DNA of 64,000 nucleotides, from positions 128,001 through 192,000 of the forward strand of contig CBFHTA010000002.1 in NCBI GenBank assembly GCA_965658655.1, read 5' to 3'. The position numbers were made by a program, and so were the translations under genes. Source of the stretch: Candidatus Babelota bacterium. GTDB lineage: Bacteria; Babelota; Babeliae; Babelales; CAIQNR01. How positions within the stretch are numbered: position 1 is the first letter of the stretch; each line of letters begins with the position of its first letter. Under the pieces are notes generated by a model. That model was not told the DNA's origin, searched no databases, and saw nothing but the letters and a program-made list of their open reading frames with translations. Positions 1 to 64,000 of this stretch are shown in pieces.

Positions 1-102
1 CCAAACGATGTTGTATTGTTTTCGCCATCTGGATCTAGCTTTGATTTATTTAAAAACTACGAAGAGCGTGGTAAAAAATTTAAGATTTTAGTAGGACTAT
101 AG
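1..102 (+). CDS. murD: 3' end of UDP-N-acetylmuramoyl-L-alanine--D-glutamate ligase (partial)
   Basis: Frame 1 reads [33 protein letters not shown], matching the MurD C-terminal motif (DVVLLSPACASFDQFxNYEERG); lies directly upstream of ftsW. Confidence 0.9.
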
Positions 103-125
103 GTACACACTATTAAGGAGAGAGT

Positions 126-1232
126 ATGTTTACCACCCGTTCGCAAGTTAAAAGTGACCTCAACACACTTATTGGAATTGTCACTACACTTATTGTTATT
201 GGCCTTTTATTCATCTACTCATCAAGCTCTGTCTTTGCCCTGGAACAAACCGGATTGTCTCATTACTACCTTAAGAAACAAACAATTGGGTTAGGCGTTG
301 GTCTTTTTGGATTTATAGTCGCACGATTTATCTCACTTCGCTTTGTAGAAGCAATGACTCCTCTTTTCTTCTGGGGATCATGGATATTGACGGCATGCAC
401 TATGTTTCCACAATTTACGCATACCATTCATGGGTCGAGTCGTTGGTTAGCATTTGGGGGTTTTTCTTTCCAGCCAAGCGAGATCTTAAAAGTTGCCTTT
501 ATTTTGTATGTTGCAAAATTTTTAGCAAAGAAAGAAAAAAAGAAATTCACCTTTACCGGCTCCTACCTACCTTTCTTGGTATTACTCAGCTTAGTAAGTG
601 TTGTACTATTGCGCCAACCCGACTTTGGATTAACAGTTACCCTTGCTATGACTTCTTTAACTATGCTTTTTATAGCACACCTTCCATTAACTCACTTGTT
701 AGCAACATTGCTTACATGTGTTCCAATGATAGCACTTTTAATCTACACGCAACCGTATCGACTCAAACGAATCATGACCTTTTTAAATCCTTGGAAAGAC
801 CCTCAGGGTGCAGGGTTCCAAATAATACAATCGTTAATTGCAATTGGCTCTGGTAATTGGTGGGGAAGCGGCATCTCTCACTCAAAACAAAAATTCTTTT
901 ATCTCCCTATGCAGCATACTGATTTTATTTTTTCTATTATTGCCGAAGAAACTGGATTCATAGGTTCATGCATTATTTTAATGTTGTATGTACTATTCTT
1001 ATATTTTGGCATGAAGCTTGCTTGGCAATTAAAAAAAAGTTTTTCTATTTATGCATCATTAGGCCTTGTTATTTTATTAAGTTTACAAGCGCTGATAAAC
1101 ATTTTTGTAGCAACCGGACTATTACCTACAAAAGGAATAGGACTACCCTTTGTAAGTTATGGAAATTCATCACTTGTATGTTCACTTGGAATGATCGGCT
1201 TGATTGCAAATATGGTTGACGATTCAATTTAG
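126..1232 (+). CDS. ftsW: SEDS-family peptidoglycan glycosyltransferase FtsW
   Basis: Polytopic membrane protein with RWL..FQPSE, QPDFG, GFQIIQSLIAIGSG, HTDFIF and LPFVSYG motifs; follows murD. Confidence 0.93.
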   Translation: MFTTRSQVKSDLNTLIGIVTTLIVIGLLFIYSSSSVFALEQTGLSHYYLKKQTIGLGVGLFGFIVARFISLRFVEAMTPLFFWGSWILTACTMFPQFTHTIHGSSRWLAFGGFSFQPSEILKVAFILYVAKFLAKKEKKKFTFTGSYLPFLVLLSLVSVVLLRQPDFGLTVTLAMTSLTMLFIAHLPLTHLLATLLTCVPMIALLIYTQPYRLKRIMTFLNPWKDPQGAGFQIIQSLIAIGSGNWWGSGISHSKQKFFYLPMQHTDFIFSIIAEETGFIGSCIILMLYVLFLYFGMKLAWQLKKSFSIYASLGLVILLSLQALINIFVATGLLPTKGIGLPFVSYGNSSLVCSLGMIGLIANMVDDSI

Positions 1233-1470
1233 TAGGCTTGAGAAAGCAGATGAAAAGAAAAAATTTACCTGAACTTTAAAAATAAAAAAGAGCTGAAAGA
1301 ACCTAATTTTAGAAACAAACAAGGCCAATATAACCTCACCGAATAACTAAGGCTCAATTTCTCTAACATGATTCATCGGTATAGAGAAAAAAATAGAAAA
1401 TGACTGCAAAAGTTTTTTATTTTTTGTAGACTGCATCCCTGTGATTAATACAACCCAAAAGGAAATTGAA

Positions 1471-1803
1471 ATGAAGAAATGTATACTTTTCCTGTTGCTC
1501 TTAGGAGTCACTAACACCAGACCTTTTTCTATATCTATCACCGATACTGCCTATTGGTTTGGTACAATTGCCGCCATACATTGGGTATGTAAAAGAATTG
1601 AAAGAATAGAAACACTGCAAGAAGCACAAATAAAAGCTCACAACAAAAAGCTTCCTATAAAAAATAATGATGATCAGATTCCGATTCCGCAACGCCCTAC
1701 ATTGATGGGATCTGCACAAGAACTTGCTACTTTGGGTAGATGCGCGGTAAGCAGAACAGTACATACTGCAAACGGACTCCATACACTTTCTAACACTCTA
1801 TAA
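1471..1803 (+). CDS. small hypothetical exported/membrane protein, paralog of 1843..2247
   Basis: ATG at 1471 after AAGGA; signal-like MKKCILFLLLLG; shares W.G.TIA..(H/N)W...R.(E/Q)R.E..QEA with the next ORF. Confidence 0.6.
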   Translation: MKKCILFLLLLGVTNTRPFSISITDTAYWFGTIAAIHWVCKRIERIETLQEAQIKAHNKKLPIKNNDDQIPIPQRPTLMGSAQELATLGRCAVSRTVHTANGLHTLSNTL

Positions 1804-1842
1804 AGCTAAAATTTTATTTACTCATTTTGATAAGGTTTTACC

Positions 1843-2247
1843 ATGATCAAACCATCATTCATTCTCACACTTCTTTTACTAGTAGCTTTTGTACCAATCA
1901 GAACAGGAATAATTTGGAGAACCGGAAGTACAATAGCTTTAGTTCTAGGAGCAAACTGGATGCATTTACGTGTTCAAAGGACTGAAAAAATACAAGAAGC
2001 TGTATACGCTCACATTACAGGAAAATCTATAAAGGCTACTCAAGAAGACTTCCCTCCTGTCAGCCTCGTAGAATCTTCTAGAGAATTCACAAATAACATA
2101 AGACAATACGTGCCTGTAGAAGCTATAACAACAGGTTTAAAAAAGATCGCTGAAGATACAGACAGAAAAGAAATCGATCTTAAAAACTCTTTAAGTAAAA
2201 TTATTGATCCATCAGGATCATCTAAAAACAATAAAAAAGAATCCTAA
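1843..2247 (+). CDS. small hypothetical exported/membrane protein, paralog of 1471..1803
   Basis: AAGG upstream; hydrophobic N-terminus; shared motif with the upstream ORF. Confidence 0.65.
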   Translation: MIKPSFILTLLLLVAFVPIRTGIIWRTGSTIALVLGANWMHLRVQRTEKIQEAVYAHITGKSIKATQEDFPPVSLVESSREFTNNIRQYVPVEAITTGLKKIAEDTDRKEIDLKNSLSKIIDPSGSSKNNKKES

Positions 2248-2999
2248 TTTGAATACTGCAGCCTCATATTCTGCAAGAATGCTTGTTTCTCAAGGGCTTT
2301 TTTAAATTCTTCTGTTAAAACACCTTTTTCTTTCAACTCATTTAAACATGTTTCTTTTGAATATTCCGGTTGACCATCTTCTTTTAAGGTAACCGTAGCA
2401 GGATTGTTTAAAAGCGCTCCCATCTGAACTAAATATTGTATTGAAATGGGAAGAGTATGATATGCACTACCATAATCAGGCTCTTCTCCTTTCCCCTCTA
2501 TACAACATAAAATGTGCTTGTATAGTTTTTGTCTTGAATCTAAGCAAGAAATCTCTATATACCTATTAGGAGAGATTTTTTCATCATCTATAAGATTAAC
2601 AAGCATTCCATGATTAACTACCCACGCTTTTTTTGTCGGATTCTTAGAAATATAATCGTTTTCTTCCAAAAATGTTGGTCTATATACTACTGCTGTACGT
2701 TTAAAGAGGTCTTCTATTAAAGGTTTTTCCCCTCGCTCAGTGCTTACTTTAGGATCTTCTTCTAGCTGCGGATCTATATCTATTGAACCGTAGCTCCGCC
2801 CTCCTTTTATTAAGTCCTCTTCATCATTTCTCTGATATTTTTCATTGCAAGAGGTACGCTGTACTAAAGGTATCTCGTTACACTTTTGTTTCAAACGAAA
2901 ACAAGATAAAAAAACATACAAACAATCAGCTGAAGAAACAGAAAGAGGAAAAAAACTCAAAGTGAATAAATTTAAAAAAAGAAAAATACGCTTACCCAT
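2244..2999 (-). CDS. hypothetical protein with signal peptide
   Basis: 251-aa ORF with signal-like N-terminus; no recognisable domain. Confidence 0.6.
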   Translation of the reverse strand: MGKRIFLFLNLFTLSFFPLSVSSADCLYVFLSCFRLKQKCNEIPLVQRTSCNEKYQRNDEEDLIKGGRSYGSIDIDPQLEEDPKVSTERGEKPLIEDLFKRTAVVYRPTFLEENDYISKNPTKKAWVVNHGMLVNLIDDEKISPNRYIEISCLDSRQKLYKHILCCIEGKGEEPDYGSAYHTLPISIQYLVQMGALLNNPATVTLKEDGQPEYSKETCLNELKEKGVLTEEFKKALEKQAFLQNMRLQYSN

Positions 3000-3009
3000 A
3001 TCCCCACCT

Positions 3010-3037
3010 AAAAGAGAAAGGCGGATTTCTCCGCCTT
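3010..3037 (-). terminator. intrinsic terminator after pepA
   Basis: Minus strand AAGGCGGA-GAAA-TCCGCCTT followed by TCTCTTTT. Confidence 0.7.
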
Positions 3038-3042
3038 AGTAA

Positions 3043-4557
3043 TTATTTCCAGTTTAAAACAAAATCAATTAACAAGCGCGTACCAACACCAGTTGCCATA
3101 CCCGCTTTATAATAAGGAAGACCCGGAACATCAAAAGCCGATGGAGCAATGTCAAGATGTGCCCAAGGAGTTTTTTCACTTACAAAATGGCTCAAAAACA
3201 TTGCGCCGTTTGTGGCACTTGCATAGTACTTCCTATTGCCGTTATTGTTAATATCCGCAACATCACCTTTCACCATTACTCTATAATCGTCTACAAATGG
3301 TAATCTCCATAAAGAATCACCTGTTTTTTTGCCAGATGCATTAAGCTTATCTGCTAGCTTTTCATCATCTGTTAGCAAACCACTAAAAAATGGTCCAACT
3401 GCATACGCACACCCACCAGTTAAGGTTGCAATGTCTACAATTACTGCTGGTTTAAAATGCTTATCTGCATACGCAAGCGCATCTGCAAGCACCAATCGCC
3501 CTTCTGCATCTGTGTTTCCAACTACCGCAGTCTTGCCATTGTAAAACGTAATAATATCACCTGGGTGATTCGCTCGACCACTCACCATGTTTTCTGCAAG
3601 AGGTGCAAGTGCAACAACATTTACGTTTGGTTTAAACTGAGCAATCGCAGCAAGCGCATTCAAAACTGCCGCTGCTCCGGACATATCTTCTTTCATAGTT
3701 TCAACATGACCAGTTGGCTTTAAGTTAATACCACCAGAATCAAATGTGATACCTTTACCAACTAATGCAATTGTAGGTGCAGATTTTTTCTTACAAGTAT
3801 ATTGCATAATCACCATCTGAGCGTCGTGATCAGAACCCATACCTACTGCTTTTAAACCACCCATACCAAGTTTCTCTGCTTTTTTTTCATCAAAAACAGT
3901 AATTTCTAAATCGTGTTTTTTAGCAAGTTCTTTTGCTCTTTTAACTACATCTAAAGGAGAAAGTTTATTTGCGGGAAGGTCTACCCAATGGCGTGCATTA
4001 TTAACTGCTTTACCAATAATCTCACCATCTTTAACACCAGCTTGCACTTTTTTAAGATCTTTTTTAGGTACTACAAATACAAATTTTTGCACACGTGCAA
4101 TACGCCCTTCTTTACCCACAAATTCATCGAACGTATAGTCTGCCATTAACCCTATAGAAGCTGTCTGTTGTGCGATAAATTCTGCATCAAATCCAAAATC
4201 ACTTTTTGAAGTAGGAATTTCTACCGCAAGTGATGTTATTTTTTGTCCTTCTGCAATACGCACTGCCTGAGCAACAACTCGGCGATAATCTTCTAACGCA
4301 TATACTTTGTCTTTCTTACCCAAACCAATAAAAATAAGATGTTTAATCTTTTTCTTTTGAGTAATAGGAAGCACGAATGACTGTCCTTTCTTGCCAGTAA
4401 AATCACGGTTTTTCATAAACGCTTTAAGTTCAGGAAAATACGCTTTTGCTACTTTGCCGCACATTTTGTCGAAAGAAAACCCTTCAGAAACAAAGTATAC
4501 AAAACCTTCTACACTGTGCTCTAAAAGAGACTTATCACTAACGCTATAGGTAATCAT
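3043..4557 (-). CDS. pepA: leucyl aminopeptidase (M17)
   Basis: VGKGITFDSGG, MKEDMSGAA, NTDAEGRLVLAD, DIATLTG and WAHLDIA motifs; start set at ATG 4557 by RBS. Confidence 0.95.
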   Translation of the reverse strand: MITYSVSDKSLLEHSVEGFVYFVSEGFSFDKMCGKVAKAYFPELKAFMKNRDFTGKKGQSFVLPITQKKKIKHLIFIGLGKKDKVYALEDYRRVVAQAVRIAEGQKITSLAVEIPTSKSDFGFDAEFIAQQTASIGLMADYTFDEFVGKEGRIARVQKFVFVVPKKDLKKVQAGVKDGEIIGKAVNNARHWVDLPANKLSPLDVVKRAKELAKKHDLEITVFDEKKAEKLGMGGLKAVGMGSDHDAQMVIMQYTCKKKSAPTIALVGKGITFDSGGINLKPTGHVETMKEDMSGAAAVLNALAAIAQFKPNVNVVALAPLAENMVSGRANHPGDIITFYNGKTAVVGNTDAEGRLVLADALAYADKHFKPAVIVDIATLTGGCAYAVGPFFSGLLTDDEKLADKLNASGKKTGDSLWRLPFVDDYRVMVKGDVADINNNGNRKYYASATNGAMFLSHFVSEKTPWAHLDIAPSAFDVPGLPYYKAGMATGVGTRLLIDFVLNWK

Positions 4558-4626
4558 ACAATCCACCTTTGCAAAAAATATTAAAAACTATTTAATGCTT
4601 TAAGGTAGCATGTTTACTATTTCAAG

Positions 4627-4655
4627 TAAAAGTGGGTGCTCGAATGAACACCCAC
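4627..4655 (-). terminator. intrinsic terminator after the giant gene
   Basis: Minus strand GTGGGTGTTC-ATTC-GAGCACCCAC then TTTT. Confidence 0.65.
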
Positions 4656-4678
4656 AAAAGTCTTTATTTACGGTTTTT

Positions 4679-7600
4679 TTATACAACCCTTGATTGAGTA
4701 AAGAATGTATTAATAAAAGTCAAAACTCTGTTTTTTAAATCCGATACCGCAAGATGCAAGGGTTGCTCGGGCATTTGAAACCAAGTAAATCGTGTGGAAC
4801 GTGAAGGTGGTTCTGGTGCTGGACGAGAAGCTCTTGGTGCAGGTTGCTGCTGTTGAAAATCTGTTTGCTCTTGACCTGTAGTCCTAACCGCTGTTGAACG
4901 AGAAGGTGGTGCTGGTGGTCCCTGGTAAGAAGTTCCTCTTGAACCTGAATCTTGTTGCGGAAGTTTTTGACCTCTTGAGACCATAGGTCGATTTTCTGAA
5001 CCCGAAGATTGCTGCGCTTCTCTATATTGTTGCCCTTCTGAAACTGGAGCTCTAGGCGGTGCTTTTGGAGGAGATTTTTTGCCAGCTATCGCACTTTGTA
5101 CTTCACTGTCTAAATTACCTTGAGAAATCAATTTAAGACTTCCCGGCTGGACCTGAGCATTTGAAAATTGTTGTCTAATTAAACTCAAACCTTGTCCTCC
5201 TACAGAGTATCCATTAGGATAAAGATAATCTGAATTACCTTTTTTCACCTCGTAGATAGCACCGTTAGAATAATCTACATAGGTACCAACCCCAAACGTA
5301 AGCACAGCATTATTGAACATTTCAATTGCACTCATAGTATTCCCTTTACCGGCGTTGTAACGTGTTTTATCATTTTGATAGTACTCTTCTATTGTTGCCA
5401 ATGGCGGAATACGATACATAACGGTTGGCGTTGGTTTACTAAATCCAACAAGATAACTGCCAATAGAGTTCTTTGGAACTTGTATAGTCATTTTGCTATT
5501 TCTATCAACTTCTTGCACAAGCTGTATGTTTCCTTCTGCATTTGAAATTACATTTACACCATCTTTATACTTTGCAAGATCCTTCTTAGATGCATACGAA
5601 TAACCAAATCCGTAAATTGCTTGGACTTGTTGATTCCCGAGAGCAACGTAAGAACTTTGAACCGCTACTCCAGAACGTGATTTTTGACCCGTTACAGAAT
5701 AGTCAGTAACTAAACCTGGAATACTTATTCCACCAGGCGCTTGATACTGTGCCATTTGCCCAGGACGTGGTAAACCGCCTTGATTTATAAAATAAAGTTT
5801 TGTGTTAGAAGAAGGAGAAACAGGATTTATAGTTGGAACAAACGCAAGCATCGACTCTTCTTTATTTTCAAGAATGCCACAAAGAGTAGATCCAAAAACT
5901 GGAGTACCTTGTGGGATACCTTTTATTCCTTCTCTATTACCCATACCCATACCAACAAATGGTCTTCCATATACTGTTGCTCGAGCAACCATATTATTTT
6001 GAGCCAGAGGGTATTTAAATCCTTGTATGCCACCTTCTATATAACGCTGACTACCAAATTGATACTGACGAGGCTTATCTCCAGCTGCAGATGTCAATGT
6101 AATTGCATCGTATGCCATACCACTTGCAGAAAGCTTATATTCAATCTCATAAAGTGCCCAACCACGTTGAGAAGCAGCCTCTACAGCAGAAACAAATGCA
6201 ACCTCTGCTTTTTGTTGCTCTGTCATACCTTGAGTATCAAACCCTTTTGGCAAATTGAGTTCTTGCATTTTGCCCTCTTGTGAACCTGGTGCAATTATTT
6301 TTTGCACAGGAATAATTTCTTGACTAGCACCCTCTCCTTTTGTTTCATACCCAATATACATTGTTTGTTTTTGAGCATTTTGAAATCGATATATACTGGT
6401 AAATGGTACATACATGTACTGCGTATAACCTTGCCCAGTATTAGCCAAAGCATTAAGATTTTGCCCTTGCCCAGAACTGTTATTTGCCTCACCCCATACA
6501 AAGATAGGCATTTCAACATCAACAACTTCTTGCTTATTTTCCCCTTGAACAATAGGGTACGCAACAACGGTAGGAATCATACGTGGCTGGCCGTTTACAT
6601 AATATTCATCACCACTCATAAGATCTACAAAGTAACCAATATTTGCAATATCTTTGCCATCTTCAGAACCACCACCATATAAGGTTCCTGTCATATCTTG
6701 TACTAATACATAGTATGCTTGAGTAAGACGATGATAATAGTAATAATACTTTTCACCTTTTTCGCGGTTAATAGCCGGAGCAACATTTTTGGCAAGCTTC
6801 ATATAATAACCATCTTGGCCAAAACCTGGAATCAAAGTTTTTTCTCCGGGAGCAAGTGGCAAAGGAACATTTGTTACCGGAATGGTAAGAGATTGTTCTC
6901 CGTTAGGCTCAACCACAACACCATGGGCCGCACGCATAGCTTCAAGCTCAAATCCTTTCATAGCAGATGTTGGCACAAGATTCTCTGCTTTAGGATTAGT
7001 TGGAACAGCGTAATAAACACCCACATTACTGTCGCCGGCTTCTGAGGTAGCGTTGAAATCAAAGAATGTATAAAGTGTTGGCATTCTTCCATTTTCATCT
7101 TTATCAGAGAGAACCGTTTTTGCTTTTAAGAAATACTTACCACCAACTTGTATAAGATTAGAACTTGGAACAGCCGGGTTATTAAGAGTTGGCTCTGTTA
7201 CTGTTCGTGCTTTTTCCATTACTGCTATTGGAATAATAGGAGCTGTATCTATAAGTGATCGTGGATCTTCAAGCGAAGATACCTCATTAATATATTGAGT
7301 ATTAAGCTCGATAATCCTTTGTGCAAGATCTACATTAATTTGTACTTTATTCTGCGTTTGCACAAGTTCCATTGCTCTTCTTGGTACACTTTGCTCTCTA
7401 CCTACACCAGTTTTTTCATACATTTTGCCTAAATAATTTTGCTTACTTTGACCATTTTCTAAATACAACGTACCGGTAACCAAACTCAACATAGCCTTTG
7501 TATATGGAGTTACGGCCTTACCACCAGTAGAAGCACTATTTGGCATATCGGTAACCACTAGATAGTCATGTGCCGAATCATACGATTGACCTTCTGGAGT

Positions 7601-10600
7601 AAGTGCATAAATATAGGTTCCTTTGTTGACAGACTCTAAACTTAAGCGAAGTTTGAGTCCGCCAAAGTAAACGGGGTATAATGTTTTTTGAATTTGTCGC
7701 TGGGCTGATTGCAATGCAGTATTCAACTCTCCTTGTAACCCAGAAGAAAGATTTGCGAATGCCGCATTTAGATTTTGAGTCGTAACTGTTTGGCCAATAT
7801 CTCCTTGATTAGTTAACGCTGCAGCAAGAATTTCTTGAGGACTCAATCTCAGTTGCGTTCCTGTTCGAACTGGAGGAGAAACTTTTCCTTTTGCAGGGTC
7901 AGAACCACCTGGCAATACACTTTGCCCAACAGGTTGTAAACTACACTCGTTTCCAGATAGCGATGCATTAGGAGAGAAACAAGCATAAGGAGCAACATCT
8001 TGCATATCCCCCATTCCTTTAGCACCTGGATAAATATACGGTGTATACACCTGACCAGTACCCACATTAATTAAATACTTACCTGCAACCACTTCAGTGT
8101 AAGGTCTTCCAATACTATGTAACTGATCTATAGATTTTACATTACCATCTTCTGGACCAAGTGCACATACAAAGATATCTGTTTGAGGAAAGCCCGAAGC
8201 ATGATAAAAGAAGTTACCATTTGCAACATCTTGCCTACTTGTTGCAGTAATATACACATTTCCATATTGACGTTGAGTGTAATTAAATGGCCCCATAAAT
8301 CCACTCTGAACCCAATAATTATTTCTATCTTCTGATAGCGACCATTCTGTATAAGCAGCAAGAATACTTGGGTAAAAAGTGCCTAGTTTTTTACCATATG
8401 TTGGACTACTGATACCTTTAAAGAAACGAGCCTGTTTAAGAGGTCCTGTGTCTGCAGTATTGCTCAAGTCTCGTGCAAGGTTAAATCCAGAGAATGCTTC
8501 TGGCAGCACACTCATTAACGAACCATTAACTTTGTCTTTACCATGCGAAATAACCAGTGTAGTTGCATTCTTACACGGTTGCGTCATTGGCCATTGAACG
8601 GTTTGACTCTGCACTGCTTTTGCACTTTGTTCAGCAGCACCACCCGATTGCTCTTCTTGCCCTGTTGGAGAGAAAGTAGAAGATTGCCCACCTCTAGAAC
8701 AGAAAGAGAATCCAGTAAAGAATAAGAAATAAAGTGGAGGAACATTAATCATTAATTGTTCGCTTTTCCACTCTGCTGCTCGTGGCGTTTTATTAATAAT
8801 ACTATTAATAGTATTATACCTCTCTTGAGCACTTGAGAGCATTTTTTCAAGTGGCTCTAGATTTTTTGCTCCCATAAGCGCAGATACTTGTTCTTCATTA
8901 AATCCAGCTTTCATCAAATAGCTACCAGCGCTTTCTGCTCCATATTTATCAATCACTCCAATCGCGTATTCTTTTGTACCAGCAGAGAGCCCTCCTAAAG
9001 AAGCAGAAAGTTTTGAAAATTTAACACCATAATTAAGAACGGCATCTTTTGCACTATTATACTCTTGCAACATTTGAGGATCGGTAATCATTCTATTTAC
9101 AGGATTGTAATAACCTGGCATAAAGGCAGTTCCCATATATACATTTGGAACTACCCTAATTGTTTCTAATGAGCGAGTGGGGCCATTCGGTCCCTTCTTT
9201 TCTACATAAATTTGATCTTGTTGTTCTCCCACCCATGAACCTGTTTGAAAACCATATTTACCTTGACCATTAAGAGAGAAGAAAGAACCTCGATTAAGTG
9301 GATGCATATTAACGGTATACCATAATGGTAAAGGTTCATAATCAGTGTCATAACCACGTCCTGTAATCAAACTAAACAAACCTTGCACACCATGGGTACC
9401 CAAGCTTCCTGTCATCTGATCAAGGCCAAGGGGAAGAATCTCGAACTTACCCGTAGATGCGCCACCAACAGGTACTACGTAATCGGGAACGCCATTCTTT
9501 CCTAATACACCGTCACCACTTTTTGTCACCTTATACACATAGAATCGAGATAGATACTCTTTCTTCTGTGCCTTATTCCAAGAAGTATATAAAGCATTTT
9601 GTTGAGCTGCGCTAGATGCTTGGCTAAGCACGTCTCCCATATCTTTAATACTGTTTTCTTGTTGCTCAAATGCGTCTCCATCTAACAGCTCTGTTAGAGG
9701 AACCCTGGTCAAAGTATAATTAGTATAGGTAGTAAATGGACCATCAACAGCTGCATCTGTACTATATTTTGCCATTGCTACAATCTGACTCATTGCTCTT
9801 TCTCCAATAGAACCTGCTCTCATAAGGAGCCTTTCTATTTGTTGCAACGCATAGGTGGCCATAGAATTATCTGGCACTCCATTACCGTCAAGATACGGAG
9901 TAAGTAATTTTGTATCACTTGCTACTTTCCCTTGTGCAGTAGTTGCCGGTCGAGTTCCTTGGTCATCTCCCTTTTGATAGGTAAGACCAGTTGTTAAACT
10001 AGAAATATAAACAATATCAGGATTTGGAACCATTTTGAGCGTATAACCTTTTACCGTTTCACTACCAGCAACAGCTTTACCTTTGCCTGTCTTTTGTTGC
10101 TTCTCTAAGTCACCCTTTACCACCCGTGGTACAAGAAGCGGAACAATACTTTTATTTGCCGACAAACAAACAACATACTCTTTAAGTGGCACATATGAAT
10201 TTGAATTGTTTCGTAATAAACCATGAAGTGAAGGTGTCACTGTAGTAGCAGTTTTTGCTTGTGTGTTATCTGAAACAATTTCATAAACATACAGGTTATA
10301 TGCATTAAGGTTTGCGTCAGGAGAAAAACCATATTCTGGTGTATCTACTTGCTGTTCTCCAAGTGCGTTGGCAACTGCACTTTGTGCTTGTCTAAGAGCG
10401 CTCTTTTCTTTTTCGCCATACGTAACCTTATTACCGTCAAACGAAATACTCGATTTATAACTTTGATCAATTTCAGCAAGACTTTTTAAAGCTTTTTTTA
10501 AATCTGAACTAAGCGGACGAAGAGAATTATTAAGAATAATATTTAAGAACCCCGTACCTTCCATTTGACGTAATTGCAAAGTACCAAAACCTTTTACGTC

Positions 10601-12472
10601 TGTAGGAGATCTAAATGCAGCAATGGTTTTATAAAACAATGGCGGTGGTAGATTTCCTCCCACAGTTCCTGGAAGCGTTGATTGTGTAGAAGCAGAACCA
10701 GTAGCTGCGTATTGACGCACCATAGGAGATAACAACATTGCTTTAATTATAGGATCGTTAAATGAATTTTTTGCTCCATGTGACATTAACGAAGAAGAAT
10801 CCATACGCAAATAATCAAGCGCATCAGAAGTATGCGTAAAAGTATTAGCGCTTGTTTTAGTTACAAACCCACTCGCAAATGGTTCAATAACACCAATCAT
10901 AGATTGGGTAGGCTGAAGATAGTTTGCAGCTTCGCCCGTACCTACAAATACATACCCATTATTTAAACAAACCATCTGACCGTTAAACTGAGATCCTCCA
11001 ATATAAGAAGTTCCCCAGAAACTTTGTTGTGGTGCACCGGTTACATAGAAGTTGGCAGTTCGTAAAAACTGAGAGTTAAAGTAACCAGAAGACTGCTTAG
11101 TACCATTTGGAACTTCACAATAAAGGTAAGCTGAATTTGCAGGATTCTGTTGATCAATTAATTGTGGGGGAATCTGCAACCACAAATTACCAAATGGCTG
11201 AGCGTCTCCAATAGTTTCGAGCAACGCCATTCTGTTCTCTTTTGCCACCGTCATTTGATACAAGGCACTCGGCACAGTAAATGCAAGAGCCTGACCAAGC
11301 AACATAACAAAACCAGAAACCAACATTCGCACAACGCTCAGGGCTCCTTTTCCTGCCCACTCAAGGTTTCTACCAATTCTTTTATCTATAGAATCAAGTT
11401 TTCGAATAGCTTTTTCGTTTTTCGCTTGTTCTTTCAACTTATCATTAAGTTCATCTTCTAATCCTGTAGTATCTTCACCATCGTTTCCTGCTCTGGCGAT
11501 GCGATCTCTTACATCTTGAACTTCATCTGCCAATCGTGGTCGCTCCACTTTTATCAACCGTTCTTGTTCTTCTATCGTTCTTTGAGACCTCAAAGATTTG
11601 TCAGACCAATCATGATAGTCATCCACCTTACCTCGAACATACCTTGTTGTACCACTCCAAGCATCATCAACTTTACCTTTAGCTCCTCTCCACGCCCTTT
11701 TTAAAAAGCCCGCATCATCGGCATCATTTTTTTCACCCCGAGTCATTGTGTCTCGTAAATCTTTCATATCTTTTCGGTTTTCATTCAAGCGATCTTCTGC
11801 ATCATCAAGATTTGCCTGAGCTTCCTTCACTTCTCTAGAGGTACTATTAGGGTTTTCTTTTACCTTTTCTAAATTTTGTTGAGCCTCATTAGCTTTTTGA
11901 TTCAAATCTGTGTTTTCTTTCTTTAATCTCTTATACTGGTCTGCCTTACTTGTGCTTCCCTCAGACCCTTTGATAGCACCATCAGTATCGTTATGCATAT
12001 CTAATCGAGCTGAATTATCGCCTGAAAGGGGATCTCCACTCTCGGGATCAACTCCGTCAGGACCCTGTTGAACATTTATGTTATCCATCGCTTGGTTGAT
12101 TTTACCAACATCATAGTTATCGTTATCAGCCTTCATAACAGCTCTGGCATTAGCAACGTCTTGATCTGTAATACTTGCTTTTGCTTCGTTAATAGCCTTT
12201 ACTTGGCTAGAGTCAAGGTCTTCTAGCTTTAAGGTTTTCCCCGTTATTCTCTCGTATTTTGCTACAGCTTCTATTTGGTCTTCAGAAAGATTTCCAAGGT
12301 CGTCACCTTGAAGGTCTCCATCTTTAACCGACAAACCGTCTCCAAGGTCTGCATCATCATCCGCCATAGCATCTGCCGCAGCGTCCATAGAAAAAACAGG
12401 AGAAAAAGAGATAAATGGGAGTGCCGTAATTAACAATGTTAAGAGTGTGAGATTTTTAAATTTAATTTTCAT
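4679..12472 (-). CDS. giant 2597-aa exported protein: signal peptide, acidic/coiled-coil region, hydrophobic segment, repeated domains, Pro-rich tail
   Basis: Uninterrupted ORF; signal ending PVFS-MD; recurring SL.TG..Y motif; no known family recognised. Confidence 0.85.
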   Translation of the reverse strand: MKIKFKNLTLLTLLITALPFISFSPVFSMDAAADAMADDDADLGDGLSVKDGDLQGDDLGNLSEDQIEAVAKYERITGKTLKLEDLDSSQVKAINEAKASITDQDVANARAVMKADNDNYDVGKINQAMDNINVQQGPDGVDPESGDPLSGDNSARLDMHNDTDGAIKGSEGSTSKADQYKRLKKENTDLNQKANEAQQNLEKVKENPNSTSREVKEAQANLDDAEDRLNENRKDMKDLRDTMTRGEKNDADDAGFLKRAWRGAKGKVDDAWSGTTRYVRGKVDDYHDWSDKSLRSQRTIEEQERLIKVERPRLADEVQDVRDRIARAGNDGEDTTGLEDELNDKLKEQAKNEKAIRKLDSIDKRIGRNLEWAGKGALSVVRMLVSGFVMLLGQALAFTVPSALYQMTVAKENRMALLETIGDAQPFGNLWLQIPPQLIDQQNPANSAYLYCEVPNGTKQSSGYFNSQFLRTANFYVTGAPQQSFWGTSYIGGSQFNGQMVCLNNGYVFVGTGEAANYLQPTQSMIGVIEPFASGFVTKTSANTFTHTSDALDYLRMDSSSLMSHGAKNSFNDPIIKAMLLSPMVRQYAATGSASTQSTLPGTVGGNLPPPLFYKTIAAFRSPTDVKGFGTLQLRQMEGTGFLNIILNNSLRPLSSDLKKALKSLAEIDQSYKSSISFDGNKVTYGEKEKSALRQAQSAVANALGEQQVDTPEYGFSPDANLNAYNLYVYEIVSDNTQAKTATTVTPSLHGLLRNNSNSYVPLKEYVVCLSANKSIVPLLVPRVVKGDLEKQQKTGKGKAVAGSETVKGYTLKMVPNPDIVYISSLTTGLTYQKGDDQGTRPATTAQGKVASDTKLLTPYLDGNGVPDNSMATYALQQIERLLMRAGSIGERAMSQIVAMAKYSTDAAVDGPFTTYTNYTLTRVPLTELLDGDAFEQQENSIKDMGDVLSQASSAAQQNALYTSWNKAQKKEYLSRFYVYKVTKSGDGVLGKNGVPDYVVPVGGASTGKFEILPLGLDQMTGSLGTHGVQGLFSLITGRGYDTDYEPLPLWYTVNMHPLNRGSFFSLNGQGKYGFQTGSWVGEQQDQIYVEKKGPNGPTRSLETIRVVPNVYMGTAFMPGYYNPVNRMITDPQMLQEYNSAKDAVLNYGVKFSKLSASLGGLSAGTKEYAIGVIDKYGAESAGSYLMKAGFNEEQVSALMGAKNLEPLEKMLSSAQERYNTINSIINKTPRAAEWKSEQLMINVPPLYFLFFTGFSFCSRGGQSSTFSPTGQEEQSGGAAEQSAKAVQSQTVQWPMTQPCKNATTLVISHGKDKVNGSLMSVLPEAFSGFNLARDLSNTADTGPLKQARFFKGISSPTYGKKLGTFYPSILAAYTEWSLSEDRNNYWVQSGFMGPFNYTQRQYGNVYITATSRQDVANGNFFYHASGFPQTDIFVCALGPEDGNVKSIDQLHSIGRPYTEVVAGKYLINVGTGQVYTPYIYPGAKGMGDMQDVAPYACFSPNASLSGNECSLQPVGQSVLPGGSDPAKGKVSPPVRTGTQLRLSPQEILAAALTNQGDIGQTVTTQNLNAAFANLSSGLQGELNTALQSAQRQIQKTLYPVYFGGLKLRLSLESVNKGTYIYALTPEGQSYDSAHDYLVVTDMPNSASTGGKAVTPYTKAMLSLVTGTLYLENGQSKQNYLGKMYEKTGVGREQSVPRRAMELVQTQNKVQINVDLAQRIIELNTQYINEVSSLEDPRSLIDTAPIIPIAVMEKARTVTEPTLNNPAVPSSNLIQVGGKYFLKAKTVLSDKDENGRMPTLYTFFDFNATSEAGDSNVGVYYAVPTNPKAENLVPTSAMKGFELEAMRAAHGVVVEPNGEQSLTIPVTNVPLPLAPGEKTLIPGFGQDGYYMKLAKNVAPAINREKGEKYYYYYHRLTQAYYVLVQDMTGTLYGGGSEDGKDIANIGYFVDLMSGDEYYVNGQPRMIPTVVAYPIVQGENKQEVVDVEMPIFVWGEANNSSGQGQNLNALANTGQGYTQYMYVPFTSIYRFQNAQKQTMYIGYETKGEGASQEIIPVQKIIAPGSQEGKMQELNLPKGFDTQGMTEQQKAEVAFVSAVEAASQRGWALYEIEYKLSASGMAYDAITLTSAAGDKPRQYQFGSQRYIEGGIQGFKYPLAQNNMVARATVYGRPFVGMGMGNREGIKGIPQGTPVFGSTLCGILENKEESMLAFVPTINPVSPSSNTKLYFINQGGLPRPGQMAQYQAPGGISIPGLVTDYSVTGQKSRSGVAVQSSYVALGNQQVQAIYGFGYSYASKKDLAKYKDGVNVISNAEGNIQLVQEVDRNSKMTIQVPKNSIGSYLVGFSKPTPTVMYRIPPLATIEEYYQNDKTRYNAGKGNTMSAIEMFNNAVLTFGVGTYVDYSNGAIYEVKKGNSDYLYPNGYSVGGQGLSLIRQQFSNAQVQPGSLKLISQGNLDSEVQSAIAGKKSPPKAPPRAPVSEGQQYREAQQSSGSENRPMVSRGQKLPQQDSGSRGTSYQGPPAPPSRSTAVRTTGQEQTDFQQQQPAPRASRPAPEPPSRSTRFTWFQMPEQPLHLAVSDLKNRVLTFINTFFTQSRVV

Positions 12473-12551
12473 GATCGCCCCTAATTTTTAATCATATAGA
12501 CTTAAGCTTAAAAAAAAGAGGCGTTGAAAATCAATACTTAGAGTGAGTATT

Positions 12552-14039
12552 CTATGCTTCTTCGGTGTAAGAGTCGGAAGCAAGGAACTTTTTCAAACGA
12601 CTGTACAATTGTGGTCGATCCATAATGTCGTGATATCTACCAATAACTTTGTCTCCTCGAAGTACAATAAAATGGGGTACATCAGGTACTTTGTACTTTT
12701 TGGTCAAATCAAAAGCATCAGAAGCATCAACCTTAAAGAATCTAACTTTCCCCGCAAACTTTGCAGCTCCCCAATCAATTACCGGCATCATATGCATACA
12801 AGTAGGGCACGCGGTAGTATAGAAATCTAAGAAAACAAGCTCCTCAGAAGCCCCTTCCATTTTACGTTTAAGGTCTGTTTCGCTATTTATGTGATCAACT
12901 TTAATTTTCTTGGCTGCTTTTTCGAAGAAATATGGCTCCAAACTCTCTTGCATTCGTTGATTATAACCCAATGAACTAAGCCACCATACCACATCTAAAC
13001 CAGCCTTAATGCCATCTCCTGCGGCAACACCAGCTTGTCGATAACGAGGATCGCACACATCACCAGCAGCAACCACACCTTGATAGTTTGTTTGTTGAGT
13101 TCTACCATCAATCAATAAATAACCTTGCTTGTTCACATTAAGCGTATCTTTAAAGAGCTTTGTATTAGGATCGTGCCCAATTCCTAAAAAGACCCCTGTA
13201 ATCTTAAGATTGTCTTCTTCGCCGGTTTTAGGATTTTTAACATCAATATTGGTCACATGATATTCATCACCATTGATTTTGGTAATAACTGTATTATGAC
13301 GAATTTTAACATTATGGCAGCCAAGTGCCTTTTCTATCATACTTGGCGAAGCCTTGAGCTGCTCACCCCGAACCAAAATAGTTACGTTTTTAGCGTAAGG
13401 AGAAAGTTCGATTGCTTCTTCCATGGCAGAATCACCACCACCAACAACCACCACATCGTGATCCCTATGGTAAGGCGCATCACAAATTGCACAGGTTGTT
13501 ACTCCACGTCCCCAATAGGTATGCTCACCCTCAACATTTAAGCCGCGCGCGGTTGCACCGGTCCCAATCATAATAGCCATAGCGCGCAGCGTATTGCCCT
13601 CTTCGGTCTTCACCACATAAGGCCATTGAGAAAAATCAACAGAGCTCACAGTGTCATCAATCATGATAGCACCAAATTCTTCTGCTTGCTCTTGTTGTTG
13701 AGCAACTACTTCACTTCCCTTAATACGAGGAATTCCAGGCCAATTTTCTATGTAAGAAGTTCCTGTAAGCTGCCCCCCAGGCTTATTTCCGCGCAAACAA
13801 ATGGTTCGAATGCGTGTTCGAGATCCATACAACGCAGCGCTCAACGAGGCTGGGCCAGAACCAATCACTAAAAATGGAACTAAATTTTCAGTCTCTTTTA
13901 ATTTTTTAAGATCATATTGAAGGGGAGATTTTGATACATCAGAGGTATTACTACTTTTATAGTACCACCCGGCTACCCCACCAAAACATACAAGTGTGAT
14001 GAAACCCCAGAAAACATGTTTTGATGTTTTTTTTAGCAT
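12552..14039 (-). CDS. trxB: thioredoxin reductase fused to a C-terminal thioredoxin, with N-terminal membrane anchor
   Basis: VIGSGPA, GGQL, CAICD, VVGGGDSA and AAGDV motifs; C-terminal DFYTTACPTC thioredoxin fold. Confidence 0.9.
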   Translation of the reverse strand: MLKKTSKHVFWGFITLVCFGGVAGWYYKSSNTSDVSKSPLQYDLKKLKETENLVPFLVIGSGPASLSAALYGSRTRIRTICLRGNKPGGQLTGTSYIENWPGIPRIKGSEVVAQQQEQAEEFGAIMIDDTVSSVDFSQWPYVVKTEEGNTLRAMAIMIGTGATARGLNVEGEHTYWGRGVTTCAICDAPYHRDHDVVVVGGGDSAMEEAIELSPYAKNVTILVRGEQLKASPSMIEKALGCHNVKIRHNTVITKINGDEYHVTNIDVKNPKTGEEDNLKITGVFLGIGHDPNTKLFKDTLNVNKQGYLLIDGRTQQTNYQGVVAAGDVCDPRYRQAGVAAGDGIKAGLDVVWWLSSLGYNQRMQESLEPYFFEKAAKKIKVDHINSETDLKRKMEGASEELVFLDFYTTACPTCMHMMPVIDWGAAKFAGKVRFFKVDASDAFDLTKKYKVPDVPHFIVLRGDKVIGRYHDIMDRPQLYSRLKKFLASDSYTEEA

Positions 14040-14240
14040 GAAGACCCTTTGTTTTTAGACCACCTGAAGAAAAGCCTGGATTCTAGATTGTTTTGGAGAG
14101 TATACCAAAAAGATTTAAGAAAAAGCAGCATACTTTTGTTTTTTTTTCATTCTTTGACAAAAAAGGCCCTCTCCGGTACTCTACGACCACTCCTAAATCC
14201 TAGAAAAAACCTTATAAAAAACGACTGAAAGGGTATATTA

Positions 14241-16790
14241 ATGAGCCAGTCCTCATACTCAAGCTCTTCAATGAGCATTCTCCTAACTCTTTTACTCTCT
14301 GCTCAGGCACCCGCTTTTGCAGAAGTAAAAACTACTCCTAAAAAGGTAGTTACTATTTCACGCGAACAACTACAAGACCTGTCAGTCCGCGCACTCAAAC
14401 AGATTGATATTTGTGAATCCATCATAGATACATTTGGTCAATTCCTAGCAAACATTAAAGGAAAGTTGTCTGACGAAAAGAAAACAGAAATTTCTTATAA
14501 CTTACAAAATCTTCGTAAGCAGATGGGAATCATTAAAGATGCCTATGCTATTCACATTGATGCAAATCAACTTATTGGCCTTGTTAACTTAACAGGGGAA
14601 GTTGCGCGCGTATTGACTGCTGGTGTTAACTCTGGATTAGAAGTGATTCCAGAATTTAACGAAAAAGTTCTTGCAACTAAAGCAGCAGACAACACTTCTC
14701 TACAAGAAATTGAGAAACTATTGCTCGCCAACGATAAACGTTTACAAAAACTGGGTGACCTTTCTGAAAAAGTTGGTTTAACAAACCTAAACAGAATGTA
14801 TCGAACTGCACGTAAGGTTTACAAAAAGTACTACGTATGGCCGATCATCGAAAGAACAATTGTGTACACAGCATTTGTTCACTGGGCAGTCTTTGTTACT
14901 TCAGAATGGAAACTTGAACAACTAGAAAAAACTGGTGGAATACTTAGCCCAGTTGGCACCATTGTAAAAAACATTAAGAAATGGATTGGTTCACCAATAC
15001 ACCCAATCAAAAAAAATGTTCAATTAGACGGACATCTTGTAGTCAGAGATCATGAGACAGGCAAGATGCGCTTTGCCAGACAAAATGATCTTCCTCTTTA
15101 TGAATTAAACTTCACTAAAGAAGGCGAAGTCAAAACACCAAAACAATATATTGGCACTGAAAACATCGAAGGTACTCCTGAGATCAAAGTGCCTGTTGAA
15201 AACGAAGTTCCAGGAACCTCTTCACCTAAAGGGAAACTAAATAATGCAACAGACTGGACTTCTGGTTTCGGGAATCTTGACTTCAAAAAACAAATGTTCA
15301 CATGGGCTCCAGGTCTCTTTTTTGCAAATTACCTATCAGAAGATTACAAAGTAATTTCTACAAAATGCAGCAAACTTACAAGCAGAGTTGACGACTTCCT
15401 TTATGGCACTACAAAGAAACGTAGTTACGAAACTTTGACTATGCCAGATGAGCGTTTCGATAACATTGTAGGTAGAGACGAAGTAAAAGCTGAATTAAAG
15501 AAAGTAGTTGAATACATCTGTTCACCAGATAAATTCGACCGTGCTGGTATTAAAGTTGAAAAAGGTTACTTGCTTGCTGGTGATCCACAAACAGGTAAAA
15601 CCTACATGGCAAAAGCACTAACCGGTGAAATTAACGATGCACTCAAAAAAATGGGTAGAAACGATAAAATGCGCTTGTTCGAAATCAGCACAGACGCACT
15701 TATCTCTAAAGGTATTGCACACTACATGAACCTTGCTCGTTACCACGCGCCTTGCATCTTGTTCTTAGACGAACTCGACCTTTTAAGATTGCAACGTGAT
15801 GGTGACTCTAAACTGTTGAGTGAATTCTTAACAAGCATGAGTGGCACCTTAAGCAAAGACGAAAAGTCTCACGTTATTATTCTTGCTGCAACCAACAAAC
15901 CAGAGAACTTAGATTTTGCACTTCGCCAACATGGACGCTTTGGTAAAATGTTCTGGTTCGACAAACCAACATTTAACCATCGTATTGAATTCTTCCAAAA
16001 AGAATGTGTTAAACGTTGCATGAACATTGAGCGTTTTAACTTCAATGAGCTAGCAAAACAAACTGAAGGTTGTTCTTTTGGTTCGCTCGACATTGTTATG
16101 AAGAAAGCGTTAATGCTTGCAAAACTCAGCGGTAGTTCAGTAACTCAAGAACACTTCGACAAAGCACTCGATAGTGAAATCAAACAAATGATTCCACACG
16201 GGTACAATGTTCCTAAAGAAAAAGAAGAAGTTATTGCAGTACACCATGCTGGTAAAGCAATTATGAGCGCGGTTCTTGAGCCTCAAAAGAAACTCAGCAA
16301 AGTAACCGTGTTACCAATCACGCAAGATTTACAAGAAGAACACGTTACTCAGCAATACAACATTGCAGGGCTTCAAAGTAAAGACCAACGCGCAATTCGC
16401 CACGGCGGGATATTCTCTTACAATTGGTCAGACTCGCTCAATTTGGTTTCTCAAGATGAGTTAAAGAAACAATGTAAGATTTTGCTTGCAGGTAACATTG
16501 CACAAACAGTTTACGGCTTATCAAGCCCTTCATACGACAAACAAGACAAACAAGAAGCGTTTAAACTTGCAAAACAAATTGTGCTTGAAGGTTTAGATCA
16601 AAAAGAAATTGCAAAAGCAATTCGTGAAGAAAAACTAACCGAAGCATATCGCTTGGTTGAACAATACGAATATGAAATTGCACAACAACTTGAAGAGCAC
16701 AAAGGATGGCTTGTTGCAACAACTCAAGCACTCCAAGAACGCAAAACGCTTTCTGTTGGAGAACTTGAAGAGCTACACAGTAAGATTTAA
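14241..16790 (+). CDS. FtsH-like AAA+ ATPase with degenerate M41 protease domain
   Basis: Walker A GDPQTGKT, Walker B ILFLDELD, SRH AATNKPENLDFALRQHGRF; HEAGH position reads HHAGK. Confidence 0.85.
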   Translation: MSQSSYSSSSMSILLTLLLSAQAPAFAEVKTTPKKVVTISREQLQDLSVRALKQIDICESIIDTFGQFLANIKGKLSDEKKTEISYNLQNLRKQMGIIKDAYAIHIDANQLIGLVNLTGEVARVLTAGVNSGLEVIPEFNEKVLATKAADNTSLQEIEKLLLANDKRLQKLGDLSEKVGLTNLNRMYRTARKVYKKYYVWPIIERTIVYTAFVHWAVFVTSEWKLEQLEKTGGILSPVGTIVKNIKKWIGSPIHPIKKNVQLDGHLVVRDHETGKMRFARQNDLPLYELNFTKEGEVKTPKQYIGTENIEGTPEIKVPVENEVPGTSSPKGKLNNATDWTSGFGNLDFKKQMFTWAPGLFFANYLSEDYKVISTKCSKLTSRVDDFLYGTTKKRSYETLTMPDERFDNIVGRDEVKAELKKVVEYICSPDKFDRAGIKVEKGYLLAGDPQTGKTYMAKALTGEINDALKKMGRNDKMRLFEISTDALISKGIAHYMNLARYHAPCILFLDELDLLRLQRDGDSKLLSEFLTSMSGTLSKDEKSHVIILAATNKPENLDFALRQHGRFGKMFWFDKPTFNHRIEFFQKECVKRCMNIERFNFNELAKQTEGCSFGSLDIVMKKALMLAKLSGSSVTQEHFDKALDSEIKQMIPHGYNVPKEKEEVIAVHHAGKAIMSAVLEPQKKLSKVTVLPITQDLQEEHVTQQYNIAGLQSKDQRAIRHGGIFSYNWSDSLNLVSQDELKKQCKILLAGNIAQTVYGLSSPSYDKQDKQEAFKLAKQIVLEGLDQKEIAKAIREEKLTEAYRLVEQYEYEIAQQLEEHKGWLVATTQALQERKTLSVGELEELHSKI

Positions 16791-16816
16791 GTAAGCGCCA
16801 TTAGGCGTTTGTATTA

Positions 16817-16860
16817 AGTTAAAAAAAAGACCGGCGTAAAAACCGGTCTTTTTTTTAACT
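16817..16860. terminator. bidirectional intrinsic terminator
   Basis: Perfect 18-bp inverted repeat AGTTAAAAAAAAGACCGG / CCGGTCTTTTTTTTAACT with 8-nt loop, between convergent genes. Confidence 0.9.
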
Positions 16861-16952
16861 CTTTGTCTGTGCAGAAATCGTGTTAATGACAGTGATACGT
16901 TCGGTTTGCCTGTTTTTATCAGGCCCCCTTGCCTCAAAAAATTCTAATGTAT

Positions 16953-17381
16953 TTATAAATCAATCAAAGACAACCGCTCTTCGTGCCTACCACCTAAAAA
17001 AGAAGCTCCTCTCCATGCATCAACACAAGCAACCGCTTCTTGTTCAGAAACAAAGTCGGCCGGTAGAATTAAAATATTGGCATTGTCATGCTCCTTACTT
17101 AAAGAAGCAACCTCAACATTCCACACCAGCGCAGCGTAGACGTTCTTTAATCGATTGGCTGCAATCGACATCCCAATACCCGACCCACAAATCAAAATGC
17201 CAGCATCAACAGTACTGGATTGCACTTGCTGAGCAACTGTTTGAGCAAAAAGTGGATAGTCACAACGCTCGTCACTGTGACACCCTTTATCAACCCATAG
17301 TACTGAACCATCGTTCAACGATTGCATGAGTGCATTCTTGAGCGCAAACCCTCTATGATCTGAGCCAATGGCAATCTTCAT
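16953..17381 (-). CDS. rpiB: ribose-5-phosphate isomerase B
   Basis: IGSDHRG, DYP, ICGSGIGMSIAAN, HDNAN and GGRH motifs. Confidence 0.93.
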   Translation of the reverse strand: MKIAIGSDHRGFALKNALMQSLNDGSVLWVDKGCHSDERCDYPLFAQTVAQQVQSSTVDAGILICGSGIGMSIAANRLKNVYAALVWNVEVASLSKEHDNANILILPADFVSEQEAVACVDAWRGASFLGGRHEERLSLIDL

Positions 17382-18088
17382 GATTTTTTCTTTTTACCTG
17401 GAGATTCTTTTTTTGACTTACTTCTTTTTGGAGGTTTAGGAGCAGCTTTCTTTTTAACAGCATTACCCATACCATCGATGTGCCATTCCGCAAAAGAGTA
17501 ATGAGCAGGAGTACTAAAGTATAACTTCATATGGTGAGGATTGCCCTCTTTAAGAATATCTTTACCATCTGCATCAGTACGCTCGAATCGAACTTCATAA
17601 GGTATTTTATGTTTATTAAACATAATACCAAATATTGCTTTATATTCTGAATTAAGCTCAACAGCCTTTACCTCGAATGGCATATACTTTTTACCATCAA
17701 CAACAAGATGCAATGCCCATGGCACTGGTTTAATAGATAATGGATTTTGATGAGTACTCAAGACATAGAAAGAAATATAGTGATTATTTTCTTTCAACTG
17801 TCTTCGTAAGAACGCATGTTTACCTTTGGTGCCTTTACCTTGCATATCTGCATTTATATCTGCATAAATAGTACGTATATCATCAGAAAGCCATAAAGCA
17901 TCAAACAAACCAACCGTATTAAATTGATCATAGATATTAATAATCTTTAGATAACATTTTGCTTTTTTGCGATAGGTTTTAGATTGCTTCCCTTGTGGAA
18001 AATTTTCTTTCATTAAATCGCTCATGGTTCCACATCCGGGAAGTAAAGCAAGGATCATCACCATGCATAGATTGATTCTTTGGTTCAT
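17378..18088 (-). CDS. putative lipoprotein with Lys-rich C-terminal tail
   Basis: Lipobox-like LLPG-C after a hydrophobic stretch; 4-bp overlap with rpiB. Confidence 0.65.
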   Translation of the reverse strand: MNQRINLCMVMILALLPGCGTMSDLMKENFPQGKQSKTYRKKAKCYLKIINIYDQFNTVGLFDALWLSDDIRTIYADINADMQGKGTKGKHAFLRRQLKENNHYISFYVLSTHQNPLSIKPVPWALHLVVDGKKYMPFEVKAVELNSEYKAIFGIMFNKHKIPYEVRFERTDADGKDILKEGNPHHMKLYFSTPAHYSFAEWHIDGMGNAVKKKAAPKPPKRSKSKKESPGKKKKS

Positions 18089-18174
18089 TCCTAAGCCTCT
18101 TTATTGTACACTCAAGGTTTAATTATATTCAGTTAGCCTAAAAAAAAGAGAGCGACTTTACAAGGTGCCAATAC

Positions 18175-19392
18175 ATGAATTTATCAATAGCAGCATTTTT
18201 AGCATGGCGTTACGCCAAGCAAGCAACGCGTCAATCAACCCTGCAGACTATGCTTTGGATATGCTTTGGAAGCATTTTTGTAGGAACTTTTTCACTTGCT
18301 CTGATTATTTCTATTATGACTGGATTCGAATCTGCTACCCAAGAAAAAATTCAAGGCATCTACCCCGACATTACCATCGAAGCACCCGCCGGTGCTTTTT
18401 TAGATGCACCACCTCTCATAAACTATCTTAAGGAAAACTACCCAAACATTTCTAAACATTGTACCTACAGCACACAACAAGTACTTGTCCAAACACCTCA
18501 TGCAGAAGAACCAACTATGGTTTGTGTCCTCAAAGGTATTACCTCAAAAGAAGCAGATGTTACCAACTTACATACCAAGTACAAACTTGCTCAAAATGCC
18601 CTACTCAAAGGCCCAAATGTATTAATTGGAAAAACAATAGCAGAAACTTTAGAGCGAGAAGTTGGCGACAAACTTACACTCATGTACAGTGCCGACCCCC
18701 ACACACGTTTAGACAAAATTCGTTTCTCTTCTTTGCCCGTTACCATTATAGGCCTCATAGACACTGGAATTGCCGAATACGACAATACATTGCTACTGGC
18801 GAATCAAAACTTTATTACTGAACTCTTTGATGAAGAGTGTATTCAACAAATTGGTATTAAAGTAACCGATTCCACCAAGGCACAAGCACTTACTCAACAA
18901 CTTAAAAAACTTCCTGATATTAATGCCTATCGCTGGCAAGAGCTGTATCCATCATTAGTATCTGCATTAAAATTAGAAAAGTTTGCCATGTTCTTTATTT
19001 TGGGATTAATCGTGCTCGTTGCAAGCATGAATAACATTTCACTACTTTTTATGTTTATTACCGCCAAACGCAAAGAGATTGCCCTTTTAAAAATGCTCGG
19101 CGCAAACACACAAACCGTTATGTTTATATTCTTATTCTTTAATCTATTAATAACTACATTAGCTGCAACGTGTGGCCTTATAGCGGCTTACGGCACCGGA
19201 AGATTGCTACAACTATACCCGTTCATAGAACTGCCCGATGTGTATTATGTTTCCCATCTGCCGGTAAAACTTGATCCTATTATGTTTTTAATCATTTTCG
19301 GATTAGTCCTTGTATTGGGGATTTTATCTGCTTTACTACCACTCTTCTCAATCAAGAAAATTAATATTACTCAGACTCTTCGCTTTGAATAG
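18175..19392 (+). CDS. LolC/LolE-family (FtsX-like) ABC transporter permease
   Basis: LAWRY, SIMTGF, KRKEIALLKMLG and DVYYVSHLP motifs with four-TM layout. Confidence 0.85.
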   Translation: MNLSIAAFLAWRYAKQATRQSTLQTMLWICFGSIFVGTFSLALIISIMTGFESATQEKIQGIYPDITIEAPAGAFLDAPPLINYLKENYPNISKHCTYSTQQVLVQTPHAEEPTMVCVLKGITSKEADVTNLHTKYKLAQNALLKGPNVLIGKTIAETLEREVGDKLTLMYSADPHTRLDKIRFSSLPVTIIGLIDTGIAEYDNTLLLANQNFITELFDEECIQQIGIKVTDSTKAQALTQQLKKLPDINAYRWQELYPSLVSALKLEKFAMFFILGLIVLVASMNNISLLFMFITAKRKEIALLKMLGANTQTVMFIFLFFNLLITTLAATCGLIAAYGTGRLLQLYPFIELPDVYYVSHLPVKLDPIMFLIIFGLVLVLGILSALLPLFSIKKINITQTLRFE

Positions 19393-19462
19393 CACCTCTC
19401 GTCATGCTAAACTCTAAAAAGGTACTGTAATAAAAAAGGGGAAAGTAAAAGGGGAGCATGCT

Positions 19463-20629
19463 ATGAAATCAAATCTTAAAGATGCAAATTTAAAACATAA
19501 GCGAGTATTACTAAGAGCAGATCTAAATGTGCCAAGAAGAACAGACGGAACTATTGAAAACGACCTAAGAATAGAAGCATTAGTGCCTACCATAGATCTT
19601 ATAAAAGAAAAAGGAGGCAAAATAGTCTTGCTCACTCACTGCGGTAGACCCAAAAAACAGGAAAAACGTCTTTCTACAAAAGTGTTAGGTACCTGGCTCA
19701 GAGAACGTGGCTACAAAACCGCCTTTGCTGATTCAACCAGAAAAGCCGAAGAACTGAGCAAAAAGAACAATGATGATATTGTTATTTTAGAGAATTTAAG
19801 GTTTTTCAAAGAAGAAGAACTAAATAACGAAGATTTTGCAAAAAGACTTTCTCGACTAGGAGATTACTACGTTAACGATGCTTTTGCAGTTCTTCACCGA
19901 AACCACACCTCTGTTACCAAACTCGCAGAGCTCTTTAAGCCAAAAGACAGAACTATTGGTTTACTAGTAGAAAAAGAATTAGAAGAACTCACAAAAGTCC
20001 TTGAACACACCAAGTCTCCCTTTGTAGTGCTACAAGGCGGAACAAAAGGAGACACAAAACTAAAACTACTAGAAGCACAATTAGAAAAAGTAGACACAAT
20101 CTTAATCTCTACTCCACTCTGTTTTTCTTTTTTAAAGGCTCAAAATAAGAACGTAGGCTCTTCTTTTGTTGAAGACGAGTTGATACCCGAAATTAAAAAC
20201 TTCATGCGAGCAGCGAAGAAAAACAATGTTGAGGTTGTGTTACCTATTGATTACCAAGTAAGTTCTAAAAGTTTTAAAGATCCATTGCAACTACGTGAAA
20301 CAAAAACGCTTTCAAAGGGAGACATAGGGATTTCTATTGGTCCTAAAACAGCTGAGCTTTTTTCTGAATATTTAATAAGAGCAAAGACAGTTCTTGCTAA
20401 TGGCTTACCTGGCAACAGCCTTTATCCAGAAACACTTGAGGGAACACGTATTATTTTACATACACTCAGAAAAACCAATGGATTGCATGTAATTGCAGGC
20501 GGAGATTCTATTGCCCTAGTAGAGCATTTAGGATTTAACGACGTTGGATATCTTTCTACTGGTGGTGGCGCGACTCTTGCTTACCTGAGCGGCCAATCGC
20601 TTACCGGACTTACGATTTTTAGTGACTAG
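19463..20629 (+). CDS. pgk: phosphoglycerate kinase (divergent)
   Basis: RADLNVP, HCGRP, LENLRF, YVNDAF, GGDS and STGGGA motifs. Confidence 0.88.
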   Translation: MKSNLKDANLKHKRVLLRADLNVPRRTDGTIENDLRIEALVPTIDLIKEKGGKIVLLTHCGRPKKQEKRLSTKVLGTWLRERGYKTAFADSTRKAEELSKKNNDDIVILENLRFFKEEELNNEDFAKRLSRLGDYYVNDAFAVLHRNHTSVTKLAELFKPKDRTIGLLVEKELEELTKVLEHTKSPFVVLQGGTKGDTKLKLLEAQLEKVDTILISTPLCFSFLKAQNKNVGSSFVEDELIPEIKNFMRAAKKNNVEVVLPIDYQVSSKSFKDPLQLRETKTLSKGDIGISIGPKTAELFSEYLIRAKTVLANGLPGNSLYPETLEGTRIILHTLRKTNGLHVIAGGDSIALVEHLGFNDVGYLSTGGGATLAYLSGQSLTGLTIFSD

Positions 20630-20752
20630 TGGAACTTGCTTTTGCTCTACACTTACAAATTTCTTATGCGTGTACCCTTGCCTAATTTTGTAGTACATAA
20701 CTCGATCAAATATAAAAAAAATACTCATCAAAAGCGCTAACTTTTTTATCAT
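20528..20752 (-). CDS. possible small membrane protein (74 aa)
   Basis: ATG at 20752 with GGGAGG RBS and hydrophobic N-terminus, but overlaps the pgk 3' end by 102 bp. Confidence 0.3.
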   Translation of the reverse strand: MIKKLALLMSIFFIFDRVMYYKIRQGYTHKKFVSVEQKQVPLVTKNRKSGKRLAAQVSKSRATTSRKISNVVKS

Positions 20753-20889
20753 TGTTCCGACCTCCCTTTTTCGGAAAAACCCATCAGAACAATAATACAC
20801 AAGTTAAAATTCAAATTGCAATAGTAGGCGAAAAGTTTTTTTGTTGTATCGTAAGGTAACCGAGTGCTCTTCTTTTAATACATGAAATA

Positions 20890-21408
20890 TTAATATACGG
20901 GGCAGAATCCAAGTAAATGCAAGCCAGACTGCATCTCTTCTTTAACCGTGTCATGCTCGCCTTCTGATTCAAAAAGCAAAAGACCGTGGTTATTATATTT
21001 AACCGGCCAAGAAAGATAGTGGGAATTATTGAATGCAAGCTCTTGAGAAAGTGCTTCTACTACCTCTTTTTCTGTGTGATTATTTTTTTTAATGCTCTCA
21101 CGCATAACCTCTCTGACCTGATTATTAAAAGGCGCACGCTTCATGTGCTCACTAAATGTTTCTGGATCGTGCCAATGATTCTGCTCATAAGATTCCGGAT
21201 GATGAAAACCAGCAATACCTTTTAAATGGTTAAAGTCTGGATTATCTATAAAGTAAGCTGCTTTTGAAAAATTAAAACAACTTTTCTGACTCATAGAATG
21301 GAGTAAGAACTCGAGCATGTTTTCTTGTCCGTGAAACTTAATAAGTTGCTCAGGGAGGCTTGTAACACAGAGCAGAACCTCTTGCACTCTTTTTTGGTCT
21401 TTCTTCAT
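20890..21408 (-). CDS. hypothetical protein, possible stand-alone GAF-like domain
   Basis: Strong RBS (AGAGGAGG) before MKKDQ; FNFSKAAYF...LKG and WPVKYNNHGLLLF resemble GAF strands. Confidence 0.6.
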   Translation of the reverse strand: MKKDQKRVQEVLLCVTSLPEQLIKFHGQENMLEFLLHSMSQKSCFNFSKAAYFIDNPDFNHLKGIAGFHHPESYEQNHWHDPETFSEHMKRAPFNNQVREVMRESIKKNNHTEKEVVEALSQELAFNNSHYLSWPVKYNNHGLLLFESEGEHDTVKEEMQSGLHLLGFCPVY

Positions 21409-21582
21409 CCCCCCTCCTCTTTTCTTAAAATTTGTTTTTATCCAATAGATAAGAGAATAGGATATCTTTCTTAAAAAAATCAATACTTAAGTAAAGTAAA
21501 GTATTTACTTTATGTTTTTGGATTTATAGGATTATAAATTGTTCTACTACATAAGTTTTAAGCCAGGCGTAAGGAGAATTTC

Positions 21583-22644
21583 TTGAAAAAGCTAAAGCGT
21601 TACTTCTACTTTTTTTTGTTGACCTTAGTTGTATTCTCACTCAAGAGCAGAAGCCCGCTGCGCCGACGCGATCGTTATGTTCCAACTATTTCAACCGAAT
21701 GGGAAAAGCGTCTTTCTGGCGAAAAAATCTACACTTTAACCGACCCCTTCTTGGAATTGTACCCCCTTTTTAAAACATTTGACTTAGAACACTTTAAAAA
21801 AAATAGCTTGCCCGACGGTCCCATTACCTATAAAAACGAACAAAACAAGACCGTAGACGGAAAAGAATTAAAAAAAGAAATGGCACATCTATTTGAAGAA
21901 GTTCGTGCTCAAAAAAAGAAATTTACTCATTTTGAAATATTAAAAAAAAGAGATTTTACCTGGCGCAAGCAGGCAGGTCTCTTAGTTCTTAAATCAAAAA
22001 AGTATCCGTTTGTAGTAAAACTGTTTATGGAAACCCCAAGAAGTTTTGTTCGCCCTTACAATAAAGGATTCGAACCTCATTGTATTTTTGTAATTAGTGG
22101 AGGCTCAACTCGACACTTGCTTGGATTTACCCGCATAAAAAATGCACACGCTATCAAACAGCGAATCAGTGAAAATCCTTATTGGTCTAAGCGTGTTATC
22201 GTTCCAAGAAAATGGTTTTGGTATCCTGAAAAATATCGTTGGATTCATTTAGATGGTTACCGTATTGGCAACCATGATCATATTTCGATTAAAATGCCTG
22301 CGGTATACGCTATTGTTGCTGACTATATAGACGGAGAAAGAGAATTTTCGCTTCTTTCAGGAGAAGATAGAAAAACCGCTGTAGACATTAGTAACTACTT
22401 ATTATGTAGCCTCGATCCACATATTAATAATTTTTTAGTAGAGAAGAACACGGGGAAAATTGCAATTATTGATACTGAACATTTCCCTACAATGGCAGGC
22501 TTCAAAGAGCACCCTCGCATGACCAGCTACACTTCTTGGTATTTACACCTCTTCACAAAGTATATTCGTAATCGCTTTGGAAGAACAAAAAAGGAGAGGC
22601 GAGACATGCAGAGATATCCACAAACTCCGTTCTCATTACCTTAA
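21583..22644 (+). CDS. exported protein with atypical kinase-like motifs
   Basis: AAGGAG RBS with TTG start; signal-like N-terminus; FVVKLF, DPHINN and IIDTE motifs. Confidence 0.6.
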   Translation: MKKLKRYFYFFLLTLVVFSLKSRSPLRRRDRYVPTISTEWEKRLSGEKIYTLTDPFLELYPLFKTFDLEHFKKNSLPDGPITYKNEQNKTVDGKELKKEMAHLFEEVRAQKKKFTHFEILKKRDFTWRKQAGLLVLKSKKYPFVVKLFMETPRSFVRPYNKGFEPHCIFVISGGSTRHLLGFTRIKNAHAIKQRISENPYWSKRVIVPRKWFWYPEKYRWIHLDGYRIGNHDHISIKMPAVYAIVADYIDGEREFSLLSGEDRKTAVDISNYLLCSLDPHINNFLVEKNTGKIAIIDTEHFPTMAGFKEHPRMTSYTSWYLHLFTKYIRNRFGRTKKERRDMQRYPQTPFSLP

Positions 22645-22689
22645 TTAAAATTAAGGTAAGTCAGTAAAATTACTCAATAGATCGTGCTC

Positions 22690-23874
22690 CTAATAATACC
22701 TTGGAGCCGTTTGTTCGAAGTTCCGCTGACGAATTATTTCTCTTTGCCCTTCTTTTTTGGTTTCAATTTCCTTTAATGTTTCATTTATACTATCAATACG
22801 TTCACTAAGAAACCTTTTCATACTCTTTCCATCTCTTCGATCTCTGATTGATTCTCTTCCACTAATTGATTCAGTTTGCAATTGCCCCCATTGTCTTTCT
22901 AACCGAGATCTTAAAGCCTGAAGTTCTTCAGGACTCTTGCTGCTTTCTGCCTTTGTCATTTCTCCATTTGTTTGTCTCATAAATTCATCTATTGCATTAT
23001 CACGGCTTGCTTTAAGTTCATTTTTATAGGTTTGATCATCATCAATTTGACCATCCTGCCAGCTTTTGTTTCTTTCTACCATACGATCAAACAAACGATC
23101 TTGGTCTGTTTTTAAGCTTGGTCTTTGAAGTTTTTCTAATTTTGTACCTATCTCATCAATACGTTGCTTAACGAAGTCCTCCATACTTTCTTCACCGTTT
23201 TCATCTGTTCCACCTGTGATTGGTTCTTTTTCCAAACTCTCCAGCTGTCTTTCTAACCGAGACCTTAAAGCCTGAAGTTCTTCAGGACTCTTTCTGATTT
23301 CTGCCATTGTCATTTCTCCATTTGTTTGTGTCATAAATTCATCTATGGCATTATCACGGCTTGCTTTAAGCTCATTTTTATAGGTTTGATCATCATCATT
23401 TTGACCATCCTGCCAGCTTTTGTTTCTTTCTACCATACGATCAAACAAACGATCTTGGTCTGTTTTTAACCTTTGGGTTGAAGTGCGCTTGTCAGAATTT
23501 GTAAAATCTAACCCACGAGAATCTGAAACTTCAGCAACCTTTTTAACTATTGAAGCACTATCTGTTCCGTCGGCATTTACGCTTGAAGCATCAACGCTTC
23601 CTTCCATGGAAACAGGACTTTCTGCACCGCTCCCTCTACCAAACCACGATTTAATTCTATCGAAAAAACCGCGTTTTCGGGGTCTTTCTAATGTAGTGGT
23701 ATCCCTATCGTCACCTCTTTCGGTATCATGGTCACCATCTTGACCATCTGAATGATCTTGCTGATTCCCATTGTCACCAGTATTGTGTTCTTCAATCACT
23801 TCGCCATCCATAGCGGACAAAGAAAGGGGGATTGCAACTGCTAAAAGCAATAATGCCAATATATTTTTCTTCAT
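22690..23874 (-). CDS. secreted MD...RGL-family protein with internal duplication
   Basis: Signal ending LSA-MD; RGLDF at residue 120; two copies of a ~75-aa unit. Confidence 0.8.
   Translation of the reverse strand: MKKNILALLLLAVAIPLSLSAMDGEVIEEHNTGDNGNQQDHSDGQDGDHDTERGDDRDTTTLERPRKRGFFDRIKSWFGRGSGAESPVSMEGSVDASSVNADGTDSASIVKKVAEVSDSRGLDFTNSDKRTSTQRLKTDQDRLFDRMVERNKSWQDGQNDDDQTYKNELKASRDNAIDEFMTQTNGEMTMAEIRKSPEELQALRSRLERQLESLEKEPITGGTDENGEESMEDFVKQRIDEIGTKLEKLQRPSLKTDQDRLFDRMVERNKSWQDGQIDDDQTYKNELKASRDNAIDEFMRQTNGEMTKAESSKSPEELQALRSRLERQWGQLQTESISGRESIRDRRDGKSMKRFLSERIDSINETLKEIETKKEGQREIIRQRNFEQTAPRYY
22892..23469. repeat. intragenic direct repeat, ~224 bp x2 (22892-23115 and 23246-23469), period 354 bp
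   Basis: Near-identical DNA encoding LKTDQDRLFDRMVERNKSWQDGQ...SPEELQALRSRLERQ twice. Confidence 0.95.
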
Positions 23875-23884
23875 AACCTCTCCT

Positions 23885-25381
23885 CTATTTAAACCAACCT
23901 CTAGCTCTTCCTCTTTCTGCTACTTTACTCACGGCTTCAGGATTATCACGTCTCCATTGTTCAAGCTGTTCCGAATCCCTACGCGCTTCTCGTTGTTCAT
24001 CCGTAAGCGACCGACTCCTTCTTGATGGATCTGTTGTATTATCTGTTCCCAAATTATATCTTTCCCTCAACGCATTATTTCTCAATTTTTGGTAAGTTTG
24101 CATATGTTGTTGCTCTCGTTGCATTTTTTGTTCTCGAGTTAACCTTTCAGCTTTTCTTCTATAACCCACTTCTCTATCTAATGATTTCACTTTAGTATCA
24201 AGGTAATTATCACCAGTATGCTGAGTATAATCCTTAGTAGCAAAGTCCTCGGCGCCAAATCCATCGTTCCTTATCATCGCTAGGTTAGCGCTCTTTTTTA
24301 GATCTGCTTCTCTATTTCTTTGATATTCAAGATGCTCTAAAAGAGCAGTTTTTTGTTCAGGAGTTTCAGCATCACGTATAAGTGTGTCTACCTGTTTTTT
24401 ATATTCTATTTTTGCATTACCAAGTTGTTTTCGTATATCCACTCTATTGTCGCCTTCAAACTTGTTATACAAGTTTGAAATTTTATTGAATATTTTTCTT
24501 TCCTCTTTAAATTTATCGTCATAGGAATGAACGTCTTTCTCTTGCTGTTCAACATAACGAGCTCGATCAGCATTATCTTCGAACGTTGCTGACTTCTTCA
24601 ACATTCGCTCTGCTTGCCTTCTTGTAAGATGATCCCCACCCTGTTCACCCTTTGCAATACTCTTGAGCTGAGCTTCTCTTGCACCTTGAGACTTTAATCT
24701 ATCAAGTTTAAATTCTTCTGCAGTATGTGGTGTTACCCCATCTGCATTATTTTCTATGTTTTCTGTTCCACCAGTACCTTCACCTCGCATTCCCTTTAAT
24801 ATTTCTCTGGCACGTGCATGTTCTCCAGATCTTGAACCATCTGCTAATATTTCCCTTGCTTCATCACGCAAGTTATCATTTGATTCTTTAAAATCTTCTT
24901 CAAATGTGTTCCTCACATTGTCCATATCTTTTTCATATCCATCGTACTCAATACTAGAATCGTTTTTTGCATTGTGCCATGCGTTTCGAGCTTTTTCTCT
25001 TTTTTCAAGATGAAAATCTAACCCACGCAAAGTTGAAACTTCAGCAACGTTTTCAGCTATTGAAGCACTTTCTCCTGTGTTGGCAACAGCACTTGAAGCA
25101 TCAACCGAACCTTGCATCTCAACAGGTGTTTTTGAACTGCTCCCTCCGCTAAACAATGAACGGATTCTATCAATAAAACCTCTTCTTTGAGGCTTTATTG
25201 AGGTATTGTTATCAACTACATCTCGCTCGTTGTCACCATTTTGACCATCTCGACCATCTAAATTATCTTGCCGATTCCCATTGTCACCAGTATTGTGTTC
25301 TTCAATCACGCCATCCATAGAAGACAGAGAAAGAGGAATTGCAACTGCTAAAAGCAGTAATGCCAATATACTTTTCTTCAT
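23885..25381 (-). CDS. secreted MD...RGL-family protein
   Basis: First ~120 aa closely similar to 22690..23874; RGLDF at residue 119; charged helical C-terminus. Confidence 0.8.
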   Translation of the reverse strand: MKKSILALLLLAVAIPLSLSSMDGVIEEHNTGDNGNRQDNLDGRDGQNGDNERDVVDNNTSIKPQRRGFIDRIRSLFSGGSSSKTPVEMQGSVDASSAVANTGESASIAENVAEVSTLRGLDFHLEKREKARNAWHNAKNDSSIEYDGYEKDMDNVRNTFEEDFKESNDNLRDEAREILADGSRSGEHARAREILKGMRGEGTGGTENIENNADGVTPHTAEEFKLDRLKSQGAREAQLKSIAKGEQGGDHLTRRQAERMLKKSATFEDNADRARYVEQQEKDVHSYDDKFKEERKIFNKISNLYNKFEGDNRVDIRKQLGNAKIEYKKQVDTLIRDAETPEQKTALLEHLEYQRNREADLKKSANLAMIRNDGFGAEDFATKDYTQHTGDNYLDTKVKSLDREVGYRRKAERLTREQKMQREQQHMQTYQKLRNNALRERYNLGTDNTTDPSRRSRSLTDEQREARRDSEQLEQWRRDNPEAVSKVAERGRARGWFK

Positions 25382-25422
25382 CCTATGCCCTCCATCTTAT
25401 TCGCTTCTTTTGTTCATTACAT

Positions 25423-26562
25423 TTAAAATTTCCACCATTTTCTTTTCTTGTACGTTTCCGCTAAATCGTTCATATTATCATCAAATTCCTGTGCACTGTT
25501 TTGCATTCTCTCTGAAGTTTCTGCCCCCTGTTGTACTCGCTCTGTTCTTTTAGCCATACCTGCATCAAGAGCTGTACCTTGCCCTTGTTGCATCCGGGCA
25601 GCACGTCTTGCTTTTGCTGTATCAAGCGCTGCTCTCATTTCAGGAGTATAACGACCTCTTATTGGCTGACTTTCCAAATTATAACGGTTAATTCTGCCTT
25701 CATTATTCCCTATGTTTTGACCCCTTTGGTTAAGGTCTGAACCTGAAAATCCTTCACTGTTTCTGGATATTCTCGGGTTAAATTGATCTGCTTCATCTTG
25801 GATATCTTTAGCACTTTTCGCTTTTTCGGTTGGTTCCTCTGTTCTTCCAAATAAGAACCAACTTCTTTTTTTTCTCTCTCTAATTTGACTAGTACGCTTT
25901 CTTAACTCATTATTAACTCTATCTATATTTTTTAAATAAAGATCCATTTCAGATGATCTAGATGTACCACCTTCATATCCTTTATTAAAGTCATCTTCCA
26001 GAGCTTTTCTTTTATCGTTCAAAGCGTTCATTTCATCAAACGCTGAATCACTTCTTCCACCCCACCAAGATCTCTTATACTTACCTTTAAAACTAACTGC
26101 ACCATTTTCGTCGATATTTGCAGTAAGATTTAATCCACGATTTGCAGTTCTAGCTATATTTGCTTCTGACTGTTCTGCTGAGGGTGCATTGGATTGATTA
26201 ACGGTTGAATCCATATCTTGGCCAACAATCTCTGCAGGAACATTTTGTGAACCTCTTTCAGGCACATTACTACTTCGGCTAAACCATCCACTTTTTTTTT
26301 CTGTTCGCCTTGTGCTTGTTTCAGTAAAACGACTCATACCATCTGCTAGATTATTTGCCTTTTCCATCAAGCCGTCTGAACTTGGCTGGCTCTCTTGAAA
26401 TCGTTCGATTCGATTTCTAAAGTCGTCTACAGGCGGTGCTTCATTATCACCACTCATACCTAAACCCATACTATCCGGCTCAGTAGGCGGTTCAAAACCA
26501 TCCATTGCGCATAGTGAATTTGCTGAAATAAACAATAGTAAAAATAAGCTTATTTTTTTCAT
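25423..26562 (-). CDS. secreted MD...RGL-family protein
   Basis: Signal ending LCA-MD; RGLNL at residue 142; ends KKRKWWKF. Confidence 0.8.
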   Translation of the reverse strand: MKKISLFLLLFISANSLCAMDGFEPPTEPDSMGLGMSGDNEAPPVDDFRNRIERFQESQPSSDGLMEKANNLADGMSRFTETSTRRTEKKSGWFSRSSNVPERGSQNVPAEIVGQDMDSTVNQSNAPSAEQSEANIARTANRGLNLTANIDENGAVSFKGKYKRSWWGGRSDSAFDEMNALNDKRKALEDDFNKGYEGGTSRSSEMDLYLKNIDRVNNELRKRTSQIRERKKRSWFLFGRTEEPTEKAKSAKDIQDEADQFNPRISRNSEGFSGSDLNQRGQNIGNNEGRINRYNLESQPIRGRYTPEMRAALDTAKARRAARMQQGQGTALDAGMAKRTERVQQGAETSERMQNSAQEFDDNMNDLAETYKKRKWWKF

Positions 26563-26696
26563 TTTCTTTCTCCATTTTTTCCAGTCCCTATTGCTTAAGC
26601 TTGAGACTTAAATCTATATGTTAAAAGAATAACAATTTGGGAAGACCAAAGTAAAGAGAAAGCCCTGAAAAGGGCATCCTAAGCTTATTATGAGAA

Positions 26697-27185
26697 TTAA
26701 ACAGTCACCGTATTTTTAACAGTAGAAAAAATTGAGCTTATTTTATTAGACACGTCACTGAGTACCATTTTAGCCTTATTCAAGAAGTAAACGCGTCGTG
26801 TGTGCTTATGTTGCTTGTAGTCTTCAAAAAGACGATAGCGCACTAAAAAAAGACGAGTATCCCTTGACTGAGAGTCAATATCAACCTGTTTATTTTCTGA
26901 AAGAATATTGTAATGTTTTTTGTTTTTAATCTCCAAACTACTCATTCCATCCATCCGTAAACGACGCAATCGTTTTTGTCTACGAGACAAAGAAAGGCGG
27001 CTTTGACGATCTAAAAAATTACTGTAATAAGCCCTAAAACCTTCTTGCTCATTAGAATCTGGGGTCATACGTGTAATAAAATCATCGAGCGATTCTTTAA
27101 AAACATGCGCGCTGGGCACAAAGGCTGTGAGTTGAGAGAGACTGGTAAGTGCCAATACAAGCACAAAAGAGTTATGCTTCTTCAT
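26697..27185 (-). CDS. hypothetical exported basic protein
   Basis: AAGGA RBS, signal-like N-terminus, Arg-rich RRQKRLRRLR stretch. Confidence 0.65.
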   Translation of the reverse strand: MKKHNSFVLVLALTSLSQLTAFVPSAHVFKESLDDFITRMTPDSNEQEGFRAYYSNFLDRQSRLSLSRRQKRLRRLRMDGMSSLEIKNKKHYNILSENKQVDIDSQSRDTRLFLVRYRLFEDYKQHKHTRRVYFLNKAKMVLSDVSNKISSIFSTVKNTVTV

Positions 27186-27211
27186 ACTTCTTTCCTTTCT
27201 TATAAAAGAAG

Positions 27212-28597
27212 TTATCGTAAAATTTCTTCCTCAAGTCTACGAATAGTCGACCGTAAATTGCTATCTTTTTCAGCGTTCTCTTGCACTCTATCAAAAGCAT
27301 GGATCACAGTTGAATGGTCTTTACGACCTAAGAATCCACCAATTTCTCGTAACGATCTTTGGGTCATCTTCTTCATTAAATACATAGTCAATTGGCGTGC
27401 AAATGAAAGATCTTTCGCCCTGCTGTTAGAACGTAAATCAGATAAACGATAGGAGTAATGTTTGCAAACGCATGAAGCAATTCGATCAAAATTTATTTTT
27501 TCTTTTTTCTTTGGATCTGGTTCTCTATGCAATACTTTGCGTGCTAATTCAACAGAAAGTGGCTGCTTAGTTAATGAAGAGAAAGCTAACACACGCACCA
27601 ACGAACCTTCTAATTCACGAACATTAGAAACCGCTTTTTGTGCAATAAAATCTGCCACGTCATCTGCCAATTCTTCGTTATGCGTTTGTGCTTTGCGTTT
27701 TAAAATTGCAATTTTTGTTTCTAAGTGTGGCTTGTGAATATCAGCAACCAATCCCCATTCTAAACGAGTACACAAACGTTCCTCGAGACCTTTAATCTCT
27801 CGTGGAAACAGATCACTAGAAAACACAATTTGTTTACGAGACTCATACAACGAATTAAAAATATGGAAAAACGCTTCCTGCGTTTGTTCTTTATTAGAAA
27901 TAAACTGAATATCATCTAACAATAGAATATCGATCATGCGATACCGCTGTTGAAACAAATGAATTTTATTAAATCGAATTGCAGAAATAAATTCATTTAT
28001 GAATCGATCAGTTGTTTGGTAAAACACCACCGCTTTACTATCTCGCTTTTGAATAGCGTTACCAATAGCATGCAATAAATGTGTTTTGCCCAGCCCTGAA
28101 CCACCATAAAGAAAAAAGGGATTGTATTGATCACCAGGATTCTCCGCAATTGAACGAGCTGCGGCGTAGGCAAGCGAATTACTAGGACCAACTACAAAAG
28201 TTTCGAACGTGTATTGCGGATTAAGATAACCATAATTTTTACGTGTTTTGTGAACAAGCGCATTCTTTACCTTACCAGGAATAGAACCTTTCTTTGGTAG
28301 CGCATAGGCAAGCAAAGAGCTTTTCTTCTGCTCTTGATTCTGTTGTTCTGTAGGGCTCAAAAATGTCACCTTTAACGAATCTACATGTAACAGACGCGCT
28401 AAATGTGTTTGAAACAACGGTTGATACTTACTCGCTATCCATTCTTTTACAAAAGTATTGGGTGCTTGAATAATAATACTTTTTTCTTCAGGACTCCAGT
28501 GTGCAATTTTAACAGCCTTTAACCATGTTTCAACAATACGACTGCCCGCTTCTTGGCGAACAATAGAAAGAAAATTTTGCCAAACATCGGTTAACAC
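27212..28597 (-). CDS. dnaA: chromosomal replication initiator DnaA
   Basis: YTFETFVVG, NPFFLYGGSGLGKTHL, LLLDDIQF, SNVRELEG and GRKDHSTV motifs. Confidence 0.97.
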   Translation of the reverse strand: MLTDVWQNFLSIVRQEAGSRIVETWLKAVKIAHWSPEEKSIIIQAPNTFVKEWIASKYQPLFQTHLARLLHVDSLKVTFLSPTEQQNQEQKKSSLLAYALPKKGSIPGKVKNALVHKTRKNYGYLNPQYTFETFVVGPSNSLAYAAARSIAENPGDQYNPFFLYGGSGLGKTHLLHAIGNAIQKRDSKAVVFYQTTDRFINEFISAIRFNKIHLFQQRYRMIDILLLDDIQFISNKEQTQEAFFHIFNSLYESRKQIVFSSDLFPREIKGLEERLCTRLEWGLVADIHKPHLETKIAILKRKAQTHNEELADDVADFIAQKAVSNVRELEGSLVRVLAFSSLTKQPLSVELARKVLHREPDPKKKEKINFDRIASCVCKHYSYRLSDLRSNSRAKDLSFARQLTMYLMKKMTQRSLREIGGFLGRKDHSTVIHAFDRVQENAEKDSNLRSTIRRLEEEILR

Positions 28598-28689
28598 AGT
28601 GCCCTCATGTACAAATTGAGTAGTAACTTATAAGAAAAGTGTAGCATTATTAAAATAAAATAACACTCAGATTACCGTTATGCAAAGGT

Positions 28690-29879
28690 TTATTGCAAAA
28701 AAGTTCGTATTCCCTTATAAATTCCGTGGGCTAACGCTTTTTGATAGTTATCAGATTGTAACAACTGCCGTTCTTGAGGATGAGACAAAAAGCCAAGTTC
28801 AACCAATATTGCAGGAACTTCTAACCCCATCAACACTTGAGCCGGCTTATATTTTACTTTTCTATCTACCACCTGTTTATTGTACAGGCGTGCTTGGCCC
28901 AACAATTGTCCCTGAACAGACTCTGCAAGTTTTCTACTTTTATAATGTAACGATCTTGTTTTCTCTGTAAGCATCTTATAATCCTTGGCATGCATATTTT
29001 TGAATTCCGACTTAAACAATGAGGGCTGCATACAGAATGTCTCTATGCCGGCCGTCTTTGTACTTTTGTCTGCATTCGCATGAACAGATACAAAAAGATC
29101 TATATGTGGTTGTTTATTTGTATGTGTCGTTCGTGTATCAAGCGCCAAGTATTCATCTTTGTCTCGTGTAAGAAAAACATTATAACCCTGCTGCTCCAGA
29201 ATCTTTGCTGTCTTTAAACCAATTTGTAGATTAATGTCTTTTTCTTTAACGTTACCAATTACATAACCTGGGTCACTGTGCCCATGTCCGCAATCAACTG
29301 CAACATTGATTTTTTTTTTACCTGGGCCGTTTGCAATACTGGTCGCAATTTATTATTCAAATCCTTCATAGCTCTACGCTTTAAGAATGAGAATGTTAAA
29401 CCATAATCACCGGTAATAGCCTCAAACGATTCTTGTTGGAATCCAATTTCATTAGGACGGAAAACAACACGGCAAGTTAATCCACCTCTCGCATAGTTCG
29501 GCTCAAACTGTACACGATATAAATCATTTTCTGCTGGTGTTGCACCAAGCTGATTTAAAAAGCTTTGCGCCTTTCTTTCTGCAGAGGTAAGTGGCATAAA
29601 AAATTCAAGTTCAACTTGTCCATTTTCATTTACAGGAACCTCTTCACCCTTAAGTCCTGCAGCCGAGGCGGAAGGGACGTATGTACAAATTGGTCGATGT
29701 GAAAAATAGAACACCAACTTATCAGACATCGCCCCTTTGTGGTGATACGCCTTGGTAATTTTTATTTTATTCGTAGCCGATTTTTTAACTGCTATTGCTG
29801 CCGCTTTTCTTTTTAACGATTTCGTTTGCAGTCCAGAAAAACTTAACAACACTAGCATCATCAAAATTCTTATTTTCAT
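28690..29879 (-). CDS. N-acetylmuramoyl-L-alanine amidase (Amidase_3) split by a -1 frameshift at an A10 tract (29310-29319)
   Basis: ORF from 29879 (GGAGG RBS, signal peptide) runs to GTA AAA AAA AAA TCA; the -1 frame continues INVAVDCGHGHSDPG...EKDINL...FLTR...SVHAN...LVELGF to the stop at 28690. Confidence 0.85.
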
Positions 29880-30007
29880 ACTAACCTCCATTTCCAAAAG
29901 TCCATCTTTAATTATAAATATATTTAAATTTGTTTCACATTGTCAATATTGTTTATCTCAAAGTCCCACAAATGCTCCTCCACTAACATTTTTATTTTTT
30001 ATACAAT

Positions 30008-31027
30008 TTAACTGAACAGTTCAGGTTTATACGTTAAGCGGCGAGATCGCTCCCACGCAACAATGAAGTGGTGAAGATCGTAACGTTGATTAACTTCAGA
30101 ATGCGTATCAAAAGCTGGATCGTAACACAGTACTTTCTTATCTTTTGCATCAAAACCAACAACTACAAGAAGGTGCCCTTGTTTATACTCTTTTTTTCCG
30201 CCAGGAATACTTCCACGAATACTTACAGCAACAGGAACATTCTGTTTAAGTAATGCATGCAGATCATGAAAAGAGTTTAAACGTGTAGTATAAAACAAAG
30301 CATGACCATGTCCTTTTTCAAACGCATGCGCCATATTAAGCCCCCAGTTGCCAAAAATATCGAGCCCTTCATCGTATACGTAGTTAGAGAAGAGCAATGG
30401 TTCCATTTTTTTACCGGTTAATGTTTCTACCATCATGCTCACCGATGTTGGAGAGCACAATGCATTTGCACGAGGATGGTCTATCATAATTTGCGATTTC
30501 TTTGGGACATTAGAAACACGACACGAATCAAGGTTTTTACCGCGTCCATTGTAAGGTTCAATTTTAAAACGAGTAAAATCTGCTGCAGCTACCATAACAC
30601 CTTTTAGAGATCCTAATGACACTTTCTTTCCATCACGAGCAACCTTTACTTGAAACGCAGATCCTTTTTTATTGTTCTCCATTTCTAATCGTGCATATTT
30701 AAAGACTGAATGTTTACCGCGACTAAAATGTGATTTCTGTATATTAGAACCCCACTCAACCATTTTGTGCCATTTATCCCACGTACCAGTTTTTTGATCC
30801 TTCACGCGAACAGAGAAGGTAAACGCTCCCCGTTTGGGACGATGTGCATTCCACGAGAAAACAAGCTGAGTAAATGGCATGGCATCATAATGCGATATTT
30901 GTAATTCTTCTTTTCGTTTATTGGCATGCATTTGTTGATCTGAATAAACATGCTTATACGTGCGTGACCACGGTTCTTTTGCCTGTAAACTTACAATACT
31001 CAATAATATTAGAATTGCCTTCTTCAT
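30008..31027 (-). CDS. exported peptidase C39-like protein
   Basis: SQ...CSPTSVSM (Cys), GHLLVVVGFD (His) and YDPA (Asp) motifs; signal peptide. Confidence 0.8.
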   Translation of the reverse strand: MKKAILILLSIVSLQAKEPWSRTYKHVYSDQQMHANKRKEELQISHYDAMPFTQLVFSWNAHRPKRGAFTFSVRVKDQKTGTWDKWHKMVEWGSNIQKSHFSRGKHSVFKYARLEMENNKKGSAFQVKVARDGKKVSLGSLKGVMVAAADFTRFKIEPYNGRGKNLDSCRVSNVPKKSQIMIDHPRANALCSPTSVSMMVETLTGKKMEPLLFSNYVYDEGLDIFGNWGLNMAHAFEKGHGHALFYTTRLNSFHDLHALLKQNVPVAVSIRGSIPGGKKEYKQGHLLVVVGFDAKDKKVLCYDPAFDTHSEVNQRYDLHHFIVAWERSRRLTYKPELFS

Positions 31028-31155
31028 ACTAACCCCCTTTTATAACCCATTTTTAGAACATAATCTTCATTGTACCTTTCTGGAGGAATCATATGCAAGA
31101 CTTTCTTTTCTTCTCCTTATCTGCAAGACTAATTATCTTTACAGAAAGGATAGTA

Positions 31156-32313
31156 ATGAAAAAACTTATACACACGTTATTCTTTGTTGCCCTGTCAGCG
31201 TTTTGCGCTCCTAGCTACAATGGTTTTTGCTGTGTGCCCCTGGCAGATCTTTTAGGCGGACCAATTAATGACTTTTTCTCTACTCTATCAATTGAAAAAG
31301 CATATACGCAGTTACCTTATGGCGAATCACGCGGCACATTAACTTCACCCCGTACTGCCCAATTATTATTTAATCAACCAGTTATCATCAAAGAACAAAG
31401 AGGCAAAGAAGTAAAAATAGAAGTTCCATATCTCACGTATTCACTCGGCAAACATACTCATTTTACCTACTGGACATTAGCAAGTAACATCACAAAACTA
31501 ACAAAAAAAAATAAACCCTATGTTCCATTAAATGGAAACAACACGTTTACACTGAGACATCCAATGACGTTAAAGGGAAAAACATATGCAGCTGGCACCC
31601 AATTTGTAATAGAAAAAAGTAAACAACATAGAACACAAGTCTATGCATATAACCCTACTATTAAAGAGATAATAAAACTTTCTATTAAAAACAACTCACG
31701 CATAACACCACCACAAGATTTTAAAGGCAAGCAAAAATTATTAGTACAACTGTGTAAAGAATGGGCACATCAAAAAGATGGAATCATTCCATATGTATTT
31801 GGAGGAGCAAGCATCGGCACTCCACTAAGACAAGATTCATTCATTAAAACAAAAGTTAACTTCACTAAAGGTAAACAAAGCACTTTCTTTACTCGTAAAG
31901 ATTCAAAAACGCCTCTTTTTGGTATTGATTGTTCACGTATTTTTACACGTGCCGCACACATGGTTAACCTTCCATTACATGCCACCAACACCAAAGAGCT
32001 CAGACGAGTGCTTCGTCCTTTAAAAAAAGATGAAACTATCGAGAATGGAGATATTGTTGTTTGGAATGGCCATGTTGCTATGGTAAGTGATGCAAAAAAA
32101 GGATTACTCATAGAAGCTCGTTCATACGACAGTGGCTACGGAAAGGTTCATGAGATACCGTATCATGAACAATTAAAAGATATAACATCTACACAAAAAC
32201 TAGTTAATGCACATTTTTCAAAACAACGTATTACACGATTAAAAAAAGATGGCACAAAAAATCATTTTGTATATGATTTAGAAATCTTAAAATTATCTAG
32301 CTTAAGGCTTTAA
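31156..32313 (+). CDS. NlpC/P60 (C40) cell-wall peptidase with SH3b-like N-terminal part
   Basis: PYVFGG, GIDCS, GD.V...GHVAM and AQLLFNQPV motifs; start at ATG 31156 after GAAAGGA. Confidence 0.8.
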   Translation: MKKLIHTLFFVALSAFCAPSYNGFCCVPLADLLGGPINDFFSTLSIEKAYTQLPYGESRGTLTSPRTAQLLFNQPVIIKEQRGKEVKIEVPYLTYSLGKHTHFTYWTLASNITKLTKKNKPYVPLNGNNTFTLRHPMTLKGKTYAAGTQFVIEKSKQHRTQVYAYNPTIKEIIKLSIKNNSRITPPQDFKGKQKLLVQLCKEWAHQKDGIIPYVFGGASIGTPLRQDSFIKTKVNFTKGKQSTFFTRKDSKTPLFGIDCSRIFTRAAHMVNLPLHATNTKELRRVLRPLKKDETIENGDIVVWNGHVAMVSDAKKGLLIEARSYDSGYGKVHEIPYHEQLKDITSTQKLVNAHFSKQRITRLKKDGTKNHFVYDLEILKLSSLRL

Positions 32314-32408
32314 CGAATTAGATGCGAAGTCAATAAGAACAATCAGAACGTTATGCTTTTTGCGTAGCTCATGCAGCAAACAGTATTGGTAGTGAGACAA
32401 TGAAAAAA

Positions 32409-32474
32409 AATATCCCACTCGTTCTTTTTGATGACAACGGCCAAGACCTGTTAGCAATCAGCGAGTGGGATATT
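32409..32474. repeat. 13-bp perfect inverted repeat enclosing an imperfect inner stem; terminator-like
   Basis: AATATCCCACTCG (32409-32421) / CGAGTGGGATATT (32462-32474); T-run follows on the minus strand. Confidence 0.65.
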
Positions 32475-32490
32475 GTTAATTTTTCTACAA

Positions 32491-33435
32491 TTAATGCTGG
32501 TGAACAATAACACGCGATTGGCGTTGATTTGCAGGAATATATTGTTGCAAAATATGCCTTACCGCTTTTAATCTTGCATATTGTTCAAGGGTTTTCATTG
32601 CACAATAACTTGCCATATTATACGTTGCAGTATACAACCAAGGGCGTCTAAAGTAGCAGTCTTCTTTAAAGAATAAACCAATAGTTGGTGAGTTACTTAT
32701 CCATGAGTTGCTTGCATACTCCTGTAAGATATCTTCTGAATAAAGGGTAATGTCATCTGTAATGAGAACATCACCATCAAGTAACGCTCTTGTATCAGAA
32801 TCTTGGTCAATCATTCTTTGAGCAGTAAGCTCTACAATATTGGTGTAAGATTCATACATTTTTAAACGTTTATCAAGTTGCGTAAGTGCAGTATCAACTT
32901 TTTTAATTGCTTCAAGAGGAGATGCATTTTGCTCAAGACCCATATTAAAAAAAAGCTGTCTTTTTAAAGCTTCTCTACCACCAGGGTAATGGGCAAGTTG
33001 ATTCATTAATTCAGCTGCTGTATCACACTCTGCCCATCTATTTCTTAAAACTAGATTTGTACTTGTATTTTGACGTTTCATTTTTCTTAATTGAACACCA
33101 AAGGTACAATATCGCCAGAGCATTGCACTATGATACAATGCCGCAAAACCATGAGCAGCGAGAGAAATCTTAACAAGATTACTTGGTGCAATTTCTTGAC
33201 CAGCAATTTTAAAAACTTCTTTAGCAGTTCCTTCTACAGATTCAGCGGTAAAAGCTTTATAACCTTTGAAACTAAGATACCCAAGACCAGCATGCGCACT
33301 CCAACCAAAAGCGCCGTAACCCAGTTCTTTGGTTACTCCACAAACAACATCGCCCAAATCAGCAGAGATACCTGCTGGAAGAAGTACCAATAAACTTAAT
33401 AAATATTTTTTATAAGATTTTATAACCATAACCAT
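32491..33435 (-). CDS. hypothetical exported/membrane protein, paralog of 33704..34531
   Basis: Signal peptide; shared RN.W and A..C....L.QY.R..A......QY motifs. Confidence 0.75.
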   Translation of the reverse strand: MVMVIKSYKKYLLSLLVLLPAGISADLGDVVCGVTKELGYGAFGWSAHAGLGYLSFKGYKAFTAESVEGTAKEVFKIAGQEIAPSNLVKISLAAHGFAALYHSAMLWRYCTFGVQLRKMKRQNTSTNLVLRNRWAECDTAAELMNQLAHYPGGREALKRQLFFNMGLEQNASPLEAIKKVDTALTQLDKRLKMYESYTNIVELTAQRMIDQDSDTRALLDGDVLITDDITLYSEDILQEYASNSWISNSPTIGLFFKEDCYFRRPWLYTATYNMASYCAMKTLEQYARLKAVRHILQQYIPANQRQSRVIVHQH

Positions 33436-33506
33436 TCCCTAACTTTAAGTAGGACAACCTCACATTTCACTTAAACCAGTTTATCAATAAGAGGATAGAC
33501 GTGCAA

Positions 33507-33538
33507 AAGCCCCTGGGCATTTTAAGCTTAGGGGGCTT
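33507..33538 (-). terminator. hairpin, possible terminator
   Basis: AAGCCCC...GGGGCTT stem with TTT on the minus strand, between two co-oriented genes. Confidence 0.45.
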
Positions 33539-33703
33539 ATTTGCGAGAACTATTCAAGCTTAAAGCGGTACTAAAGCGAGTCGTACATTCGATACAATTT
33601 TTTCATTTTGCTCAAAAATCACTCAGCATGATTCGCTTTACTTCTGATTCATCCCAAGTGGCTTCCTGTAGGTAATTGTATCGAAGAATCGAGCAACTAC
33701 TTT

Positions 33704-34531
33704 TTATCTAGCTTTAAGATTCAAATTAATAGCTTGAGCCTGCGTAGCTGGAACCAAATATTGCTCCATAACACGTTGAATTGCACGAATACGCGAATAC
33801 TGCTTAAGAACCTCAAAAGTACATTCTGCAGCTTTCTTATGCGTCCAAGTAAACCAATACGGTATACGTGTTCCAAAAGTAGGAGACCAAGTATATTTAA
33901 TATCAATTGGCAAGAGCGTATGATCCATGTACTCATTGAATGCTTTTTCTACAGGAGAAAATCTAAAAGCTGAGAATGTAGATGAAACCAATTGATGATC
34001 AATAATATAATCAGATGTAATCAATTCTTGAGGATTTTTAGCAAAACCTGCCTCACGGGCCATGTTAAGGAGAATAGGAGTGAGAAAAGCATAACTATTA
34101 AGCTCTGCTTGTAATGCAACCAAGGATGAATCAAGCGCATCAGATACTAAAAGATGAAAGTTTGGAGCATTACGATCTATACCTTCTGCTCTGCAGATTT
34201 CTTCTAATAGTTGTTGTCTAAAGGTATCTTTTTCTTTTCTTGTACTCAGTTGAGTAAAGCATCCCCATAATGCGTATCCTGAAGTAAAATCATAAGGAGA
34301 AACCCATACGTTACGCTCACTGAGTGTCCCCACTTTTTTACACATTTGTAGTTCATCTAAACGAGTTCCCATGTTCCACCATTGAGCTACGGTTGTAATA
34401 CCACCAGCACCAAGTGCACCTATTGCAACGGTACTTAACACTTTGCTCGTTGTACTAACCTCTGCTTTTGCTTGCTGTGAAACACACATTAATACACACA
34501 ACAGTGCTCTGCTATACTGTTTTTTAATCAT
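33704..34531 (-). CDS. hypothetical exported/membrane protein, paralog of 32491..33435
   Basis: Signal ending AKA, Gly-rich hydrophobic helix, shared C-terminal motif. Confidence 0.75.
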   Translation of the reverse strand: MIKKQYSRALLCVLMCVSQQAKAEVSTTSKVLSTVAIGALGAGGITTVAQWWNMGTRLDELQMCKKVGTLSERNVWVSPYDFTSGYALWGCFTQLSTRKEKDTFRQQLLEEICRAEGIDRNAPNFHLLVSDALDSSLVALQAELNSYAFLTPILLNMAREAGFAKNPQELITSDYIIDHQLVSSTFSAFRFSPVEKAFNEYMDHTLLPIDIKYTWSPTFGTRIPYWFTWTHKKAAECTFEVLKQYSRIRAIQRVMEQYLVPATQAQAINLNLKAR

Positions 34532-34595
34532 ATCTATACCCTAAAAAATAAATGTTATTGCTATAATAATAAAGCCCAGAATAACACAGATACCA

Positions 34596-35765
34596 CTATC
34601 CACAAGCGGTTCTGGTCAAAAGCGAACGTTTAAGTTGAGACAAATTTTGAGTATGCCCTATTAACATAAACCCTTTTACATAATTCGATTCAGCATAATG
34701 TACTTTTTGATAATATTCGTCAGTTTGCTCACTTTTAGCATCTGAACTAAATATGCCTGCAACATGAAAAGACAAACCAAAAAAATAGGATGCCGTAATT
34801 AATGTAACACCCCCGTATGGTTGCATATGTTCAACCATATTCGTTCCTGCTCGCATGCCCTGGACCAACGCATCTGGCCACGTACAGCTACGCATTTTCT
34901 TATTGGTAAATTTATCTCTTACTAATGCCACATCACCCGCTGCATAAATATCTGGATTGCTTGTCTGCATCCATTCATTAGTAACAACTGCATAATTATC
35001 TATCTCTAACTTTGCAGATTCGGCAAGAGCTAAATTAGGACGCGCGCCAAGCGCACAAATAACCATATCTGTTTTAAGAGTTGAACCATCAGAAAGTTCA
35101 ACCGAGCATACACCATTATCTTTTGAAACTATTTTATTAATCATTACATCAAAACAAAAATCAACATTATGTTGGCGTGCTTTATTTTGAATAAATTCTG
35201 CGCCTGCGGCATCTGTCTGCCGACTCAACACTTGTGTGTTTTTATCTACAATTGTTACCGGTAACTTATAATACGTTAATGCATCTGCACACTCAAGACC
35301 ACTTAATCCGGCACCAATAATTGTTATATGCTTAACGTCTTGTTGTTCGATCCAATCTTTTATTCTCTGTGTATCGTTCAAAGTATAAAACGGAAACACA
35401 CCCGCTGTATCTTTGCCTTCAATCGGTGGAATATGCAGCGTACCACCAACTCCAAGTAACAGTTTTGTGTAGGCAATGCTAGAACCGTCTGCACACGTTA
35501 TCTGTTTGTTATTAACATTAATAGCAGTAACTTTAGTATTAAGTTTAAGTTCTATGTTGTTCTTAGTAAAAAAATCTTGCGGCTTGGTATACATCTTCTC
35601 AAGCGGCTTTTCGTGATTTAAGTACTCAACTAAAAAACATTTATTATACGGAAACTCTTGCTCGTCAGACACACAAATAATACGTGCATCTTTTTCGAGT
35701 TGACGCAATTTCGTTAGCGCGCCCATGCCTGCTGCTGAAGTTCCAATAATTACATACGTTTTCAT
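34596..35765 (-). CDS. FAD-dependent pyridine nucleotide oxidoreductase (rubredoxin reductase / NirB N-terminal type)
   Basis: IIGTSAAG, IIGAGLSGLE and TSNPDIYAAGDVA motifs. Confidence 0.85.
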   Translation of the reverse strand: MKTYVIIGTSAAGMGALTKLRQLEKDARIICVSDEQEFPYNKCFLVEYLNHEKPLEKMYTKPQDFFTKNNIELKLNTKVTAINVNNKQITCADGSSIAYTKLLLGVGGTLHIPPIEGKDTAGVFPFYTLNDTQRIKDWIEQQDVKHITIIGAGLSGLECADALTYYKLPVTIVDKNTQVLSRQTDAAGAEFIQNKARQHNVDFCFDVMINKIVSKDNGVCSVELSDGSTLKTDMVICALGARPNLALAESAKLEIDNYAVVTNEWMQTSNPDIYAAGDVALVRDKFTNKKMRSCTWPDALVQGMRAGTNMVEHMQPYGGVTLITASYFFGLSFHVAGIFSSDAKSEQTDEYYQKVHYAESNYVKGFMLIGHTQNLSQLKRSLLTRTACG

Positions 35766-35782
35766 AAAACCTTTGCGTTATT

Positions 35783-35856
35783 TGCGCCCGACAGGAATCG
35801 AACCTGTGGCCTACAGATTAGGAATCTGTCGCTCTATCCTACTGAGCTACGGGCAC
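35783..35856 (-). tRNA. tRNA-Arg(CCT), CCA not encoded
   Basis: GTGCCCGTAGCTCAGTAGGATAGAGCG-ACAGA-TTCCTAA-TCTGT-AGGCCACAGGTTCGATTCCTGTCGGGCGCA cloverleaf. Confidence 0.95.
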
Positions 35857-35905
35857 AATACTTATAGAGCAACAGTTTACTTGATTTGTTCTGCGAAGCA
35901 AATTG

Positions 35906-38900
35906 TTAGAAATTCACCTGGCCACCCTTAACACGAACACGGCTTACATCTTTGCTAAGGTTTCTAAGATTTCTAATATTCCCTCGTTCTTTTCTCGTTC
36001 CCTCTGTATACCCCTGGTACAGATCATTTATTCTTTCTTTCTGCTGCCCAGTCAAGCGATTATAATAATCTTTTCCTCGAAGATCATCTAAGCTTCTGCC
36101 TCTTTCTTGATACTTTTTTGCTCTACCAAGTGTTTTGTTCCAATCATTCGTATTTTTTCTTTGTTTTCTTTTTTCCATGTTCAGGCGTTCTGGATCTGTG
36201 TCAAGATTGTATAGAGACTCTTGTTGTACCTCTTCGGGGCTCATACCACTAATCTGATTAAGCATATCTCTTTGAGGATCTGTAGTGCTCTTTCCTCCAC
36301 TACCAACACTGGTTTCTGACTGTCCTGCAAGAGACGAACTATCATAGTCAGGAACTGTATCATCTTGAGATTCAGGATCCTCACTCCATGACTTATTACC
36401 CGACAATTGATCTGATAATAAGTTACTACTTGCTTCAATACGCGCTTGCTTTGCTTTATTTAAATCTGCTTCAATACGCACTTGCTCTGCTGCGGATTGT
36501 TTTCCTTTATATCCCGATTGGTTTTCTTGCCATCTCTTAAAATTCTCGCCTTTTGCACCGCCATACCTATCTTCCATTCCAGGAGTCTGAACAAAACTAG
36601 AATCAGACTGTGCTGGCTGCGAATCACTTTCTGAAACCCAATCTGGCCTTAGATAATACTTACCTGCAAGATTAATACCATTCTGAGAAGCATACTCTCG
36701 TGTCTCAGTATAAAGTTCTTTTAATTTAGGATTATCTTTAAGTAATTGGCTAGCATCTGCAGTATTTATCTGTTCCATTAAACTGCCAATTTTAGCAACG
36801 GTGTATTCATCTTTTCCATCTTGCTTAATAGTTGCAAGACGACTTTCCAAAAAATCTAATGTTACATTTTTCAGTAGATCCTTAACCTGATCTATTTCAC
36901 CTTGTTCTAACTGACCACTATTACCTTCAAGGAAACTTTCTAATTCTCGTTTTAGTTTACTCAATGCTTTATTTTTTGTTTCAAAATCTCCATAATCTCC
37001 ATTTTTGATATCTTCAAATCGTTGGTTAAAGTCCTGTACTTTTTTTGTACGAGCCTGCTTTGATGCTTCTTGTTGACGCGCAAGAGCTTCTTCTTGTTCT
37101 CGTTGCTGCCTACGATACTCCTCTTGCGTTCTAGTAGCTTCTTCTTGTATTTTTTGCTTTCTAGTAGCTTCTTCTTGCTTTTTCCTAGCAGCTTCTTTTT
37201 CCCTTGATAATCGCTCTTGATTTAGTTTCTCCCTTGCTGTGCTTTCTTGTTTTATACGATTATCAAAATCATCTAACTCTTTTTGAGATACATTAAGGAT
37301 GTTTTGAGATTCATCTATCTGATCTTTAAACTGGTTGTTATTCTTATAAAAATTAAGTTGACCACTAGCACTGTCTACTTTTGCCTGTAAGCGCTTACGC
37401 TGCTCTTGAATGTCTCCCCATTGGTCAACTCGAAGTGTTCCATTCTTATATGCACTGCTATCCATAGCTCTTTGTATGTTTTCAAAACGTTCACCACTCA
37501 CCAAACCTCCTTCTAATTTATTTCTTAAAAGTGATAAATCGTATTTTTGTTGCTTGGTAGTATATTCTCCTTTACGAAGACGACTTTCTACCTGTTGCAA
37601 TCGCTCTTCAGTTGCGTCAGGACCACTTTTACCCAAGTCTTTTGAAACAGAAAGTGAATTAATCCAATTGTTAATTTGTTCTTGTAAGGATTCCCCATTT
37701 TTTTGTTTTTTTGTATACCAGTCAGGTGGATCTTGCTCATAAGTAGTTTGTATTTCTTGTAAACGAACCATTTCTTCTTTTGGATCTAAACCAGCAGTTT
37801 GATTTAAACCAGAACGAATATGCTTATTTAAGTTTTCTGAACGCTCAATTGGATTTGTAGATCTAGATTTTTTCATAAATTCATCTCTTAGACGATCTAA
37901 ATCTTCAAGGGAACTCTTTACCCTACTTTCCTGGGCGTCGCGTAGCGTATCAGCATTCTTTTGATTATCTTCAGAATCAGCAATCTCTTGCGCTTCACGT
38001 AAACTTTTCATTGAAGCATGATTCATCATGTTACTAGAAGGCTCTTCCACCAAAAGAGTTGCTGCTAAAGCATTCTCTTCTTTAACTCTCTGCTCTTCTC
38101 TGCGATCAGCCTCTCCATGAATAAGTGAGTGCCAATCAGAATCTTTTTTTGATGAATCAGTAGTAGCCCACTGATTAACACGATCCCTTAAATTTCCGTA
38201 AGCATCTGTGACGCCATTTTTCAATTCATCAATACCACTCGAAATCCCAGCAAGAGTGTCCGATTGCCCTTCGCGTGTTGAAACACGGCGTGCCAAGTTA
38301 CTCAATCTGTTCAACGTCTCTGCATCAGGAGTATAAACTCCTGCTTTTATACCATCAACACCCGCTTGAGCATATTGCCTTAACCCTTCAACTCCATCTT
38401 TAATTTGACGTTTCAAACCATCACTTGTGTGTTTTGTCCAATTATTTAATCTATCTTTTATCGTTTGCATATGATCATTAACAACTTGTGTTGTACTTCG
38501 CATATTAGTTCTACGTGATTCCAATTGTTTTATCACACTGCTTAACTTTTTAATCTTATCGTCATATTCCGGTTTAGTTAGATCAGTTTTTTTCAATTCA
38601 TATTCAAGATTTTCTGCTTCTGCCGATAATGCATATATCTCTTTGCGTGTTTTTCCTCCACCCCAATAATCATTAAATCGATCTGCCCAGGTTTTCAATA
38701 CCCCCTTTTTTTCATTATTATTAAAATTATCACTAAAGCCTACCTGATCACCGTCATACGTAACACTTTTACCTCTAAACACCTTGTTGTTTAATTCTCC
38801 AAGGTTGAGACCTCTTTCTGCTTCTTTTGTTGTCATTGGACTTTTATTATCATCACCTACACTAATGCTAGAGGTTGTACCAATATCTGTGCCAGTTATA

Positions 38901-39172
38901 GCTTTTGGTGCTTTTGCTGATGAAGCTTTACCCGAAAATTGCCACCACTTACGATGACTCTGAGACTGCTCCCCTGATTGGCTCGATAACTCGCCATAGT
39001 TTTCGCTAAGATCTCCTTTATTACCCTCTATTTCTGCTTCCTCTGAAGATTGTTCTGGGCCATCAGCTGAAGTAATAGCAGGATCTACAGGTGCCTTAAC
39101 TGGAGCATCCATAGAAAACACTGGTGAAATATTTATTAACAAAACGATTAATAATACTTTGAAACTCTTCAT
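35906..39172 (-). CDS. secreted MD...RGL-family coiled-coil protein (1088 aa)
   Basis: Signal ending PVFS-MD; RGLNL at residue 120; long charged helical regions. Confidence 0.85.
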   Translation of the reverse strand: MKSFKVLLIVLLINISPVFSMDAPVKAPVDPAITSADGPEQSSEEAEIEGNKGDLSENYGELSSQSGEQSQSHRKWWQFSGKASSAKAPKAITGTDIGTTSSISVGDDNKSPMTTKEAERGLNLGELNNKVFRGKSVTYDGDQVGFSDNFNNNEKKGVLKTWADRFNDYWGGGKTRKEIYALSAEAENLEYELKKTDLTKPEYDDKIKKLSSVIKQLESRRTNMRSTTQVVNDHMQTIKDRLNNWTKHTSDGLKRQIKDGVEGLRQYAQAGVDGIKAGVYTPDAETLNRLSNLARRVSTREGQSDTLAGISSGIDELKNGVTDAYGNLRDRVNQWATTDSSKKDSDWHSLIHGEADRREEQRVKEENALAATLLVEEPSSNMMNHASMKSLREAQEIADSEDNQKNADTLRDAQESRVKSSLEDLDRLRDEFMKKSRSTNPIERSENLNKHIRSGLNQTAGLDPKEEMVRLQEIQTTYEQDPPDWYTKKQKNGESLQEQINNWINSLSVSKDLGKSGPDATEERLQQVESRLRKGEYTTKQQKYDLSLLRNKLEGGLVSGERFENIQRAMDSSAYKNGTLRVDQWGDIQEQRKRLQAKVDSASGQLNFYKNNNQFKDQIDESQNILNVSQKELDDFDNRIKQESTAREKLNQERLSREKEAARKKQEEATRKQKIQEEATRTQEEYRRQQREQEEALARQQEASKQARTKKVQDFNQRFEDIKNGDYGDFETKNKALSKLKRELESFLEGNSGQLEQGEIDQVKDLLKNVTLDFLESRLATIKQDGKDEYTVAKIGSLMEQINTADASQLLKDNPKLKELYTETREYASQNGINLAGKYYLRPDWVSESDSQPAQSDSSFVQTPGMEDRYGGAKGENFKRWQENQSGYKGKQSAAEQVRIEADLNKAKQARIEASSNLLSDQLSGNKSWSEDPESQDDTVPDYDSSSLAGQSETSVGSGGKSTTDPQRDMLNQISGMSPEEVQQESLYNLDTDPERLNMEKRKQRKNTNDWNKTLGRAKKYQERGRSLDDLRGKDYYNRLTGQQKERINDLYQGYTEGTRKERGNIRNLRNLSKDVSRVRVKGGQVNF

Positions 39173-39277
39173 TCTTTCCCCTTTTTTAAATGTCTCTTAC
39201 TGAAAATACAAGATGGATAAAGGTATTGTGAAGAAATTCAAGGAAGAAAGAAACATTTAAGCTAAGAGTAAAGGCTT

Positions 39278-40990
39278 TTAGCAGCCACCTCCACCGCCTC
39301 CGCCGCCTCCGCTGCCGGCACCTCCTCCTCCAGATCCACCACCAAATCCAGAACTTGATCCTGGTGCACTAGCATTAACACTAGAAGAGAGCGATGAATT
39401 TAAATTATTAGCAAAAGAACCAGAAGAAAAGTGAGAAGAACTAAATCCACCATGATGGTAATACCAAACAGGATGATACGGTTTTCCTGCGGCTTCAAGA
39501 CGTTCAAAGACTGGTGAAAAGTTTTTAGTCCACTGGTCTTCTACACCAAGCGCCATGGCGTACGGTAAATACTTTTCGTACAACTCGGGAGTTCGTTCTG
39601 GTGGAGTACTAATGTATTTCATGCGTGGCACTTCAGCAGATTCAAGATACAGTTTAAAACCGGCAATATGATCTCGAATCTCGAACCCTTCTTTGGTGTA
39701 AGACCGTGTAGAATAGGTGAGAAGAGCTAACCCAATCCCCCCTGGAATAGCAAAGTAAAACGCTTCTGGAGAATGGGTTACCGATGAAAGCGCGGCCGCT
39801 ATAATCATGACAACGATATAAAGCACAAAGGGAACAATAAAATAACCCAAAAGTAATAGTTTATCGAGCTTCTTTCTATAATATTTTCTTGTATATTCAA
39901 GACTTTTTGTTGTCTCTTCTGATCGAGAACTATTAAGCGTTATTTTTTTGTTTCCCGCAAACAGCTTTATTAACATCTTGTAGTAAAATTCATTATTGGG
40001 AAGATTTTTCAGTTCTAATTCATACGTTTTAGAAAAATAAGAAAGAATACCTTTTTTTAAACTAATACCAATGCATTGCTGCACACCCATATTAACCAAG
40101 TCGGCTGCAAACCCTTCTGTTTTAAAACCTCTGTTTACAAAATAATTAACCATACCAGGAGTAAAGTCTTTGGGTGGTTCAAATAAAGGAATAATCGGTT
40201 TTTTGGAATCTTCTTTTTGAGTACGATCATACAAGTACCAAGCGCATATACTCATTAACAAAGAGATAACAATAAGAAAAACCCAACCCAAATGATCATA
40301 AAAACTCCACCACATTTTCTGTAATACAGAGGGTGGCGTAATAGAACCTTTTGGCATACCAATAACAATACTAAATGCTTGTCGAGGACGCAGATTGCGT
40401 GTACAAATAAATTCAATAGTATGGTGGTCTACAATTCTTGTTCTAAAAGCTTTTTTATATGAACCTTGTGAACCAGCATAAGCCGTATATTTAATCTGAT
40501 CGGTTGTTACGCCCTCAGGCAAATGAACCGTTGCAGAAGATACATCAATAGGAAACATCCAGTCGCCACCAACCACATTCCAATACAATTCATCACTGTT
40601 TTTAAAGAAACCAATATGTCGACCAACCATATAAGAAAGTTCAAAGATGTGCGAGCCATACCTTAGCCAGCTGCCGTCTCGCATGTACATACGAATACCC
40701 CGAGAAAGATACTCTGTATCCCAAGTTGAAAGAGATTTTTCACCACGCTTTATACTCTTAAGACTGAACGGAGTTTTGAACCATGAAATACCTGACCTGT
40801 AACACAAAGGAAAATCTCGATAAATTCCTTTGCGAATATTTTTACCTTGGGCACACACTTTAATTGTTTCTGTTACGTCTAACCATCCGTCTTTACGAAT
40901 CGTAATATCAGAATGATAGTTAGTAATAGCTTCGCGCGCATTAAGACTCAATGCAACAGTAAAGAACAAACCAAAAAAGAGTTTTTTCAT
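39278..40990 (-). CDS. DUF2207-family membrane protein
   Basis: DELYWNV, YEKYLPYAMALGV and Gly/Ser-rich tail; usual partner of lemA. Confidence 0.88.
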   Translation of the reverse strand: MKKLFFGLFFTVALSLNAREAITNYHSDITIRKDGWLDVTETIKVCAQGKNIRKGIYRDFPLCYRSGISWFKTPFSLKSIKRGEKSLSTWDTEYLSRGIRMYMRDGSWLRYGSHIFELSYMVGRHIGFFKNSDELYWNVVGGDWMFPIDVSSATVHLPEGVTTDQIKYTAYAGSQGSYKKAFRTRIVDHHTIEFICTRNLRPRQAFSIVIGMPKGSITPPSVLQKMWWSFYDHLGWVFLIVISLLMSICAWYLYDRTQKEDSKKPIIPLFEPPKDFTPGMVNYFVNRGFKTEGFAADLVNMGVQQCIGISLKKGILSYFSKTYELELKNLPNNEFYYKMLIKLFAGNKKITLNSSRSEETTKSLEYTRKYYRKKLDKLLLLGYFIVPFVLYIVVMIIAAALSSVTHSPEAFYFAIPGGIGLALLTYSTRSYTKEGFEIRDHIAGFKLYLESAEVPRMKYISTPPERTPELYEKYLPYAMALGVEDQWTKNFSPVFERLEAAGKPYHPVWYYHHGGFSSSHFSSGSFANNLNSSLSSSVNASAPGSSSGFGGGSGGGGAGSGGGGGGGGGC

Positions 40991-41002
40991 GGCACTTCCC
41001 AA

Positions 41003-41551
41003 CTAGAATTTTACGTTGGGATTATTTCTTTCTTCTGGATCAACTTCAAAGAATGGAAGTACACTAAACCCAGTCATACGCGCAATAAGAGACGAGGGAA
41101 ACATTTGAACAGTCATATTAAAGTCTCGTGTTGCACCATTATAGTAACGACGCGCAAGTTGAATGTCTGTTTCTATATGGGCAAGTGTTCTTTGAAGTTC
41201 TAAAAAGTTAGTATTTGCTTTAAGTTCTGGATAACTTTCTGCAACAGCAAATAAAGTTTTAAGTGCGCCCCCCAAAGAGGCGTCTGCTGCCGCTTTACCT
41301 TCTATACCTTGAGCATTAATCGCTTTTGTTCTCGCAAGAGTTACCTTTTCGAACAGTTCAGTTTCATGCTTTGCGTACCCTTTTACTGTTTCTACTAAAT
41401 TGGGAATAAGATCATAACGACGTTTAAGTTGCACATCAATGCCACTCCACGCTTCTTCTGTCATATTCTTAAGACGTACTAATTTGTTATAAACACCCAC
41501 AGTATAGAGTGCTCCGAGAGCAAGCAAAATTAATATAATCCAAGCAATCAT
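41003..41551 (-). CDS. lemA: LemA family protein
   Basis: AWSGIDVQLKRRYDLIPNLVETVKGYA, YPELKAN and ARRYYN motifs. Confidence 0.95.
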   Translation of the reverse strand: MIAWIILILLALGALYTVGVYNKLVRLKNMTEEAWSGIDVQLKRRYDLIPNLVETVKGYAKHETELFEKVTLARTKAINAQGIEGKAAADASLGGALKTLFAVAESYPELKANTNFLELQRTLAHIETDIQLARRYYNGATRDFNMTVQMFPSSLIARMTGFSVLPFFEVDPEERNNPNVKF

Positions 41552-41654
41552 AATCGTATCCTCTCTGTTACGACGTTAATAATTGTTTATCATTACACTT
41601 TTTTGTCGATCTGGTCAATGAATTGGCGTTTTTAAACTACTTATATACCACTCA

Positions 41655-41766
41655 CCGTGGATCGCTCAAGAGGCACTTGTTTCCCCCTAAGAACGCAAGA
41701 CATACACTTACACTTTAATCGATTTCTAAAAAAACGATAACCCAGTGCCTGGAGCCTATTCCGTGG
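41655..41766 (+). ncRNA. candidate structured RNA (long interrupted hairpin)
   Basis: CCGUGGA/UCCGUGG, GCUC/GAGC and AGGCACU/AGUGCCU nested pairings in a non-coding gap. Confidence 0.35.
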
Positions 41767-41840
41767 CTAAGACCACCTGCGCTTTGCAGCAAAGACTTTT
41801 TACTTAATAAACTATTATGTATAAAAAATAGAATGAAGAA

Positions 41841-41917
41841 TGGTGCGCCTGGCAGGACTCGAACCTGCAACCAACGGATTCGAAGTCCGGTACTCTATCC
41901 AATTGAGCTACAGGCGC
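41841..41917 (-). tRNA. tRNA-Arg(TCG), CCA encoded
   Basis: GCGCCTGTAGCTCAATTGGATAGAGTA-CCGGA-CTTCGAA-TCCGT-TGGTTGCAGGTTCGAGTCCTGCCAGGCGCACCA. Confidence 0.93.
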
Positions 41918-42102
41918 ATAATATATAGAATACTGCAAAATCTTAGACAGAGCAATCTGAAACTTACTTATCTTCCAGTCCTAAAGTCGACCACTCAACT
42001 AAACCAGGGTATTTGAGTCACCTTGACGAACAGCTTCATGTTTAACAGAGCGCCCTCTACTTCATTATCCTGAGCAGGATGAAAGTTGTTTTATACAAAA
42101 CC

Positions 42103-42813
42103 TTAATCGCGCCCAAGTAACCTATACAAAAACGCTTGATCATCGCCTGCTAAATAACCGAATGGTACTAAACCGCTCTCTCCCAAAGATTCTTTTAGAA
42201 TGCGGTCTCCCTCTTCATTCACAACAACATCATTGAATGCTGCTGCTCCCGGCTCTCTTAAATCTTTGTCGGCTGAAGAAGATGCTGCGGTACTCTTTCT
42301 ATCTTCAAAACCTTTTTTACAAGTCTTTATTTTTTTCAAAAAACATTTTGATGTATGAGTCTTAAACATATCTGGCCTCATATAACTACCTTTGCAGTAA
42401 GAACAAAAATAACTGGGACTAGCACCGTGCTTTTTACTTTTTTCCACATGCCTTTTAACCTCATCTGGTCGTGCAAAAGAATTATTACATTTAAGGCACC
42501 CAAACCTAATTTTTAATTTCTTTAAGGCCATAACTTCAGCATTATGTTTTCTTGAAAATTGTTTTTCTCCTACGCTCCATGTCCTTGTACGTGGAACGTA
42601 AGTTAACAGTTCTTGAGCTTTCTTCTTATAATTATCTTCTGTTAAGCCTTTATCGTAAGGCAGCAATAAATTATATCCATCCATTTCATAAGACATATAT
42701 TCAGAATGAGATTGCGTTTTTTTTCCCTCTAAAGGAATATTTGCAGCCGAAATGTTAGTAATAGATAAAATAATTCCACTAAAAATAATAAAAAAACTGT
42801 TTTTATTCTGCAT
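42103..42813 (-). CDS. secreted protein with two C2H2/C2HC zinc-finger-like motifs
   Basis: Signal ending ISA-AN; CLKCNNSFARPDEVKRH and CSYCKGSYMRPDMFKTHTSKC. Confidence 0.75.
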   Translation of the reverse strand: MQNKNSFFIIFSGIILSITNISAANIPLEGKKTQSHSEYMSYEMDGYNLLLPYDKGLTEDNYKKKAQELLTYVPRTRTWSVGEKQFSRKHNAEVMALKKLKIRFGCLKCNNSFARPDEVKRHVEKSKKHGASPSYFCSYCKGSYMRPDMFKTHTSKCFLKKIKTCKKGFEDRKSTAASSSADKDLREPGAAAFNDVVVNEEGDRILKESLGESGLVPFGYLAGDDQAFLYRLLGRD

Positions 42814-42912
42814 TAAAAATTGCTTTCTTTAGTTGTTGCTGATCTTCCACTGAATCATCCTTACCCTCTGCTTTATTATTCTGAGTAGGATGAAAGTTTT
42901 TATACGAAAACC

Positions 42913-43635
42913 TTAATCACGCTCCAGTGAACTATCCAAAAACGCTGGGTCATCGCCTTCTAAATAACCGAATGATACTAAACCGCTCTCTCCCAAAAAT
43001 TCTTTTAGAATGCAATTTGCCTTTTCATTCAAAAAAACATCATTGAATGCTGCTGCTCCCGGCTCTCTTGAATCTTTGTCAGCCGAAGAAGGTGCTGCAG
43101 CGCCCTCTCCATCTTCCATTTGTTTTTCTAAAGTATCTTTTTTTCCCCAACAGCACTCTTTTTTATGCCCCTGAAGAAGATCTTCTCTCCAAAACTTCTT
43201 GTTACAGTCACCACAACAATAGCTGGGTTTACAGCCATACTTCCGACTTCTTGAAACATGCGTTGCAAGCTTACTTACTTCTGAAAAAGACTCATCACAA
43301 AAAAGGCACCCAAACCTAACCCCTAAATCTCTTAATACCACTATTTTAGCTTGCTTTTTTTCTGTGTATTCTTTTTTTCCTGCTCGCCATTTTTTTGTAT
43401 GTGGATTTTGTGTTACTAGCTTGTTAGCTTTATCTTTATAATTATGGATTGTTAATCTTTTGCCGCAAGGCAGCAATACATTATACTTTGGCTTTTTATG
43501 AACCACATATCCCTCAACTCTCATTGTTTTTTGCTGTAGAGGAGGATGAATAAAAGGTATATTTGCAGCCGAAATGTTCATACTAGATAACATAATTCCA
43601 CTAACAATAATAAAAAAACTGTTTTTATTCTGCAT
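42913..43635 (-). CDS. secreted zinc-finger protein, tandem paralog of 42103..42813
   Basis: Near-identical termini; CLFCDESFSEVSKLATH and CGDCNKKFWREDLLQGHKKEC. Confidence 0.75.
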   Translation of the reverse strand: MQNKNSFFIIVSGIMLSSMNISAANIPFIHPPLQQKTMRVEGYVVHKKPKYNVLLPCGKRLTIHNYKDKANKLVTQNPHTKKWRAGKKEYTEKKQAKIVVLRDLGVRFGCLFCDESFSEVSKLATHVSRSRKYGCKPSYCCGDCNKKFWREDLLQGHKKECCWGKKDTLEKQMEDGEGAAAPSSADKDSREPGAAAFNDVFLNEKANCILKEFLGESGLVSFGYLEGDDPAFLDSSLERD

Positions 43636-44386
43636 TAAGAATTATCTCCTCTAGCTGTTTTTTATCTTTCATTAAATTATCCTCCAGTTCATGGTTGAGT
43701 TGACGATGCAATAGTTGCAACTCTTTACACTGTTTGCTTGGTTTTCTCTGTAAAAATGTACTAATTATATTTTGATGTTCTATAGTTTCTACGTGATCTT
43801 GATAACTCTCTCTACTAGCATAAGAAAAAAAAGTTCCTAAAGACAAACTGCACTCAAGACATTCCCTCTTTTTTCCTTTTAGCTTTCTGCCTTTTTGGAT
43901 TAATGATATTAACTTTTTATGGGTGGAGACCGAAACTTTCTGTGCGGGACCATCTTTGCCTTTTTTCACTCCCAATCCGTTATTCATTACTGAATTAACA
44001 AGAGCACCTTTACATTCTTTTTCTATATGTCTATAACATTTCCCATACCTATCAAAAAGACACTTACAAGACTTACACTTCCAACTGGTCAAATGACTCT
44101 CTACATGAGCATTGATTCCGCTTTTTGCCATTCCTTTACCTTGTCTACCCAAAGATAAAGTGCAATCCGGCCAAAGACACTCGTATCTACCTTCACCATA
44201 AGGCTCTATCCACTTGTCTACGCCTTCGACTAATCCACATAATGGCTTTCTTGTAATGTTATCTATCTTGACCATTAAGTTTCTTCTATCCCTGTATGCG
44301 CGTGAATATTCACATTTCTCATTTTTATCTGCTGCCCCTACTGATGATTGATTAATACATAAAAATAAAAGAACTATCCGCTTCAT
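43625..44386 (-). CDS. secreted protein with three zinc-finger-like motifs
   Basis: Signal-like MKRIVLLFLC; YECLWPDC...HVESH, CKSCKCLFDRYGKCYRHIEKEC and CLEC...HVETIEH. Confidence 0.7.
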   Translation of the reverse strand: MKRIVLLFLCINQSSVGAADKNEKCEYSRAYRDRRNLMVKIDNITRKPLCGLVEGVDKWIEPYGEGRYECLWPDCTLSLGRQGKGMAKSGINAHVESHLTSWKCKSCKCLFDRYGKCYRHIEKECKGALVNSVMNNGLGVKKGKDGPAQKVSVSTHKKLISLIQKGRKLKGKKRECLECSLSLGTFFSYASRESYQDHVETIEHQNIISTFLQRKPSKQCKELQLLHRQLNHELEDNLMKDKKQLEEIILNAE

Positions 44387-44662
44387 ATGCGCCTTCCACA
44401 AATAAAATTACATTATTTTTGTGCATAGACTTTCCATGCGTTATATAGATATAAAACATTTTATTTTATACGCAACACTAAAGGATAATTCAATACTCTA
44501 AGCAAGTCGCTTCTTATAGCACAAACAAAAATCATGGTGCTCATAAGCAACGTAATGAATCATATTGCCCTCACTTTAGACATTTAGCCACAACCTGAAT
44601 GTAAATACTAGTGGATGTCACCTTGATTCTTTAGTAATTCTAATTCTCCTCCCTATTGACTA

Positions 44663-45229
44663 TTATCTTTTATGTGCCATTTCTCGAGAAGTAGCAAATC
44701 CACTATAAGAAGTATAAAAAGGACCTTTCAAAGATTGCTGCCACCCGTCAACCTCATGATGTTGAGAAGCTATATGTGAAGCCATTTTTTCATAATTACT
44801 ACGGGTCTCTTTGCACACAGCACACTGAGTTTTTCCATATTTTAACATCTCAACATTGCATCTCAAAGAGGTTCTTAACCTATCTTGTTCTGTTATTGTT
44901 AATAACTTTAAAGATGCACCATCTTGTTTATAAGCATACTCAAAAATATCATCCGATACGCGTGCACCAATTAATGCAACTTTCTTCGTTTTACCACGCG
45001 CTTTCTTAGATACACTTTTCTGAGCTCCTGAATCATTACTAGATTTGTTTTTATTTAAACCGGATTCTCTTTTTAATCTTGCTTCTTCTTTCTTTTTTAC
45101 ATCAAGCATTTCAGCCATTATAGAAACTACGCTTTTTTCTCTATCAGTAAGAACAGCTTGAGTACCTCCAGACATAACAGATACTGTCACCAAGCTTAAA
45201 CCCATAAAAAATACTAATTTCTTACTCAT
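44663..45229 (-). CDS. secreted basic protein with one C2H2 zinc finger
   Basis: Signal-like N-terminus; CAVCKETRSNYEKMASHIASQH (C-x2-C-x12-H-x4-H). Confidence 0.7.
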   Translation of the reverse strand: MSKKLVFFMGLSLVTVSVMSGGTQAVLTDREKSVVSIMAEMLDVKKKEEARLKRESGLNKNKSSNDSGAQKSVSKKARGKTKKVALIGARVSDDIFEYAYKQDGASLKLLTITEQDRLRTSLRCNVEMLKYGKTQCAVCKETRSNYEKMASHIASQHHEVDGWQQSLKGPFYTSYSGFATSREMAHKR

Positions 45230-45445
45230 TTTGATTCTTCTCCATATTGACTATTTGTAAAACAACAAGATTAAGTCTAACAAGAAAGCCTATCCCGTCA
45301 ACTAATTAGCTTATTCAAGCATAAAAGTAAATAAGGTTAAAATGACTTTATGTGTAATTTAACATAAGTATAAATACAACCTTTTGACGACATGTACCCC
45401 AGGGTCTATACTTATAGAAGGTGTTTAAATCGATTGGGGGATACC

Positions 45446-46057
45446 ATGTTGAGTGAAAAAAATCTTATTCGCGACGGATTGTGTTTAGTTGTTTTGGTGT
45501 TTTTAGTACGCCATGTATTTACGCAACAATATATTAAACACGCATCAAAAAGAACGCTCGCAAAACATGCTGTAAATATACAAATGAAAAAAATTAAAGC
45601 TAGTGTTTCTAACACTGCTTCAAAAGTGAAAAAGCATGTTAAAAAAGGGGTGCGTACTACCATCAATTCAAAACAAGCTCAACTAGAAGAACATACTAGT
45701 GCTTTATTACAACAACTTAAAAATGCACAAGAAGCCCTTGATAAAACAGATCTTTTAACAGACAAAGAACGCACAACATTAGCACTCGACATTAAAACCA
45801 TTCGCTCTCATATTGAACACATAAAAAAAGAATCTTCTAAAGAACCTCACGAGTTGGGATTGCTCTCTGGACCAGCGTTAACAACAGCTAAAGAAGTACA
45901 CAAACGCAGCTTGGATAAAAAGCTATTACAAGCTACAAACAACACCAGCTTTGTTCTTTTAACCCTATACAACGAAATATTGGGACAGGACAAAAAAATA
46001 AACCCCGCAACATCTGTGTCACAAGGTTTACAACGTAATCAATCACTACTTATTTAA
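45446..46057 (+). CDS. hypothetical membrane-anchored helical protein
   Basis: GGGGGA RBS before ATG 45446; one hydrophobic segment followed by a basic coiled-coil-like region. Confidence 0.55.
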   Translation: MLSEKNLIRDGLCLVVLVFLVRHVFTQQYIKHASKRTLAKHAVNIQMKKIKASVSNTASKVKKHVKKGVRTTINSKQAQLEEHTSALLQQLKNAQEALDKTDLLTDKERTTLALDIKTIRSHIEHIKKESSKEPHELGLLSGPALTTAKEVHKRSLDKKLLQATNNTSFVLLTLYNEILGQDKKINPATSVSQGLQRNQSLLI

Positions 46058-46162
46058 TTTAGTTATCATCTGAAAGTTGCTGGCTTTCTTGGCTCAGCGT
46101 ATCCGTTACTTCCTGATTTGCTGCACTTCCAAAGTTTCTTCTACCGGTCGTATTTTTTTAGT

Positions 46163-48133
46163 TTACTCGTCAAGGTCATCTGGGTCATACGGCTCATAAT
46201 TTAAATCATCTTGCATACCATGTTTTGGACCTTCAACCTCTGTCTGCTCGGGTGTAAAAATATTATTTCTAGCTTCATTTTCAGCTTCTAACTTCTTCTG
46301 CGCTGCCTCCATATCTTTTGCCCGGTTGCTTTTGATTCTTGCTTCATCAGGTCTCTTTAAAAATGATTGAAATTCTTTTTCTTCTTCCTCTTCATTCAGG
46401 ACTCTATCACCATCATCATCATCGCTTCTACCATTACCTTCCATCTCACTCAAAGCACGATCCATCTCGTTAGGATCGAAATCATTAGGATCGACATCAT
46501 TATCATCGGTACTACTTGAACCTTGTTCCCCTAAATCTAAAATATTACCATCGGTGCTACTTTCATTTCTATCGAAATTACCAAGATTTAAAGTTTGAGA
46601 ACCATCATCGTCATCGTCATCATCGTCGTCATCCCAGTCATCCTCTTCGCCATCATCGTCGTCATCCCAGTCATCCTCTTCGCCATCATCATCGTCATCA
46701 TTATTGCTGCTATTAGACACATTTTCAGGTGCCTGATTGCGATCACGAAGAGCATTTTTCAGGCCTTCAGCAAGAATATCACTATAGCTATCAACAGTTG
46801 CAGCGTCTGAATAAGGTGTTAACAACTCTTGTGCTTTTGTTTCAAGTTTATCCACTTTCTTACTTAACGACTTTCGAGAACGATTATCTTCAGGTAACTT
46901 TTGAATTTTTTCTTTAAGACCATCAACTCTTAATCGTAGCATTTCATCTTTTATGTCTCGTACCTTTATACGAAGTTGTGCATCATTCGGACGAGCCTTT
47001 TGTTTAGCCTCTACATCTGTAAGTTCTATTTGCTTTACACTAATAGATTCCGCTGTTTCTGGTGATATATTGTATATGGTGGCATTACGCTGAGCACCTT
47101 CAACCATCTCTTCTTGTTTTCTCAATGCACTATCAATATCTGAATTAAGATTCTCAACAGAAGTAAAAAGCTTTTCTCTTTTTTTATCAACCGCATCAGC
47201 GGCATCTCTACCAACTTTCCCTAATGTTTTGCCACTCTTTCTTTCTTCAATTTCACGATCAAGGCGAGCAATACCCCCTTTTTCAAGAGCACCTTGACTT
47301 ACCTTGCCATACTCTCTTAAACGACCTTCAATTGTATCCAAATCTGCATCTGTTCTTGCTCTGTCTATTTCCCTTGAAAAACTATCAACATTATTGGCAT
47401 CTCTCCCACTCCGGGTCCACGTACTTTCTGTTAATTTCTTACCATCTGTCTCTTCTCGAAGTACTTGGTTTGCACGATCTTCAAAATTTTGTAGTTGTTT
47501 CTCAACAAGAGCTTTTTGTTCTTCTGTAGGATTGTCTTCTTGTACCCATTGATCTATTCTCTTATTAATCTCATTAACTTTTTCTCTAATTACACCTAAT
47601 GATGACTCTGAAGTATCTCTCACTACACCAGTCCATGAAGAATCTATAAAATTAGACGATTGTTCTATTTCTTTAACAAAATCTTCAGCTTTTACAGAGT
47701 TATCCACATTTTTAGCTTCTTCAATTCTTCCCCTGTCACTTTCAAATTCTAGTCCACGCTCAGAACTTATAGCATCCGTAGCAACCTGTTCATTTGCACT
47801 TTCTTGCTCACTACCTTCCTCTAAACTCGAAGTTCCACCTTGCGCAACGTCCTGTAAACTTTCTAAAGATGTTGAACTTCCTGACGGGAAATCCACCATT
47901 CCTTCATCTGAAGATGTACGTGAAGGATTTTCATACAAACTTTCTGTATCATCATCATCATGATCAGGATCTACATTTTCGGGATCATCTTGCTCGCTAT
48001 CAGAATCACCAGTCTGTCTAGTTATATCAGTAGATACATCATGGTCTGGGGCAACGTCAATACCATCCATCGACCATAGAGCAATTGAAGTACTTAATAA
48101 TAAAAATAAAAGTAAACGAATATTTTTTTTCAC
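46163..48133 (-). CDS. secreted MD...RGL-family acidic protein with WASP-like central-acidic motif
   Basis: Signal ending LWS-MD; RGLEF at residue 126; ILAEGLKNALRDR followed by (DDDDGEEDDWD)x2. Confidence 0.8.
   Translation of the reverse strand: MKKNIRLLLFLLLSTSIALWSMDGIDVAPDHDVSTDITRQTGDSDSEQDDPENVDPDHDDDDTESLYENPSRTSSDEGMVDFPSGSSTSLESLQDVAQGGTSSLEEGSEQESANEQVATDAISSERGLEFESDRGRIEEAKNVDNSVKAEDFVKEIEQSSNFIDSSWTGVVRDTSESSLGVIREKVNEINKRIDQWVQEDNPTEEQKALVEKQLQNFEDRANQVLREETDGKKLTESTWTRSGRDANNVDSFSREIDRARTDADLDTIEGRLREYGKVSQGALEKGGIARLDREIEERKSGKTLGKVGRDAADAVDKKREKLFTSVENLNSDIDSALRKQEEMVEGAQRNATIYNISPETAESISVKQIELTDVEAKQKARPNDAQLRIKVRDIKDEMLRLRVDGLKEKIQKLPEDNRSRKSLSKKVDKLETKAQELLTPYSDAATVDSYSDILAEGLKNALRDRNQAPENVSNSSNNDDDDDGEEDDWDDDDDGEEDDWDDDDDDDDDDGSQTLNLGNFDRNESSTDGNILDLGEQGSSSTDDNDVDPNDFDPNEMDRALSEMEGNGRSDDDDGDRVLNEEEEEKEFQSFLKRPDEARIKSNRAKDMEAAQKKLEAENEARNNIFTPEQTEVEGPKHGMQDDLNYEPYDPDDLDE
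46621..46686. repeat. 33-bp perfect tandem repeat x2 inside an Asp-codon tract
   Basis: CATCGTCGTCATCCCAGTCATCCTCTTCGCCAT repeated twice. Confidence 0.9.
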
Positions 48134-48142
48134 AACAAATCC

Positions 48143-48994
48143 CTACTTGCGTAAAACATACCTCTTAAACCACTCCTGCGCTAATTCTTCTGCCTTCTTT
48201 TCATTCTTTTTATATAAAGCTTGACCAGTTTTTTTTGCATTCTTAATAAACTCATCTTTAAATCTTTCTTTAATTCTCTTAGCTTCGATACTATTTGCCC
48301 AACTTTCTTTACCAGCCTGATCTATAATACCTTCTTGAGCAGCTTCCCAATAAGGGGTATTTGCAGCGCCACTTACAATAGCACGTATACCAGATGCATC
48401 GCGTTTATCTTCAATATATTGCGACAGTGCTTTTACATCATCTGGATGAAATTGAGACAAAGGTAAAAGCGCCTCTACCATTGCTTTTGGATCTTTGTTA
48501 AATTCATCATCTATAAATCTTTGCCATTCTCCTCTATCTTTTGCACTTAATAATCCAACAGTGTCGTCTCCAACTTGCGTTGCATTATTTAACATTGCTT
48601 TATCTGCTTTTAGTTGTTCTTTTGCACTATCTTTACCGAGCGCACGGTTCACCATAGAAGAAGCTTTACTGGTATAACTTGTGACAAGATGATCTCCAAG
48701 CAGAACCGCCCCATCAACAACTGTATTTACGACTGGAACATCTAGGTCATTTTCATAGGGACTAGGTGAATCAACATTTAGTTTTTTTCTTGGAGGCGGA
48801 GGTGGACCATACATTTCTGGTTCACTATACTCCACTGGTCTTGGTTCTGGACCATATACAGGAAGAACCGGGCGAAACTCTTGACTACGTTCATTTGAAT
48901 TGTACACTTTATCGTATGAACCTGATTGTAGTAAAAGAGGAACCATACTCACAAAAGCAAACAGGATCAAACCTATACATACCTTTTTATTCAT
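48143..48994 (-). CDS. secreted Pro-rich hypothetical protein
   Basis: Signal peptide; YGPEPRP and YGPPPPPRKK. Confidence 0.75.
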   Translation of the reverse strand: MNKKVCIGLILFAFVSMVPLLLQSGSYDKVYNSNERSQEFRPVLPVYGPEPRPVEYSEPEMYGPPPPPRKKLNVDSPSPYENDLDVPVVNTVVDGAVLLGDHLVTSYTSKASSMVNRALGKDSAKEQLKADKAMLNNATQVGDDTVGLLSAKDRGEWQRFIDDEFNKDPKAMVEALLPLSQFHPDDVKALSQYIEDKRDASGIRAIVSGAANTPYWEAAQEGIIDQAGKESWANSIEAKRIKERFKDEFIKNAKKTGQALYKKNEKKAEELAQEWFKRYVLRK

Positions 48995-49047
48995 AATTCC
49001 TCTCCTCTTTTAATACTACTTAACCTTTTATGTATTCAATCTCACTT

Positions 49048-50550
49048 TTATTGATGTCTATTATAATACTCCATTAATGTTTGCTTGCTATAAACTCCAG
49101 TATCAGGAATGCCACTCCATCCTTGTCCATTTTTTGGATCTGAAGAAGGATCTCTTTTAAGTTTATTTGCTATAACAGCATAATGATTTAACCATTCCCT
49201 ATCCTTCAAAGACAATGCTCCAAATTCCTTTCCCACACGCGTAGGAAGAGGTAATCCTGGAAGCGATGAAGCTTTCCTTATTGGTACTAAGAGATCTGTA
49301 TCTGATTCAGAAGCAACTGGAGTTGTTTGGTATCCAGTAGTGGAAGTCGCTGACAATTGCATACCTGGTTGCAAAAAAGCTGGAGTTTTTTTAGAAGCCG
49401 GTGGTGGTGGTGCCATTCCAGTTCTACCAGTCGGAAGGTCATCAAATACTCCTAGCGCTGCTTGTCCTGATTGCGAACTATAACCTGTAGATATGCTCGG
49501 TTGATACAATGATCCAGGTCCTGGTTGTTCTGGTTGTGGACCATACTCTGCAGGTCTTCTTCTTAACGCTCCTGAATTTTGTCCTCCTGGAGCTGCTTGT
49601 CCTGATTGCGTTGACAATTGAGACTTTACACCAAACCATTTTAATGCTCTATTAATCCCTTCTCTAGCAGCCATATCTGCACCTGATTTAAGATCCCCTT
49701 TAATATCTTTATAAATCTCTCTACCTAAACCTCCAGTTTCTTTACCAATTTGAGTATTTGATGCCCATTGTGCACCTTGTTGAAAACGTTCTCTAGCAGC
49801 ACCCCAGTTACTTGATGTGTTTGAATTTTCAGTAACAGCATTCAGCACTTGCTTCTGCTCTTCCAGTGAGAAATCAAAGAAACCTTTAACCCGTGCTAAT
49901 TGTGCACCTGTATAACCTTTCTCTTTGACATAGTATTGTATCCATTGCTGCACAAGATTTTCTTCTTGTGGATCAACTGAAGTTGAGCTCGCAGTAGAAC
50001 TTACTGCAGAATTAGTAGCAGTTATTTGAGATGTATTTGCACCACTATTTCTCTGTTGTAACGATGCGTAAAAGGAAAGAGTTGTTTGATCTGATAAACT
50101 TAAACTTTGATAATTTGGTTCTGCTTTTAACTGGTCAACTGATATGTTATTTTGAGCAATAAACTGCTTCCATTGCTCCAATTCAGCTGGACTTAAATTT
50201 CCATCATCACTCTCATAACCAGAGCTCTGATCTAATAGATTTTGTTGATCAGCACTTGTTTGGAATCCAGATTGAGAAGCACTTTGATAATTAAGCAAAT
50301 CATTCTGTTGTTCAGGAGTAAAGCTATCAAAACCATCTTCTTGTGCTACGTCATAACCTTTATTATTATCTATCCAATCTTTCCAAGGCTGTGTTGCTGG
50401 ATCACTAGCAACCTGTGGCGCTTCTAGCGATGCTCCTTGATATGTACTAGCACCTTGTAAAAATTCGGGTCCAGAACCAGCTTGCCCATCGGTAACCCCA
50501 ACAAGGGTCAAGATTGCTAACACCAAACATGTCATATTTAACTTTTTCAT
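49048..50550 (-). CDS. secreted Gln/Ser/Pro-rich protein with W-containing helical repeats
   Basis: GGAGGA RBS before MKKLNM; three similar ~35-aa units; YGPQP and PPPP motifs. Confidence 0.75.
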   Translation of the reverse strand: MKKLNMTCLVLAILTLVGVTDGQAGSGPEFLQGASTYQGASLEAPQVASDPATQPWKDWIDNNKGYDVAQEDGFDSFTPEQQNDLLNYQSASQSGFQTSADQQNLLDQSSGYESDDGNLSPAELEQWKQFIAQNNISVDQLKAEPNYQSLSLSDQTTLSFYASLQQRNSGANTSQITATNSAVSSTASSTSVDPQEENLVQQWIQYYVKEKGYTGAQLARVKGFFDFSLEEQKQVLNAVTENSNTSSNWGAARERFQQGAQWASNTQIGKETGGLGREIYKDIKGDLKSGADMAAREGINRALKWFGVKSQLSTQSGQAAPGGQNSGALRRRPAEYGPQPEQPGPGSLYQPSISTGYSSQSGQAALGVFDDLPTGRTGMAPPPPASKKTPAFLQPGMQLSATSTTGYQTTPVASESDTDLLVPIRKASSLPGLPLPTRVGKEFGALSLKDREWLNHYAVIANKLKRDPSSDPKNGQGWSGIPDTGVYSKQTLMEYYNRHQ

Positions 50551-50653
50551 AGGTCTTCCTCCATTATTAGACCAAAACATTATTACTATCTGAAATATTA
50601 ACATGCCAGATAAGTAAAAAACAAGAAAAATATTAAAAAATCTTATTGTAAGC

Positions 50654-51397
50654 TTATTTAGAAGCTATTTTCCGAACAAAATAAGCTAGAAATTCTTTGT
50701 TTCCAGTAGTACCAACAATAGGAGAGTCAATGAGCCCTAAAAGATCGAAACCACGTTCAATAATGCCATTTGTTACTCTCTGAGTAACCTCTTTATGAAC
50801 ATCTTCTTCTTTAATAACACCTTTTTTGCCTACTTGATCTCTATGTGCTTCGAATTGTGGTTTAATCAAAACAATAAGCTTCCCGTCTGGTTTAAGGAGT
50901 GCAGTAACTGTATCCATTACTTTAAGTAATGAGATAAAAGAAAGGTCGAGAGTAATAAGATCAACAAGCTCCCCTACTTCTTTAAGATGCCTGAAGTTAG
51001 TTCGCTCCATTGTCTGAACGCGTGGATTTGTACGTACTTTCTCGTGAACCTGACCATAACCAACATCTACCCCATAAATACGCTTAACCCCACGTTGTAA
51101 TAAACAGTCCGAAAACCCTCCGGTAGAAAGACCAGCATCTACCACTACTAAGTCGGTAACATCAACGTTAAAATGATCAAGCGCACCTTCAAGTTTAAAA
51201 CCAGCGCGCCCCACATATTTAGGTTCTGTCTGATCAAGAATGATGATGTCGTCTGGCTTTACTAATGTACCAGACTTGCTCTCAACCCGATCGTTTACCT
51301 TAACTTTACCCTGCATAATAAAGCCCTGAACCTGATTACGTGTAAGATGTGGATACATTTCTTGTATCCGTTTATCTAAACGTTCCTTATGAATCAC
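50654..51397 (-). CDS. tlyA: TlyA-family rRNA 2'-O-methyltransferase (S4 + FtsJ domains)
   Basis: RLD, YVGRAGFKL, DAGLSTGGFSD, DVGYGQ, DLSFISL, LIKPQFE and GNKEF motifs. Confidence 0.93.
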   Translation of the reverse strand: MIHKERLDKRIQEMYPHLTRNQVQGFIMQGKVKVNDRVESKSGTLVKPDDIIILDQTEPKYVGRAGFKLEGALDHFNVDVTDLVVVDAGLSTGGFSDCLLQRGVKRIYGVDVGYGQVHEKVRTNPRVQTMERTNFRHLKEVGELVDLITLDLSFISLLKVMDTVTALLKPDGKLIVLIKPQFEAHRDQVGKKGVIKEEDVHKEVTQRVTNGIIERGFDLLGLIDSPIVGTTGNKEFLAYFVRKIASK

Positions 51398-51399
51398 GC

Positions 51400-53031
51400 T
51401 TACTCACCGCCTTTCTCTTTCAAGCTCTTTTGTAGATCCTGAATAAAAGGAGATAAAGGATAACGATAAGTACGTGACAATCGTTGCTCATCTGTTAATG
51501 CATCTTTAGCATTGACTACAAAAACAGCACCTTCTGAAGTTTTAAAGACTATTCTTTTCTTTCTTACTGCTTTTCTTAATTCAGTACGCAAGTCTTTCAT
51601 ATTAGATACTTTAGTACCATTAATCTCTTCTATAATAGCTCCCGGTTGAATAACCACTAACCGATCAACCAACGAACTTGGCATAACATGCGTTACAATA
51701 AGCGCTGGTTCCATTTGATGCTTAAACTCTGCGTATTTAATAAGAGCCGGTGCATGAGACAAAAGTGTTTGTACAAGATTTAAATTCAATGGTTGGAATA
51801 ACATACCACTAAAGATCTCGTAATCTAATGGATCTTCCCCCACAATCACTTTTTTAACTGGTGCATCATCTACATAATTAAATTTGAACGAAATATTTTT
51901 TTGCTTACCATTTCGATACAGAAGCAATGTAATATCTTGCCCTTCTTCCCAACGAGTAATAAAGTCCATAAAAGAAAGCTTTTCTTCATTCCAAGGCACC
52001 TTTAAATCACCATATTCATCAATTGGCAACCCATTCACTTCGTAAATCATATCGCCACTTTTTACCCCTGATTTGGCAAGGGGACCATTCGGATGAACCT
52101 CAATAACATAACAACCACTTGGTACCGGATTACCCAAATGCTTTGCTAAATCATAGCTTCCATTACCAACCAATACACCTAAGAAAGGACGACGTAATAC
52201 TTTTCTTGTACGTAAATCATTACATATCATTTTCAATTCATTAACCGGAATAATGTACCCAACATTTTGTGCGCTTACAATTCCTGCTACAGAAACACCA
52301 ATAACTTCTCCATTCAAGTTCAATGCAGGGCCACCAGAACTTCCGGGGTTAATAGGAGACGAAATTTGAATTAAATATTTACCACCCAAATGCTCTCTTC
52401 CACTTACTACACCAGAAGTACTCTTTAATGATGCTTGCCCTAAAGGATAACCTAATGCAAGTACTTCATCAGCACGATGAAGCAAATCTGAATCACCCAG
52501 TTTTAAGAACGGAAGTTGATCTGTTCCTAAAACACGTTTAATCATTTCTTTACCTTGTGGAGTAATACGGAGCAATGCCAAATCTCGCTCTGGAGCTTTA
52601 CCTAAAACTTCTACTGGAATAATCGCTTTCCCCATAGATGGAATTTTAATCCAAACAGATTGCGCTTGATTAACTACATGCATGTTAGTGACTATTTCAC
52701 CCTTATCACTAATAAAAAAACCGCTTCCAAAGCCACCACCTTGAGCAGGTGTTTCGTATGGTTTTAATATATTAATTTCAGCTGTTTGAGCAATAACCTG
52801 AACTACTGTATCTTTTGCCAATGACTGCACTTTTGCCCACGGTTGAGCCGACACCATTTTCTCTACAACTTTAACCTCTCCTTTGGGCCTATAGTCATAC
52901 CTCATTGTTCCACTAAGTGCCGCAAGAGAACGTGATAATTCTTTTTGGTTTTCGTAACCTACATACAAGAAACAACCAAAAACTAACACTACCGCAAGTA
53001 TCAAAATTCTTTTTAAGAAGCGCATATTCAT
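51400..53031 (-). CDS. HtrA/Deg-type trypsin-like serine protease with PDZ domains
   Basis: GSGF, TNMHVV, RDLALL and INPGSSGGP motifs; N-terminal anchor. Confidence 0.9.
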   Translation of the reverse strand: MNMRFLKRILILAVVLVFGCFLYVGYENQKELSRSLAALSGTMRYDYRPKGEVKVVEKMVSAQPWAKVQSLAKDTVVQVIAQTAEINILKPYETPAQGGGFGSGFFISDKGEIVTNMHVVNQAQSVWIKIPSMGKAIIPVEVLGKAPERDLALLRITPQGKEMIKRVLGTDQLPFLKLGDSDLLHRADEVLALGYPLGQASLKSTSGVVSGREHLGGKYLIQISSPINPGSSGGPALNLNGEVIGVSVAGIVSAQNVGYIIPVNELKMICNDLRTRKVLRRPFLGVLVGNGSYDLAKHLGNPVPSGCYVIEVHPNGPLAKSGVKSGDMIYEVNGLPIDEYGDLKVPWNEEKLSFMDFITRWEEGQDITLLLYRNGKQKNISFKFNYVDDAPVKKVIVGEDPLDYEIFSGMLFQPLNLNLVQTLLSHAPALIKYAEFKHQMEPALIVTHVMPSSLVDRLVVIQPGAIIEEINGTKVSNMKDLRTELRKAVRKKRIVFKTSEGAVFVVNAKDALTDEQRLSRTYRYPLSPFIQDLQKSLKEKGGE

Positions 53032-53115
53032 GGAGTATATCCCCGGTTAAAGATTCAAAAATCCTCTATCAGTTTACTCTTTTTACCAAGCTTGGGAAGG
53101 GCAGAAAAAAAATAA

Positions 53116-54711
53116 TTACGCCCCTAAAAGCTCTTGTACTAATGGTGTAATTTGATAATTAAACGACTGGGAAAGGCGTTTTTCATCTTGTAACATCTGT
53201 TGTGTATCTAAGATAATTAAATTATCATCTTTTGTTTTGAATGTAGTAAATTCACGATCCTTTGAAAGTGTCAATGCTTGGCGAGCATCTTTGAGACAAG
53301 ATACTTTATGATCATTAATCTTTACTACAATGTCTCCCACTCCAATAGCCCGTGTCTGCTGAGCGCATGAAGTTGCAAAAACTTGTGTAACAATAAGAGC
53401 AGGAACCTCTCTATGCGCTTCTTCAAAAGTATAAGAACCTAGTGAATCAGCAACAGCAGGTAACTGTTGCGCCACTTCTGGATCTCTGAAAAAACTCACC
53501 AAGTTCAACGAAAGATCTTGCAATAAAACACCACCAACAATTTCGTAATCTATAGCATCATAGGGAACATACTTCCAGTTAACTGGAGGCTCTTCTGGGC
53601 AATGAACCAATCCTTTAAATATTTTTTTCACCCCATTCCTATACACTTCTAATTCAATAGGACTATTAAGAGGAAGCGAAGACATATAGTCAGACACGCT
53701 CATTCGATCATTTTGTCCTGAAATCTTAACAGTTCCGTATACATCAGCAGCATACCCATTAACACGATATAACATGTCACCTGCTTGCAAACCCAAAATA
53801 TGTAACAAACCATGCTCATGTATTTGTGTTAAGTAACAACCACTCGGAGTCGGATTATTAAAAAAACGTGCAAGTTCATCACCTGAAGCATAACAATAAC
53901 GAGCGCCTAGGTAAGGCTTTCTAACAAGAGACGATTTTAGCATATCATTTTGAATTAATTTAAACTCTGCAATAGGAAGTGCATAACCAATATTCTGAGC
54001 ATTCACGTTTCCTGCAGTGTTAATACCAACAACTTCACCTTGCTTGTTGAGTGTGGGTCCACCAGAACTTCCTGGATTAATTGGTGTGCTCACTTGAATA
54101 CAACGCGATTCTACCAGTCTGCCCCTACCGGTTGTAATAGTTATATGCTCTCTTCCACTCACAACACCCGTACAACTTTTTAGAGCTTCTTGACCCAACG
54201 GAAACCCTAAAGCAAGTAACTCATCTGAACGTTCAATTTTATCTGAATCACCAAATACTAAATACGGTACGAATGTGTTTATATCTTTAATAAGAGCGCA
54301 ATCTTCGGGAGAAATTTGTAAAAGCGCAAGATCTCGTTCAGGACACACACTTTTAATTGTTACTTCAATCATTTTTTTACCGAATAAAAGAGGCATTTGA
54401 ATCCCCACATTCAATGCACCTGCTACCACATGGTAATTGGTAAGAAGCAAACCATCTTCACTAATCAAAAACCCCGAACCTCTACCTTCTTCACTTTCCA
54501 TTCGATACGGTTTCACAACATTAGGCTCTACACCATAAGAAAAAACTTGAACTACTGCATGCTCAGATTCTTTTTGAATCTCATACCAAGTTCTATCATT
54601 TTTAGTTGGCCCCCTTAAAATAGCGCTCAAAGAACCTAACGAATACACAAGTCCCGGGCAACCAATCAAAAAACCAAAAATAATCACTTTCTTAAGAGAA
54701 GAACTTTTCAT
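53116..54711 (-). CDS. HtrA/Deg-type serine protease with PDZ domains (tandem paralog)
   Basis: GSGF, TNYHVV, RDLALL and INPGSSGGP motifs. Confidence 0.9.
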   Translation of the reverse strand: MKSSSLKKVIIFGFLIGCPGLVYSLGSLSAILRGPTKNDRTWYEIQKESEHAVVQVFSYGVEPNVVKPYRMESEEGRGSGFLISEDGLLLTNYHVVAGALNVGIQMPLLFGKKMIEVTIKSVCPERDLALLQISPEDCALIKDINTFVPYLVFGDSDKIERSDELLALGFPLGQEALKSCTGVVSGREHITITTGRGRLVESRCIQVSTPINPGSSGGPTLNKQGEVVGINTAGNVNAQNIGYALPIAEFKLIQNDMLKSSLVRKPYLGARYCYASGDELARFFNNPTPSGCYLTQIHEHGLLHILGLQAGDMLYRVNGYAADVYGTVKISGQNDRMSVSDYMSSLPLNSPIELEVYRNGVKKIFKGLVHCPEEPPVNWKYVPYDAIDYEIVGGVLLQDLSLNLVSFFRDPEVAQQLPAVADSLGSYTFEEAHREVPALIVTQVFATSCAQQTRAIGVGDIVVKINDHKVSCLKDARQALTLSKDREFTTFKTKDDNLIILDTQQMLQDEKRLSQSFNYQITPLVQELLGA

Positions 54712-54811
54712 ACTGGCCCTTGTAACCCCGCATTTGGGAGTTTTTTAAAAACTGTGGTAGACTAGCTTTTTTAGAAATTTATGAGAACACAATTCAGTTA
54801 AGGATAGTAAC

Positions 54812-56134
54812 ATGAAAACCTCTCAAACGCCACCTACCCTTGAAGACATCGTTTCACTCTGTAAGAGGCGAGGATTCATCTTTCCTGCAGCAGATATCTA
54901 CGGCGGAATCAATGGTATATACGATGTAGGACACTTTGGCGTATTGATGAAGCGTAACATAAGAAATTTATGGCTTTCTTCATTAAATAACCCTATGGGA
55001 CCAATTGTAGAAATTGAAGGATCTCTCTTAGGACCAGAGGCAATGTGGAAGGCGTCGGGGCATGTTGAAGGGTTTCATGATCCTATGGTGGATTGTAAAA
55101 ATTGCAAACGTCGTTTTAGAGCCGATGAGCTTGATCTAGAAAAAGTTTGCCAAGTTTGCGGAATAAAAGATTGGACCGATATTCGCGAATTTAACATGAT
55201 GTTTAAAACACAATTAGGAGCAATGGAAGATGCCTCTGCAAGAGCATATCTTCGCCCTGAAACTGCTCAAGCAATCTTCGTTAACTTTAAAAATATTATG
55301 TCTACCAATCGTGCTAAGATCCCTTTTGGCATTGCGCAAATTGGTAAAGCTTTTAGAAATGAAATTACACCAAAACAATTTCTCTTTAGAATGCGTGAGT
55401 TCGAGCAAATGGAACTCGAATGGTTCTGCAAACCAGACACTGCAGAGAAAACACTTGAGTATTGGATAAAACATCGTTTGGACTTCTATAAGTTCTTAGG
55501 TGTTAACGAAGAAAAAATAAGAATTCACCAACATGCAAAAGAAGAATTAGCACATTACTCTACCGCATGTTCAGACATTGAATATGAATTTCCTTTTGGA
55601 TGGAAAGAACTAGAAGGTATTGCTCACCGTGGTTGTTACGACCTTTCTCAACACACAAAACACTCAGGAAAAGAATTAACTGTTTACGATGACGAAAAGA
55701 AAGAATCATATACTCCACACGTAGTTGAATCTTCTGTAGGTGTAGACAGACTCTTCTTAACACTTTTATGTGATGCGTATTGTGTAGACGAAGTGGAAGG
55801 TGAAAAACGAACAGTACTTAAACTAAATCCTCTTGTGGCACCTTATACTGTTGCTTTTATGCCATTAACTAACAAGTTATCCGAACCAACATTTAAACTT
55901 TTTGCTCACTACAAACAACAAGGGTTAAACGTTGAGTTTGATCAATCAGGATCAATCGGTAAACGTTACCGTCGTCAAGATGAGATTGGAACGCCTTTTT
56001 GCGTAACTTTTGATTTTGAGACAGAACAAGATGGTTGCGTTACTGTGCGCGATCGTGATACGACAAAACAAGAACGTATAGAAGTAGGAAAGCTCACAAA
56101 TTATATTAATGAGCAGATTAAAGCAAAAATATAA
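54812..56134 (+). CDS. glyQS: glycine--tRNA ligase, alpha2 homodimeric type
   Basis: LCKRRGF, YLRPETAQ, AFRNEITP, REFEQME and GSIGKRYRRQDEIGTP motifs. Confidence 0.95.
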   Translation: MKTSQTPPTLEDIVSLCKRRGFIFPAADIYGGINGIYDVGHFGVLMKRNIRNLWLSSLNNPMGPIVEIEGSLLGPEAMWKASGHVEGFHDPMVDCKNCKRRFRADELDLEKVCQVCGIKDWTDIREFNMMFKTQLGAMEDASARAYLRPETAQAIFVNFKNIMSTNRAKIPFGIAQIGKAFRNEITPKQFLFRMREFEQMELEWFCKPDTAEKTLEYWIKHRLDFYKFLGVNEEKIRIHQHAKEELAHYSTACSDIEYEFPFGWKELEGIAHRGCYDLSQHTKHSGKELTVYDDEKKESYTPHVVESSVGVDRLFLTLLCDAYCVDEVEGEKRTVLKLNPLVAPYTVAFMPLTNKLSEPTFKLFAHYKQQGLNVEFDQSGSIGKRYRRQDEIGTPFCVTFDFETEQDGCVTVRDRDTTKQERIEVGKLTNYINEQIKAKI

Positions 56135-56753
56135 AAGGGAAGATGTGATACAAGCAATTCCGGGGCTACGTTGGACAGCAAGTTGGGTGCGAAAACTGTA
56201 TGACTGGATGGGCTCATTTGTAGATTCTCCCTACGGGTCCTGGATTTTGGCAGCATTCTTTTTTATTGAAGCGGTTTTCTTTTTTCCTTCAGACCCGCTT
56301 CTTATTTTGTTCTGTGTAGAAAAACAACGTAAAGCTTTATACTATGCAACAATAGCAACTCTTGCTTCTGTTTTAGGTGGCATAGCTGGTTACTATATTG
56401 GATATTCGGTGTTTGCAATCATTGGAAAAAAGCTCGTAAGTATTTTTTCTACGCAAGCTACATTTGATCGTTTGTGTGAACAATATCGCTTGTATCAAAA
56501 TTGGGCGGTGTTAGTCGCTGGATTTACACCCCTACCCTACAAACTAGTTACACTTACCGCTGGATTTTGCAAACTTCCTTTGTTGCCCTTTATCATGTGC
56601 TCTTTCATTGCACGTGGCGCTCGATTTTATTTAGTAGGAGGCGTCATTTATATTTGGGGTGGTAAAATTAAAACATACATTGATGAGTACTTCAATACTT
56701 TACTTATGATCTTTGTAGCGCTCGTCATTTTGACGGTTGTTGTACTTAAATAA
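56109..56753 (+). CDS. YqaA/DedA-family (VTT domain) membrane protein
   Basis: EAVFFFPSD, ASVLGG..GY, AGFTPLPYK and RGARF motifs. Confidence 0.85.
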   Translation: MSRLKQKYKREDVIQAIPGLRWTASWVRKLYDWMGSFVDSPYGSWILAAFFFIEAVFFFPSDPLLILFCVEKQRKALYYATIATLASVLGGIAGYYIGYSVFAIIGKKLVSIFSTQATFDRLCEQYRLYQNWAVLVAGFTPLPYKLVTLTAGFCKLPLLPFIMCSFIARGARFYLVGGVIYIWGGKIKTYIDEYFNTLLMIFVALVILTVVVLK

Positions 56754-56778
56754 TAACGTAATGGTTTTATGAGGTAAC

Positions 56779-58110
56779 ATGGCCTTGAAAAGAATGCAAT
56801 TTTTTTCTCCTAGCAGAACAATTTTTCTCTCTATTGTTACTGCAATTCTGCTAGGAACGTTTTTGCTGGCACTGCCTATGTCTCAGACACGGCCTTTGCC
56901 ACTCATAGATGTGTTTTTTACCGCGACATCTGCAACTACTGTAACGGGATTGTTAACCATTCCAATCGACAGTTTTACGCACATCGGTCTTTGTGTCATT
57001 ATGTTTTTAATACAGATTGGTGGGCTTGGCCTTATTACCTTAACACTCTTTGTGGTATCTCTCTTTACCAACCTTGGTTTAGGAACACAGGTAATGGCTG
57101 GAGAAATGCTAGACTTAGAATCATGGAAAGACACGCGTAAGATCTTGTTTTTTGTTATTTTAATTACCTTCACCTTTGAAGCACTTGGGGCGATTTTTGT
57201 TTTTCAAACTCTACGCAATGATTTTTCTGCCTTCGATTCTGTTTTCTTTTCTATTTTTCATGCAATCTCGTCATTTTGCAATGCAGGAATGACCCCCTTT
57301 AAAGAGGGTATGATTCTTTTCAACCACAACTACAACATGCTTTTAACAACCGCTTTTTTAATGATTGCAGGAGGAATTGGTTTTATCACCTGGCGAGAGC
57401 TTATAACAAAATGGAACCCTTTTAAGAAAACACCAAAACATCGAACCCTCCAAACCCGTATTGTTCTCTATTATTATTTCTTCTTAATATTTGTTAATAC
57501 TGTTGTTTTTTGGCTTTTGGAACACGATAATACTTTTGAGACCATGAGCCTCCCCTTACAACTTATTCAATCTTTTTTTACTTCCGTAACTGTAAGGAGC
57601 GGAGGTTATTTATCGGTGTATCCCAATGATATGGAACATGCATCACTCTTTTCTATGATGGTTAACGCCTTTATTGGTTCGGCTCCAGGCTCTACTGGAA
57701 GTGGTATAAAAGTAACCACTATGGCAATCTTTTTAGCAACTATCAATGCTGCTGTATTTAATCAATCATCAGTCGATTTACGAGGAAGAAGAGTCATGAA
57801 AGACCAAGTGTATCGTGCTTTAGCAATTGTTGCTTTGAGTATGGCCTGGATTGTAATTGTAACTTTTTGTTTATTAATTACAGAAAAAACTTGGAACTTT
57901 TTAGATATAGCATTCGAAACAATTTCTGCTTTTTCTACGCTGGGAGCGTCTTTGGGAATTACACCATATCTTTCTATTGTAGGGAAAATTCTTATTGCAT
58001 GCACCATGTTTATTGGTCGTGTTGGTTCTTTAACCCTTATGATTGCGCTGCGTCCACAAGTTGAAAAAACTGGATTCGCTTATCCAGAAGAACGTGTCAT
58101 GATAACGTAA
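56779..58110 (+). CDS. KtrB/TrkH-family potassium uptake membrane subunit
   Basis: TSATTVTGL, IQIGGLG, SSFCNAG, GSTGSGIK and MFIGRVG motifs. Confidence 0.92.
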   Translation: MALKRMQFFSPSRTIFLSIVTAILLGTFLLALPMSQTRPLPLIDVFFTATSATTVTGLLTIPIDSFTHIGLCVIMFLIQIGGLGLITLTLFVVSLFTNLGLGTQVMAGEMLDLESWKDTRKILFFVILITFTFEALGAIFVFQTLRNDFSAFDSVFFSIFHAISSFCNAGMTPFKEGMILFNHNYNMLLTTAFLMIAGGIGFITWRELITKWNPFKKTPKHRTLQTRIVLYYYFFLIFVNTVVFWLLEHDNTFETMSLPLQLIQSFFTSVTVRSGGYLSVYPNDMEHASLFSMMVNAFIGSAPGSTGSGIKVTTMAIFLATINAAVFNQSSVDLRGRRVMKDQVYRALAIVALSMAWIVIVTFCLLITEKTWNFLDIAFETISAFSTLGASLGITPYLSIVGKILIACTMFIGRVGSLTLMIALRPQVEKTGFAYPEERVMIT

Positions 58111-58122
58111 CGAGGTATAAAT

Positions 58123-58767
58123 ATGAAAGTTGGTGTTATTGGTTTAGGAAGATTTGGTTATAGTGTTGCAACTACACTATCCGAAAAAGGCATTGAAGTC
58201 TTGGCCATTGATAGTAATGAAGACATTATTTCATCTATTCGTGATTCTGTAACCCAAGCTGTATGCGCAAAAATAACAGATGAAAATTCTTTACGATCTG
58301 TAGGCGCAGACGAAATGGATACCATTATTGTAGCTATGGGTGAAAACTTTGCACAGTCTATCCTGATAACTGCACTGCTCAAGAAACGCCTACAGGTTTC
58401 TCGCGTTATTACTCGTAGTATTAACAATATTCATCGCGAGATTGTAACACTCATTGGAGCAGACGAAACTATTATTCCAGAAGAAGATATTGGAGTGCGG
58501 CTGGCAGAACAAATTAGTTCTCCTTTCTCACAGTTCTTTCGTCTTACTGCACAATTTTCTGTGAGCCAATTAGAAGCTCCACCAAGTTTTATTGGTATTC
58601 AAGTCAATAGTCTAGAAATATTTAAAAACTATAAAGTACGTTGTATTGCTCTGAAAGAGGGAGAGACTTTTGCACCAATCGACCCTGAATACGTCATTAA
58701 AGAAGATGATATGCTTTTGATGGCTGGTCGGGAAGACGATCTCAAGAAGATTGCACGACTCTCATAA
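58123..58767 (+). CDS. KtrA/TrkA-family potassium uptake regulatory subunit
   Basis: VIGLGRFG Rossmann motif and RCK_C tail; follows the ktrB-like gene. Confidence 0.92.
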   Translation: MKVGVIGLGRFGYSVATTLSEKGIEVLAIDSNEDIISSIRDSVTQAVCAKITDENSLRSVGADEMDTIIVAMGENFAQSILITALLKKRLQVSRVITRSINNIHREIVTLIGADETIIPEEDIGVRLAEQISSPFSQFFRLTAQFSVSQLEAPPSFIGIQVNSLEIFKNYKVRCIALKEGETFAPIDPEYVIKEDDMLLMAGREDDLKKIARLS

Positions 58768-58799
58768 AAAACAAAGTCTCATAAAAAAGGAGAAGTAGT

Positions 58800-59786
58800 A
58801 TGCTATTAGGTAGTGGTTTATTTTGTTGTTTTATTTCTATTCTAACCTACTCAGTTTACATGGTTGCTCTTAAACCGGTAAAACACAGAATACTTACTCT
58901 TTTTTGGATAAACTGCGTTGCTTATCTGGGCTACATAACCATTTACTTTTTTCGCAAGCTTCATCTTGAACACGATGTACGAGCACTTGAACAATTACTT
59001 TTTACATTCACCCTATCTAACGTACCCCTTTATATTTTAATGGCATGTTTTTTCGTTGGATCATTTGTATTATTGAATTACTTAATGGATCATTTTGAAA
59101 TCTCCTTAATCACTCCTGTTACCGAAATCAGCATTCTTTTTACCACAATTGGCTACCTTTTACTCGGTAATCCTTTTTCTTGGATTGTAATGCTGAGCGT
59201 AAGCATTATTTTTATAGGAGCTATTACATCGGGTATGAAAACACTCTCTCTAGCCAACCCATTTAAAGATCTTAAACGAATTCCTCGCACACTGATTGCT
59301 GGAGGCACCCTTCAAGCATTTTTTGAATCAAGCGCCATGCTTATAACTTTTTTATGTACCCATCAAACCAATGTAAATAAAGCAATTTTCAACTTTTTAA
59401 ATATTGCATTTAAAAACATTTATGATGTTCCTTTTTCATTTCACCAGCCTTTCTATTACAACGTTGGAGTAAGATTTTTCATTGTTCTTATCTTTACGCT
59501 TTATCTGCTCATTCACAAAAAATATCGAATGGAAATTATTACCCACCCATTTGAAAATACTCAAAACACACTTACTCTAAGTCTTGTTTTTCTTATTTCA
59601 ATTGTTGCTTATCAAACGGCTTATCAAGATATACCAGACAAGAATGTTTTAGTTGCTTTACGTAAATTAACTATTCCTACTATTTTATTTATTAGTTACT
59701 ACACATTAGGTGAGCGAATAACACGTCCAAAACTTATTGGGTGTATTATAATTGTTCTAGGAGGAATGCTAAGCTTAACCGTGTAA
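58800..59786 (+). CDS. DMT/EamA-superfamily transporter (paralog 1)
   Basis: About 10 TM helices; C-terminal LGERITRPKLIG..IIV.GG signature. Confidence 0.7.
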   Translation: MLLGSGLFCCFISILTYSVYMVALKPVKHRILTLFWINCVAYLGYITIYFFRKLHLEHDVRALEQLLFTFTLSNVPLYILMACFFVGSFVLLNYLMDHFEISLITPVTEISILFTTIGYLLLGNPFSWIVMLSVSIIFIGAITSGMKTLSLANPFKDLKRIPRTLIAGGTLQAFFESSAMLITFLCTHQTNVNKAIFNFLNIAFKNIYDVPFSFHQPFYYNVGVRFFIVLIFTLYLLIHKKYRMEIITHPFENTQNTLTLSLVFLISIVAYQTAYQDIPDKNVLVALRKLTIPTILFISYYTLGERITRPKLIGCIIIVLGGMLSLTV

Positions 59787-59808
59787 TTGTTTATAGGGAA
59801 ATAATGCT

Positions 59809-60792
59809 ATGATGTCTTTATTCAATTTTTCTATCGCATTTAGTTTTGTAGTTCTATCGAGCCTTGCTGCCGTTATTTTAAAACAAGCGCCCAAAAAAAA
59901 CATTTTAGTTTTGTGGACAATGCTCATCATGTTTTTTCTCGCACATGTTGCATTTATTATTCTAAAAATACAAAGTGGTATGACTCTTTACCAAACTATT
60001 CTGTTTATTCTTCCTCTATACACAGATAATATTCCTTTTTATCTTATACGAGGAGGATCCATTATATTTGGAAATGTTTTAATTTTCTATTTACTAAATA
60101 ACTTCCCCGTTTCTAAAGTTATCCTTGTGCTACAACTGGCAATTCCTATTTCAGCTATCTGTTTTACCTTACTTGGCAACCCCATTACATGGAATGCTAT
60201 TTTGGGAACGGTGATTGTAACTATTGGAGCCCTTATCTCTGGATTCAAAAAATTTGAATTTCCGAATGTATTTAAACCTCTTTTAGAAATCCCCCCTAAA
60301 CTTTATATCATTGGTCTTTTAAAGGCATCTGCGCGTGTATTGGGGTCATTAATCCTCTTTATTCTTTCAACTCGAACAACAGAAACCGTTGCGCTACACC
60401 ATATTCTTAAACATTCTTTATTTTTTGATTTAACGCATCTTACTTTCTATACCACACTTGACTACGCTATTGGTATGGCCCCATGGATTTTAACTACCTA
60501 TTTCCTTTACTTCTTTCTGATTGAAAAAGTGCGATGGGGTGATATGACAGAGTATGCAAACAAACACACTCAATTAATACTCCTAAATGGCACAGTTATG
60601 TCTTTCAGTTATATAGCGTATGCCTATGCGTTTGGACATATAAAAGATAAATTTTTAATGTCTGTTATGGGGAAATGCCAAATTCCTTTAACACTTATAT
60701 TTGCTGTTTATCTGTTAAACGAAAAAATAACTTTCCCTCAAAAAATAGCTACTGTCTTTATTTTAGCTGGAGGCGCCATTAGCATTTTGTAA
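59809..60792 (+). CDS. DMT/EamA-superfamily transporter (paralog 2)
   Basis: LNEKITFPQK..ILAGG; shares ISGFK.FEFPN.FKPLL.IP with paralog 3. Confidence 0.7.
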   Translation: MMSLFNFSIAFSFVVLSSLAAVILKQAPKKNILVLWTMLIMFFLAHVAFIILKIQSGMTLYQTILFILPLYTDNIPFYLIRGGSIIFGNVLIFYLLNNFPVSKVILVLQLAIPISAICFTLLGNPITWNAILGTVIVTIGALISGFKKFEFPNVFKPLLEIPPKLYIIGLLKASARVLGSLILFILSTRTTETVALHHILKHSLFFDLTHLTFYTTLDYAIGMAPWILTTYFLYFFLIEKVRWGDMTEYANKHTQLILLNGTVMSFSYIAYAYAFGHIKDKFLMSVMGKCQIPLTLIFAVYLLNEKITFPQKIATVFILAGGAISIL

Positions 60793-60807
60793 AAAAAGGA
60801 AAATGTA

Positions 60808-61791
60808 ATGATTTCATTGTGGCATATCGGTTGTATTTTTTCAGGAATTTTTTCCTATATCTTTTTTAATATCCAAATAAAAAAAGCTCACTCCACAACA
60901 TTCACCTGTTTGAGTTCCTACATTTGTGCTAATGTCTTATTCTTTTTGGTATTTTTCATACAAAAATGGGCAACTACAGGATCTTTTCATAACGCAAGCT
61001 CACATTTAGGAAAAATCTTTTGTACAGATATACTTTGGAGTATTATAGGAAGTCTTATCCTGCTATTAATGTCCATTATATTTGCACACTTACTCGAGAA
61101 CTATCCCGTTTCAAACGTAACAATGGTGCTTCAACTCGGTGTGCCCATTAGTTCTTTTGGTTATTATCTAGTAGGCAATATAGCTTCTCCTTCACAATTC
61201 ACAGGAATCATCATCATTACCCTAGGAGCAATTATTTCTGGCTTTAAACAATTTGAATTTCCTAATATTTTCAAACCGCTCCTCTCTATCCCTTTAACAT
61301 TGTATGCTTTAGGAATTTTACGTAGCATTATTTCTTCAATGGGAAAAATTGTAGTTTTTATTGTTTCACAAAAAACAACCCAAACTCTCGATTTTCATCA
61401 TCTAATCAATAACTTTGATGACTTTTCCCCTGTGTCTAATGTATTTGAGGTTGCACTAGATTTTGTAGTAGGACGTAGTCCCTTTCTAATTTTTACTTTT
61501 ATTTTATACATACTTTATCTGGAACAATTTTCTTTTAAAAATATTATTAAAAAAACCAAACAAGATGCTTACTCTATTATTACAGCAGGATTATTAATAA
61601 GTATTTATACCGGACTCTATTATTACGTCTTCCAAACAATCGAACACAAATCTGTACTCTCTGCTCTTAATAAATTTAAAATACCATTTACCGTTATCAT
61701 CGCCAGCTTCGTATTAAAGGAAAAAATTAATTTCCCCAAAAAAGTTGCCACCTTTTTAATTGTAGCAGGAGGTCTCTTAGCAGCTTTATAA
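60808..61791 (+). CDS. DMT/EamA-superfamily transporter (paralog 3)
   Basis: LKEKINFPKK..IVAGG; same length and loop motifs as its neighbours. Confidence 0.7.
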   Translation: MISLWHIGCIFSGIFSYIFFNIQIKKAHSTTFTCLSSYICANVLFFLVFFIQKWATTGSFHNASSHLGKIFCTDILWSIIGSLILLLMSIIFAHLLENYPVSNVTMVLQLGVPISSFGYYLVGNIASPSQFTGIIIITLGAIISGFKQFEFPNIFKPLLSIPLTLYALGILRSIISSMGKIVVFIVSQKTTQTLDFHHLINNFDDFSPVSNVFEVALDFVVGRSPFLIFTFILYILYLEQFSFKNIIKKTKQDAYSIITAGLLISIYTGLYYYVFQTIEHKSVLSALNKFKIPFTVIIASFVLKEKINFPKKVATFLIVAGGLLAAL

Positions 61792-61887
61792 AAATTTTTT
61801 AACAAAGGTTTTTATTGTATTTGTATACTATGCAAAGAAACAGAAATCATATGAATAAGTTCTATTATCTTCTTCAAAAATACAAAT

Positions 61888-61915
61888 AAAAAAAGCACCG
61901 ATTTCTCGGTGCTTT
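61888..61915 (-). terminator. intrinsic terminator after rplU
   Basis: Minus strand AAAGCACCGA-GAAA-TCGGTGCTTT then TTTT. Confidence 0.85.
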
Positions 61916-61939
61916 AAATTTTTATACTGAATAACTTAC

Positions 61940-62332
61940 TTACTCAGCTGACTTTTCAGTTGCTTTTTTTGGAGCTGTCTTTTTAGGAGCAGTTCCAGCA
62001 CCCAAAGATTCGATGCGAATAACCGTCAAACACTGTCTGTGTCCTTTTTTAACACGAGACTTCTTACGACGTTTAAATCTGAAAATGGTTAATTTAGGTC
62101 CTTTTGTTTGTTTAACAATAGACGCCTTAATTGCACCTGTGAGTGTCGGCTGACCGATTTCAAACTTATCGTCAGCGAGCTTGCGAAAGAGAACATCGCT
62201 AAATTCAACGGTATCACCATCTTGTCCAGAAAGCTTTTCTACCGCAATTGTTTTTCCTTCGATGGCTTGGTATTGTTTACCACCTGTTTGGAAAATAGCG
62301 TATCGCTCAAACTCAGTTGTTTGTGCTGCCAT
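61940..62332 (-). CDS. rplU: 50S ribosomal protein L21
   Basis: YAIFQTGGKQY and FKRRK...KGHRQ motifs. Confidence 0.95.
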   Translation of the reverse strand: MAAQTTEFERYAIFQTGGKQYQAIEGKTIAVEKLSGQDGDTVEFSDVLFRKLADDKFEIGQPTLTGAIKASIVKQTKGPKLTIFRFKRRKKSRVKKGHRQCLTVIRIESLGAGTAPKKTAPKKATEKSAE

Positions 62333-62513
62333 GCTTATATCCTTGCATTATAACTGATTAAAATATAACCCATAAAGAGGTTCTATACTATCAGAGAACG
62401 GTCTTTTTGTCTCGTTTTTTATTGAATATCCCACCCTCTTGCTTTTTTTTAGCCAATTAGGTAAGTTTGTGAACTTATTTTAGGGCTCATTTATACTTCA
62501 GAGGTTGAAAGCT

Positions 62514-63767
62514 ATGAAAAGAATTTTAACACTAAATAAGCTCATTTTAACTCTCATGGTCATTACTTCACCCCTCTACGCAACCATTAATACTCAAATA
62601 AATAAAACCATAGAACTTCTTAAAGAAACCGACCGTGCTCTTGAAGGCTGGTCAAAATTACAATATAAATGGCTTTGGTCAAAAAAGGACCAAGAGGCAA
62701 CAATAAGCTCATCCTGCCTGAAACTTAAAAGAACTCAGCAGGAGCTCGCTACAACCCTGGCAAGGCTCAATTCTAACCCAGAACAAGACCATAAAGCCGT
62801 TTTAAGAGAAAGCGCTGCTCATATAAAGCAATATGCTCCTCCCTCCTATTTCAGAAGAAATGGGATTCGTTACGCTACTGTAGCAGTAGGTTTAATGGGT
62901 AGTGCCTATTTTCTTTCTAGAAATGGATATGATGACGAAGGGCAACATATAGTAGAAAATTTTTATACGCATCACATTACAGAACCCATAATCAATATGT
63001 ATAACATTCTAACTAATAAAAATGTGAATCCTATAGTTTTAAAACAAGATCCAAAAGCCGCTCTTAAGTATATTGAACGAAAAACTAATCTTGATATTGA
63101 AAACGCAAAACGAGATCCTCGGTTAAAAGAAGTAGCCGCTAGTTGTTTAGATATTACTATTCCTGTAGAAGAAATCCCTCAAAAAGACAAAATTGCTTTC
63201 TCAAAAGCAAAAAGAACCTTTCACACTATTCGCCTTGCTGAACAAGTTGATCAATTTACGTGGATGGATGTGCTTAGCATCAAAATACCCGAAGATTTAA
63301 AGCATACTATTGAAAGTACTAACACAGTAGTCGAATGGGTTGATATAGAAAAAATGTTTCTTGCAAAGAAACTAGAAGAAATATCAAAAAAGCTTAACTT
63401 AACAATTGAATTCTTGGCAGCCACTCCCGCACTCGTTGGGTCGTATTTCTGTTTAAAATCGATAGGAAAATATTTTACCCATTATAAAGTAAATATCAGA
63501 TACAAACCATTAAAAAAAATACTTATTAAGCTACAACTACAACACAATCAAGAGCGATACACAAACCTCCCCTCTCCTGCAGTAAAAGGAATGAACATCT
63601 ATTGGTTGTCACAACTTAAAGAAGCCATACCTCACATTCCTGTAGTTGACCGCACAGCTTATAGCGAGTACCTAGAACGACTCGAAGATAACACATTACA
63701 ACCAAAACAGAAGATAACCATTATTGAAAACATGCTCCGAGATATTTCCTGTTTACAACAAATATAA
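62514..63767 (+). CDS. exported/membrane protein resembling the eukaryotic NCA2/DGS1 family
   Basis: Signal peptide; PPSYFRRN + TM, NFYTHHITEPI, LNLTIEFLAATPALV and EYLERLED...QK motifs in NCA2-like order (recognised from memory). Confidence 0.5.
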   Translation: MKRILTLNKLILTLMVITSPLYATINTQINKTIELLKETDRALEGWSKLQYKWLWSKKDQEATISSSCLKLKRTQQELATTLARLNSNPEQDHKAVLRESAAHIKQYAPPSYFRRNGIRYATVAVGLMGSAYFLSRNGYDDEGQHIVENFYTHHITEPIINMYNILTNKNVNPIVLKQDPKAALKYIERKTNLDIENAKRDPRLKEVAASCLDITIPVEEIPQKDKIAFSKAKRTFHTIRLAEQVDQFTWMDVLSIKIPEDLKHTIESTNTVVEWVDIEKMFLAKKLEEISKKLNLTIEFLAATPALVGSYFCLKSIGKYFTHYKVNIRYKPLKKILIKLQLQHNQERYTNLPSPAVKGMNIYWLSQLKEAIPHIPVVDRTAYSEYLERLEDNTLQPKQKITIIENMLRDISCLQQI

Positions 63768-64000
63768 TTATAAAGCTTTTTTTAGTAATTGCGCAATTGG
63801 TTCATACTTAAGTTGTTTTGCAAGTTCAAAGGCACTCATATGTTGCACTTCCTGTTGATTGTCTAATTTAAATTCACCCTTAGTGTTTTGCTTTGCACCG
63901 CGCTTAAGCAACTCCTGCACACCGCTTTGGTCTGCTTTAGAAACTGCAAGCATTAAAGCTGTATGGCCAGATTCTGTTGTGGTGTTAACATCTGCACCCT
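63768..64000 (-). CDS. 3' end of an ankyrin-repeat protein (partial)
   Basis: Reads GADVNTTTESGHTALMLAVSKADQSGVQELLKRGA...SAFELA; open to the window edge. Confidence 0.85.
   Translation of the reverse strand, partial: GADVNTTTESGHTALMLAVSKADQSGVQELLKRGAKQNTKGEFKLDNQQEVQHMSAFELAKQLKYEPIAQLLKKAL

Follow-up and report, generated by a model that had tools for sequence, protein, structure and literature searches.

The window, a stretch of 64,000 nucleotides, comes from the 0.93 Mb genome of an uncultured, marine, parasite-type member of the Dependentiae/Babeliales, a phylum of widespread intracellular parasites of protists. It carries five genes, here called A to E, for which a first-pass annotation had proposed a shared layout, and all five open reading frames lie where that annotation placed them, on the minus strand (Table 1). 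The five motifs that it listed, with the residue numbers of their Arg and their DNA coordinates, are likewise correct. By inspection, each product begins with a Sec-type signal composed of K/R, a hydrophobic run of 12-17 residues and then SA-, SS-, CA-, FS- or WS-MD, which bears out the proposed [AS]-MD ending. Behind the signal peptide come an acidic spacer, in which the basic/aromatic patches reported earlier (RGFFDRIKSWF, RRGFIDRIRSLF, KKSGWF and RKWWQF) were found again, the RGL motif, and the cargo. The lone Pfam match over the cut-off in the five window members is PF03682 (UPF0158; 33.7 bits), to residues 168-250 in the cargo of A.

Table 1. RGL-family genes of the genome and leader modules of the window genes. 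Locations without a prefix are window positions; C1 and C2 are contig handles.
Feature	Location	Strand	Description
Member A, 394 aa	22690..23874	-	Signal peptide, leader, RGLDF with Arg at residue 120, helical cargo with internal duplication
Member B, 498 aa	23885..25381	-	RGLDF at residue 119; orthologs P0009, P0013
Member C, 379 aa	25423..26562	-	RGLNL at residue 142; four basic/aromatic patches including C-terminal KKRKWWKF
Member D, 1088 aa	35906..39172	-	RGLNL at residue 120; orthologs P0011, P0014, P0018
Member E, 656 aa, GTG start	46163..48133	-	RGLEF at residue 126; poly-Asp tracts in cargo
Leader module A, residues 1-124	23503..23874	-	RGLDF codons 23503-23517
Leader module B, residues 1-123	25013..25381	-	RGLDF codons 25013-25027
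Leader module C, residues 1-146	26125..26562	-	RGLNL codons 26125-26139
Leader module D, residues 1-124	38801..39172	-	RGLNL codons 38801-38815
Leader module E, residues 1-130	47744..48133	-	RGLEF codons 47744-47758
Extra member	C1:6966-9878		RGLDL at residue 118
Extra member	C2:70830-73529		RGLYL
Extra member	C2:73717-75159		VGLDL
Extra member	C2:78198-79628		RGLTL

The family is larger than the five members first claimed: the genome holds nine, four of them on C1 and C2. Searched against the genome, a profile of the nine leaders scores members at E 1e-34 to 8e-59 and the best non-member at E 0.0077. With the signal peptide removed and each member left out in turn, the profile recovers six of the nine (E 1e-4 to 8e-9) and fails to recover E, F and C2:73717, so that the membership of these three rests on signal peptide, MD, motif and composition. 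The protein encoded at C2:57799-59172, which has RGLNL at residue 284, is not a family member by the nine-leader profile, nor is the 2597-aa protein with a signal peptide followed by MD at window positions 4679-12472 a member. Among 1.84 billion protein representatives, a profile search gave 16 matches at E <= 0.001, of which seven are self matches, seven are foreign proteins from metagenome assemblies and two are others. The seven foreign proteins have the same layout, with R/G/L at residues 104-126; the signal peptide missing from the sequence of P0014 is supplied by P0018. P0015 and P0016, short, low-complexity profile matches, lack RGL and were therefore set aside as compositional false positives.

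Further searches added no relatives. The window's own proteins were all that came back from word-index protein searches with residues 1-400 of D and, against longer proteins, with the 16-leader alignment; pattern searches of genome contigs with protein E and of metagenome contigs with the B/P0009/P0013 alignment gave 386 and 590 pattern matches, respectively, with no relative among them; and an ESM Atlas search with member C gave no usable match. A look for expression data turned up no RNA or protein data set. Among curated families, no Pfam-A model matched the leader in the window members, and NCBIfam gave nothing over the cut-off for 10 members. The earlier statement that no bacterial motif like this one has been described thus held up in Pfam, NCBIfam and the literature, where no matching family or motif was found. 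The RGL leader is a new, lineage-restricted modular leader.

In 16 proteins the spacer between signal peptide and motif spans 89-117 residues, carries a net charge of -5 to -28 and consists of 30-53% S/G/T/N, in agreement with the acidic, Ser/Gly-rich chain of about 100 residues described at first. It is not featureless, since blocks can be aligned within it: the mature N-terminal MD(G), the basic/aromatic patch, P-x-x-[MIF]-x-G, and a short segment ahead of RGL. The family carries 2.6 basic/aromatic patches per 1000 aa, versus 0.39 in other ORFs, and has them in cargo and at C-termini as well. Genome-wide, a signal peptide followed by MD was seen in 18 of 571 signal-like ORFs versus about 15 expected (a rough estimate, not a computed one), which is no clear enrichment. 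Bacterial lipoproteins have a lipobox, [LVI][ASTVI][GAS]-C, closing the signal peptide. A Cys stands at that place only in C (SLC-A), P0011 (VLC-M) and P0018 (ALC-M), where Leu, and not Gly, Ala or Ser, precedes it, and none of these ends matches the lipobox.

In the 16-sequence alignment, conservation outside the signal peptide peaks at RGL and MD; G is invariant, and R and L are each kept in 14 of 16. Three proteins carry variants (VGLDL, QGNRL and RGNKL), so R can be replaced and the G-L spacing can change. The motif was originally written RGL[DNE][FL]. Its RGL part is conserved, but positions 4 and 5 vary in relatives, with DF, NL, EF, DL, TL, YL, SR, RV and AP following RGL across the family. 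The genome members have D, N, E, T or Y as fourth residue, and RGLR appears only in P0011 and P0012; as fifth residue, all nine genome members have F or L, to which the foreign proteins add R, V and P. Weak conservation, an N-x-[WF]-x-x-[AG]-[KR] block, continues for ~10-30 residues past RGL. The motif lies at residues 114-142 in the 16 proteins (mean 122, SD 6.5). The nine genes use different codons for R, G and L, from which it follows that the constraint acts on the protein.

The proposal that the motif is enriched at a particular position was borne out. RGL[DNE][FL] occurs eight times in the 1311 ORFs of at least 80 aa, against 1.66 +/- 1.29 in 300 per-protein shuffles, and six of the eight occurrences fall at residues 110-150, against 0.16 +/- 0.40 in the shuffled sets (maximum 2). 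The six positioned occurrences are paralogs and hence not independent events. The looser pattern RGLx[FL] is likewise position-specific (10 versus 2.4 shuffled) but is not enriched genome-wide (15 versus 12.5 +/- 3.5).

Past the motif the sequences largely diverge, as had been reported. BLASTP alignments between non-orthologous members start at residue 1 and stop at residue ~119-154; alignments with orthologs from other organisms run the full length (278-924 residues). The leaders of A and B are 64% identical over 124 aa. At the DNA level, the identity of these two genes is 80-97% from the ATG and then 43-77% up to the motif, and it is at background upstream of the ATG and within ~15 nt past RGLDF. 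The family thus has a module boundary at RGL, and its leader is conserved at the amino-acid level; the cargo is all-helical, highly charged, and unrelated between orthogroups.

Structure prediction places a switch from disorder to order at the same point. In the AlphaFold2 model of B, pLDDT is < 50 at residues 13-118 and 77-80 at residues 121-140, with RGL (119-121) in a break between two helices, and a leader-only model of member A predicts helices at 106-119 and 127-169, with residues 28-102 disordered. Both models are of low confidence (mean pLDDT 56.5 and 59.0; pTM 0.17 and 0.25; alignments of 16 and 3 sequences), and the helix before the motif has pLDDT 35-72. Together, the stop in similarity and the predicted jump in confidence at RGL mark it as the border between a shared, mostly disordered leader and a variable helical cargo.

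The distribution of the RGL block is narrow. A survey of 260 further genomes of the order found none; the single other match there scored 17 bits and has a stop codon. In the same-genus genome G001 (90% complete), seven or more proteins that have a signal peptide followed by an acidic leader match the profile from position 1 to ~116 only; RGL is absent from them, the alignment ending before the RGL region. The cargo of D and that of C2:70830, in the queries used, were not found in G001, G015 or G124. A 290-aa ORF occupying the A-B-C slot of the same-genus contig L026 was considered as a relative of C and dropped (best E 0.42).

Substrates of type II secretion are exported by Sec or Tat and released via a GspD secretin, and no linear signal has been defined for them; they are not known to use any. 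The genome that encodes the five window proteins, with their Sec-type N termini, also encodes two GspD-type secretins (124.8 and 113.9 bits) and one GspE-type (T2SSE) ATPase, and it gave no match to OEP/TolC; a signal-like N terminus is present on about 570 (571) of its ORFs. All seven TM6 genomes analysed in one study are reported to have T2SS parts and two copies of gspD (PMC4776705). According to the accessible text on a cultured Dependentiae parasite, the one marine isolate in culture, 44% of CDS carry signal peptides, Sec is the sole secretion system named, and budding outer-membrane vesicles are put forward as a possible further route (PMC6561590).

These data are best, if tentatively, accounted for by a fast-evolving, lineage-restricted, Sec-exported two-module family in which the leader is most likely a post-Sec sorting or pro-region. 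We infer that the leader does the same job whichever cargo follows it. The first module comprises the signal peptide, the mature Met-Asp(-Gly), ~95 acidic, Ser/Gly/Thr-rich and mostly disordered residues that carry a basic/aromatic amphipathic patch and the P-x-x-[MIF]-x-G block, and a short predicted helix ending in Arg-Gly-Leu; the second is the all-helical, highly charged cargo. The leader may act in the periplasm, where it would keep the cargo secretion-competent and offer it for passage across the outer membrane (the genome has a GspE-type ATPase and two GspD-type secretins but no TolC), and RGL could serve as a hinge, docking or trimming point at the leader end. Weighing against this reading are the nine-in-~570 share of signal-like ORFs, the narrow distribution of the RGL block, the motif variants, the three members that the leave-one-out profile misses, the low confidence of both models, and the fact that type II substrates are not known to use linear signals.

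A somewhat less probable reading is that the genes are ordinary divergent paralogs whose conserved N-terminal domain serves a separate purpose, such as attachment to a membrane or surface via the basic/aromatic amphipathic patches or the display of a shared host-binding short motif, and that RGL is a helix C-cap or hinge and not a signal. Gly would end the helix before the motif, Leu would pack back, and Arg would sit at the helix C terminus. Both AlphaFold models indeed put RGL in a break of 3-7 residues between helices, although the helix that would be capped is itself predicted at low confidence, and Gly, the residue expected at a capping position, is the lone invariant one. The tolerance of an R-to-V change and of a two-residue NK/NR insertion between G and L, the weak conservation running on past the motif, and the leader-bearing proteins of the same-genus genome that have no motif all fit such a cap, and the enrichment of patches, in cargo and C termini too, suggests membrane-binding proteins. 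However, a cap alone explains neither the sharp stop of similarity between orthogroups at RGL nor a spacer held at 89-117 residues in predicted disorder.

The leader might even constitute a true second-step address, either a linear, transferable post-Sec signal of roughly fixed length that hands disordered or coiled-coil effectors from the inner membrane to one of the two secretins, or the mark of a pro-region removed at RGL; we regard this as unlikely. Since the leader is present on only nine of ~570 signal-like ORFs, it does not label exported proteins in general. The first-pass annotation read the motif as a signal for export, for chaperone binding or for maturation that marks host-directed effectors, a reading that these data do not support. 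Counted against an export signal are the restriction to one paralogous family, the failure to find the block in 260 other genomes, the leader-like proteins of G001 that lack it, the tolerance of motif variants, and a ~95-residue distance and hydrophobic fifth residue that fit neither PEXEL nor RxLR.

A host-targeting element like PEXEL or RxLR, recognised or cleaved after release to let the cargo pass through a host membrane, is distinctly improbable. PEXEL, R-x-L-x-[E/Q/D], is found a few tens of residues behind the signal sequence and is cut after Leu by an ER aspartyl protease, after which N-acetylation follows; RxLR-dEER consists of an R-x-L-R tetrapeptide and then an acidic dEER stretch; and both are signals of the eukaryotic secretory pathway. 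The likeness drawn at the outset holds for the general arrangement: a signal peptide, a spacer, an Arg/Leu motif of R-x-L type at a fairly fixed distance, fast-evolving cargo, and a leader common to unrelated effectors, in a phylum of intracellular protist parasites. It does not hold for the distance behind the signal peptide (89-117 residues) or for positions 4 and 5, with F or L at position 5 in the genome members and R, V or P also in the foreign ones, but not E, Q or D, and Arg at position 4 in only two foreign members. Moreover, the acidic region precedes the RGL motif instead of following it, and the motif is confined to one family of nine proteins, not hundreds, that was not found in related genomes and belongs to an outer-membrane bacterium.

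Equally doubtful is a cut at RGL by a periplasmic leader peptidase, like that of double-glycine leaders by C39 peptidases. Candidate enzymes are encoded within the window: an exported Peptidase_C39_2-like protein with a signal peptide (30008-31027; E 2e-17) and two HtrA/DegP-type proteases (Trypsin_2+PDZ; 51400-54711). Double-glycine leaders of ~15-25 residues have G-G, G-A or G-S at -2/-1 of the cut and a spaced hydrophobic pattern upstream. The RGL leader, in contrast, has ~100 residues, R-G (or V-G, Q-G) before the putative cut and, by eye, no regular -4/-7/-12 hydrophobic pattern; the C39_2 gene is syntenic in L026, whose genome has no RGL block; and HtrA proteases are near-universal housekeeping enzymes. 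A chance match in compositionally biased sequence, for which the genome-wide count of RGLx[FL] might have spoken, or a repeat at the DNA level is refuted by the recurrence of the motif in foreign homologs, by the positional excess over shuffled sequences and by the differing codons.

A modular leader ending in a defined tripeptide is a concrete and cheap handle for reporter fusion, mutation and metaproteome searches. Should it be a true second-step address, effectors of the Dependentiae would have their first export or maturation code readable from sequence. Should RGL be a mere hinge, the family would still exemplify, in a reduced genome, evolution that keeps the leader while diversifying the cargo, and would mark a variable effector island adjoining dnaA.

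Several other known systems resemble the RGL family in part. In polymorphic toxins, demarcation motifs (VENN in CdiA, DPxGL in Rhs) stand where a conserved delivery part meets variable C-terminal cargo, and the sharp drop in identity right after RGL recalls them. These toxins, however, belong to T5SS, T6SS or Rhs delivery systems, have large conserved bodies and are accompanied by immunity genes, none of which is seen in the RGL family. Phytoplasma SVM (sequence-variable mosaic) proteins, too, are bacterial Sec-dependent candidate effectors with a conserved N-terminal module and variable mature parts in a reduced-genome parasite; there, however, the motif is the signal peptide itself and an outer membrane is absent, whereas the RGL leader extends ~100 residues beyond. 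SVM_signal, the Pfam model of the phytoplasma signal, had no match at E <= 0.1 in the five window members. The motif of Kex2-processed pro-domain (K2PP) effectors is a Kex2 site (LxxR/KR-type) cut in the Golgi, from which the R-G-L of the present family differs. The K2PP effectors of plant-pathogenic fungi are described as a signal peptide, a disordered pro-domain, a short boundary motif and a folded effector (PMC8528282), and an order/disorder switch at the motif of this kind resembles the one predicted at RGL in the model of B.

These exported proteins share a conserved leader module consisting of a signal peptide, an acidic spacer and, as its end point, an RGL motif, after which comes a helical cargo. 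All five window members (A–E) are present exactly as the first-pass annotation described them, and re-reading of the ORFs confirmed both the positions assigned to the motif Arg and the DNA coordinates of the motif. Each begins with a Sec-type N-terminus, assigned by inspection with support from a predicted N-terminal helix, in which Lys/Arg is followed by a hydrophobic run, a small residue, and Met-Asp. The family is, however, larger than these five: searching the genome (928,713 bases in four contigs, 95% complete) with the leader alignment and reading neighboring genes added four members, giving nine, with a second cluster of three at C2:70830-79628. A profile of the nine leaders matched members at E-values of 1e-34 to 8e-59 among the genome's ORFs, the next ORF lying at 0.0077. 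In a leave-one-out test with the signal peptide removed, in which A and B were dropped together as close paralogs, six of the nine were recovered (E 1e-4 to 8e-9), above all non-members. Members E, F, and C2:73717 were missed by this profile, and their membership thus rests on the signal peptide, MD, motif, and composition.

Family members and other exported or protease genes discussed in the text. Positions are those of the window (C2:128001-192000) unless prefixed C1 or C2 (contigs 1 and 2 of the same genome).
Feature	Position	Strand	Remarks
Giant ORF, 2597 aa	4679-12472	-	signal peptide ends PVFS-MDA; acidic start
Member A	22690-23874	-	motif Arg at residue 120
Member B	23885-25381	-	motif Arg at residue 119
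Member C	25423-26562	-	motif Arg at residue 142
Peptidase_C39_2-like exported protein	30008-31027	-	E 2e-17; synteny kept in same-genus contig L026
Pair of neighboring exported orphan paralogs (314 and 275 aa)	32491-33435, 33704-34531	-	alike C-terminal ends
Member D	35906-39172	-	motif Arg at residue 120
Four tandem ORFs, 236, 240, 258, 188 aa	42103-45229	-	signal-peptide-like N-termini
Member E	46163-48133	-	motif Arg at residue 126
Two tandem HtrA/DegP-type proteases	51400-53031, 53116-54711	-	Trypsin_2 + PDZ; 3-6 kb from E
Extra member	C1:6966-9878		RGLDL at residue 118
Extra member	C2:70830-73529		RGLYL; true start at residue 31
Extra member	C2:73717-75159		VGLDL
Extra member	C2:78198-79628		RGLTL; true start at residue 13

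The layout and the boundary at the motif are the part of the earlier interpretation that holds. In an all-against-all BLASTP comparison of 16 proteins, similarity between non-orthologous members is confined to the leader, running from residue 1 to ~119–154 only; alignments between orthologs cover most of the protein (924 columns for C2:70830 and the foreign protein P0012, 679 for D and P0011, and 278 for B and P0009). Between members A and B, identity is 64% over residues 1–124, and BLAST finds no relation beyond. At the DNA level, the two match at background ahead of the ATG, at 80–97% over nt 1–147, and at 43–77% up to nt 387, after which identity is back at background; the RGLDF codons occupy nt 358–372. 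Across the nine genes the codons vary for R (CGT, AGA, and CGA), G (GGG, GGA, and GGT), and L (TTA, CTC, CTA, and CTT), and therefore constraint acts on the protein and not on the DNA. Two AlphaFold models agree on the local structure, although overall confidence is low in both (mean pLDDT of 59.0 and 56.5). Specifically, the AlphaFold2 model of B with two orthologs has pLDDT <50 over residues 13–118 and 77–80 over residues 121–140, followed by an all-helical body, and places RGL (119–121) in a break between helices 104–117 and 121–140. The leader-only model of A (16 sequences) likewise interrupts the helices at RGL, one spanning 106–119 and the next starting at 127; it also has the signal-peptide helix and, over the basic/aromatic patch (70–79), a helix of low confidence. 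The leader matches no Pfam-A or NCBIfam model, and a search of the ESM Atlas with C gave no usable match. The only Pfam match above the curated cut-off is UPF0158 (33.7 bits), at cargo residues 168–250 of A. This cargo also carries, within residues 129–340, a direct duplication of ~120 residues (LKTDQDRLFDRMVERNKSWQDGQ...).

All 16 aligned leaders have the G of the motif, and R and L each occur in 14 of the 16. Scored by relative entropy, conservation beyond the signal peptide is highest at the Met-Asp that opens the mature protein and at the motif residues R, G, and L; the motif lies at residues 114–142 (mean 122, SD 6.5). Ranked next are an aromatic column ~10–30 residues past the motif, the pair of aromatic columns in the basic/aromatic patch, and a P-x-x-[MIF]-x-G block ~35 residues before RGL. 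Thus, positions 4 and 5, which had been written as [DNE][FL], fall outside the conserved core, and the spacer is not featureless. It spans 94–117 residues in A–E (89–117 in all 16 proteins), with a net charge of −7 to −28 (−5 to −28) and a Ser/Gly/Thr/Asn content of 35–39% (30–53%).

A search of 1.84 billion representative proteins with the leader profile returned 16 matches at E ≤ 0.001. Seven are the genome's own and seven are foreign proteins of the same layout from metagenome assemblies (P0008–P0014), each known from one contig only (Logan or ENA); the remaining two, short and of low complexity, lack the motif and were excluded from the same-layout set. Foreign motifs read RGLSR, RGLDF, RGLRV (twice), and RGLAP, and two B orthologs read QGNRLDSLF and RGNKLDTLL, with two residues inserted between G and L. 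The B orthologs P0009 and P0013 are 41% identical, which places the family in at least two other organisms. The gene call of P0014, a D ortholog, starts only at the MD methionine, and the signal peptide is seen in P0018, a member of the same cluster. Of 261 species-representative genomes in the order, four, including the genome studied here, gave a match to the whole-leader profile, and in the other three (G001, G015, and G124) the match covers only positions 1 to 65–116 of 177. An RGL-block profile matched our genome and effectively none of the 260 others, a single 17-bit match containing a stop codon. The same-genus G001 (90% complete) encodes at least seven proteins with a signal peptide, MD/ME/MK, an acidic leader, and basic/aromatic patches. 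Their alignments end before the RGL columns, and near the motif's place they read, by eye, HGLLA, QVGLPE, QELGFT, or ARGNAAP.

RGL[DNE][FL], the pattern of the first-pass annotation, exceeds chance, with 8 matches in 1311 ORFs of ≥80 aa versus 1.66 ± 1.29 when each protein was shuffled 300 times. Six of the 8 lie at residues 110–150 (shuffles, 0.16 ± 0.40, maximum 2). For the looser RGLx[FL] there is no overall enrichment (15 versus 12.5 ± 3.5), but the pattern is in excess at residues 100–180 (10 versus 2.4 ± 1.5, maximum 6; 200 shuffles), where eight of the ten matches are family members. Because the proteins are paralogs, such counts are not independent events, and the family analysis is the stronger evidence.

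Members A, B, and C occupy a slot two genes from dnaA, flanked by a conserved 162-aa gene that adjoins dnaA and by a conserved 353-aa gene. In L026 (5230-6640) this slot holds a single ORF of 290 aa, without significant similarity to C (best E 0.42), and in a more distant relative, whose DnaA is 67% identical (L104:7390-7840), it is empty; the cluster is therefore a lineage-specific insertion at a variable spot. DnaA relatives are almost all labeled TM6, Dependentiae, or Babeliales, and the only DNA data sets found to contain the genome's sequence are marine plankton metagenomes from a single study. The closest, L026 (88% identity, same gene order), is publicly titled an Alteromonas MAG; its gene content is that of Dependentiae, and it is probably mis-binned or mislabeled. 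The window also carries further exported orphan proteins. The four tandem ORFs contain Cys...His pairs similar to those of C2H2 zinc fingers of the eukaryotic type (sole Pfam match zf-C2H2_4, E 6e-4, below cut-off) and could possibly encode exported DNA-binding or nucleus-directed proteins. The giant ORF shares its signal-peptide ending with D and has neither an RGL block nor a Pfam match, and neither of the two adjacent orphan paralogs matches Pfam. Three tandem paralogs at G000 C2:157-3237 (+; 263, 236, and 296 aa), with near-identical signal peptides ending NG-MDA, form a different family without RGL.

That the leader is kept across orthogroups and organisms and the cargo is not argues for a common leader function independent of cargo. 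The best reading, which we hold tentatively, is a post-Sec sorting or pro-region in which RGL would serve as a hinge, docking, or trimming point; the protein would then exit through a secretin or in vesicles. Steps beyond the conserved leader module are ones that we infer. The genome encodes two GspD-type secretins and one GspE-type ATPase, and no TolC-type protein was found in it. This set is in line with PMC4776705, which reports T2SS components and two copies of gspD in each of the seven TM6 genomes analyzed there. Against any export reading stand the presence of the motif on only 9 of ~570 signal-like ORFs, its absence from the leader-bearing proteins of G001, and its tolerance of an R-to-V change and an insertion. 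The main rival, which we judge rather unlikely, is that RGL simply caps the C-terminal end of a helix and acts as a hinge, the N-terminal region of this paralog family having another role. A candidate role is membrane binding via the basic/aromatic patches, which are 6.6-fold enriched in the family and occur also in cargo and at C-termini. The hexapeptide RKWWQF is identical in the leader of D (residue 74; window 38951-38968 region) and the cargo of its ortholog P0014 (residue 260), similar patches end B, C, C2:70830, and P0009, and this type of patch may be a mobile short membrane-binding motif. It is improbable that RGL is a PEXEL- or RxLR-type host-translocation signal, and equally so that it is a C39- or HtrA-type cut site, conceivable readings that lack support, even though proteases of both types are encoded in the window.

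Full-text searches of literature outside subscription journals turned up no description of such a motif in bacteria. The RGL leader provides a clear and cheap experimental handle. PEXEL, RxLR, SVM, and double-glycine leaders are defined by sequence features that the RGL leader does not have. Judged from sequence, the family is a new, lineage-restricted variant, with a function that we infer, of the conserved-leader/variable-cargo design seen in effector families of eukaryotes and of some bacteria.

Follow-up and report, generated by a model that had tools for sequence, protein, structure and literature searches.

Genes A, B, C and D, four adjoining minus-strand ORFs in a 64,000-nucleotide stretch of DNA (hereafter the window), encode proteins that each combine a predicted Sec-type signal peptide with one to three C2H2-like zinc-finger motifs. 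On balance, and with some reserve, we favor the interpretation that these proteins are fast-evolving, species-specific secreted effectors of an intracellular Dependentiae bacterium that bind DNA in the nucleus of the host. We regard them as putative young derivatives, specific to their species and diverging fast, of C2H2 proteins whose export is a habit of the whole phylum; they also appear to be part of a zinc-finger arsenal of the phylum that is far larger and probably acts on host genes.

The initial annotation of this region had described four co-oriented genes, each with an N-terminal signal and one to three fingers, and had proposed their products as host-directed candidates aimed at the nucleus. 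The ORFs (confirmed at the coordinates in Table 1), a crude signal-peptide rule and our count of the fingers bear out the description. The proposal is supported by the Dependentiae relatives of the organism, by canonical finger arrays in the same genome, by the structural matches of A and B, by a type II secretion system (T2SS)-like gene set and by a search for Dsb and VKOR proteins that found none, and the four proteins are retained as candidates. The genome measures 0.93 Mb with 37% GC, and its closest named relatives by GlyRS are Candidatus Dependentiae (61-65% identity), the cultured members of which are intracellular pathogens of protists according to the excerpted account of Chromulinavorax destructans (PMC6561590).

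Table 1. Features of the four-gene locus, given in positions of the window.
Feature	Position	Strand	Description
tRNA-Arg(TCG)	41841..41917	-	ARAGORN; 185 nt downstream of gene A; edge of the variable block
Gene A	42103..42813	-	ORF, 236 aa; signal peptide, basic region, two fingers, acidic C-terminal tail
A acidic/hydrophobic C-terminal tail	42106..42288	-	residues 176-236; conserved with B
A finger 2	42343..42411	-	Y-x-C-x2-C-x12-H-x3-C (C2HC); separated from finger 1 by five residues
A finger 1	42427..42504	-	F-x-C-x2-C-x3-F-x5-V-x2-H-x6-H; helix FARPDEVKRH
A signal peptide	42745..42813	-	residues 1-23, MQNKNSFFIIFSGIILSITNISA, followed by ANI; from sequence and the crude signal-peptide rule
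Gene B	42913..43635	-	ORF, 240 aa; same architecture as A
B finger 2	43153..43221	-	Y-x-C-x2-C-x12-H-x3-C; helix FWREDLLQGH
B finger 1	43231..43314	-	C-x2-C-x12-H; Tyr at the position of A's fourth ligand, next Cys at H+9
Gene C	43625..44386	-	253 aa from ATG; signal peptide, three fingers, basic tract, helical C-terminus
C finger 3	43775..43867	-	C-x2-C-x18-H-x5-H; common to relative P0006
C basic tract KGRKLKGKKR	43865..43894	-	7 basic residues in 10
C finger 2	44012..44083	-	W-x-C-x2-C-x12-H-x4-C
C finger 1	44093..44185	-	Y-x-C-x4-C-x18-H-x3-H (YECLWPDC...HVESH)
Gene D	44663..45229	-	ORF, 188 aa; signal peptide, Lys-rich helical region, one C2H2-like motif
D finger	44759..44830	-	C-x2-C-x12-H-x4-H (TQCAVCKETRSNYEKMASHIASQH)
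D basic tract KKARGKTKK	44981..45007	-	6 basic residues in 10

Zinc-finger motifs of the four proteins

We counted eight fingers, two each in A and B, three in C and one in D. The C-x2-C core previously reported for seven of them was confirmed, with C-x4-C in finger 1 of C, and the motifs quoted at that time are all present (CNNSFARPDEVKRH in A, CNKKFWREDLLQGH in B, YECLWPDC...HVESH in C and CAVC-x12-HIASQH in D). With respect to classical ligand spacing, finger 2 of A, B and C ends in a C2HC arrangement (H-x3/4-C), the spacing is x18 rather than x12 in C fingers 1 and 3, and the finger of D is the sole one of the eight with the full C-x2-4-C-x12-H-x3-5-H spacing. A Pfam scan, one of the checks suggested in the initial annotation, returned C2H2-clan matches for all four proteins (E-values of 6.4e-4 for B, 4.2e-3 for D, 0.026 for A and 0.038 for C), but all were sub-threshold, and no C2H2 model reached its gathering score on A, B, C or D. 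The best bit scores against their cut-offs were 20.7/27 for B (zf-C2H2_4), 17.7/26.9 for D (zf-C2H2_2), 15.7/27 for A (zf-C2H2_4) and 14.5/27 for C (zf-C2H2_aberr); families named for C2H2 were the best match of B, C and D and three of the four listed for A. Against a profile of the canonical fingers of the same genome, A and B gave non-significant matches (E 0.42 and 2.3, respectively), and C and D were absent at E<=10.

Comparison with sequences of solved structures separated the eukaryote-type assignment into a part that stands, for A and B, and a part that does not reach significance, for C and D. All 44 PDB matches of A at E<=1 are zinc-finger chains, the best being Zif268 (3.9e-4), with the A helix FARPDEVKRH aligned to FSRSDELTRH. 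For B there were 69 matches at E<=1, the best 60 of which are all zinc-finger chains; the leading ones are Aart (3.4e-8) and SNAI1 (1.5e-5), and the alignment spans finger 1, the five-residue linker and finger 2. At the level of sequence, the two-finger module of A and B is thus significantly similar to solved eukaryotic C2H2 fingers. All four A and B fingers have the hydrophobic core (F/Y-x-C, F/Y at Cys2+4 and V/F/L at Cys2+10), and three of the four recognition helices carry Arg(-1) together with Asp(2), a pair known from Zif268 structures as a mark of DNA contact. The four ligands of A finger 2 are invariant in B. In finger 1, A has an irregular fourth ligand (H-x6-H), and Tyr stands at this position in B.

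The remaining two proteins gave weaker matches. Finger 1 of C matched finger 1 of SWI5 at E 0.051 with a six-residue gap, and C finger 2 has the first two aromatic core positions and a Cys at +10. A search of 1.84 billion representatives recovered two relatives of C (5e-19, 39% identity; 1e-18, 34%), both with N-termini that by eye are hydrophobic and signal-peptide-like, and in the three-sequence alignment all eight ligands of fingers 1 and 2 are invariant. The finger assignment of D is weakly supported: its five best PDB matches, all to zinc-finger chains of Kaiso, lie at E 0.19-0.22, which is not significant, a 69-residue piece reached E 0.0017 with zf-C2H2_2, below the cut-off, and an Arg occupies the usual core Phe position (Cys2+4), so that D lacks the hydrophobic core. 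AlphaFold modeling of C and D from single sequences gave low confidence (pLDDT 37.6 and 43.7, respectively) and was uninformative on the finger fold, which structure prediction, another of the suggested checks, therefore left unconfirmed.

C2H2 fingers are also able to bind RNA or protein, and the four products may be secreted and host-directed with degenerate fingers that bind protein or RNA, and not DNA, in the cytoplasm or nucleus of the host. This would agree with fingers that are few (one to three) and irregular (H-x6-H, C2HC, x18), with the best Pfam families of D (zf-C2H2_2 and ZNF451-type), which are not classical DNA-reading arrays, and with the zf-met and jaz clusters, dsRNA-binding types, among the Atlas neighbors of C; the evidence for export serves both readings equally. 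We nevertheless regard it as unlikely, given that A and B align best to the DNA-reading proteins Zif268, WT1, SNAI1 and Aart, five-residue linker included, and that the Arg(-1)/Asp(2) pair recurs in most of their helices.

Export and the wider set of finger proteins

In each of the N-termini of A to D, a basic n-region is followed by a hydrophobic stretch free of charged residues and by a cleavage site of small residues, and all pass the crude rule. By the same rule 363 of the approximately 872 genes scanned in this genome (~42%) begin in a signal-peptide-like manner, so the signal peptide alone says little. More informative is its association with fingers: a strict motif (C-x2-C-x12-H-x3-5-[HC]) is present in 13 of these approximate genes, A to D among them, compared to 0.52 +/- 0.64 in 50 shuffles, and all 13 of the encoded proteins have a signal-peptide-like N-terminus. 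As the 13 represent about six independent families, the probability of this arising by chance is roughly 0.42^6, or ~0.005.

The same genome encodes eight canonical TGEKP-linked C2H2 arrays with signal peptides, together with one two-finger protein. The five array proteins that were scanned scored 71-133 bits with zf-C2H2 (1.6e-39 to 4.6e-20 in three), and one canonical array matches ZFP568 at 6.7e-92. The basic motif KKRKR or KRKK is found in these Krueppel-type arrays; six of them, of the MNKVWML type, all contain an acidic stretch, and five of the six contain KKRKR. Across the phylum, Pfam zf-C2H2 matches were present in 46 of 261 genomes, mostly in ORFs that begin with signal peptides, and among the ORFs of relatives with at least two strict fingers, 31 of 39 have a signal-peptide-like start and three more a hydrophobic N-terminus. 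We found no account of an exported zinc-finger arsenal of Dependentiae in the literature searched.

The basic patches KGRKLKGKKR in C and KKARGKTKK in D, previously taken as NLS-like, are present, but this interpretation barely rises above the base rate. Each of the four proteins contains at least one K[KR]x[KR], yet so do 34-39% of the proteins of the genome, which makes such tracts weak evidence. Among proteins of 150-300 residues, the basic density of the C tract is reached by 4% and that of the D tract by 15%; the C tract is the only rare one.

With regard to the route of export, genes for a GspC-like protein, a PilM-like protein and two secretins lie clustered in the genome, which also encodes one GspE/PilB-type ATPase. 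A T2SS-like set is present, the parts of which could equally serve type IV pili.

Exported Cys-rich proteins are often disulfide-bonded, and A to D could be bacterial envelope proteins of the periplasm or surface, whose Cys and His residues capture metal or form disulfides and which have no target in the host; most of the ~42% of genes with signal-peptide-like starts necessarily encode envelope proteins. Several observations make this improbable. Disulfides had been raised as an objection at the outset, and we found no DsbA, DsbB, Thioredoxin_4 or VKOR in this 95%-complete genome. The conserved His and Cys residues at classical finger spacing favor zinc over disulfides, a role in the periplasm is implausible for the canonical TGEKP arrays with KKRKR that the genome also encodes, and the basic center and acidic tail of A and B are arranged as in transcription factors.

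Divergence of the locus and its gene models

A and B are tandem paralogs with 52% identity, unevenly distributed. The signal peptides share 93% of nucleotides over 27 codons (85% of amino acids) and the tail block (alignment columns 179-240) 87% of nucleotides and 73% of amino acids; the tail of A has net charges of -4 and -2 in its last two 30-residue windows, and no further copies of it were found elsewhere in the genome. Identity falls to 39% in the finger block, where dN/dS is ~1.1, yet all seven shared ligand residues are kept. dN/dS is ~1 across the whole of A and B, which relaxed constraint would fit as well, and dS in their center is ~0.5-0.6. The 236-residue product of gene A is present identically in a public protein collection (P0002). 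D is an orphan gene as judged by homology: a search of 5.8 billion sequences returned only D itself, among 121 genomes of the order it was found in its own only, and it was not found in the same-genus genome G001. No orthologs of A to D were found in this same-genus genome, where the syntenic block holds quite different secreted proteins. The spacer between D and C contains the relic of another gene start.

Neutral drift of recent effector-gene copies in a hypervariable island, with the finger-like motifs as relics of functionless duplicates, would account for a dN/dS near 1, the ligand lost from B finger 1, the gene-start relic, the missing orthologs and the different content of the syntenic block in G001. 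We assign this reading a similarly low probability to that of envelope proteins. Four frames have stayed intact over 188-253 codons at 37% GC despite the dS in the center of A and B, the ligands of A and B have been kept in a block where 39% of residues are, and their signal peptides and tails are conserved. In the family of C the ligands persist at 34-39% identity, and SD-like sequences lie ahead of B, C and D.

The start sites also bear on whether the four are cytoplasmic bacterial regulators, prokaryotic C2H2 regulators such as Ros/MucR being known, with true starts downstream and untranslated "signal peptides"; this is very improbable, given that the signal-peptide regions are coding-like and are conserved between A and B, that independent public gene calls support the signal-peptide-bearing starts of A, C and D, that SD-like motifs are found ahead of the starts, that no ROS_MUCR match was obtained and that the combination of signal peptide and fingers recurs in the ORFs of relatives. 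Gene C has an alternative TTG start at 44401 (258 aa), and the public call uses the ATG 15 nt downstream (253 aa), which has GGAAGG 7 nt upstream; the start of gene B overlaps the stop of gene C by 11 nt.

Proposed mode of action and comparison with known systems

Under the favored interpretation of A to D as effectors that bind host nuclear DNA, the chain that we infer runs from cleavage, secretion and host delivery through zinc binding and nuclear import to DNA binding and an effect on transcription. The signal peptide would carry each protein across the inner membrane, and release from the cell would follow by the type II secretion apparatus, by vesicles or by lysis. Inside the host cell the Cys/His fingers would fold around zinc, the basic tracts would favor nuclear entry, and the fingers would bind to DNA of the host; A and B would do so with tandem fingers whose recognition helices are of the Arg(-1)/Asp(2) type. 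Transcription may then be acted on by the C-terminal tail, which is acidic and conserved in A and B and helical in C.

We tentatively extend this to the Dependentiae arsenal as a whole, which may be a fast-diversifying, Sec-exported set of TAL-effector-like transcription-factor mimics (signal peptide, acidic activation-like stretch, NLS and TGEKP array) that rewrite the expression of the protist host and originate in eukaryotes or in giant viruses of the same hosts, with A to D as short, divergent offshoots. If true, a bacterial export signal would have been fitted onto fingers derived from eukaryotes or giant viruses, yielding programmable mimics that act in protist hosts.

A and B share with Zif268/EGR1, WT1 and SNAI1 the C-x2-C-x12-H spacing, the core positions, the five-residue linker and the Arg(-1)/Asp(2) helices. 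Unlike eukaryotic C2H2 factors, A to D are bacterial, have a Sec signal peptide in front and just one to three fingers, often with a last ligand that is Cys or irregular and with x18 in two C fingers, and they score below the Pfam thresholds. Ros/MucR proteins are bacterial, cytoplasmic and DNA-binding, and have a single Cys2His2 finger of shorter spacing within a larger globular domain. They resemble A to D in bacterial origin and in the Cys2His2 zinc site, but none of the four proteins has a ROS_MUCR Pfam match at E<=1, in agreement with the initial annotation, which had set them apart from this type.

Nucleomodulins, like the role proposed for A to D, are proteins of bacteria that act inside the nucleus of the host. 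To our knowledge, the secretion signals of those described are of type III, IV or I and are not Sec signal peptides, and their DNA-binding modules, unlike those of A to D, are not C2H2 fingers; the literature searched on nucleomodulins and C2H2 yielded no bacterial C2H2 nucleomodulin, and that on Dependentiae zinc fingers nothing relevant. Within the same phylum, the excerpted account of Chromulinavorax gives the share with a signal peptide as 44% for CDS and 78% for ankyrin proteins, reads the latter as secreted effectors that manipulate the host, and in the excerpt makes no mention of C2H2 fingers (PMC6561590). The ankyrin proteins of C. destructans thus likewise have a Sec signal peptide before a eukaryote-type domain, with ankyrin in place of the finger.

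The C2H2 effectors HTR1 and HTR2 of Magnaporthe oryzae (198 and 110 aa) reach the inside of host cells, localize to the host nucleus, bind promoters and repress immunity genes, as described in the excerpted report (PMC10423181). The logic proposed for A to D is the same, whereas HTR1 and HTR2 are fungal, use eukaryotic secretion and have experimentally determined functions, those of A to D being predicted from sequence. The TAL effectors of Xanthomonas combine a modular DNA-reading repeat with an NLS and an acidic activation domain. This layout resembles both that of the canonical arrays, with signal peptide, acidic stretch, KKRKR and fingers, and the basic center and acidic tail of A and B.

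Zinc fingers of genes A to D

Genes A, B, C and D are four consecutive minus-strand ORFs between tRNA-Arg(TCG) and a divergent plus-strand ORF at 45392; for gene C, the ATG listed in the table is the start in the public gene call. SD-like purine runs lie upstream of B, C and D. In all four proteins the N-terminus opens with a short n-region of basic character, followed by a hydrophobic stretch that lacks charges and by a site of small residues (for example, putative cleavage between MQNKNSFFIIFSGIILSITNISA and ANI, MKRIVLLFLCINQSSVGA and ADK, and MSKKLVFFMGLSLVTVSVMSGGTQA and VL). All four pass a crude signal-peptide (SP) rule. The initial annotation's observation of four zinc-finger genes with signal peptides is confirmed; its count of eight fingers, seven with C-x2-C, was borne out, and every finger or basic string that it quoted was found in the sequences. 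Across an approximate 872-gene set, a strict finger motif (C-x2-C-x12-H-x3-5-[HC]) occurs in 13 proteins, including A, B, C and D, compared with 0.52 ± 0.64 in 50 shuffles. The GC content of the block (34-36%, against 37% for the genome) gives no clear sign of recent foreign origin. Promoter and terminator scans stayed at shuffle level (17 vs 15.1 and 3 vs 2.4), and a search for self-addressed operator boxes at A to D turned up nothing beyond the A/B duplication and short repeats at chance level.

Positions of genes A to D, the bordering tRNA gene and the canonical finger arrays of the same genome. Positions without a prefix are those of the window; C1 and C2 are contigs of the genome, C2 carrying the window.
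Feature	Position	Strand	Length	Fingers or remark
tRNA-Arg(TCG)	41841-41917			One border of the A-D block
Gene A	42103-42813	minus	236 aa	Finger 1, F-x-C-x2-C-x12-H-x6-H; finger 2, Y-x-C-x2-C-x12-H-x3-C
Gene B	42913-43635	minus	240 aa	Finger 1, C-x2-C-x12-H, then Tyr at the position of A's last His; finger 2, Y-x-C-x2-C-x12-H-x3-C
Gene C	43625-44401	minus	258 aa from TTG; 253 aa from ATG at 44386	Finger 1, Y-x-C-x4-C-x18-H-x3-H; finger 2, W-x-C-x2-C-x12-H-x4-C; finger 3, C-x2-C-x18-H-x5-H
Gene D	44663-45229	minus	188 aa	C-x2-C-x12-H-x4-H
Five tandem arrays	C2:157-3897			At the contig end, 124 kb upstream of the window
One array	C1:520256-520966			Stops 38 bases short of the end of contig C1
Two arrays	C1:478541-479954

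In the Pfam scan, C2H2-named families were the top match of B, C and D and three of the four listed matches of A, but every score was sub-threshold (zf-C2H2_4 at 6.4e-4 for B and 0.026 for A, zf-C2H2_2 at 4.2e-3 for D, and zf-C2H2_aberr at 0.038 for C). Against PDB sequences, B gave 69 matches at E<=1, the 60 listed all being zinc-finger chains, with Aart (3.4e-8) and SNAI1 (1.5e-5) best, and A gave 44 at E<=1, the best being Zif268 (3.9e-4). These alignments span finger 1, a five-residue linker and finger 2, placing the linker GASPS or GCKPS against TGQKP of Zif268, and the Zif268 helix FSRSDELTRH against FARPDEVKRH of A. By sequence, the fingers of A and B are of the classical C2H2 type but divergent, falling below the Pfam threshold and passing the PDB comparison.

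For C, the PDB comparison gave SWI5 finger 1 only (E 0.051), and the whole D protein gave nothing finger-like; a 69-aa C-terminal piece of D matched zf-C2H2_2 at 0.0017 and the Kaiso fingers at a non-significant 0.19. The structure prediction that the initial annotation had proposed as a check was run on C and D, and single-sequence AlphaFold2 was uninformative for both (mean pLDDT 37.6 and 43.7). In the ESM Atlas, nine of the ten best family-carrying matches of C belong to the C2H2 family or clan, with low recognition (2192) and listed scores of 0.91-0.93, and every score for D was below 0.9; we treat these matches as leads only. A resemblance of D to eukaryotic eS25 (residues 61-133, E 0.017) falls in a Lys-rich helical region and was set aside as probably compositional.

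Finger proteins with predicted export signals in the genome and the phylum

The same genome encodes eight Krueppel-type C2H2 arrays of four to seven fingers each, most of them joined by TGEKP- or TGERP-type linkers. Five of them were scanned; their E-values run from 1.6e-39 to 1.7e-20 for zf-C2H2 and reach 1.4e-45 for zf-H2C2_2. ZFP568 is matched by one array (6.7e-92), and all eight begin with a signal peptide. Six are of an MNKVWML type with an acidic stretch after the signal peptide, five of these carrying KKRKR before the fingers, and the remaining two have KRKK behind the fingers. The strict motif is also matched by a protein with two fingers at C1:465550, and looser fingers occur at C1:66955. 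We rejected the idea that A to D are recent derivatives of the arrays: an HMM of 34 canonical fingers from this genome, an over-specific profile, gave E-values of 2.3 for A and 0.42 for B and nothing at E<=10 for C or D. A locus search with one canonical array was uninformative as to array origin, its three loci lying in Endozoicomonas, archaeon and Christensenellaceae MAGs, in which host contamination is possible.

All 13 strict-motif proteins of this genome are SP-like, compared with 363 of the 872 genes (42% by the crude rule). Since paralogues are not independent, we counted the finger proteins as about six families, for which the chance of all being SP-like is roughly 0.005. Among 261 genomes of the phylum, all from one order, Pfam zf-C2H2 matched at E<=1e-5 in 46, all over the cut-off, representing 29 of 145 genera and 10 of the 15 genomes of the window's family. 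At E<=0.001, 57 of 201 sampled genomes matched; among control genomes, 1 of 14 matched. Some genomes of the phylum reach 30-40 matches or more, grouped in tandem clusters of genes; examples lie at G180:C1:234186-241557 and on contigs G092:C41, G007:C28 and G119:C69/C73.

We also examined 30 loci from relatives, where leaving out ORFs with fewer than two strict fingers retained 39 ORFs in 27 loci. An SP-like start was found in 31 of the 39, at the first start codon in 22 and at a later in-frame start in 9, a class somewhat inflated by the choice among starts. Three others had a hydrophobic N-terminus only, three lacked a start codon before the fingers, and the two with none of these were both cut by the locus edge. 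Taken together, a whole phylum of protist parasites appears, judging from its gene sequences, to export C2H2 fingers behind Sec signal peptides. A to D belong to a broader and more striking phenomenon, most of it beyond their coordinates, and within the wider finger family they are the most derived members and the least certain.

Two of the relatives' proteins illustrate the range of architectures. One (L113, G005:C10, 535-2607) has 690 aa, a signal peptide, a low-complexity region rich in Q and A, and C2H2 fingers that are irregular and number about seven, and it shares its contig with GlyRS at a distance of 6-7 kb; the other (L116, G069:C13, 1483-1980) has 165 aa, a signal peptide, an acidic stretch and two fingers (zf-C2H2 1.2e-7). 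A separate observation concerns a subset of exported proteins in which Met-Asp/Glu, often as S/A-M-D-G/A, directly follows the signal-peptide h-region (22 of 362 SP-like proteins vs 11 of 509 others, and 4 of 362 in a control window). Cases include window genes at 4679-12472, 22690-26562, 35906-39172 and 46163-48133 and the array genes, and the feature recurs in relatives' finger proteins (L104-L140); A to D do not have it. It may be the vestigial start codon of a gene that gained its signal peptide 5', or a lineage-specific sorting motif.

Duplication and turnover at the locus

A and B are tandem paralogues with 52% identity, in a repeat unit of about 810-822 nt that includes both flanks, and no third copy of any part was found in the genome. 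Nucleotide identity is 93% in the signal peptide and 87% in the C-terminal acidic tail, and 61-62% in the centre that includes the fingers (dS ~0.5-0.6, dN/dS ~0.9-1.1). All seven ligand residues common to A and B are invariant, and the two differ most in the finger helices (recognition helices FARPDEVKRH/FSEVSKLATH and YMRPDMFKTH/FWREDLLQGH). Such a pattern would be expected if a scaffold is kept while the reading surface diversifies; relaxed constraint may also explain the divergence.

Two further observations touch on copy number. In run X2, one contig of depth 3 links the 5' part of B to the region upstream of A (43605 to 42784) through a back-joint of 33 shared bases, 822 nt back. The joint reflects either recombination between A and B or an additional copy in the population sampled, or else an artefact of k-mer assembly. 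In the 261-nt spacer between D and C, positions 44626-44664 form a 39-nt copy (79%) of the SD-plus-start region of D (45217-45255), with ATT replacing ATG, and it looks like the relic of a further gene copy.

Word-indexed homologue searches with B retrieved only B and A, those with C only C, and, among 5.8 billion sequences, those with D only D. Of the order's 121 genomes, D was found only in its own, and it is an apparent orphan. An exhaustive HMMER search of 1.84 billion representatives recovered two relatives of C, P0005 (5e-19) and P0006 (1e-18), whose N-termini are hydrophobic and signal-peptide-like by eye; the eight ligands of the first two fingers do not vary among the three proteins, whose overall identity is 34-36%, and finger 3 is kept in P0006. 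A third match, P0007, was discarded as a spurious repeat protein aligning only around GEGKYECLW. The C-family profile matched 7 of the 261 genomes at E<=0.001, the window's own included; the other six were rejected, being weak (best 1.4e-6) and located in other finger proteins.

No orthologues of A to D were found in the same-genus genome G001 (90% complete), in which B gives a weak finger match only. The syntenic block there, next to TlyA, HtrA and GlyRS, holds no finger gene and carries other SP proteins with abundant acidic runs, so the A-D block is a hypervariable run of genes for exported proteins. The interval 45392-50604, which separates the finger genes from TlyA, encodes orphan proteins; one of these, 656 aa long, combines a signal peptide with very acidic runs of poly-Asp. 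The syntenic counterpart of the interval (L017, G001:C10:1-7251) encodes different SP proteins, again rich in acidic runs; this is a hypervariable island of putatively secreted proteins. Absence from G001 and the strong divergence of the A/B helices show the fast turnover of the family.

A candidate role in the host nucleus

The genome has 928,713 bp (95% complete, 37% GC; the window's contig has 239,840 bp), those of relatives measure 0.7-1.1 Mb, and its closest named GlyRS matches are from Candidatus Dependentiae (61-65% identity). Window DNA occurs in two DNA runs from a single study with the label marine plankton metagenome; one run may be the source, and the second carries identical sequence at low depth. 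No RNA run is listed among the sequencing runs holding the stretch. In Chromulinavorax destructans, a cultured marine member of the phylum, signal peptides are present on 44% of CDS and on 78% of the proteins with ankyrin repeats, and these are interpreted as secreted effectors (PMC6561590).

Signal peptides point to Sec, which would carry A to D across the inner membrane. The outer-membrane step may use T2SS-like or type IV pilus-like parts encoded in the genome: C1:179310-187846 (L120, 9310-17846) encodes a GspC-like gene, a secretin (913 aa), a PilM-like gene, a 185-aa ORF and a second secretin (878 aa), and there is one GspE/PilB-type ATPase; these could form either machine. Two long secretins side by side are unusual for a 0.93-Mb genome.

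Inside the host, fingers of the A/B kind would bind DNA. They have a classical core with Arg(-1) and Asp(2) in three of four helices, a pair that contacts DNA in Zif268 structures, and by net charge per 30 aa both proteins are basic in the centre and end in a tail that is acidic and hydrophobic, the layout of a transcription factor. The claim of nuclear localization signals (NLS) is weak: K[KR]x[KR] occurs in each of A to D but also in 34-39% of the genome's proteins, and only the C tract KGRKLKGKKR is unusual in the genome. The host-directed, nucleus-aimed interpretation of the initial annotation is supported as a candidate, and we regard the full chain, in which A to D are secreted, nuclear and DNA-binding, as somewhat probable.

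Among the rival readings, it is unlikely that the four proteins are host-directed but bind RNA or protein. Less probable again is that they are envelope metal or disulfide proteins; no DsbB, DsbA, Thioredoxin_4 or VKOR was found in the 95%-complete genome, which weakens the idea of periplasmic disulfides. We hold it equally improbable that they are drifting relics. Misannotated cytoplasmic regulators are the least credible reading by far, and a Ros/MucR identity found no Pfam match.

If the secreted, DNA-binding reading is true, it would offer a testable route for the control of protist hosts by tiny-genome intracellular bacteria and a clear example of how a eukaryote-type domain was refitted to be exported by bacteria. 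The diversified finger proteins would also form a natural library, with targets that could be read from their helices. The C2H2 finger is the commonest eukaryotic DNA-reading module, here with ordinary Sec signal peptides. In the literature searched, which left subscription journals and supplements outside, we found no report of zinc-finger or C2H2 proteins in Dependentiae, whose genome papers could still list zf-C2H2 in domain tables, nor of a bacterial C2H2 nucleomodulin or effector, endosymbionts and intracellular bacteria included.

Bacterial effectors that work in the host nucleus are already known, and A to D are a candidate variant of this kind. The closest bacterial case to the proposed function is that of the TAL effectors, modular-repeat DNA readers that transformed both plant pathology and genome engineering. 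The nearest functional counterparts overall are HTR1 and HTR2 of Magnaporthe, C2H2 effectors that move into the nucleus of the plant cell, where they repress genes of immunity (PMC10423181).

What the first reader, a model, noticed from the sequence alone, without database searches (positions are those of the whole stretch)
46600..46785. WASP/Las17-like central-acidic (CA) Arp2/3-binding motif in a secreted protein
Seen: SDILAEGLKNALRDRNQA, a short Ser/Asn linker, then DDDDDGEEDDWDDDDDGEEDDWDDDD. The Trp-containing acidic unit is duplicated by an exact 33-bp repeat. Established: class I nucleation-promoting factors (WASP, N-WASP, yeast Las17, and bacterial mimics such as RickA) carry an amphipathic C helix of the form LAxxLxxALxxR followed by an acidic tract with a conserved Trp that binds Arp2/3. 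Inference: this MD...RGL protein mimics host NPFs. No convincing WH2 domain precedes the CA segment (only RKSLSKKV), so it may sequester or inhibit Arp2/3 rather than activate it. It might also work with the adjacent polyproline proteins.
Basis: partly seen in the sequence, partly recalled or inferred. Interest (0 to 1): 0.85.

Follow-up and report, generated by a model that had tools for sequence, protein, structure and literature searches.

The report
Acidic-tryptophan Arp2/3-type motif, exported orphan protein
An exported, species-specific protein of an uncultured marine parasite-type bacterium carries a short motif that looks like the part of WASP-family proteins that grips the host's actin-branching machine, and relatives in the same phylum carry full versions of that module, but binding has not been tested.

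Summary
Gene 46163-48133 (-) encodes a 656-aa protein with a Sec signal peptide, a helical middle and a disordered acidic tract. That tract holds two Trp made by an exact 33-bp duplication, and SDILAEGLKNALRDRNQA precedes it.

The protein is a strict orphan in 5.8 G and 1.84 G protein libraries. It has no WH2, either by Pfam or by a lineage-specific profile.

The genome is a 0.93-Mb Dependentiae (Babeliales) MAG. Pfam WH2 passes its cut-off in 21 of 261 Dependentiae genomes and 0 of 14 controls. Many of these proteins have a signal peptide and end in WH2 - C helix - acidic-Trp, a WASP-like WCA. One lies in the same TlyA-flanked, proline-rich island of a sister genus.

So the acidic-Trp (A) part is well supported as a lineage theme. 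The C helix is only weakly supported: 2.3 bits against 0.1-12 for true ones. Neither helix nor Trp is kept in the positional counterpart of the sister species.

Best reading (about 0.45): a WH2-less CA/A-type Arp2/3 ligand, acting as decoy, inhibitor or tether rather than as a nucleator. Main rival: a slippage-expanded acidic spacer.

Five full-text queries pairing Dependentiae/Babelota names with WH2, Arp2 or RickA listed no report of WH2/WCA proteins in this phylum.

The parts
46163..48133 (-). Gene for the 656-aa exported orphan protein (P0001). GTG start, 9 nt after the stop of the upstream gene, with AGGGA 7-8 nt upstream.
   Evidence: only self-hits in two protein libraries
48071..48133 (-). 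Signal peptide, res 1-21 (KK..R, LLLFLLL, ..ALWS | MDG)
   Evidence: read from the sequence; predicted helix 2-20. Same SP-then-Met layout in the sister-genome island proteins.
47768..48070 (-). Acidic Ser/Thr-rich disordered N-terminal region, res 22-122 (30% D/E)
46739..47767 (-). Charged helical region, res 123-465
   Evidence: AlphaFold2 single-sequence model, helices 123-465, overall pLDDT 53.5
46853..46876 (-). RKSLSKKV (res 420-427): LKKV-like string, not a WH2
   Evidence: no WH2 by Pfam or by the Dependentiae WH2 profile; lies inside predicted helix 418-442
46730..46783 (-). C-like amphipathic helix SDILAEGLKNALRDRNQA (res 451-468): L454, A455, L458, L462, R465
46700..46729 (-). Ser/Asn-rich linker PENVSNSSNN (res 469-478)
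46601..46699 (-). Acidic (A-like) tract with W489 and W500 (res 479-511)
46618..46690 (.). Exact period-33 direct repeat that duplicates the DDDDGEEDDWD unit
   Evidence: junction-spanning contigs in two runs
46166..46600 (-). C-terminal 145 residues after the acidic tract: disordered, then helices 555-564, 581-592 and 596-623. Includes a 15-bp tandem repeat (46470-46508) encoding DPNDFDPNE.
48143..48994 (-). Upstream 283-aa signal-peptide protein with PPPPP; probably in the same operon. Found only in this genus.
   Evidence: E 1e-18 to the sister-genome 306-aa protein; 2 of 201 genomes
49048..50604 (-). 518-aa signal-peptide, proline-rich protein; first gene after TlyA
45998..46031 (-). Terminator-like hairpin (15 pairs plus a T run), about 130 nt after the stop codon
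   Evidence: consensus scan only

Best explanation
P0001 is a fast-evolving protein of a marine Dependentiae (Babeliales) parasite, exported by the Sec pathway and then probably released by a type II secretion system or vesicles. After a charged helical scaffold it presents a disordered poly-acidic tract with two Trp. An amphipathic helix with the hydrophobic spacing and Arg of a WASP-type C helix precedes this tract. The most likely mechanism is that this segment acts as a WH2-less CA/A-type ligand of the host Arp2/3 complex. The Trp would insert into the basic Trp pocket on Arp3 and/or ARPC1, and the acidic residues would ride the surrounding positive surface. Because the protein cannot deliver actin monomers, it would compete with host NPFs and sequester, inhibit or tether the complex, as Arpin, the Coro7 CA or the Legionella SidG A domain do, rather than nucleate. 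Shown here: the sequence features, the absence of WH2, orphan status, export signal, presence of secretion machinery, and the existence of complete WH2-C-A proteins in the phylum and in the equivalent island. Inferred: delivery to the host cytosol, Arp2/3 binding, and the inhibitory outcome.
For: (1) The acidic-Trp tract is unique in the genome (1 of 1311 ORFs) and absent from 1618 ORFs of 80 related loci at a >=7/10 D/E flank. (2) The C-type pattern [ILVM][ILVMA]xx[ILVM]xxx[ILVM]xxR follows the N-WASP Arp-facing residues I463, V464, L467, M471 (PMC7274804 passages) and the N-WASP chain printed. It occurs 51 times in 265,385 residues of the genome's ORFs and once in P0001, at res 454 directly before the tract (the pattern was set post hoc). 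R465 to W489 is 24 residues. (3) With res 395-512 as query, the best of 177,635 PDB sequences is the CapZ-beta/N-WASP WCA chimera 7t5q_J (E 0.025), aligned over helix and acidic tract. (4) Lineage context. Pfam WH2 passes its cut-off in 21 of 261 Dependentiae genomes (32 at E<=0.01) and 0 of 14 controls. 17 of 24 such proteins with an N-terminus in the locus look signal-peptide-bearing. 10 of 27 have an acidic Trp after the WH2, 7 of them at the extreme C-terminus. Examples end ...MEKRRGSISEEEEEIQEEEDEEEWQD or ...IIERRSQIVPTIEEEEEWEEE. The WH2 of the G136 protein has N-WASP as its best PDB hit (E 5.8e-4). (5) In sister genus G004 the island between TlyA and the same oxidoreductase (39% identity, E 6e-93) holds eight signal-peptide proteins, several proline-rich, the last of which is a 2xWH2 - C-like - ...DETW protein. 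P0001 sits in that island next to two polyproline proteins. (6) The G246 module SLRDVLAEGLASKFARIREAEDEEDEEDDFWQEE finds P0001 res 448-492 as the best of 5443 background ORFs (E 0.004). Its helix alone also ranks P0001 first (8 of 11 identical, E 0.43). (7) Internal and tandem A motifs have precedents: G154 and G044 proteins, the G245 ending ..DDGWDDDDDDGWY, and the internal A domain of SidG with essential W442 (PMC12904589 passages). (8) An export route exists: GspC-like protein, two secretins and a T2SS ATPase. In Chromulinavorax 44% of CDS carry signal peptides and these are enriched in ORFans (PMC6561590 passages).
Against: There are no homologues at all, so no conservation test is possible. 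The positional counterpart in the sister genome (466 aa) has no equivalent helix (SRLDEPINN) and has Tyr/Phe instead of Trp. A C-helix profile from 10 WH2-anchored modules gives P0001 only 2.3 bits on the excised segment, against 0.1-12.0 (median about 7) for left-out true motifs. It gives no positive domain in whole-protein mode and ranks P0001 683 of 3350 proteome-wide. P0001 lacks the RR and the following Ile/Leu of the lineage consensus. The N-WASP PDB hit is marginal and not robust. FAP44 scores almost the same (E 0.054), the helix alone finds no NPF, and the 70-aa CA alone finds nothing. An acidic Trp is not specific in this phylum. Of the 11 other genomes matching [DE]4-W-[DE]3, 3 carry it in the tails of GyrA or an M24 peptidase, 7 in small non-secreted acidic proteins, and only 1 in a WCA protein. 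The two Trp come from one recent exact duplication, so they count as one event. The PICK1 precedent shows that an A-like tract without a C helix need not bind (PMC8810855 passages). The host and the delivery route to the host cytosol are unknown.
Confidence: 0.45

Rival explanations
1. The acidic tract is a slippage-expanded low-complexity spacer of a rapidly evolving exported ORFan, with no dedicated Arp2/3 contact (for example a solubility or entropic bristle, or cation binding). Any function would lie in the helical domain, and the CA resemblance would be chance.
For: Exact 33-bp duplication and a second 15-bp repeat. Orphan status. The C helix is not recovered by profile. Sister-genome island proteins carry poly-Asp tails with Tyr/Phe or no aromatic residue. 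Acidic-Trp tails occur on housekeeping and small cytosolic proteins in the phylum. The finding was picked from a very large scan, so chance motif co-occurrences are expected.
Against: Such tracts are very rare in this genome and its relatives. Trp is two or three base changes away from Asp/Glu codons. The helix pattern occurs once in the protein, at the right place and distance. The lineage and the island demonstrably deploy WCA modules.
Confidence: 0.3
2. P0001 activates rather than blocks. It would be a class II-type or split NPF in which the A (CA) segment recruits Arp2/3, while the long helical region binds F-actin, or the neighbouring polyproline proteins supply profilin-actin.
For: It is probably in one operon with two signal-peptide polyproline proteins (9-nt gap). 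The 343-residue helical scaffold has unknown function. Cortactin uses an A domain together with F-actin binding (PMC8810855 and PMC12592476 passages).
Against: There is no WH2 or FH2 anywhere in the genome, which is 95% complete. The polyproline is not conserved in the sister-genome homologue of the 283-aa protein. There is no evidence of actin binding.
Confidence: 0.1
3. The acidic-Trp units mimic a different eukaryotic short linear motif, such as the kinesin-1 light-chain W-acidic motif, adaptor/COPI Trp-acidic motifs, or an acidic activation domain that works with the neighbouring zinc-finger-like secreted proteins.
For: There are two Trp-acidic units in tandem. Three adjacent signal-peptide proteins have sub-threshold C2H2-type zinc-finger matches. 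Gadkin is cited among regulators that carry a related acidic (A) domain and sequester Arp2/3 (PMC8810855 passage); its additional kinesin light-chain binding is recalled, not checked.
Against: By motif definitions that I recall and did not check here, the kinesin motif wants Leu/Met two residues before Trp (here Asp), and an Atg8-type motif wants Leu/Ile/Val three residues after Trp (here Asp). Activation domains usually carry several bulky hydrophobic residues.
Confidence: 0.08
4. The protein never reaches the host. It would be a periplasmic or surface structural protein whose acidic tract binds cations or envelope components.
For: It has only a Sec signal, with no recognisable T3SS/T4SS signal. 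A large share of Dependentiae CDS carry signal peptides (PMC6561590 passages).
Against: There is no lipobox, beta-barrel or anchor. The island is genus-specific and evolves fast, as host-interaction genes do. T2SS parts are present. Relatives with the same export signal carry WH2 motifs that have no target in a bacterium.
Confidence: 0.07

Closest known systems
WCA region of WASP-family class I NPFs (N-WASP; PDB 7t5q_J chimera)
   Same: An amphipathic helix with hydrophobic residues at i, i+1, i+4, i+8 and an Arg 3 residues later. About 24 residues after that Arg comes an acidic tract with a Trp flanked by acidic residues. This entry is the best PDB sequence hit. The Trp-pocket logic is described in PMC7274804.
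   Different: No WH2. The motif is internal rather than C-terminal. There is a 10-residue Ser/Asn linker between C and A. The Trp unit is duplicated. The match is marginal (E 0.025) and is lost when helix or CA is searched alone. There is no homology outside the motif.
WH2-less CA/A regulators of Arp2/3: Arpin, Coro7 CA, cortactin N-terminal acidic domain, gadkin
   Same: An acidic tract with a key Trp and no actin-delivering WH2. The expected outcome is inhibition, sequestration or tethering (PMC8810855 and PMC12592476 passages).
   Different: These are eukaryotic proteins with the motif at a terminus. The Arpin C helix has its own Trp that locks the Arp3 tail. P0001 shares no sequence relationship with them and its C helix is unproven.
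Legionella pneumophila SidG A domain
   Same: A bacterial effector of a protist-adapted intracellular bacterium. It has an internal Asp/Glu-rich A domain (res 432-444) with an essential Trp (W442) that is necessary and sufficient to bind Arp3 (PMC12904589 passages).
   Different: SidG is Dot/Icm-translocated, has a Cys-His-Asp catalytic triad and is gated by Rac1. P0001 has a Sec signal, no catalytic domain and a much longer acidic tract.
Bacterial WCA mimics RickA (Rickettsia) and ActA (Listeria)
   Same: A bacterial protein presenting WASP-type Arp2/3-binding elements. ActA appears in the A-domain alignment legend of PMC12904589. Details on RickA are recalled.
   Different: These carry actin-binding WH2-type elements and activate nucleation on the bacterial surface. 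P0001 has no WH2.
Signal-peptide WH2-C-A proteins of Dependentiae found here (e.g. L108/G136, L142/G041, L143/G185, L154/G035, L145/G003, L135/G154, L128/G245, L011 8912-10030/G004)
   Same: Same phylum, same Sec-type leader, and an acidic-Trp element about 14-20 residues after the C-helix Arg pair (24 in P0001). One sits in the same TlyA-oxidoreductase island. The G245 protein also has two Trp, and G154 and G044 have internal motifs.
   Different: They have one to three WH2 motifs (Pfam 23-36 bits) and a C helix with ..RR..[IL]. P0001 has neither, and there is no detectable homology outside the motif.

Membership tests
Class I NPF WCA module (WASP/Scar/N-WASP type) | WH2 actin-monomer-binding motif N-terminal to C | tested here: not met
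   Pfam gives no WH2 at E<=10 on res 395-512 or on the whole protein. The whole-genome best is 10.9 bits, E 0.62, in another contig. A profile of 29 Dependentiae WH2 motifs gives a best of -1.5 bits at res 299-308, rank 411 of 2765.
Class I NPF WCA module (WASP/Scar/N-WASP type) | C: about four-turn amphipathic helix whose hydrophobic face binds Arp2/Arp3, with a conserved Arg | tested here: inconclusive
   Predicted helix 444-465 (pLDDT about 58). The pattern L454/A455/L458/L462/R465 is met and occurs only once in the protein. The lineage C profile gives 2.3 bits against a leave-one-out range of 0.1-12.0, no positive domain in whole-protein mode, and rank 683 of 3350. A helix-only PDB search finds no NPF.
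Class I NPF WCA module (WASP/Scar/N-WASP type) | A: acidic tract with a Trp flanked by acidic residues | tested here: met
   EEDDWDDDD occurs twice. It is the top hit of the CA profile without composition correction (E 6e-6, hmm 37-50 on res 479-492). It is unique in the genome.
Class I NPF WCA module (WASP/Scar/N-WASP type) | CA at the extreme C-terminus | tested here: not met
   145 residues follow the tract. Exceptions exist: SidG and the G154 and G044 proteins.
Class I NPF WCA module (WASP/Scar/N-WASP type) | Binds and activates Arp2/3 complex | not testable with these tools
   No eukaryotic Arp2/3 sequence can be passed to the complex predictor, and no bench data exist.
WH2-less CA/A-type Arp2/3 ligands (Arpin, Coro7 CA, cortactin NtA, gadkin, SidG) | Acidic domain with an essential Trp and no WH2 | tested here: met
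   The family features are taken from passages in PMC8810855, PMC12592476 and PMC12904589.
WH2-less CA/A-type Arp2/3 ligands (Arpin, Coro7 CA, cortactin NtA, gadkin, SidG) | Trp-dependent binding to Arp3 (or ARPC1) | not testable with these tools
   Needs pull-down, ITC or a structure.
Dependentiae signal-peptide WH2-C-A proteins (defined here) | Sec-type signal peptide | tested here: met
   Read from the sequence. 17 of 24 WH2 proteins with an N-terminus in the locus look alike by a crude rule.
Dependentiae signal-peptide WH2-C-A proteins (defined here) | Sequence homology beyond the short motifs | tested here: not met
   BLASTP and phmmer of P0001 against 25 WH2-locus sequences written (a few are wrong-frame segments) give nothing better than E 0.047. 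There is no match to the L108 or L128 proteins in G000.
Kinesin-1 W-acidic motif / Atg8-interacting motif (definitions recalled, not checked) | Leu/Met at -2 of Trp (KLC); Leu/Ile/Val at +3 of Trp (LIR) | tested here: not met
   Both Trp read D-D-W-D-D-D. The motif definitions come from memory.

The most novel reading that the evidence does not exclude
Dependentiae (Ca. Babelota), the protist-parasite phylum with no described type III or type IV effector system, use Sec-signal proteins as a phylum-wide toolkit against host actin. Complete WASP-like WH2-C-A nucleation-promoting mimics occur in roughly one genome in ten. In this genus the module has been cut down to a WH2-less CA protein with a duplicated Trp unit. 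That protein would act as an Arp2/3 decoy within a TlyA-flanked island of polyproline effectors. If so, Sec/T2SS- or vesicle-delivered proteins reach the host cytosol, and Arp2/3 is a recurrent target of this phylum.
Probability: 0.35. Interest if true: 0.8.

Novelty: new member of a known kind. Interest (0 to 1): 0.62.

Why it matters
Almost nothing is known about how Dependentiae manipulate their protist hosts. The only cultured marine member is described mainly as having many signal-peptide ORFans. A recognisable Arp2/3-directed motif in such an ORFan gives concrete, cheaply testable effector candidates, especially together with clear WH2-C-A proteins elsewhere in the phylum. Those proteins were not found in any paper listed by the full-text searches run here. 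It would also give a way to ask whether Sec-exported proteins of these bacteria reach the host cytosol. Finally, it would add a natural WH2-less CA variant with tandem Trp units to the small set of Arp2/3 inhibitors and tethers. If the motif proves inert, it is a useful warning that acidic-Trp tracts alone over-predict Arp2/3 ligands.

Tried and rejected
- **Homologue searches.** Only self-hits. 0 of 40 relatives matched, except a spurious poly-Asp match in G026 inside an unrelated 648-aa protein.
- **BLASTP against the sister-genome island proteins.** Nothing found. A Smith-Waterman z of 4.3 against the 466-aa counterpart is driven by the poly-Asp run.
- **ESM Atlas on res 395-512.** No usable hit.
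- **PDB sequence controls.** The sister-genome 404-aa tail, the helix alone, the CA alone and the G246 CA gave no NPF hit.
- **HMMER profiles of CA with default composition correction.** They suppress P0001 entirely (bias 65-72 bits), so only the run without null2 is informative, and that run is compositional.
- **An early 5-module C profile.** It had no power.
- **Sequencing runs.** No RNA holder is listed. Contigs of three runs from one study show no variation in the gene, so there is no population-level test.
- **Fold search.** Not run, because the model is low-confidence (pLDDT 53.5).
- **Complex prediction.** Not run. Arp2/3 subunits cannot be supplied, and I do not claim that the neighbouring proteins bind.
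- **Paper searches.** 'Dependentiae'+'actin' was useless because it matches Actinobacteria. 'arp2 3' does not match 'Arp2/3'. 'Dependentiae'+'Arp2' listed 2 papers, neither on this by title. 'WH2'+'Dependentiae' gave 0. Genus names with WH2/RickA showed no co-occurrence among the 15 listed of 54. 'Babelota' with WH2/Arp2 showed none among the 8 listed of 478.
Not evaluated beyond noting MDG after the leader and ERGLEF at res 125-130.
Full report
**The observation**

The finding lies in a minus-strand gene, 46163-48133, encoding a 656-aa protein, P0001. SDILAEGLKNALRDRNQA is at res 451-468 and the linker PENVSNSSNN at 469-478. Next comes DDDDDGEEDDWDDDDDGEEDDWDDDDDDDDDDG at 479-511, with W489 and W500.

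The duplication is exact. 46621-46653 equals 46654-46686, and exact period-33 identity runs from 46618 to 46690. TRF reports period 33, 2.9 copies and score 162. Short contigs spanning the repeat junction (46628-46680) are present without differences in two runs of one marine plankton study, one of which may be the source.

**The protein**

The N-terminus is a typical Sec leader (KK, R, LLLFLLL, ALWS|MDG). The GTG start lies 9 nt after the stop of the upstream gene, with AGGGA in front. A terminator-like hairpin follows about 130 nt after the stop.

A single-sequence AlphaFold2 model has low confidence overall (pLDDT 53.5) and gives this layout:
- leader helix 2-20;
- disorder 21-122;
- helices 123-465, the last of which (444-465) covers the C-like segment;
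- disorder 466-548;
- three short helices to res 623.

The mature protein has pI 4.2 and is 28% Asp+Glu. Pfam finds no family.

**The organism and its export machinery**

The window is part of a 928,713-bp, four-contig genome that is 95% complete with 37% GC. The 80 closest TlyA loci carry titles of Dependentiae, Babeliales or TM6 MAGs.

The genome encodes a GspC-like protein, two secretins and a T2SS-type ATPase. For the cultured marine Dependentiae Chromulinavorax, 44% of CDS carry signal peptides. These are enriched in ORFans and are regarded as putative effectors (PMC6561590, passages read).

**Rarity of the motif and orphan status**

P0001 matches only itself among 5.8 billion clustered proteins and among 1.84 billion representatives read by HMMER. 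It has no match in 40 related genomes apart from a spurious poly-Asp hit.

The acidic tract is not a genomic habit:
- 1 of 1311 ORFs >=80 aa has a Trp flanked by >=8 of 12 D/E;
- 2 of 1311 have any window with >=9 of 12 D/E;
- in 80 related loci (1618 ORFs >=100 aa), none has a Trp with >=7 of 10 acidic neighbours;
- only 4 of those 1618 have a >=9 of 12 tract, and two of the four lie in the syntenic island of the one other genome of this genus.

In the sister genome the TlyA gene (78% identical) is followed by signal-peptide ORFans. The 306-aa one is a homologue of the window's 283-aa polyproline protein (E 1e-18). That family was found in 2 of 201 genomes of the order, both in this genus.

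The gene after it is the positional counterpart of P0001, a 466-aa protein. It ends in a poly-Asp tail with Tyr and Phe but no Trp. The stretch opposite the C-like helix reads SRLDEPINN. Another island protein (404 aa) has ...LQIASLARNKTEENDRENPDDDDDDEDSEQW....

No pairwise similarity is detectable. So acidic tails with aromatic residues persist in this island, but the specific helix and Trp are not shown to be conserved.

**Comparison with known NPFs**

With res 395-512 as query, the best of 177,635 PDB sequences is 7t5q_J, a CapZ-beta/N-WASP WCA chimera (E 0.025, 18.4 bits). The alignment runs over the helix (GLKNAL against GIVGAL) and the acidic tract.

This match is marginal. FAP44 scores 17.3 bits. 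The helix alone finds only designed proteins. The 70-aa CA alone finds nothing.

The paper on NPF-bound Arp2/3 names I463, V464, L467 and M471 as the Arp-facing side of the N-WASP C helix. It places the A-region Trp in a pocket between an Arg and a Pro, surrounded by positive charge (PMC7274804, passages).

P0001 has L454, A455, L458, L462 and then R465 in that spacing. A pattern written from this occurs 51 times in 265,385 residues of the genome and once in P0001. The residue classes were chosen after seeing the sequence. A looser form is expected in about 8% of 25-residue windows.

**No WH2**

- Pfam reports none at E<=10.
- The best match in the whole genome is 10.9 bits on another contig.
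- FH2 is absent.
- A profile built from 29 Dependentiae WH2 motifs scores P0001 at -1.5 bits elsewhere in the protein.
- RKSLSKKV lies inside a predicted helix.

**The turn in the evidence: WCA proteins across the phylum**

A scan of 261 Dependentiae genomes for [DE]4-W-[DE]3 hit 12 genomes. The reversed-pattern control hit none. Most hits are not effectors:
- tails of GyrA and of an M24 peptidase in 3 genomes;
- small 73-110-aa proteins without a leader, with an N-terminal helix and a poly-acidic Trp/Phe tail, in 7 genomes. In one genus these lie between transaldolase and a lipoate/biotin ligase gene.

One hit, in G136, is a 492-aa signal-peptide protein ending ...GLLQQIQQGKQLRPV...SSLEQSIIERRSQIVPTIEEEEEWEEE. 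Pfam WH2 scores it 19.1 bits. Its best PDB hit is N-WASP (3m3n_W, E 5.8e-4).

Searching Pfam WH2 over the phylum gave 32 of 261 genomes at E<=0.01 and 21 of 261 over the curated cut-off. The 14 control genomes gave 0. In the window's own family it is 4 of 15 genomes. In its own genus it is 0 of 2.

Of 27 WH2-bearing frames examined:
- 17 of the 24 with an N-terminus in the locus look signal-peptide-bearing;
- 10 have an acidic Trp after the WH2 by a strict rule, 7 of them at the extreme C-terminus;
- four more end ..SEWD..DEAW or ..DETW.

Aligned, ten WH2-anchored modules give a clear C consensus (..L...[LI]...[IML]..RR..[IL]) followed by the acidic Trp.

Variants exist:
- an internal WCA with 290 residues after it (G154);
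- an internal acidic Trp (G044);
- two WCA modules with a terminal ..DDGWDDDDDDGWY (G245);
- a WH2-less form with proline-rich repeats and SLRDVLAEGLASKFARIREAEDEEDEEDDFWQEE (G246).

**The island context**

In G004, of the same family, the interval between TlyA and an oxidoreductase holds eight signal-peptide proteins, several proline-rich. The last is a 372-aa protein with two WH2 motifs, a C-like helix and a ...DETW end. That oxidoreductase matches window gene 34596-35765 (39% identity, E 6e-93). P0001 and its two polyproline neighbours occupy the same island.

**How well P0001 fits the lineage's CA**

- A part, good fit. The full CA profile without composition correction ranks P0001 first of 3376 reported targets (5443 background ORFs searched), at E 6e-6, through res 479-492.
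- C part, weak fit. The excised segment scores 2.3 bits against 0.1-12.0 (median about 7) for left-out true motifs. There is no positive domain in whole-protein mode. Proteome-wide rank is 683 of 3350. P0001 lacks the RR..[IL].
- Nearest relative of the segment. The G246 module finds P0001 res 448-492 as the best of 5443 ORFs (E 0.004, composition uncorrected). Its helix alone also ranks P0001 first (DSLRDVLAEGL against DSYSDILAEGL, 8 of 11 identical), but at E 0.43.

**Mechanism**

Papers read in passages give the relevant precedents:
- CA or A elements without WH2 bind Arp3 at the site used by NPFs. The CA of Arpin and the isolated CA of Coro7 inhibit polymerisation, although full-length Coro7 does not inhibit and instead debranches. 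The paper proposes that the A domain acts as a hook in cortactin and delocalises the complex in gadkin (PMC8810855, PMC12592476).
- Legionella SidG uses an internal A domain with an essential Trp to bind Arp3 (PMC12904589).
- PICK1 has an A-like tract without a C helix and does not bind.

I therefore read P0001 as most likely a WH2-less CA/A-type Arp2/3 ligand that would compete with host NPFs and sequester, inhibit or tether the complex. My confidence is about 0.45. The sequence features, the export signal, the absence of WH2 and the lineage context are shown. Delivery, binding and outcome are inferred.

The chief rival, at about 0.3, is a slippage-expanded acidic spacer whose resemblance is chance. 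The non-conservation in the sister genome, the weak C helix, and the acidic-Trp tails on non-secreted proteins all support it.

**Novelty**

Bacterial proteins with WASP-type Arp2/3-binding elements are known (ActA, RickA, SidG). P0001 would be a new member, from a phylum where none is described.

I found no earlier scan note on this. No listed paper joins Dependentiae/Babelota names with WH2, Arp2 or RickA (listings only, and supplements were not read).

Noticed in passing
Loci L108 (49-1527 +), L142, L143, L164, L154, L166, L145, L135 (1291-2640 +), L128 (2-889 +), L011 (8912-10030 +), L139-L168: Signal-peptide proteins with Pfam WH2 motifs followed by a C helix and an acidic-Trp end (WASP-like WCA) occur across Dependentiae. 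WH2 passes its cut-off in 21 of 261 genomes and 0 of 14 controls. The full-text queries run here listed no paper that reports WH2 or WCA proteins in Dependentiae/Babelota.
   Followed up: partly
L107 1485-1808 (-), L109 1491-1712 (-), L110 1414-1641 (+), L111, L112 1291-1578 (+), L113 1255-1587 (+), L114 1458-1703 (-): Small (73-110 aa) proteins without a signal peptide: a short N-terminal helix, then a poly-acidic tail with several Trp/Phe. Found in seven genomes of three families. In one genus they are conserved between transaldolase and a lipoate/biotin ligase gene. Function unknown.
   Followed up: partly
window 42913-45229 (-), three genes: Three adjacent signal-peptide ORFans with sub-threshold C2H2/C2HC zinc-finger matches (best 20.7 bits against a cut-off of 27). 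They are possible secreted eukaryote-like DNA- or protein-binding factors in the same island.
   Followed up: no
window 48143-48994 (-) and 49048-50604 (-): Two signal-peptide proteins with polyproline stretches (YGPPPPPRKKL; MAPPPPASKK, PGLPLPTR), probably in one operon with P0001. The 283-aa one is restricted to this genus (2 of 201 genomes), and its sister-genome homologue lacks the PPPPP.
   Followed up: partly
L011 2032-8738 (+) (G004 island): Seven signal-peptide proteins in a row, several with repeated proline-rich units (APPLPIRTVKPGE, KRPVPAP, PPIPPKP), upstream of the WH2 protein. This looks like a dedicated SH3/profilin/EVH1-ligand island.
   Followed up: no
window 46470-46508: A 15-bp tandem repeat (2.6 copies) inside the same gene, giving DVDPNDFDPNE. 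This is a second slippage-type repeat.
   Followed up: no
G000 C1:435000-435926 (L095 1001-1927 +): An M23 peptidase with an internal TDDWDDL string, which fits the W-x-x-L pattern of Atg8-interacting motifs as I recall it. It may be chance.
   Followed up: no
window 4679-12472 (-) and 35906-39172 (-): A 2597-aa ORF and a 1088-aa ORF with no Pfam family at E<=1e-5.
   Followed up: no
window 51400-54711 (-); 58800-61791 (+): Two tandem HtrA/DegP-like protease genes and three tandem EamA-family transporter paralogues.
   Followed up: no
L012 (record title): The closest TlyA locus (79% identical) bears a record title naming Alteromonas naphthalenivorans, while its neighbours in the list are Dependentiae/Babeliales MAGs. 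The taxonomic label is probably wrong.
   Followed up: no
L132 (G246) and L138/L128 (G245): Large secreted proteins sharing a repeated unknown N-terminal domain (..YFTVPRE..NAGGQML.QLF.PK..). In G245 the domain is followed by tandem WH2-C-A modules. In G246 it is followed by three proline-rich repeats and a WH2-less CA. Part of L132 is masked (N).
   Followed up: partly
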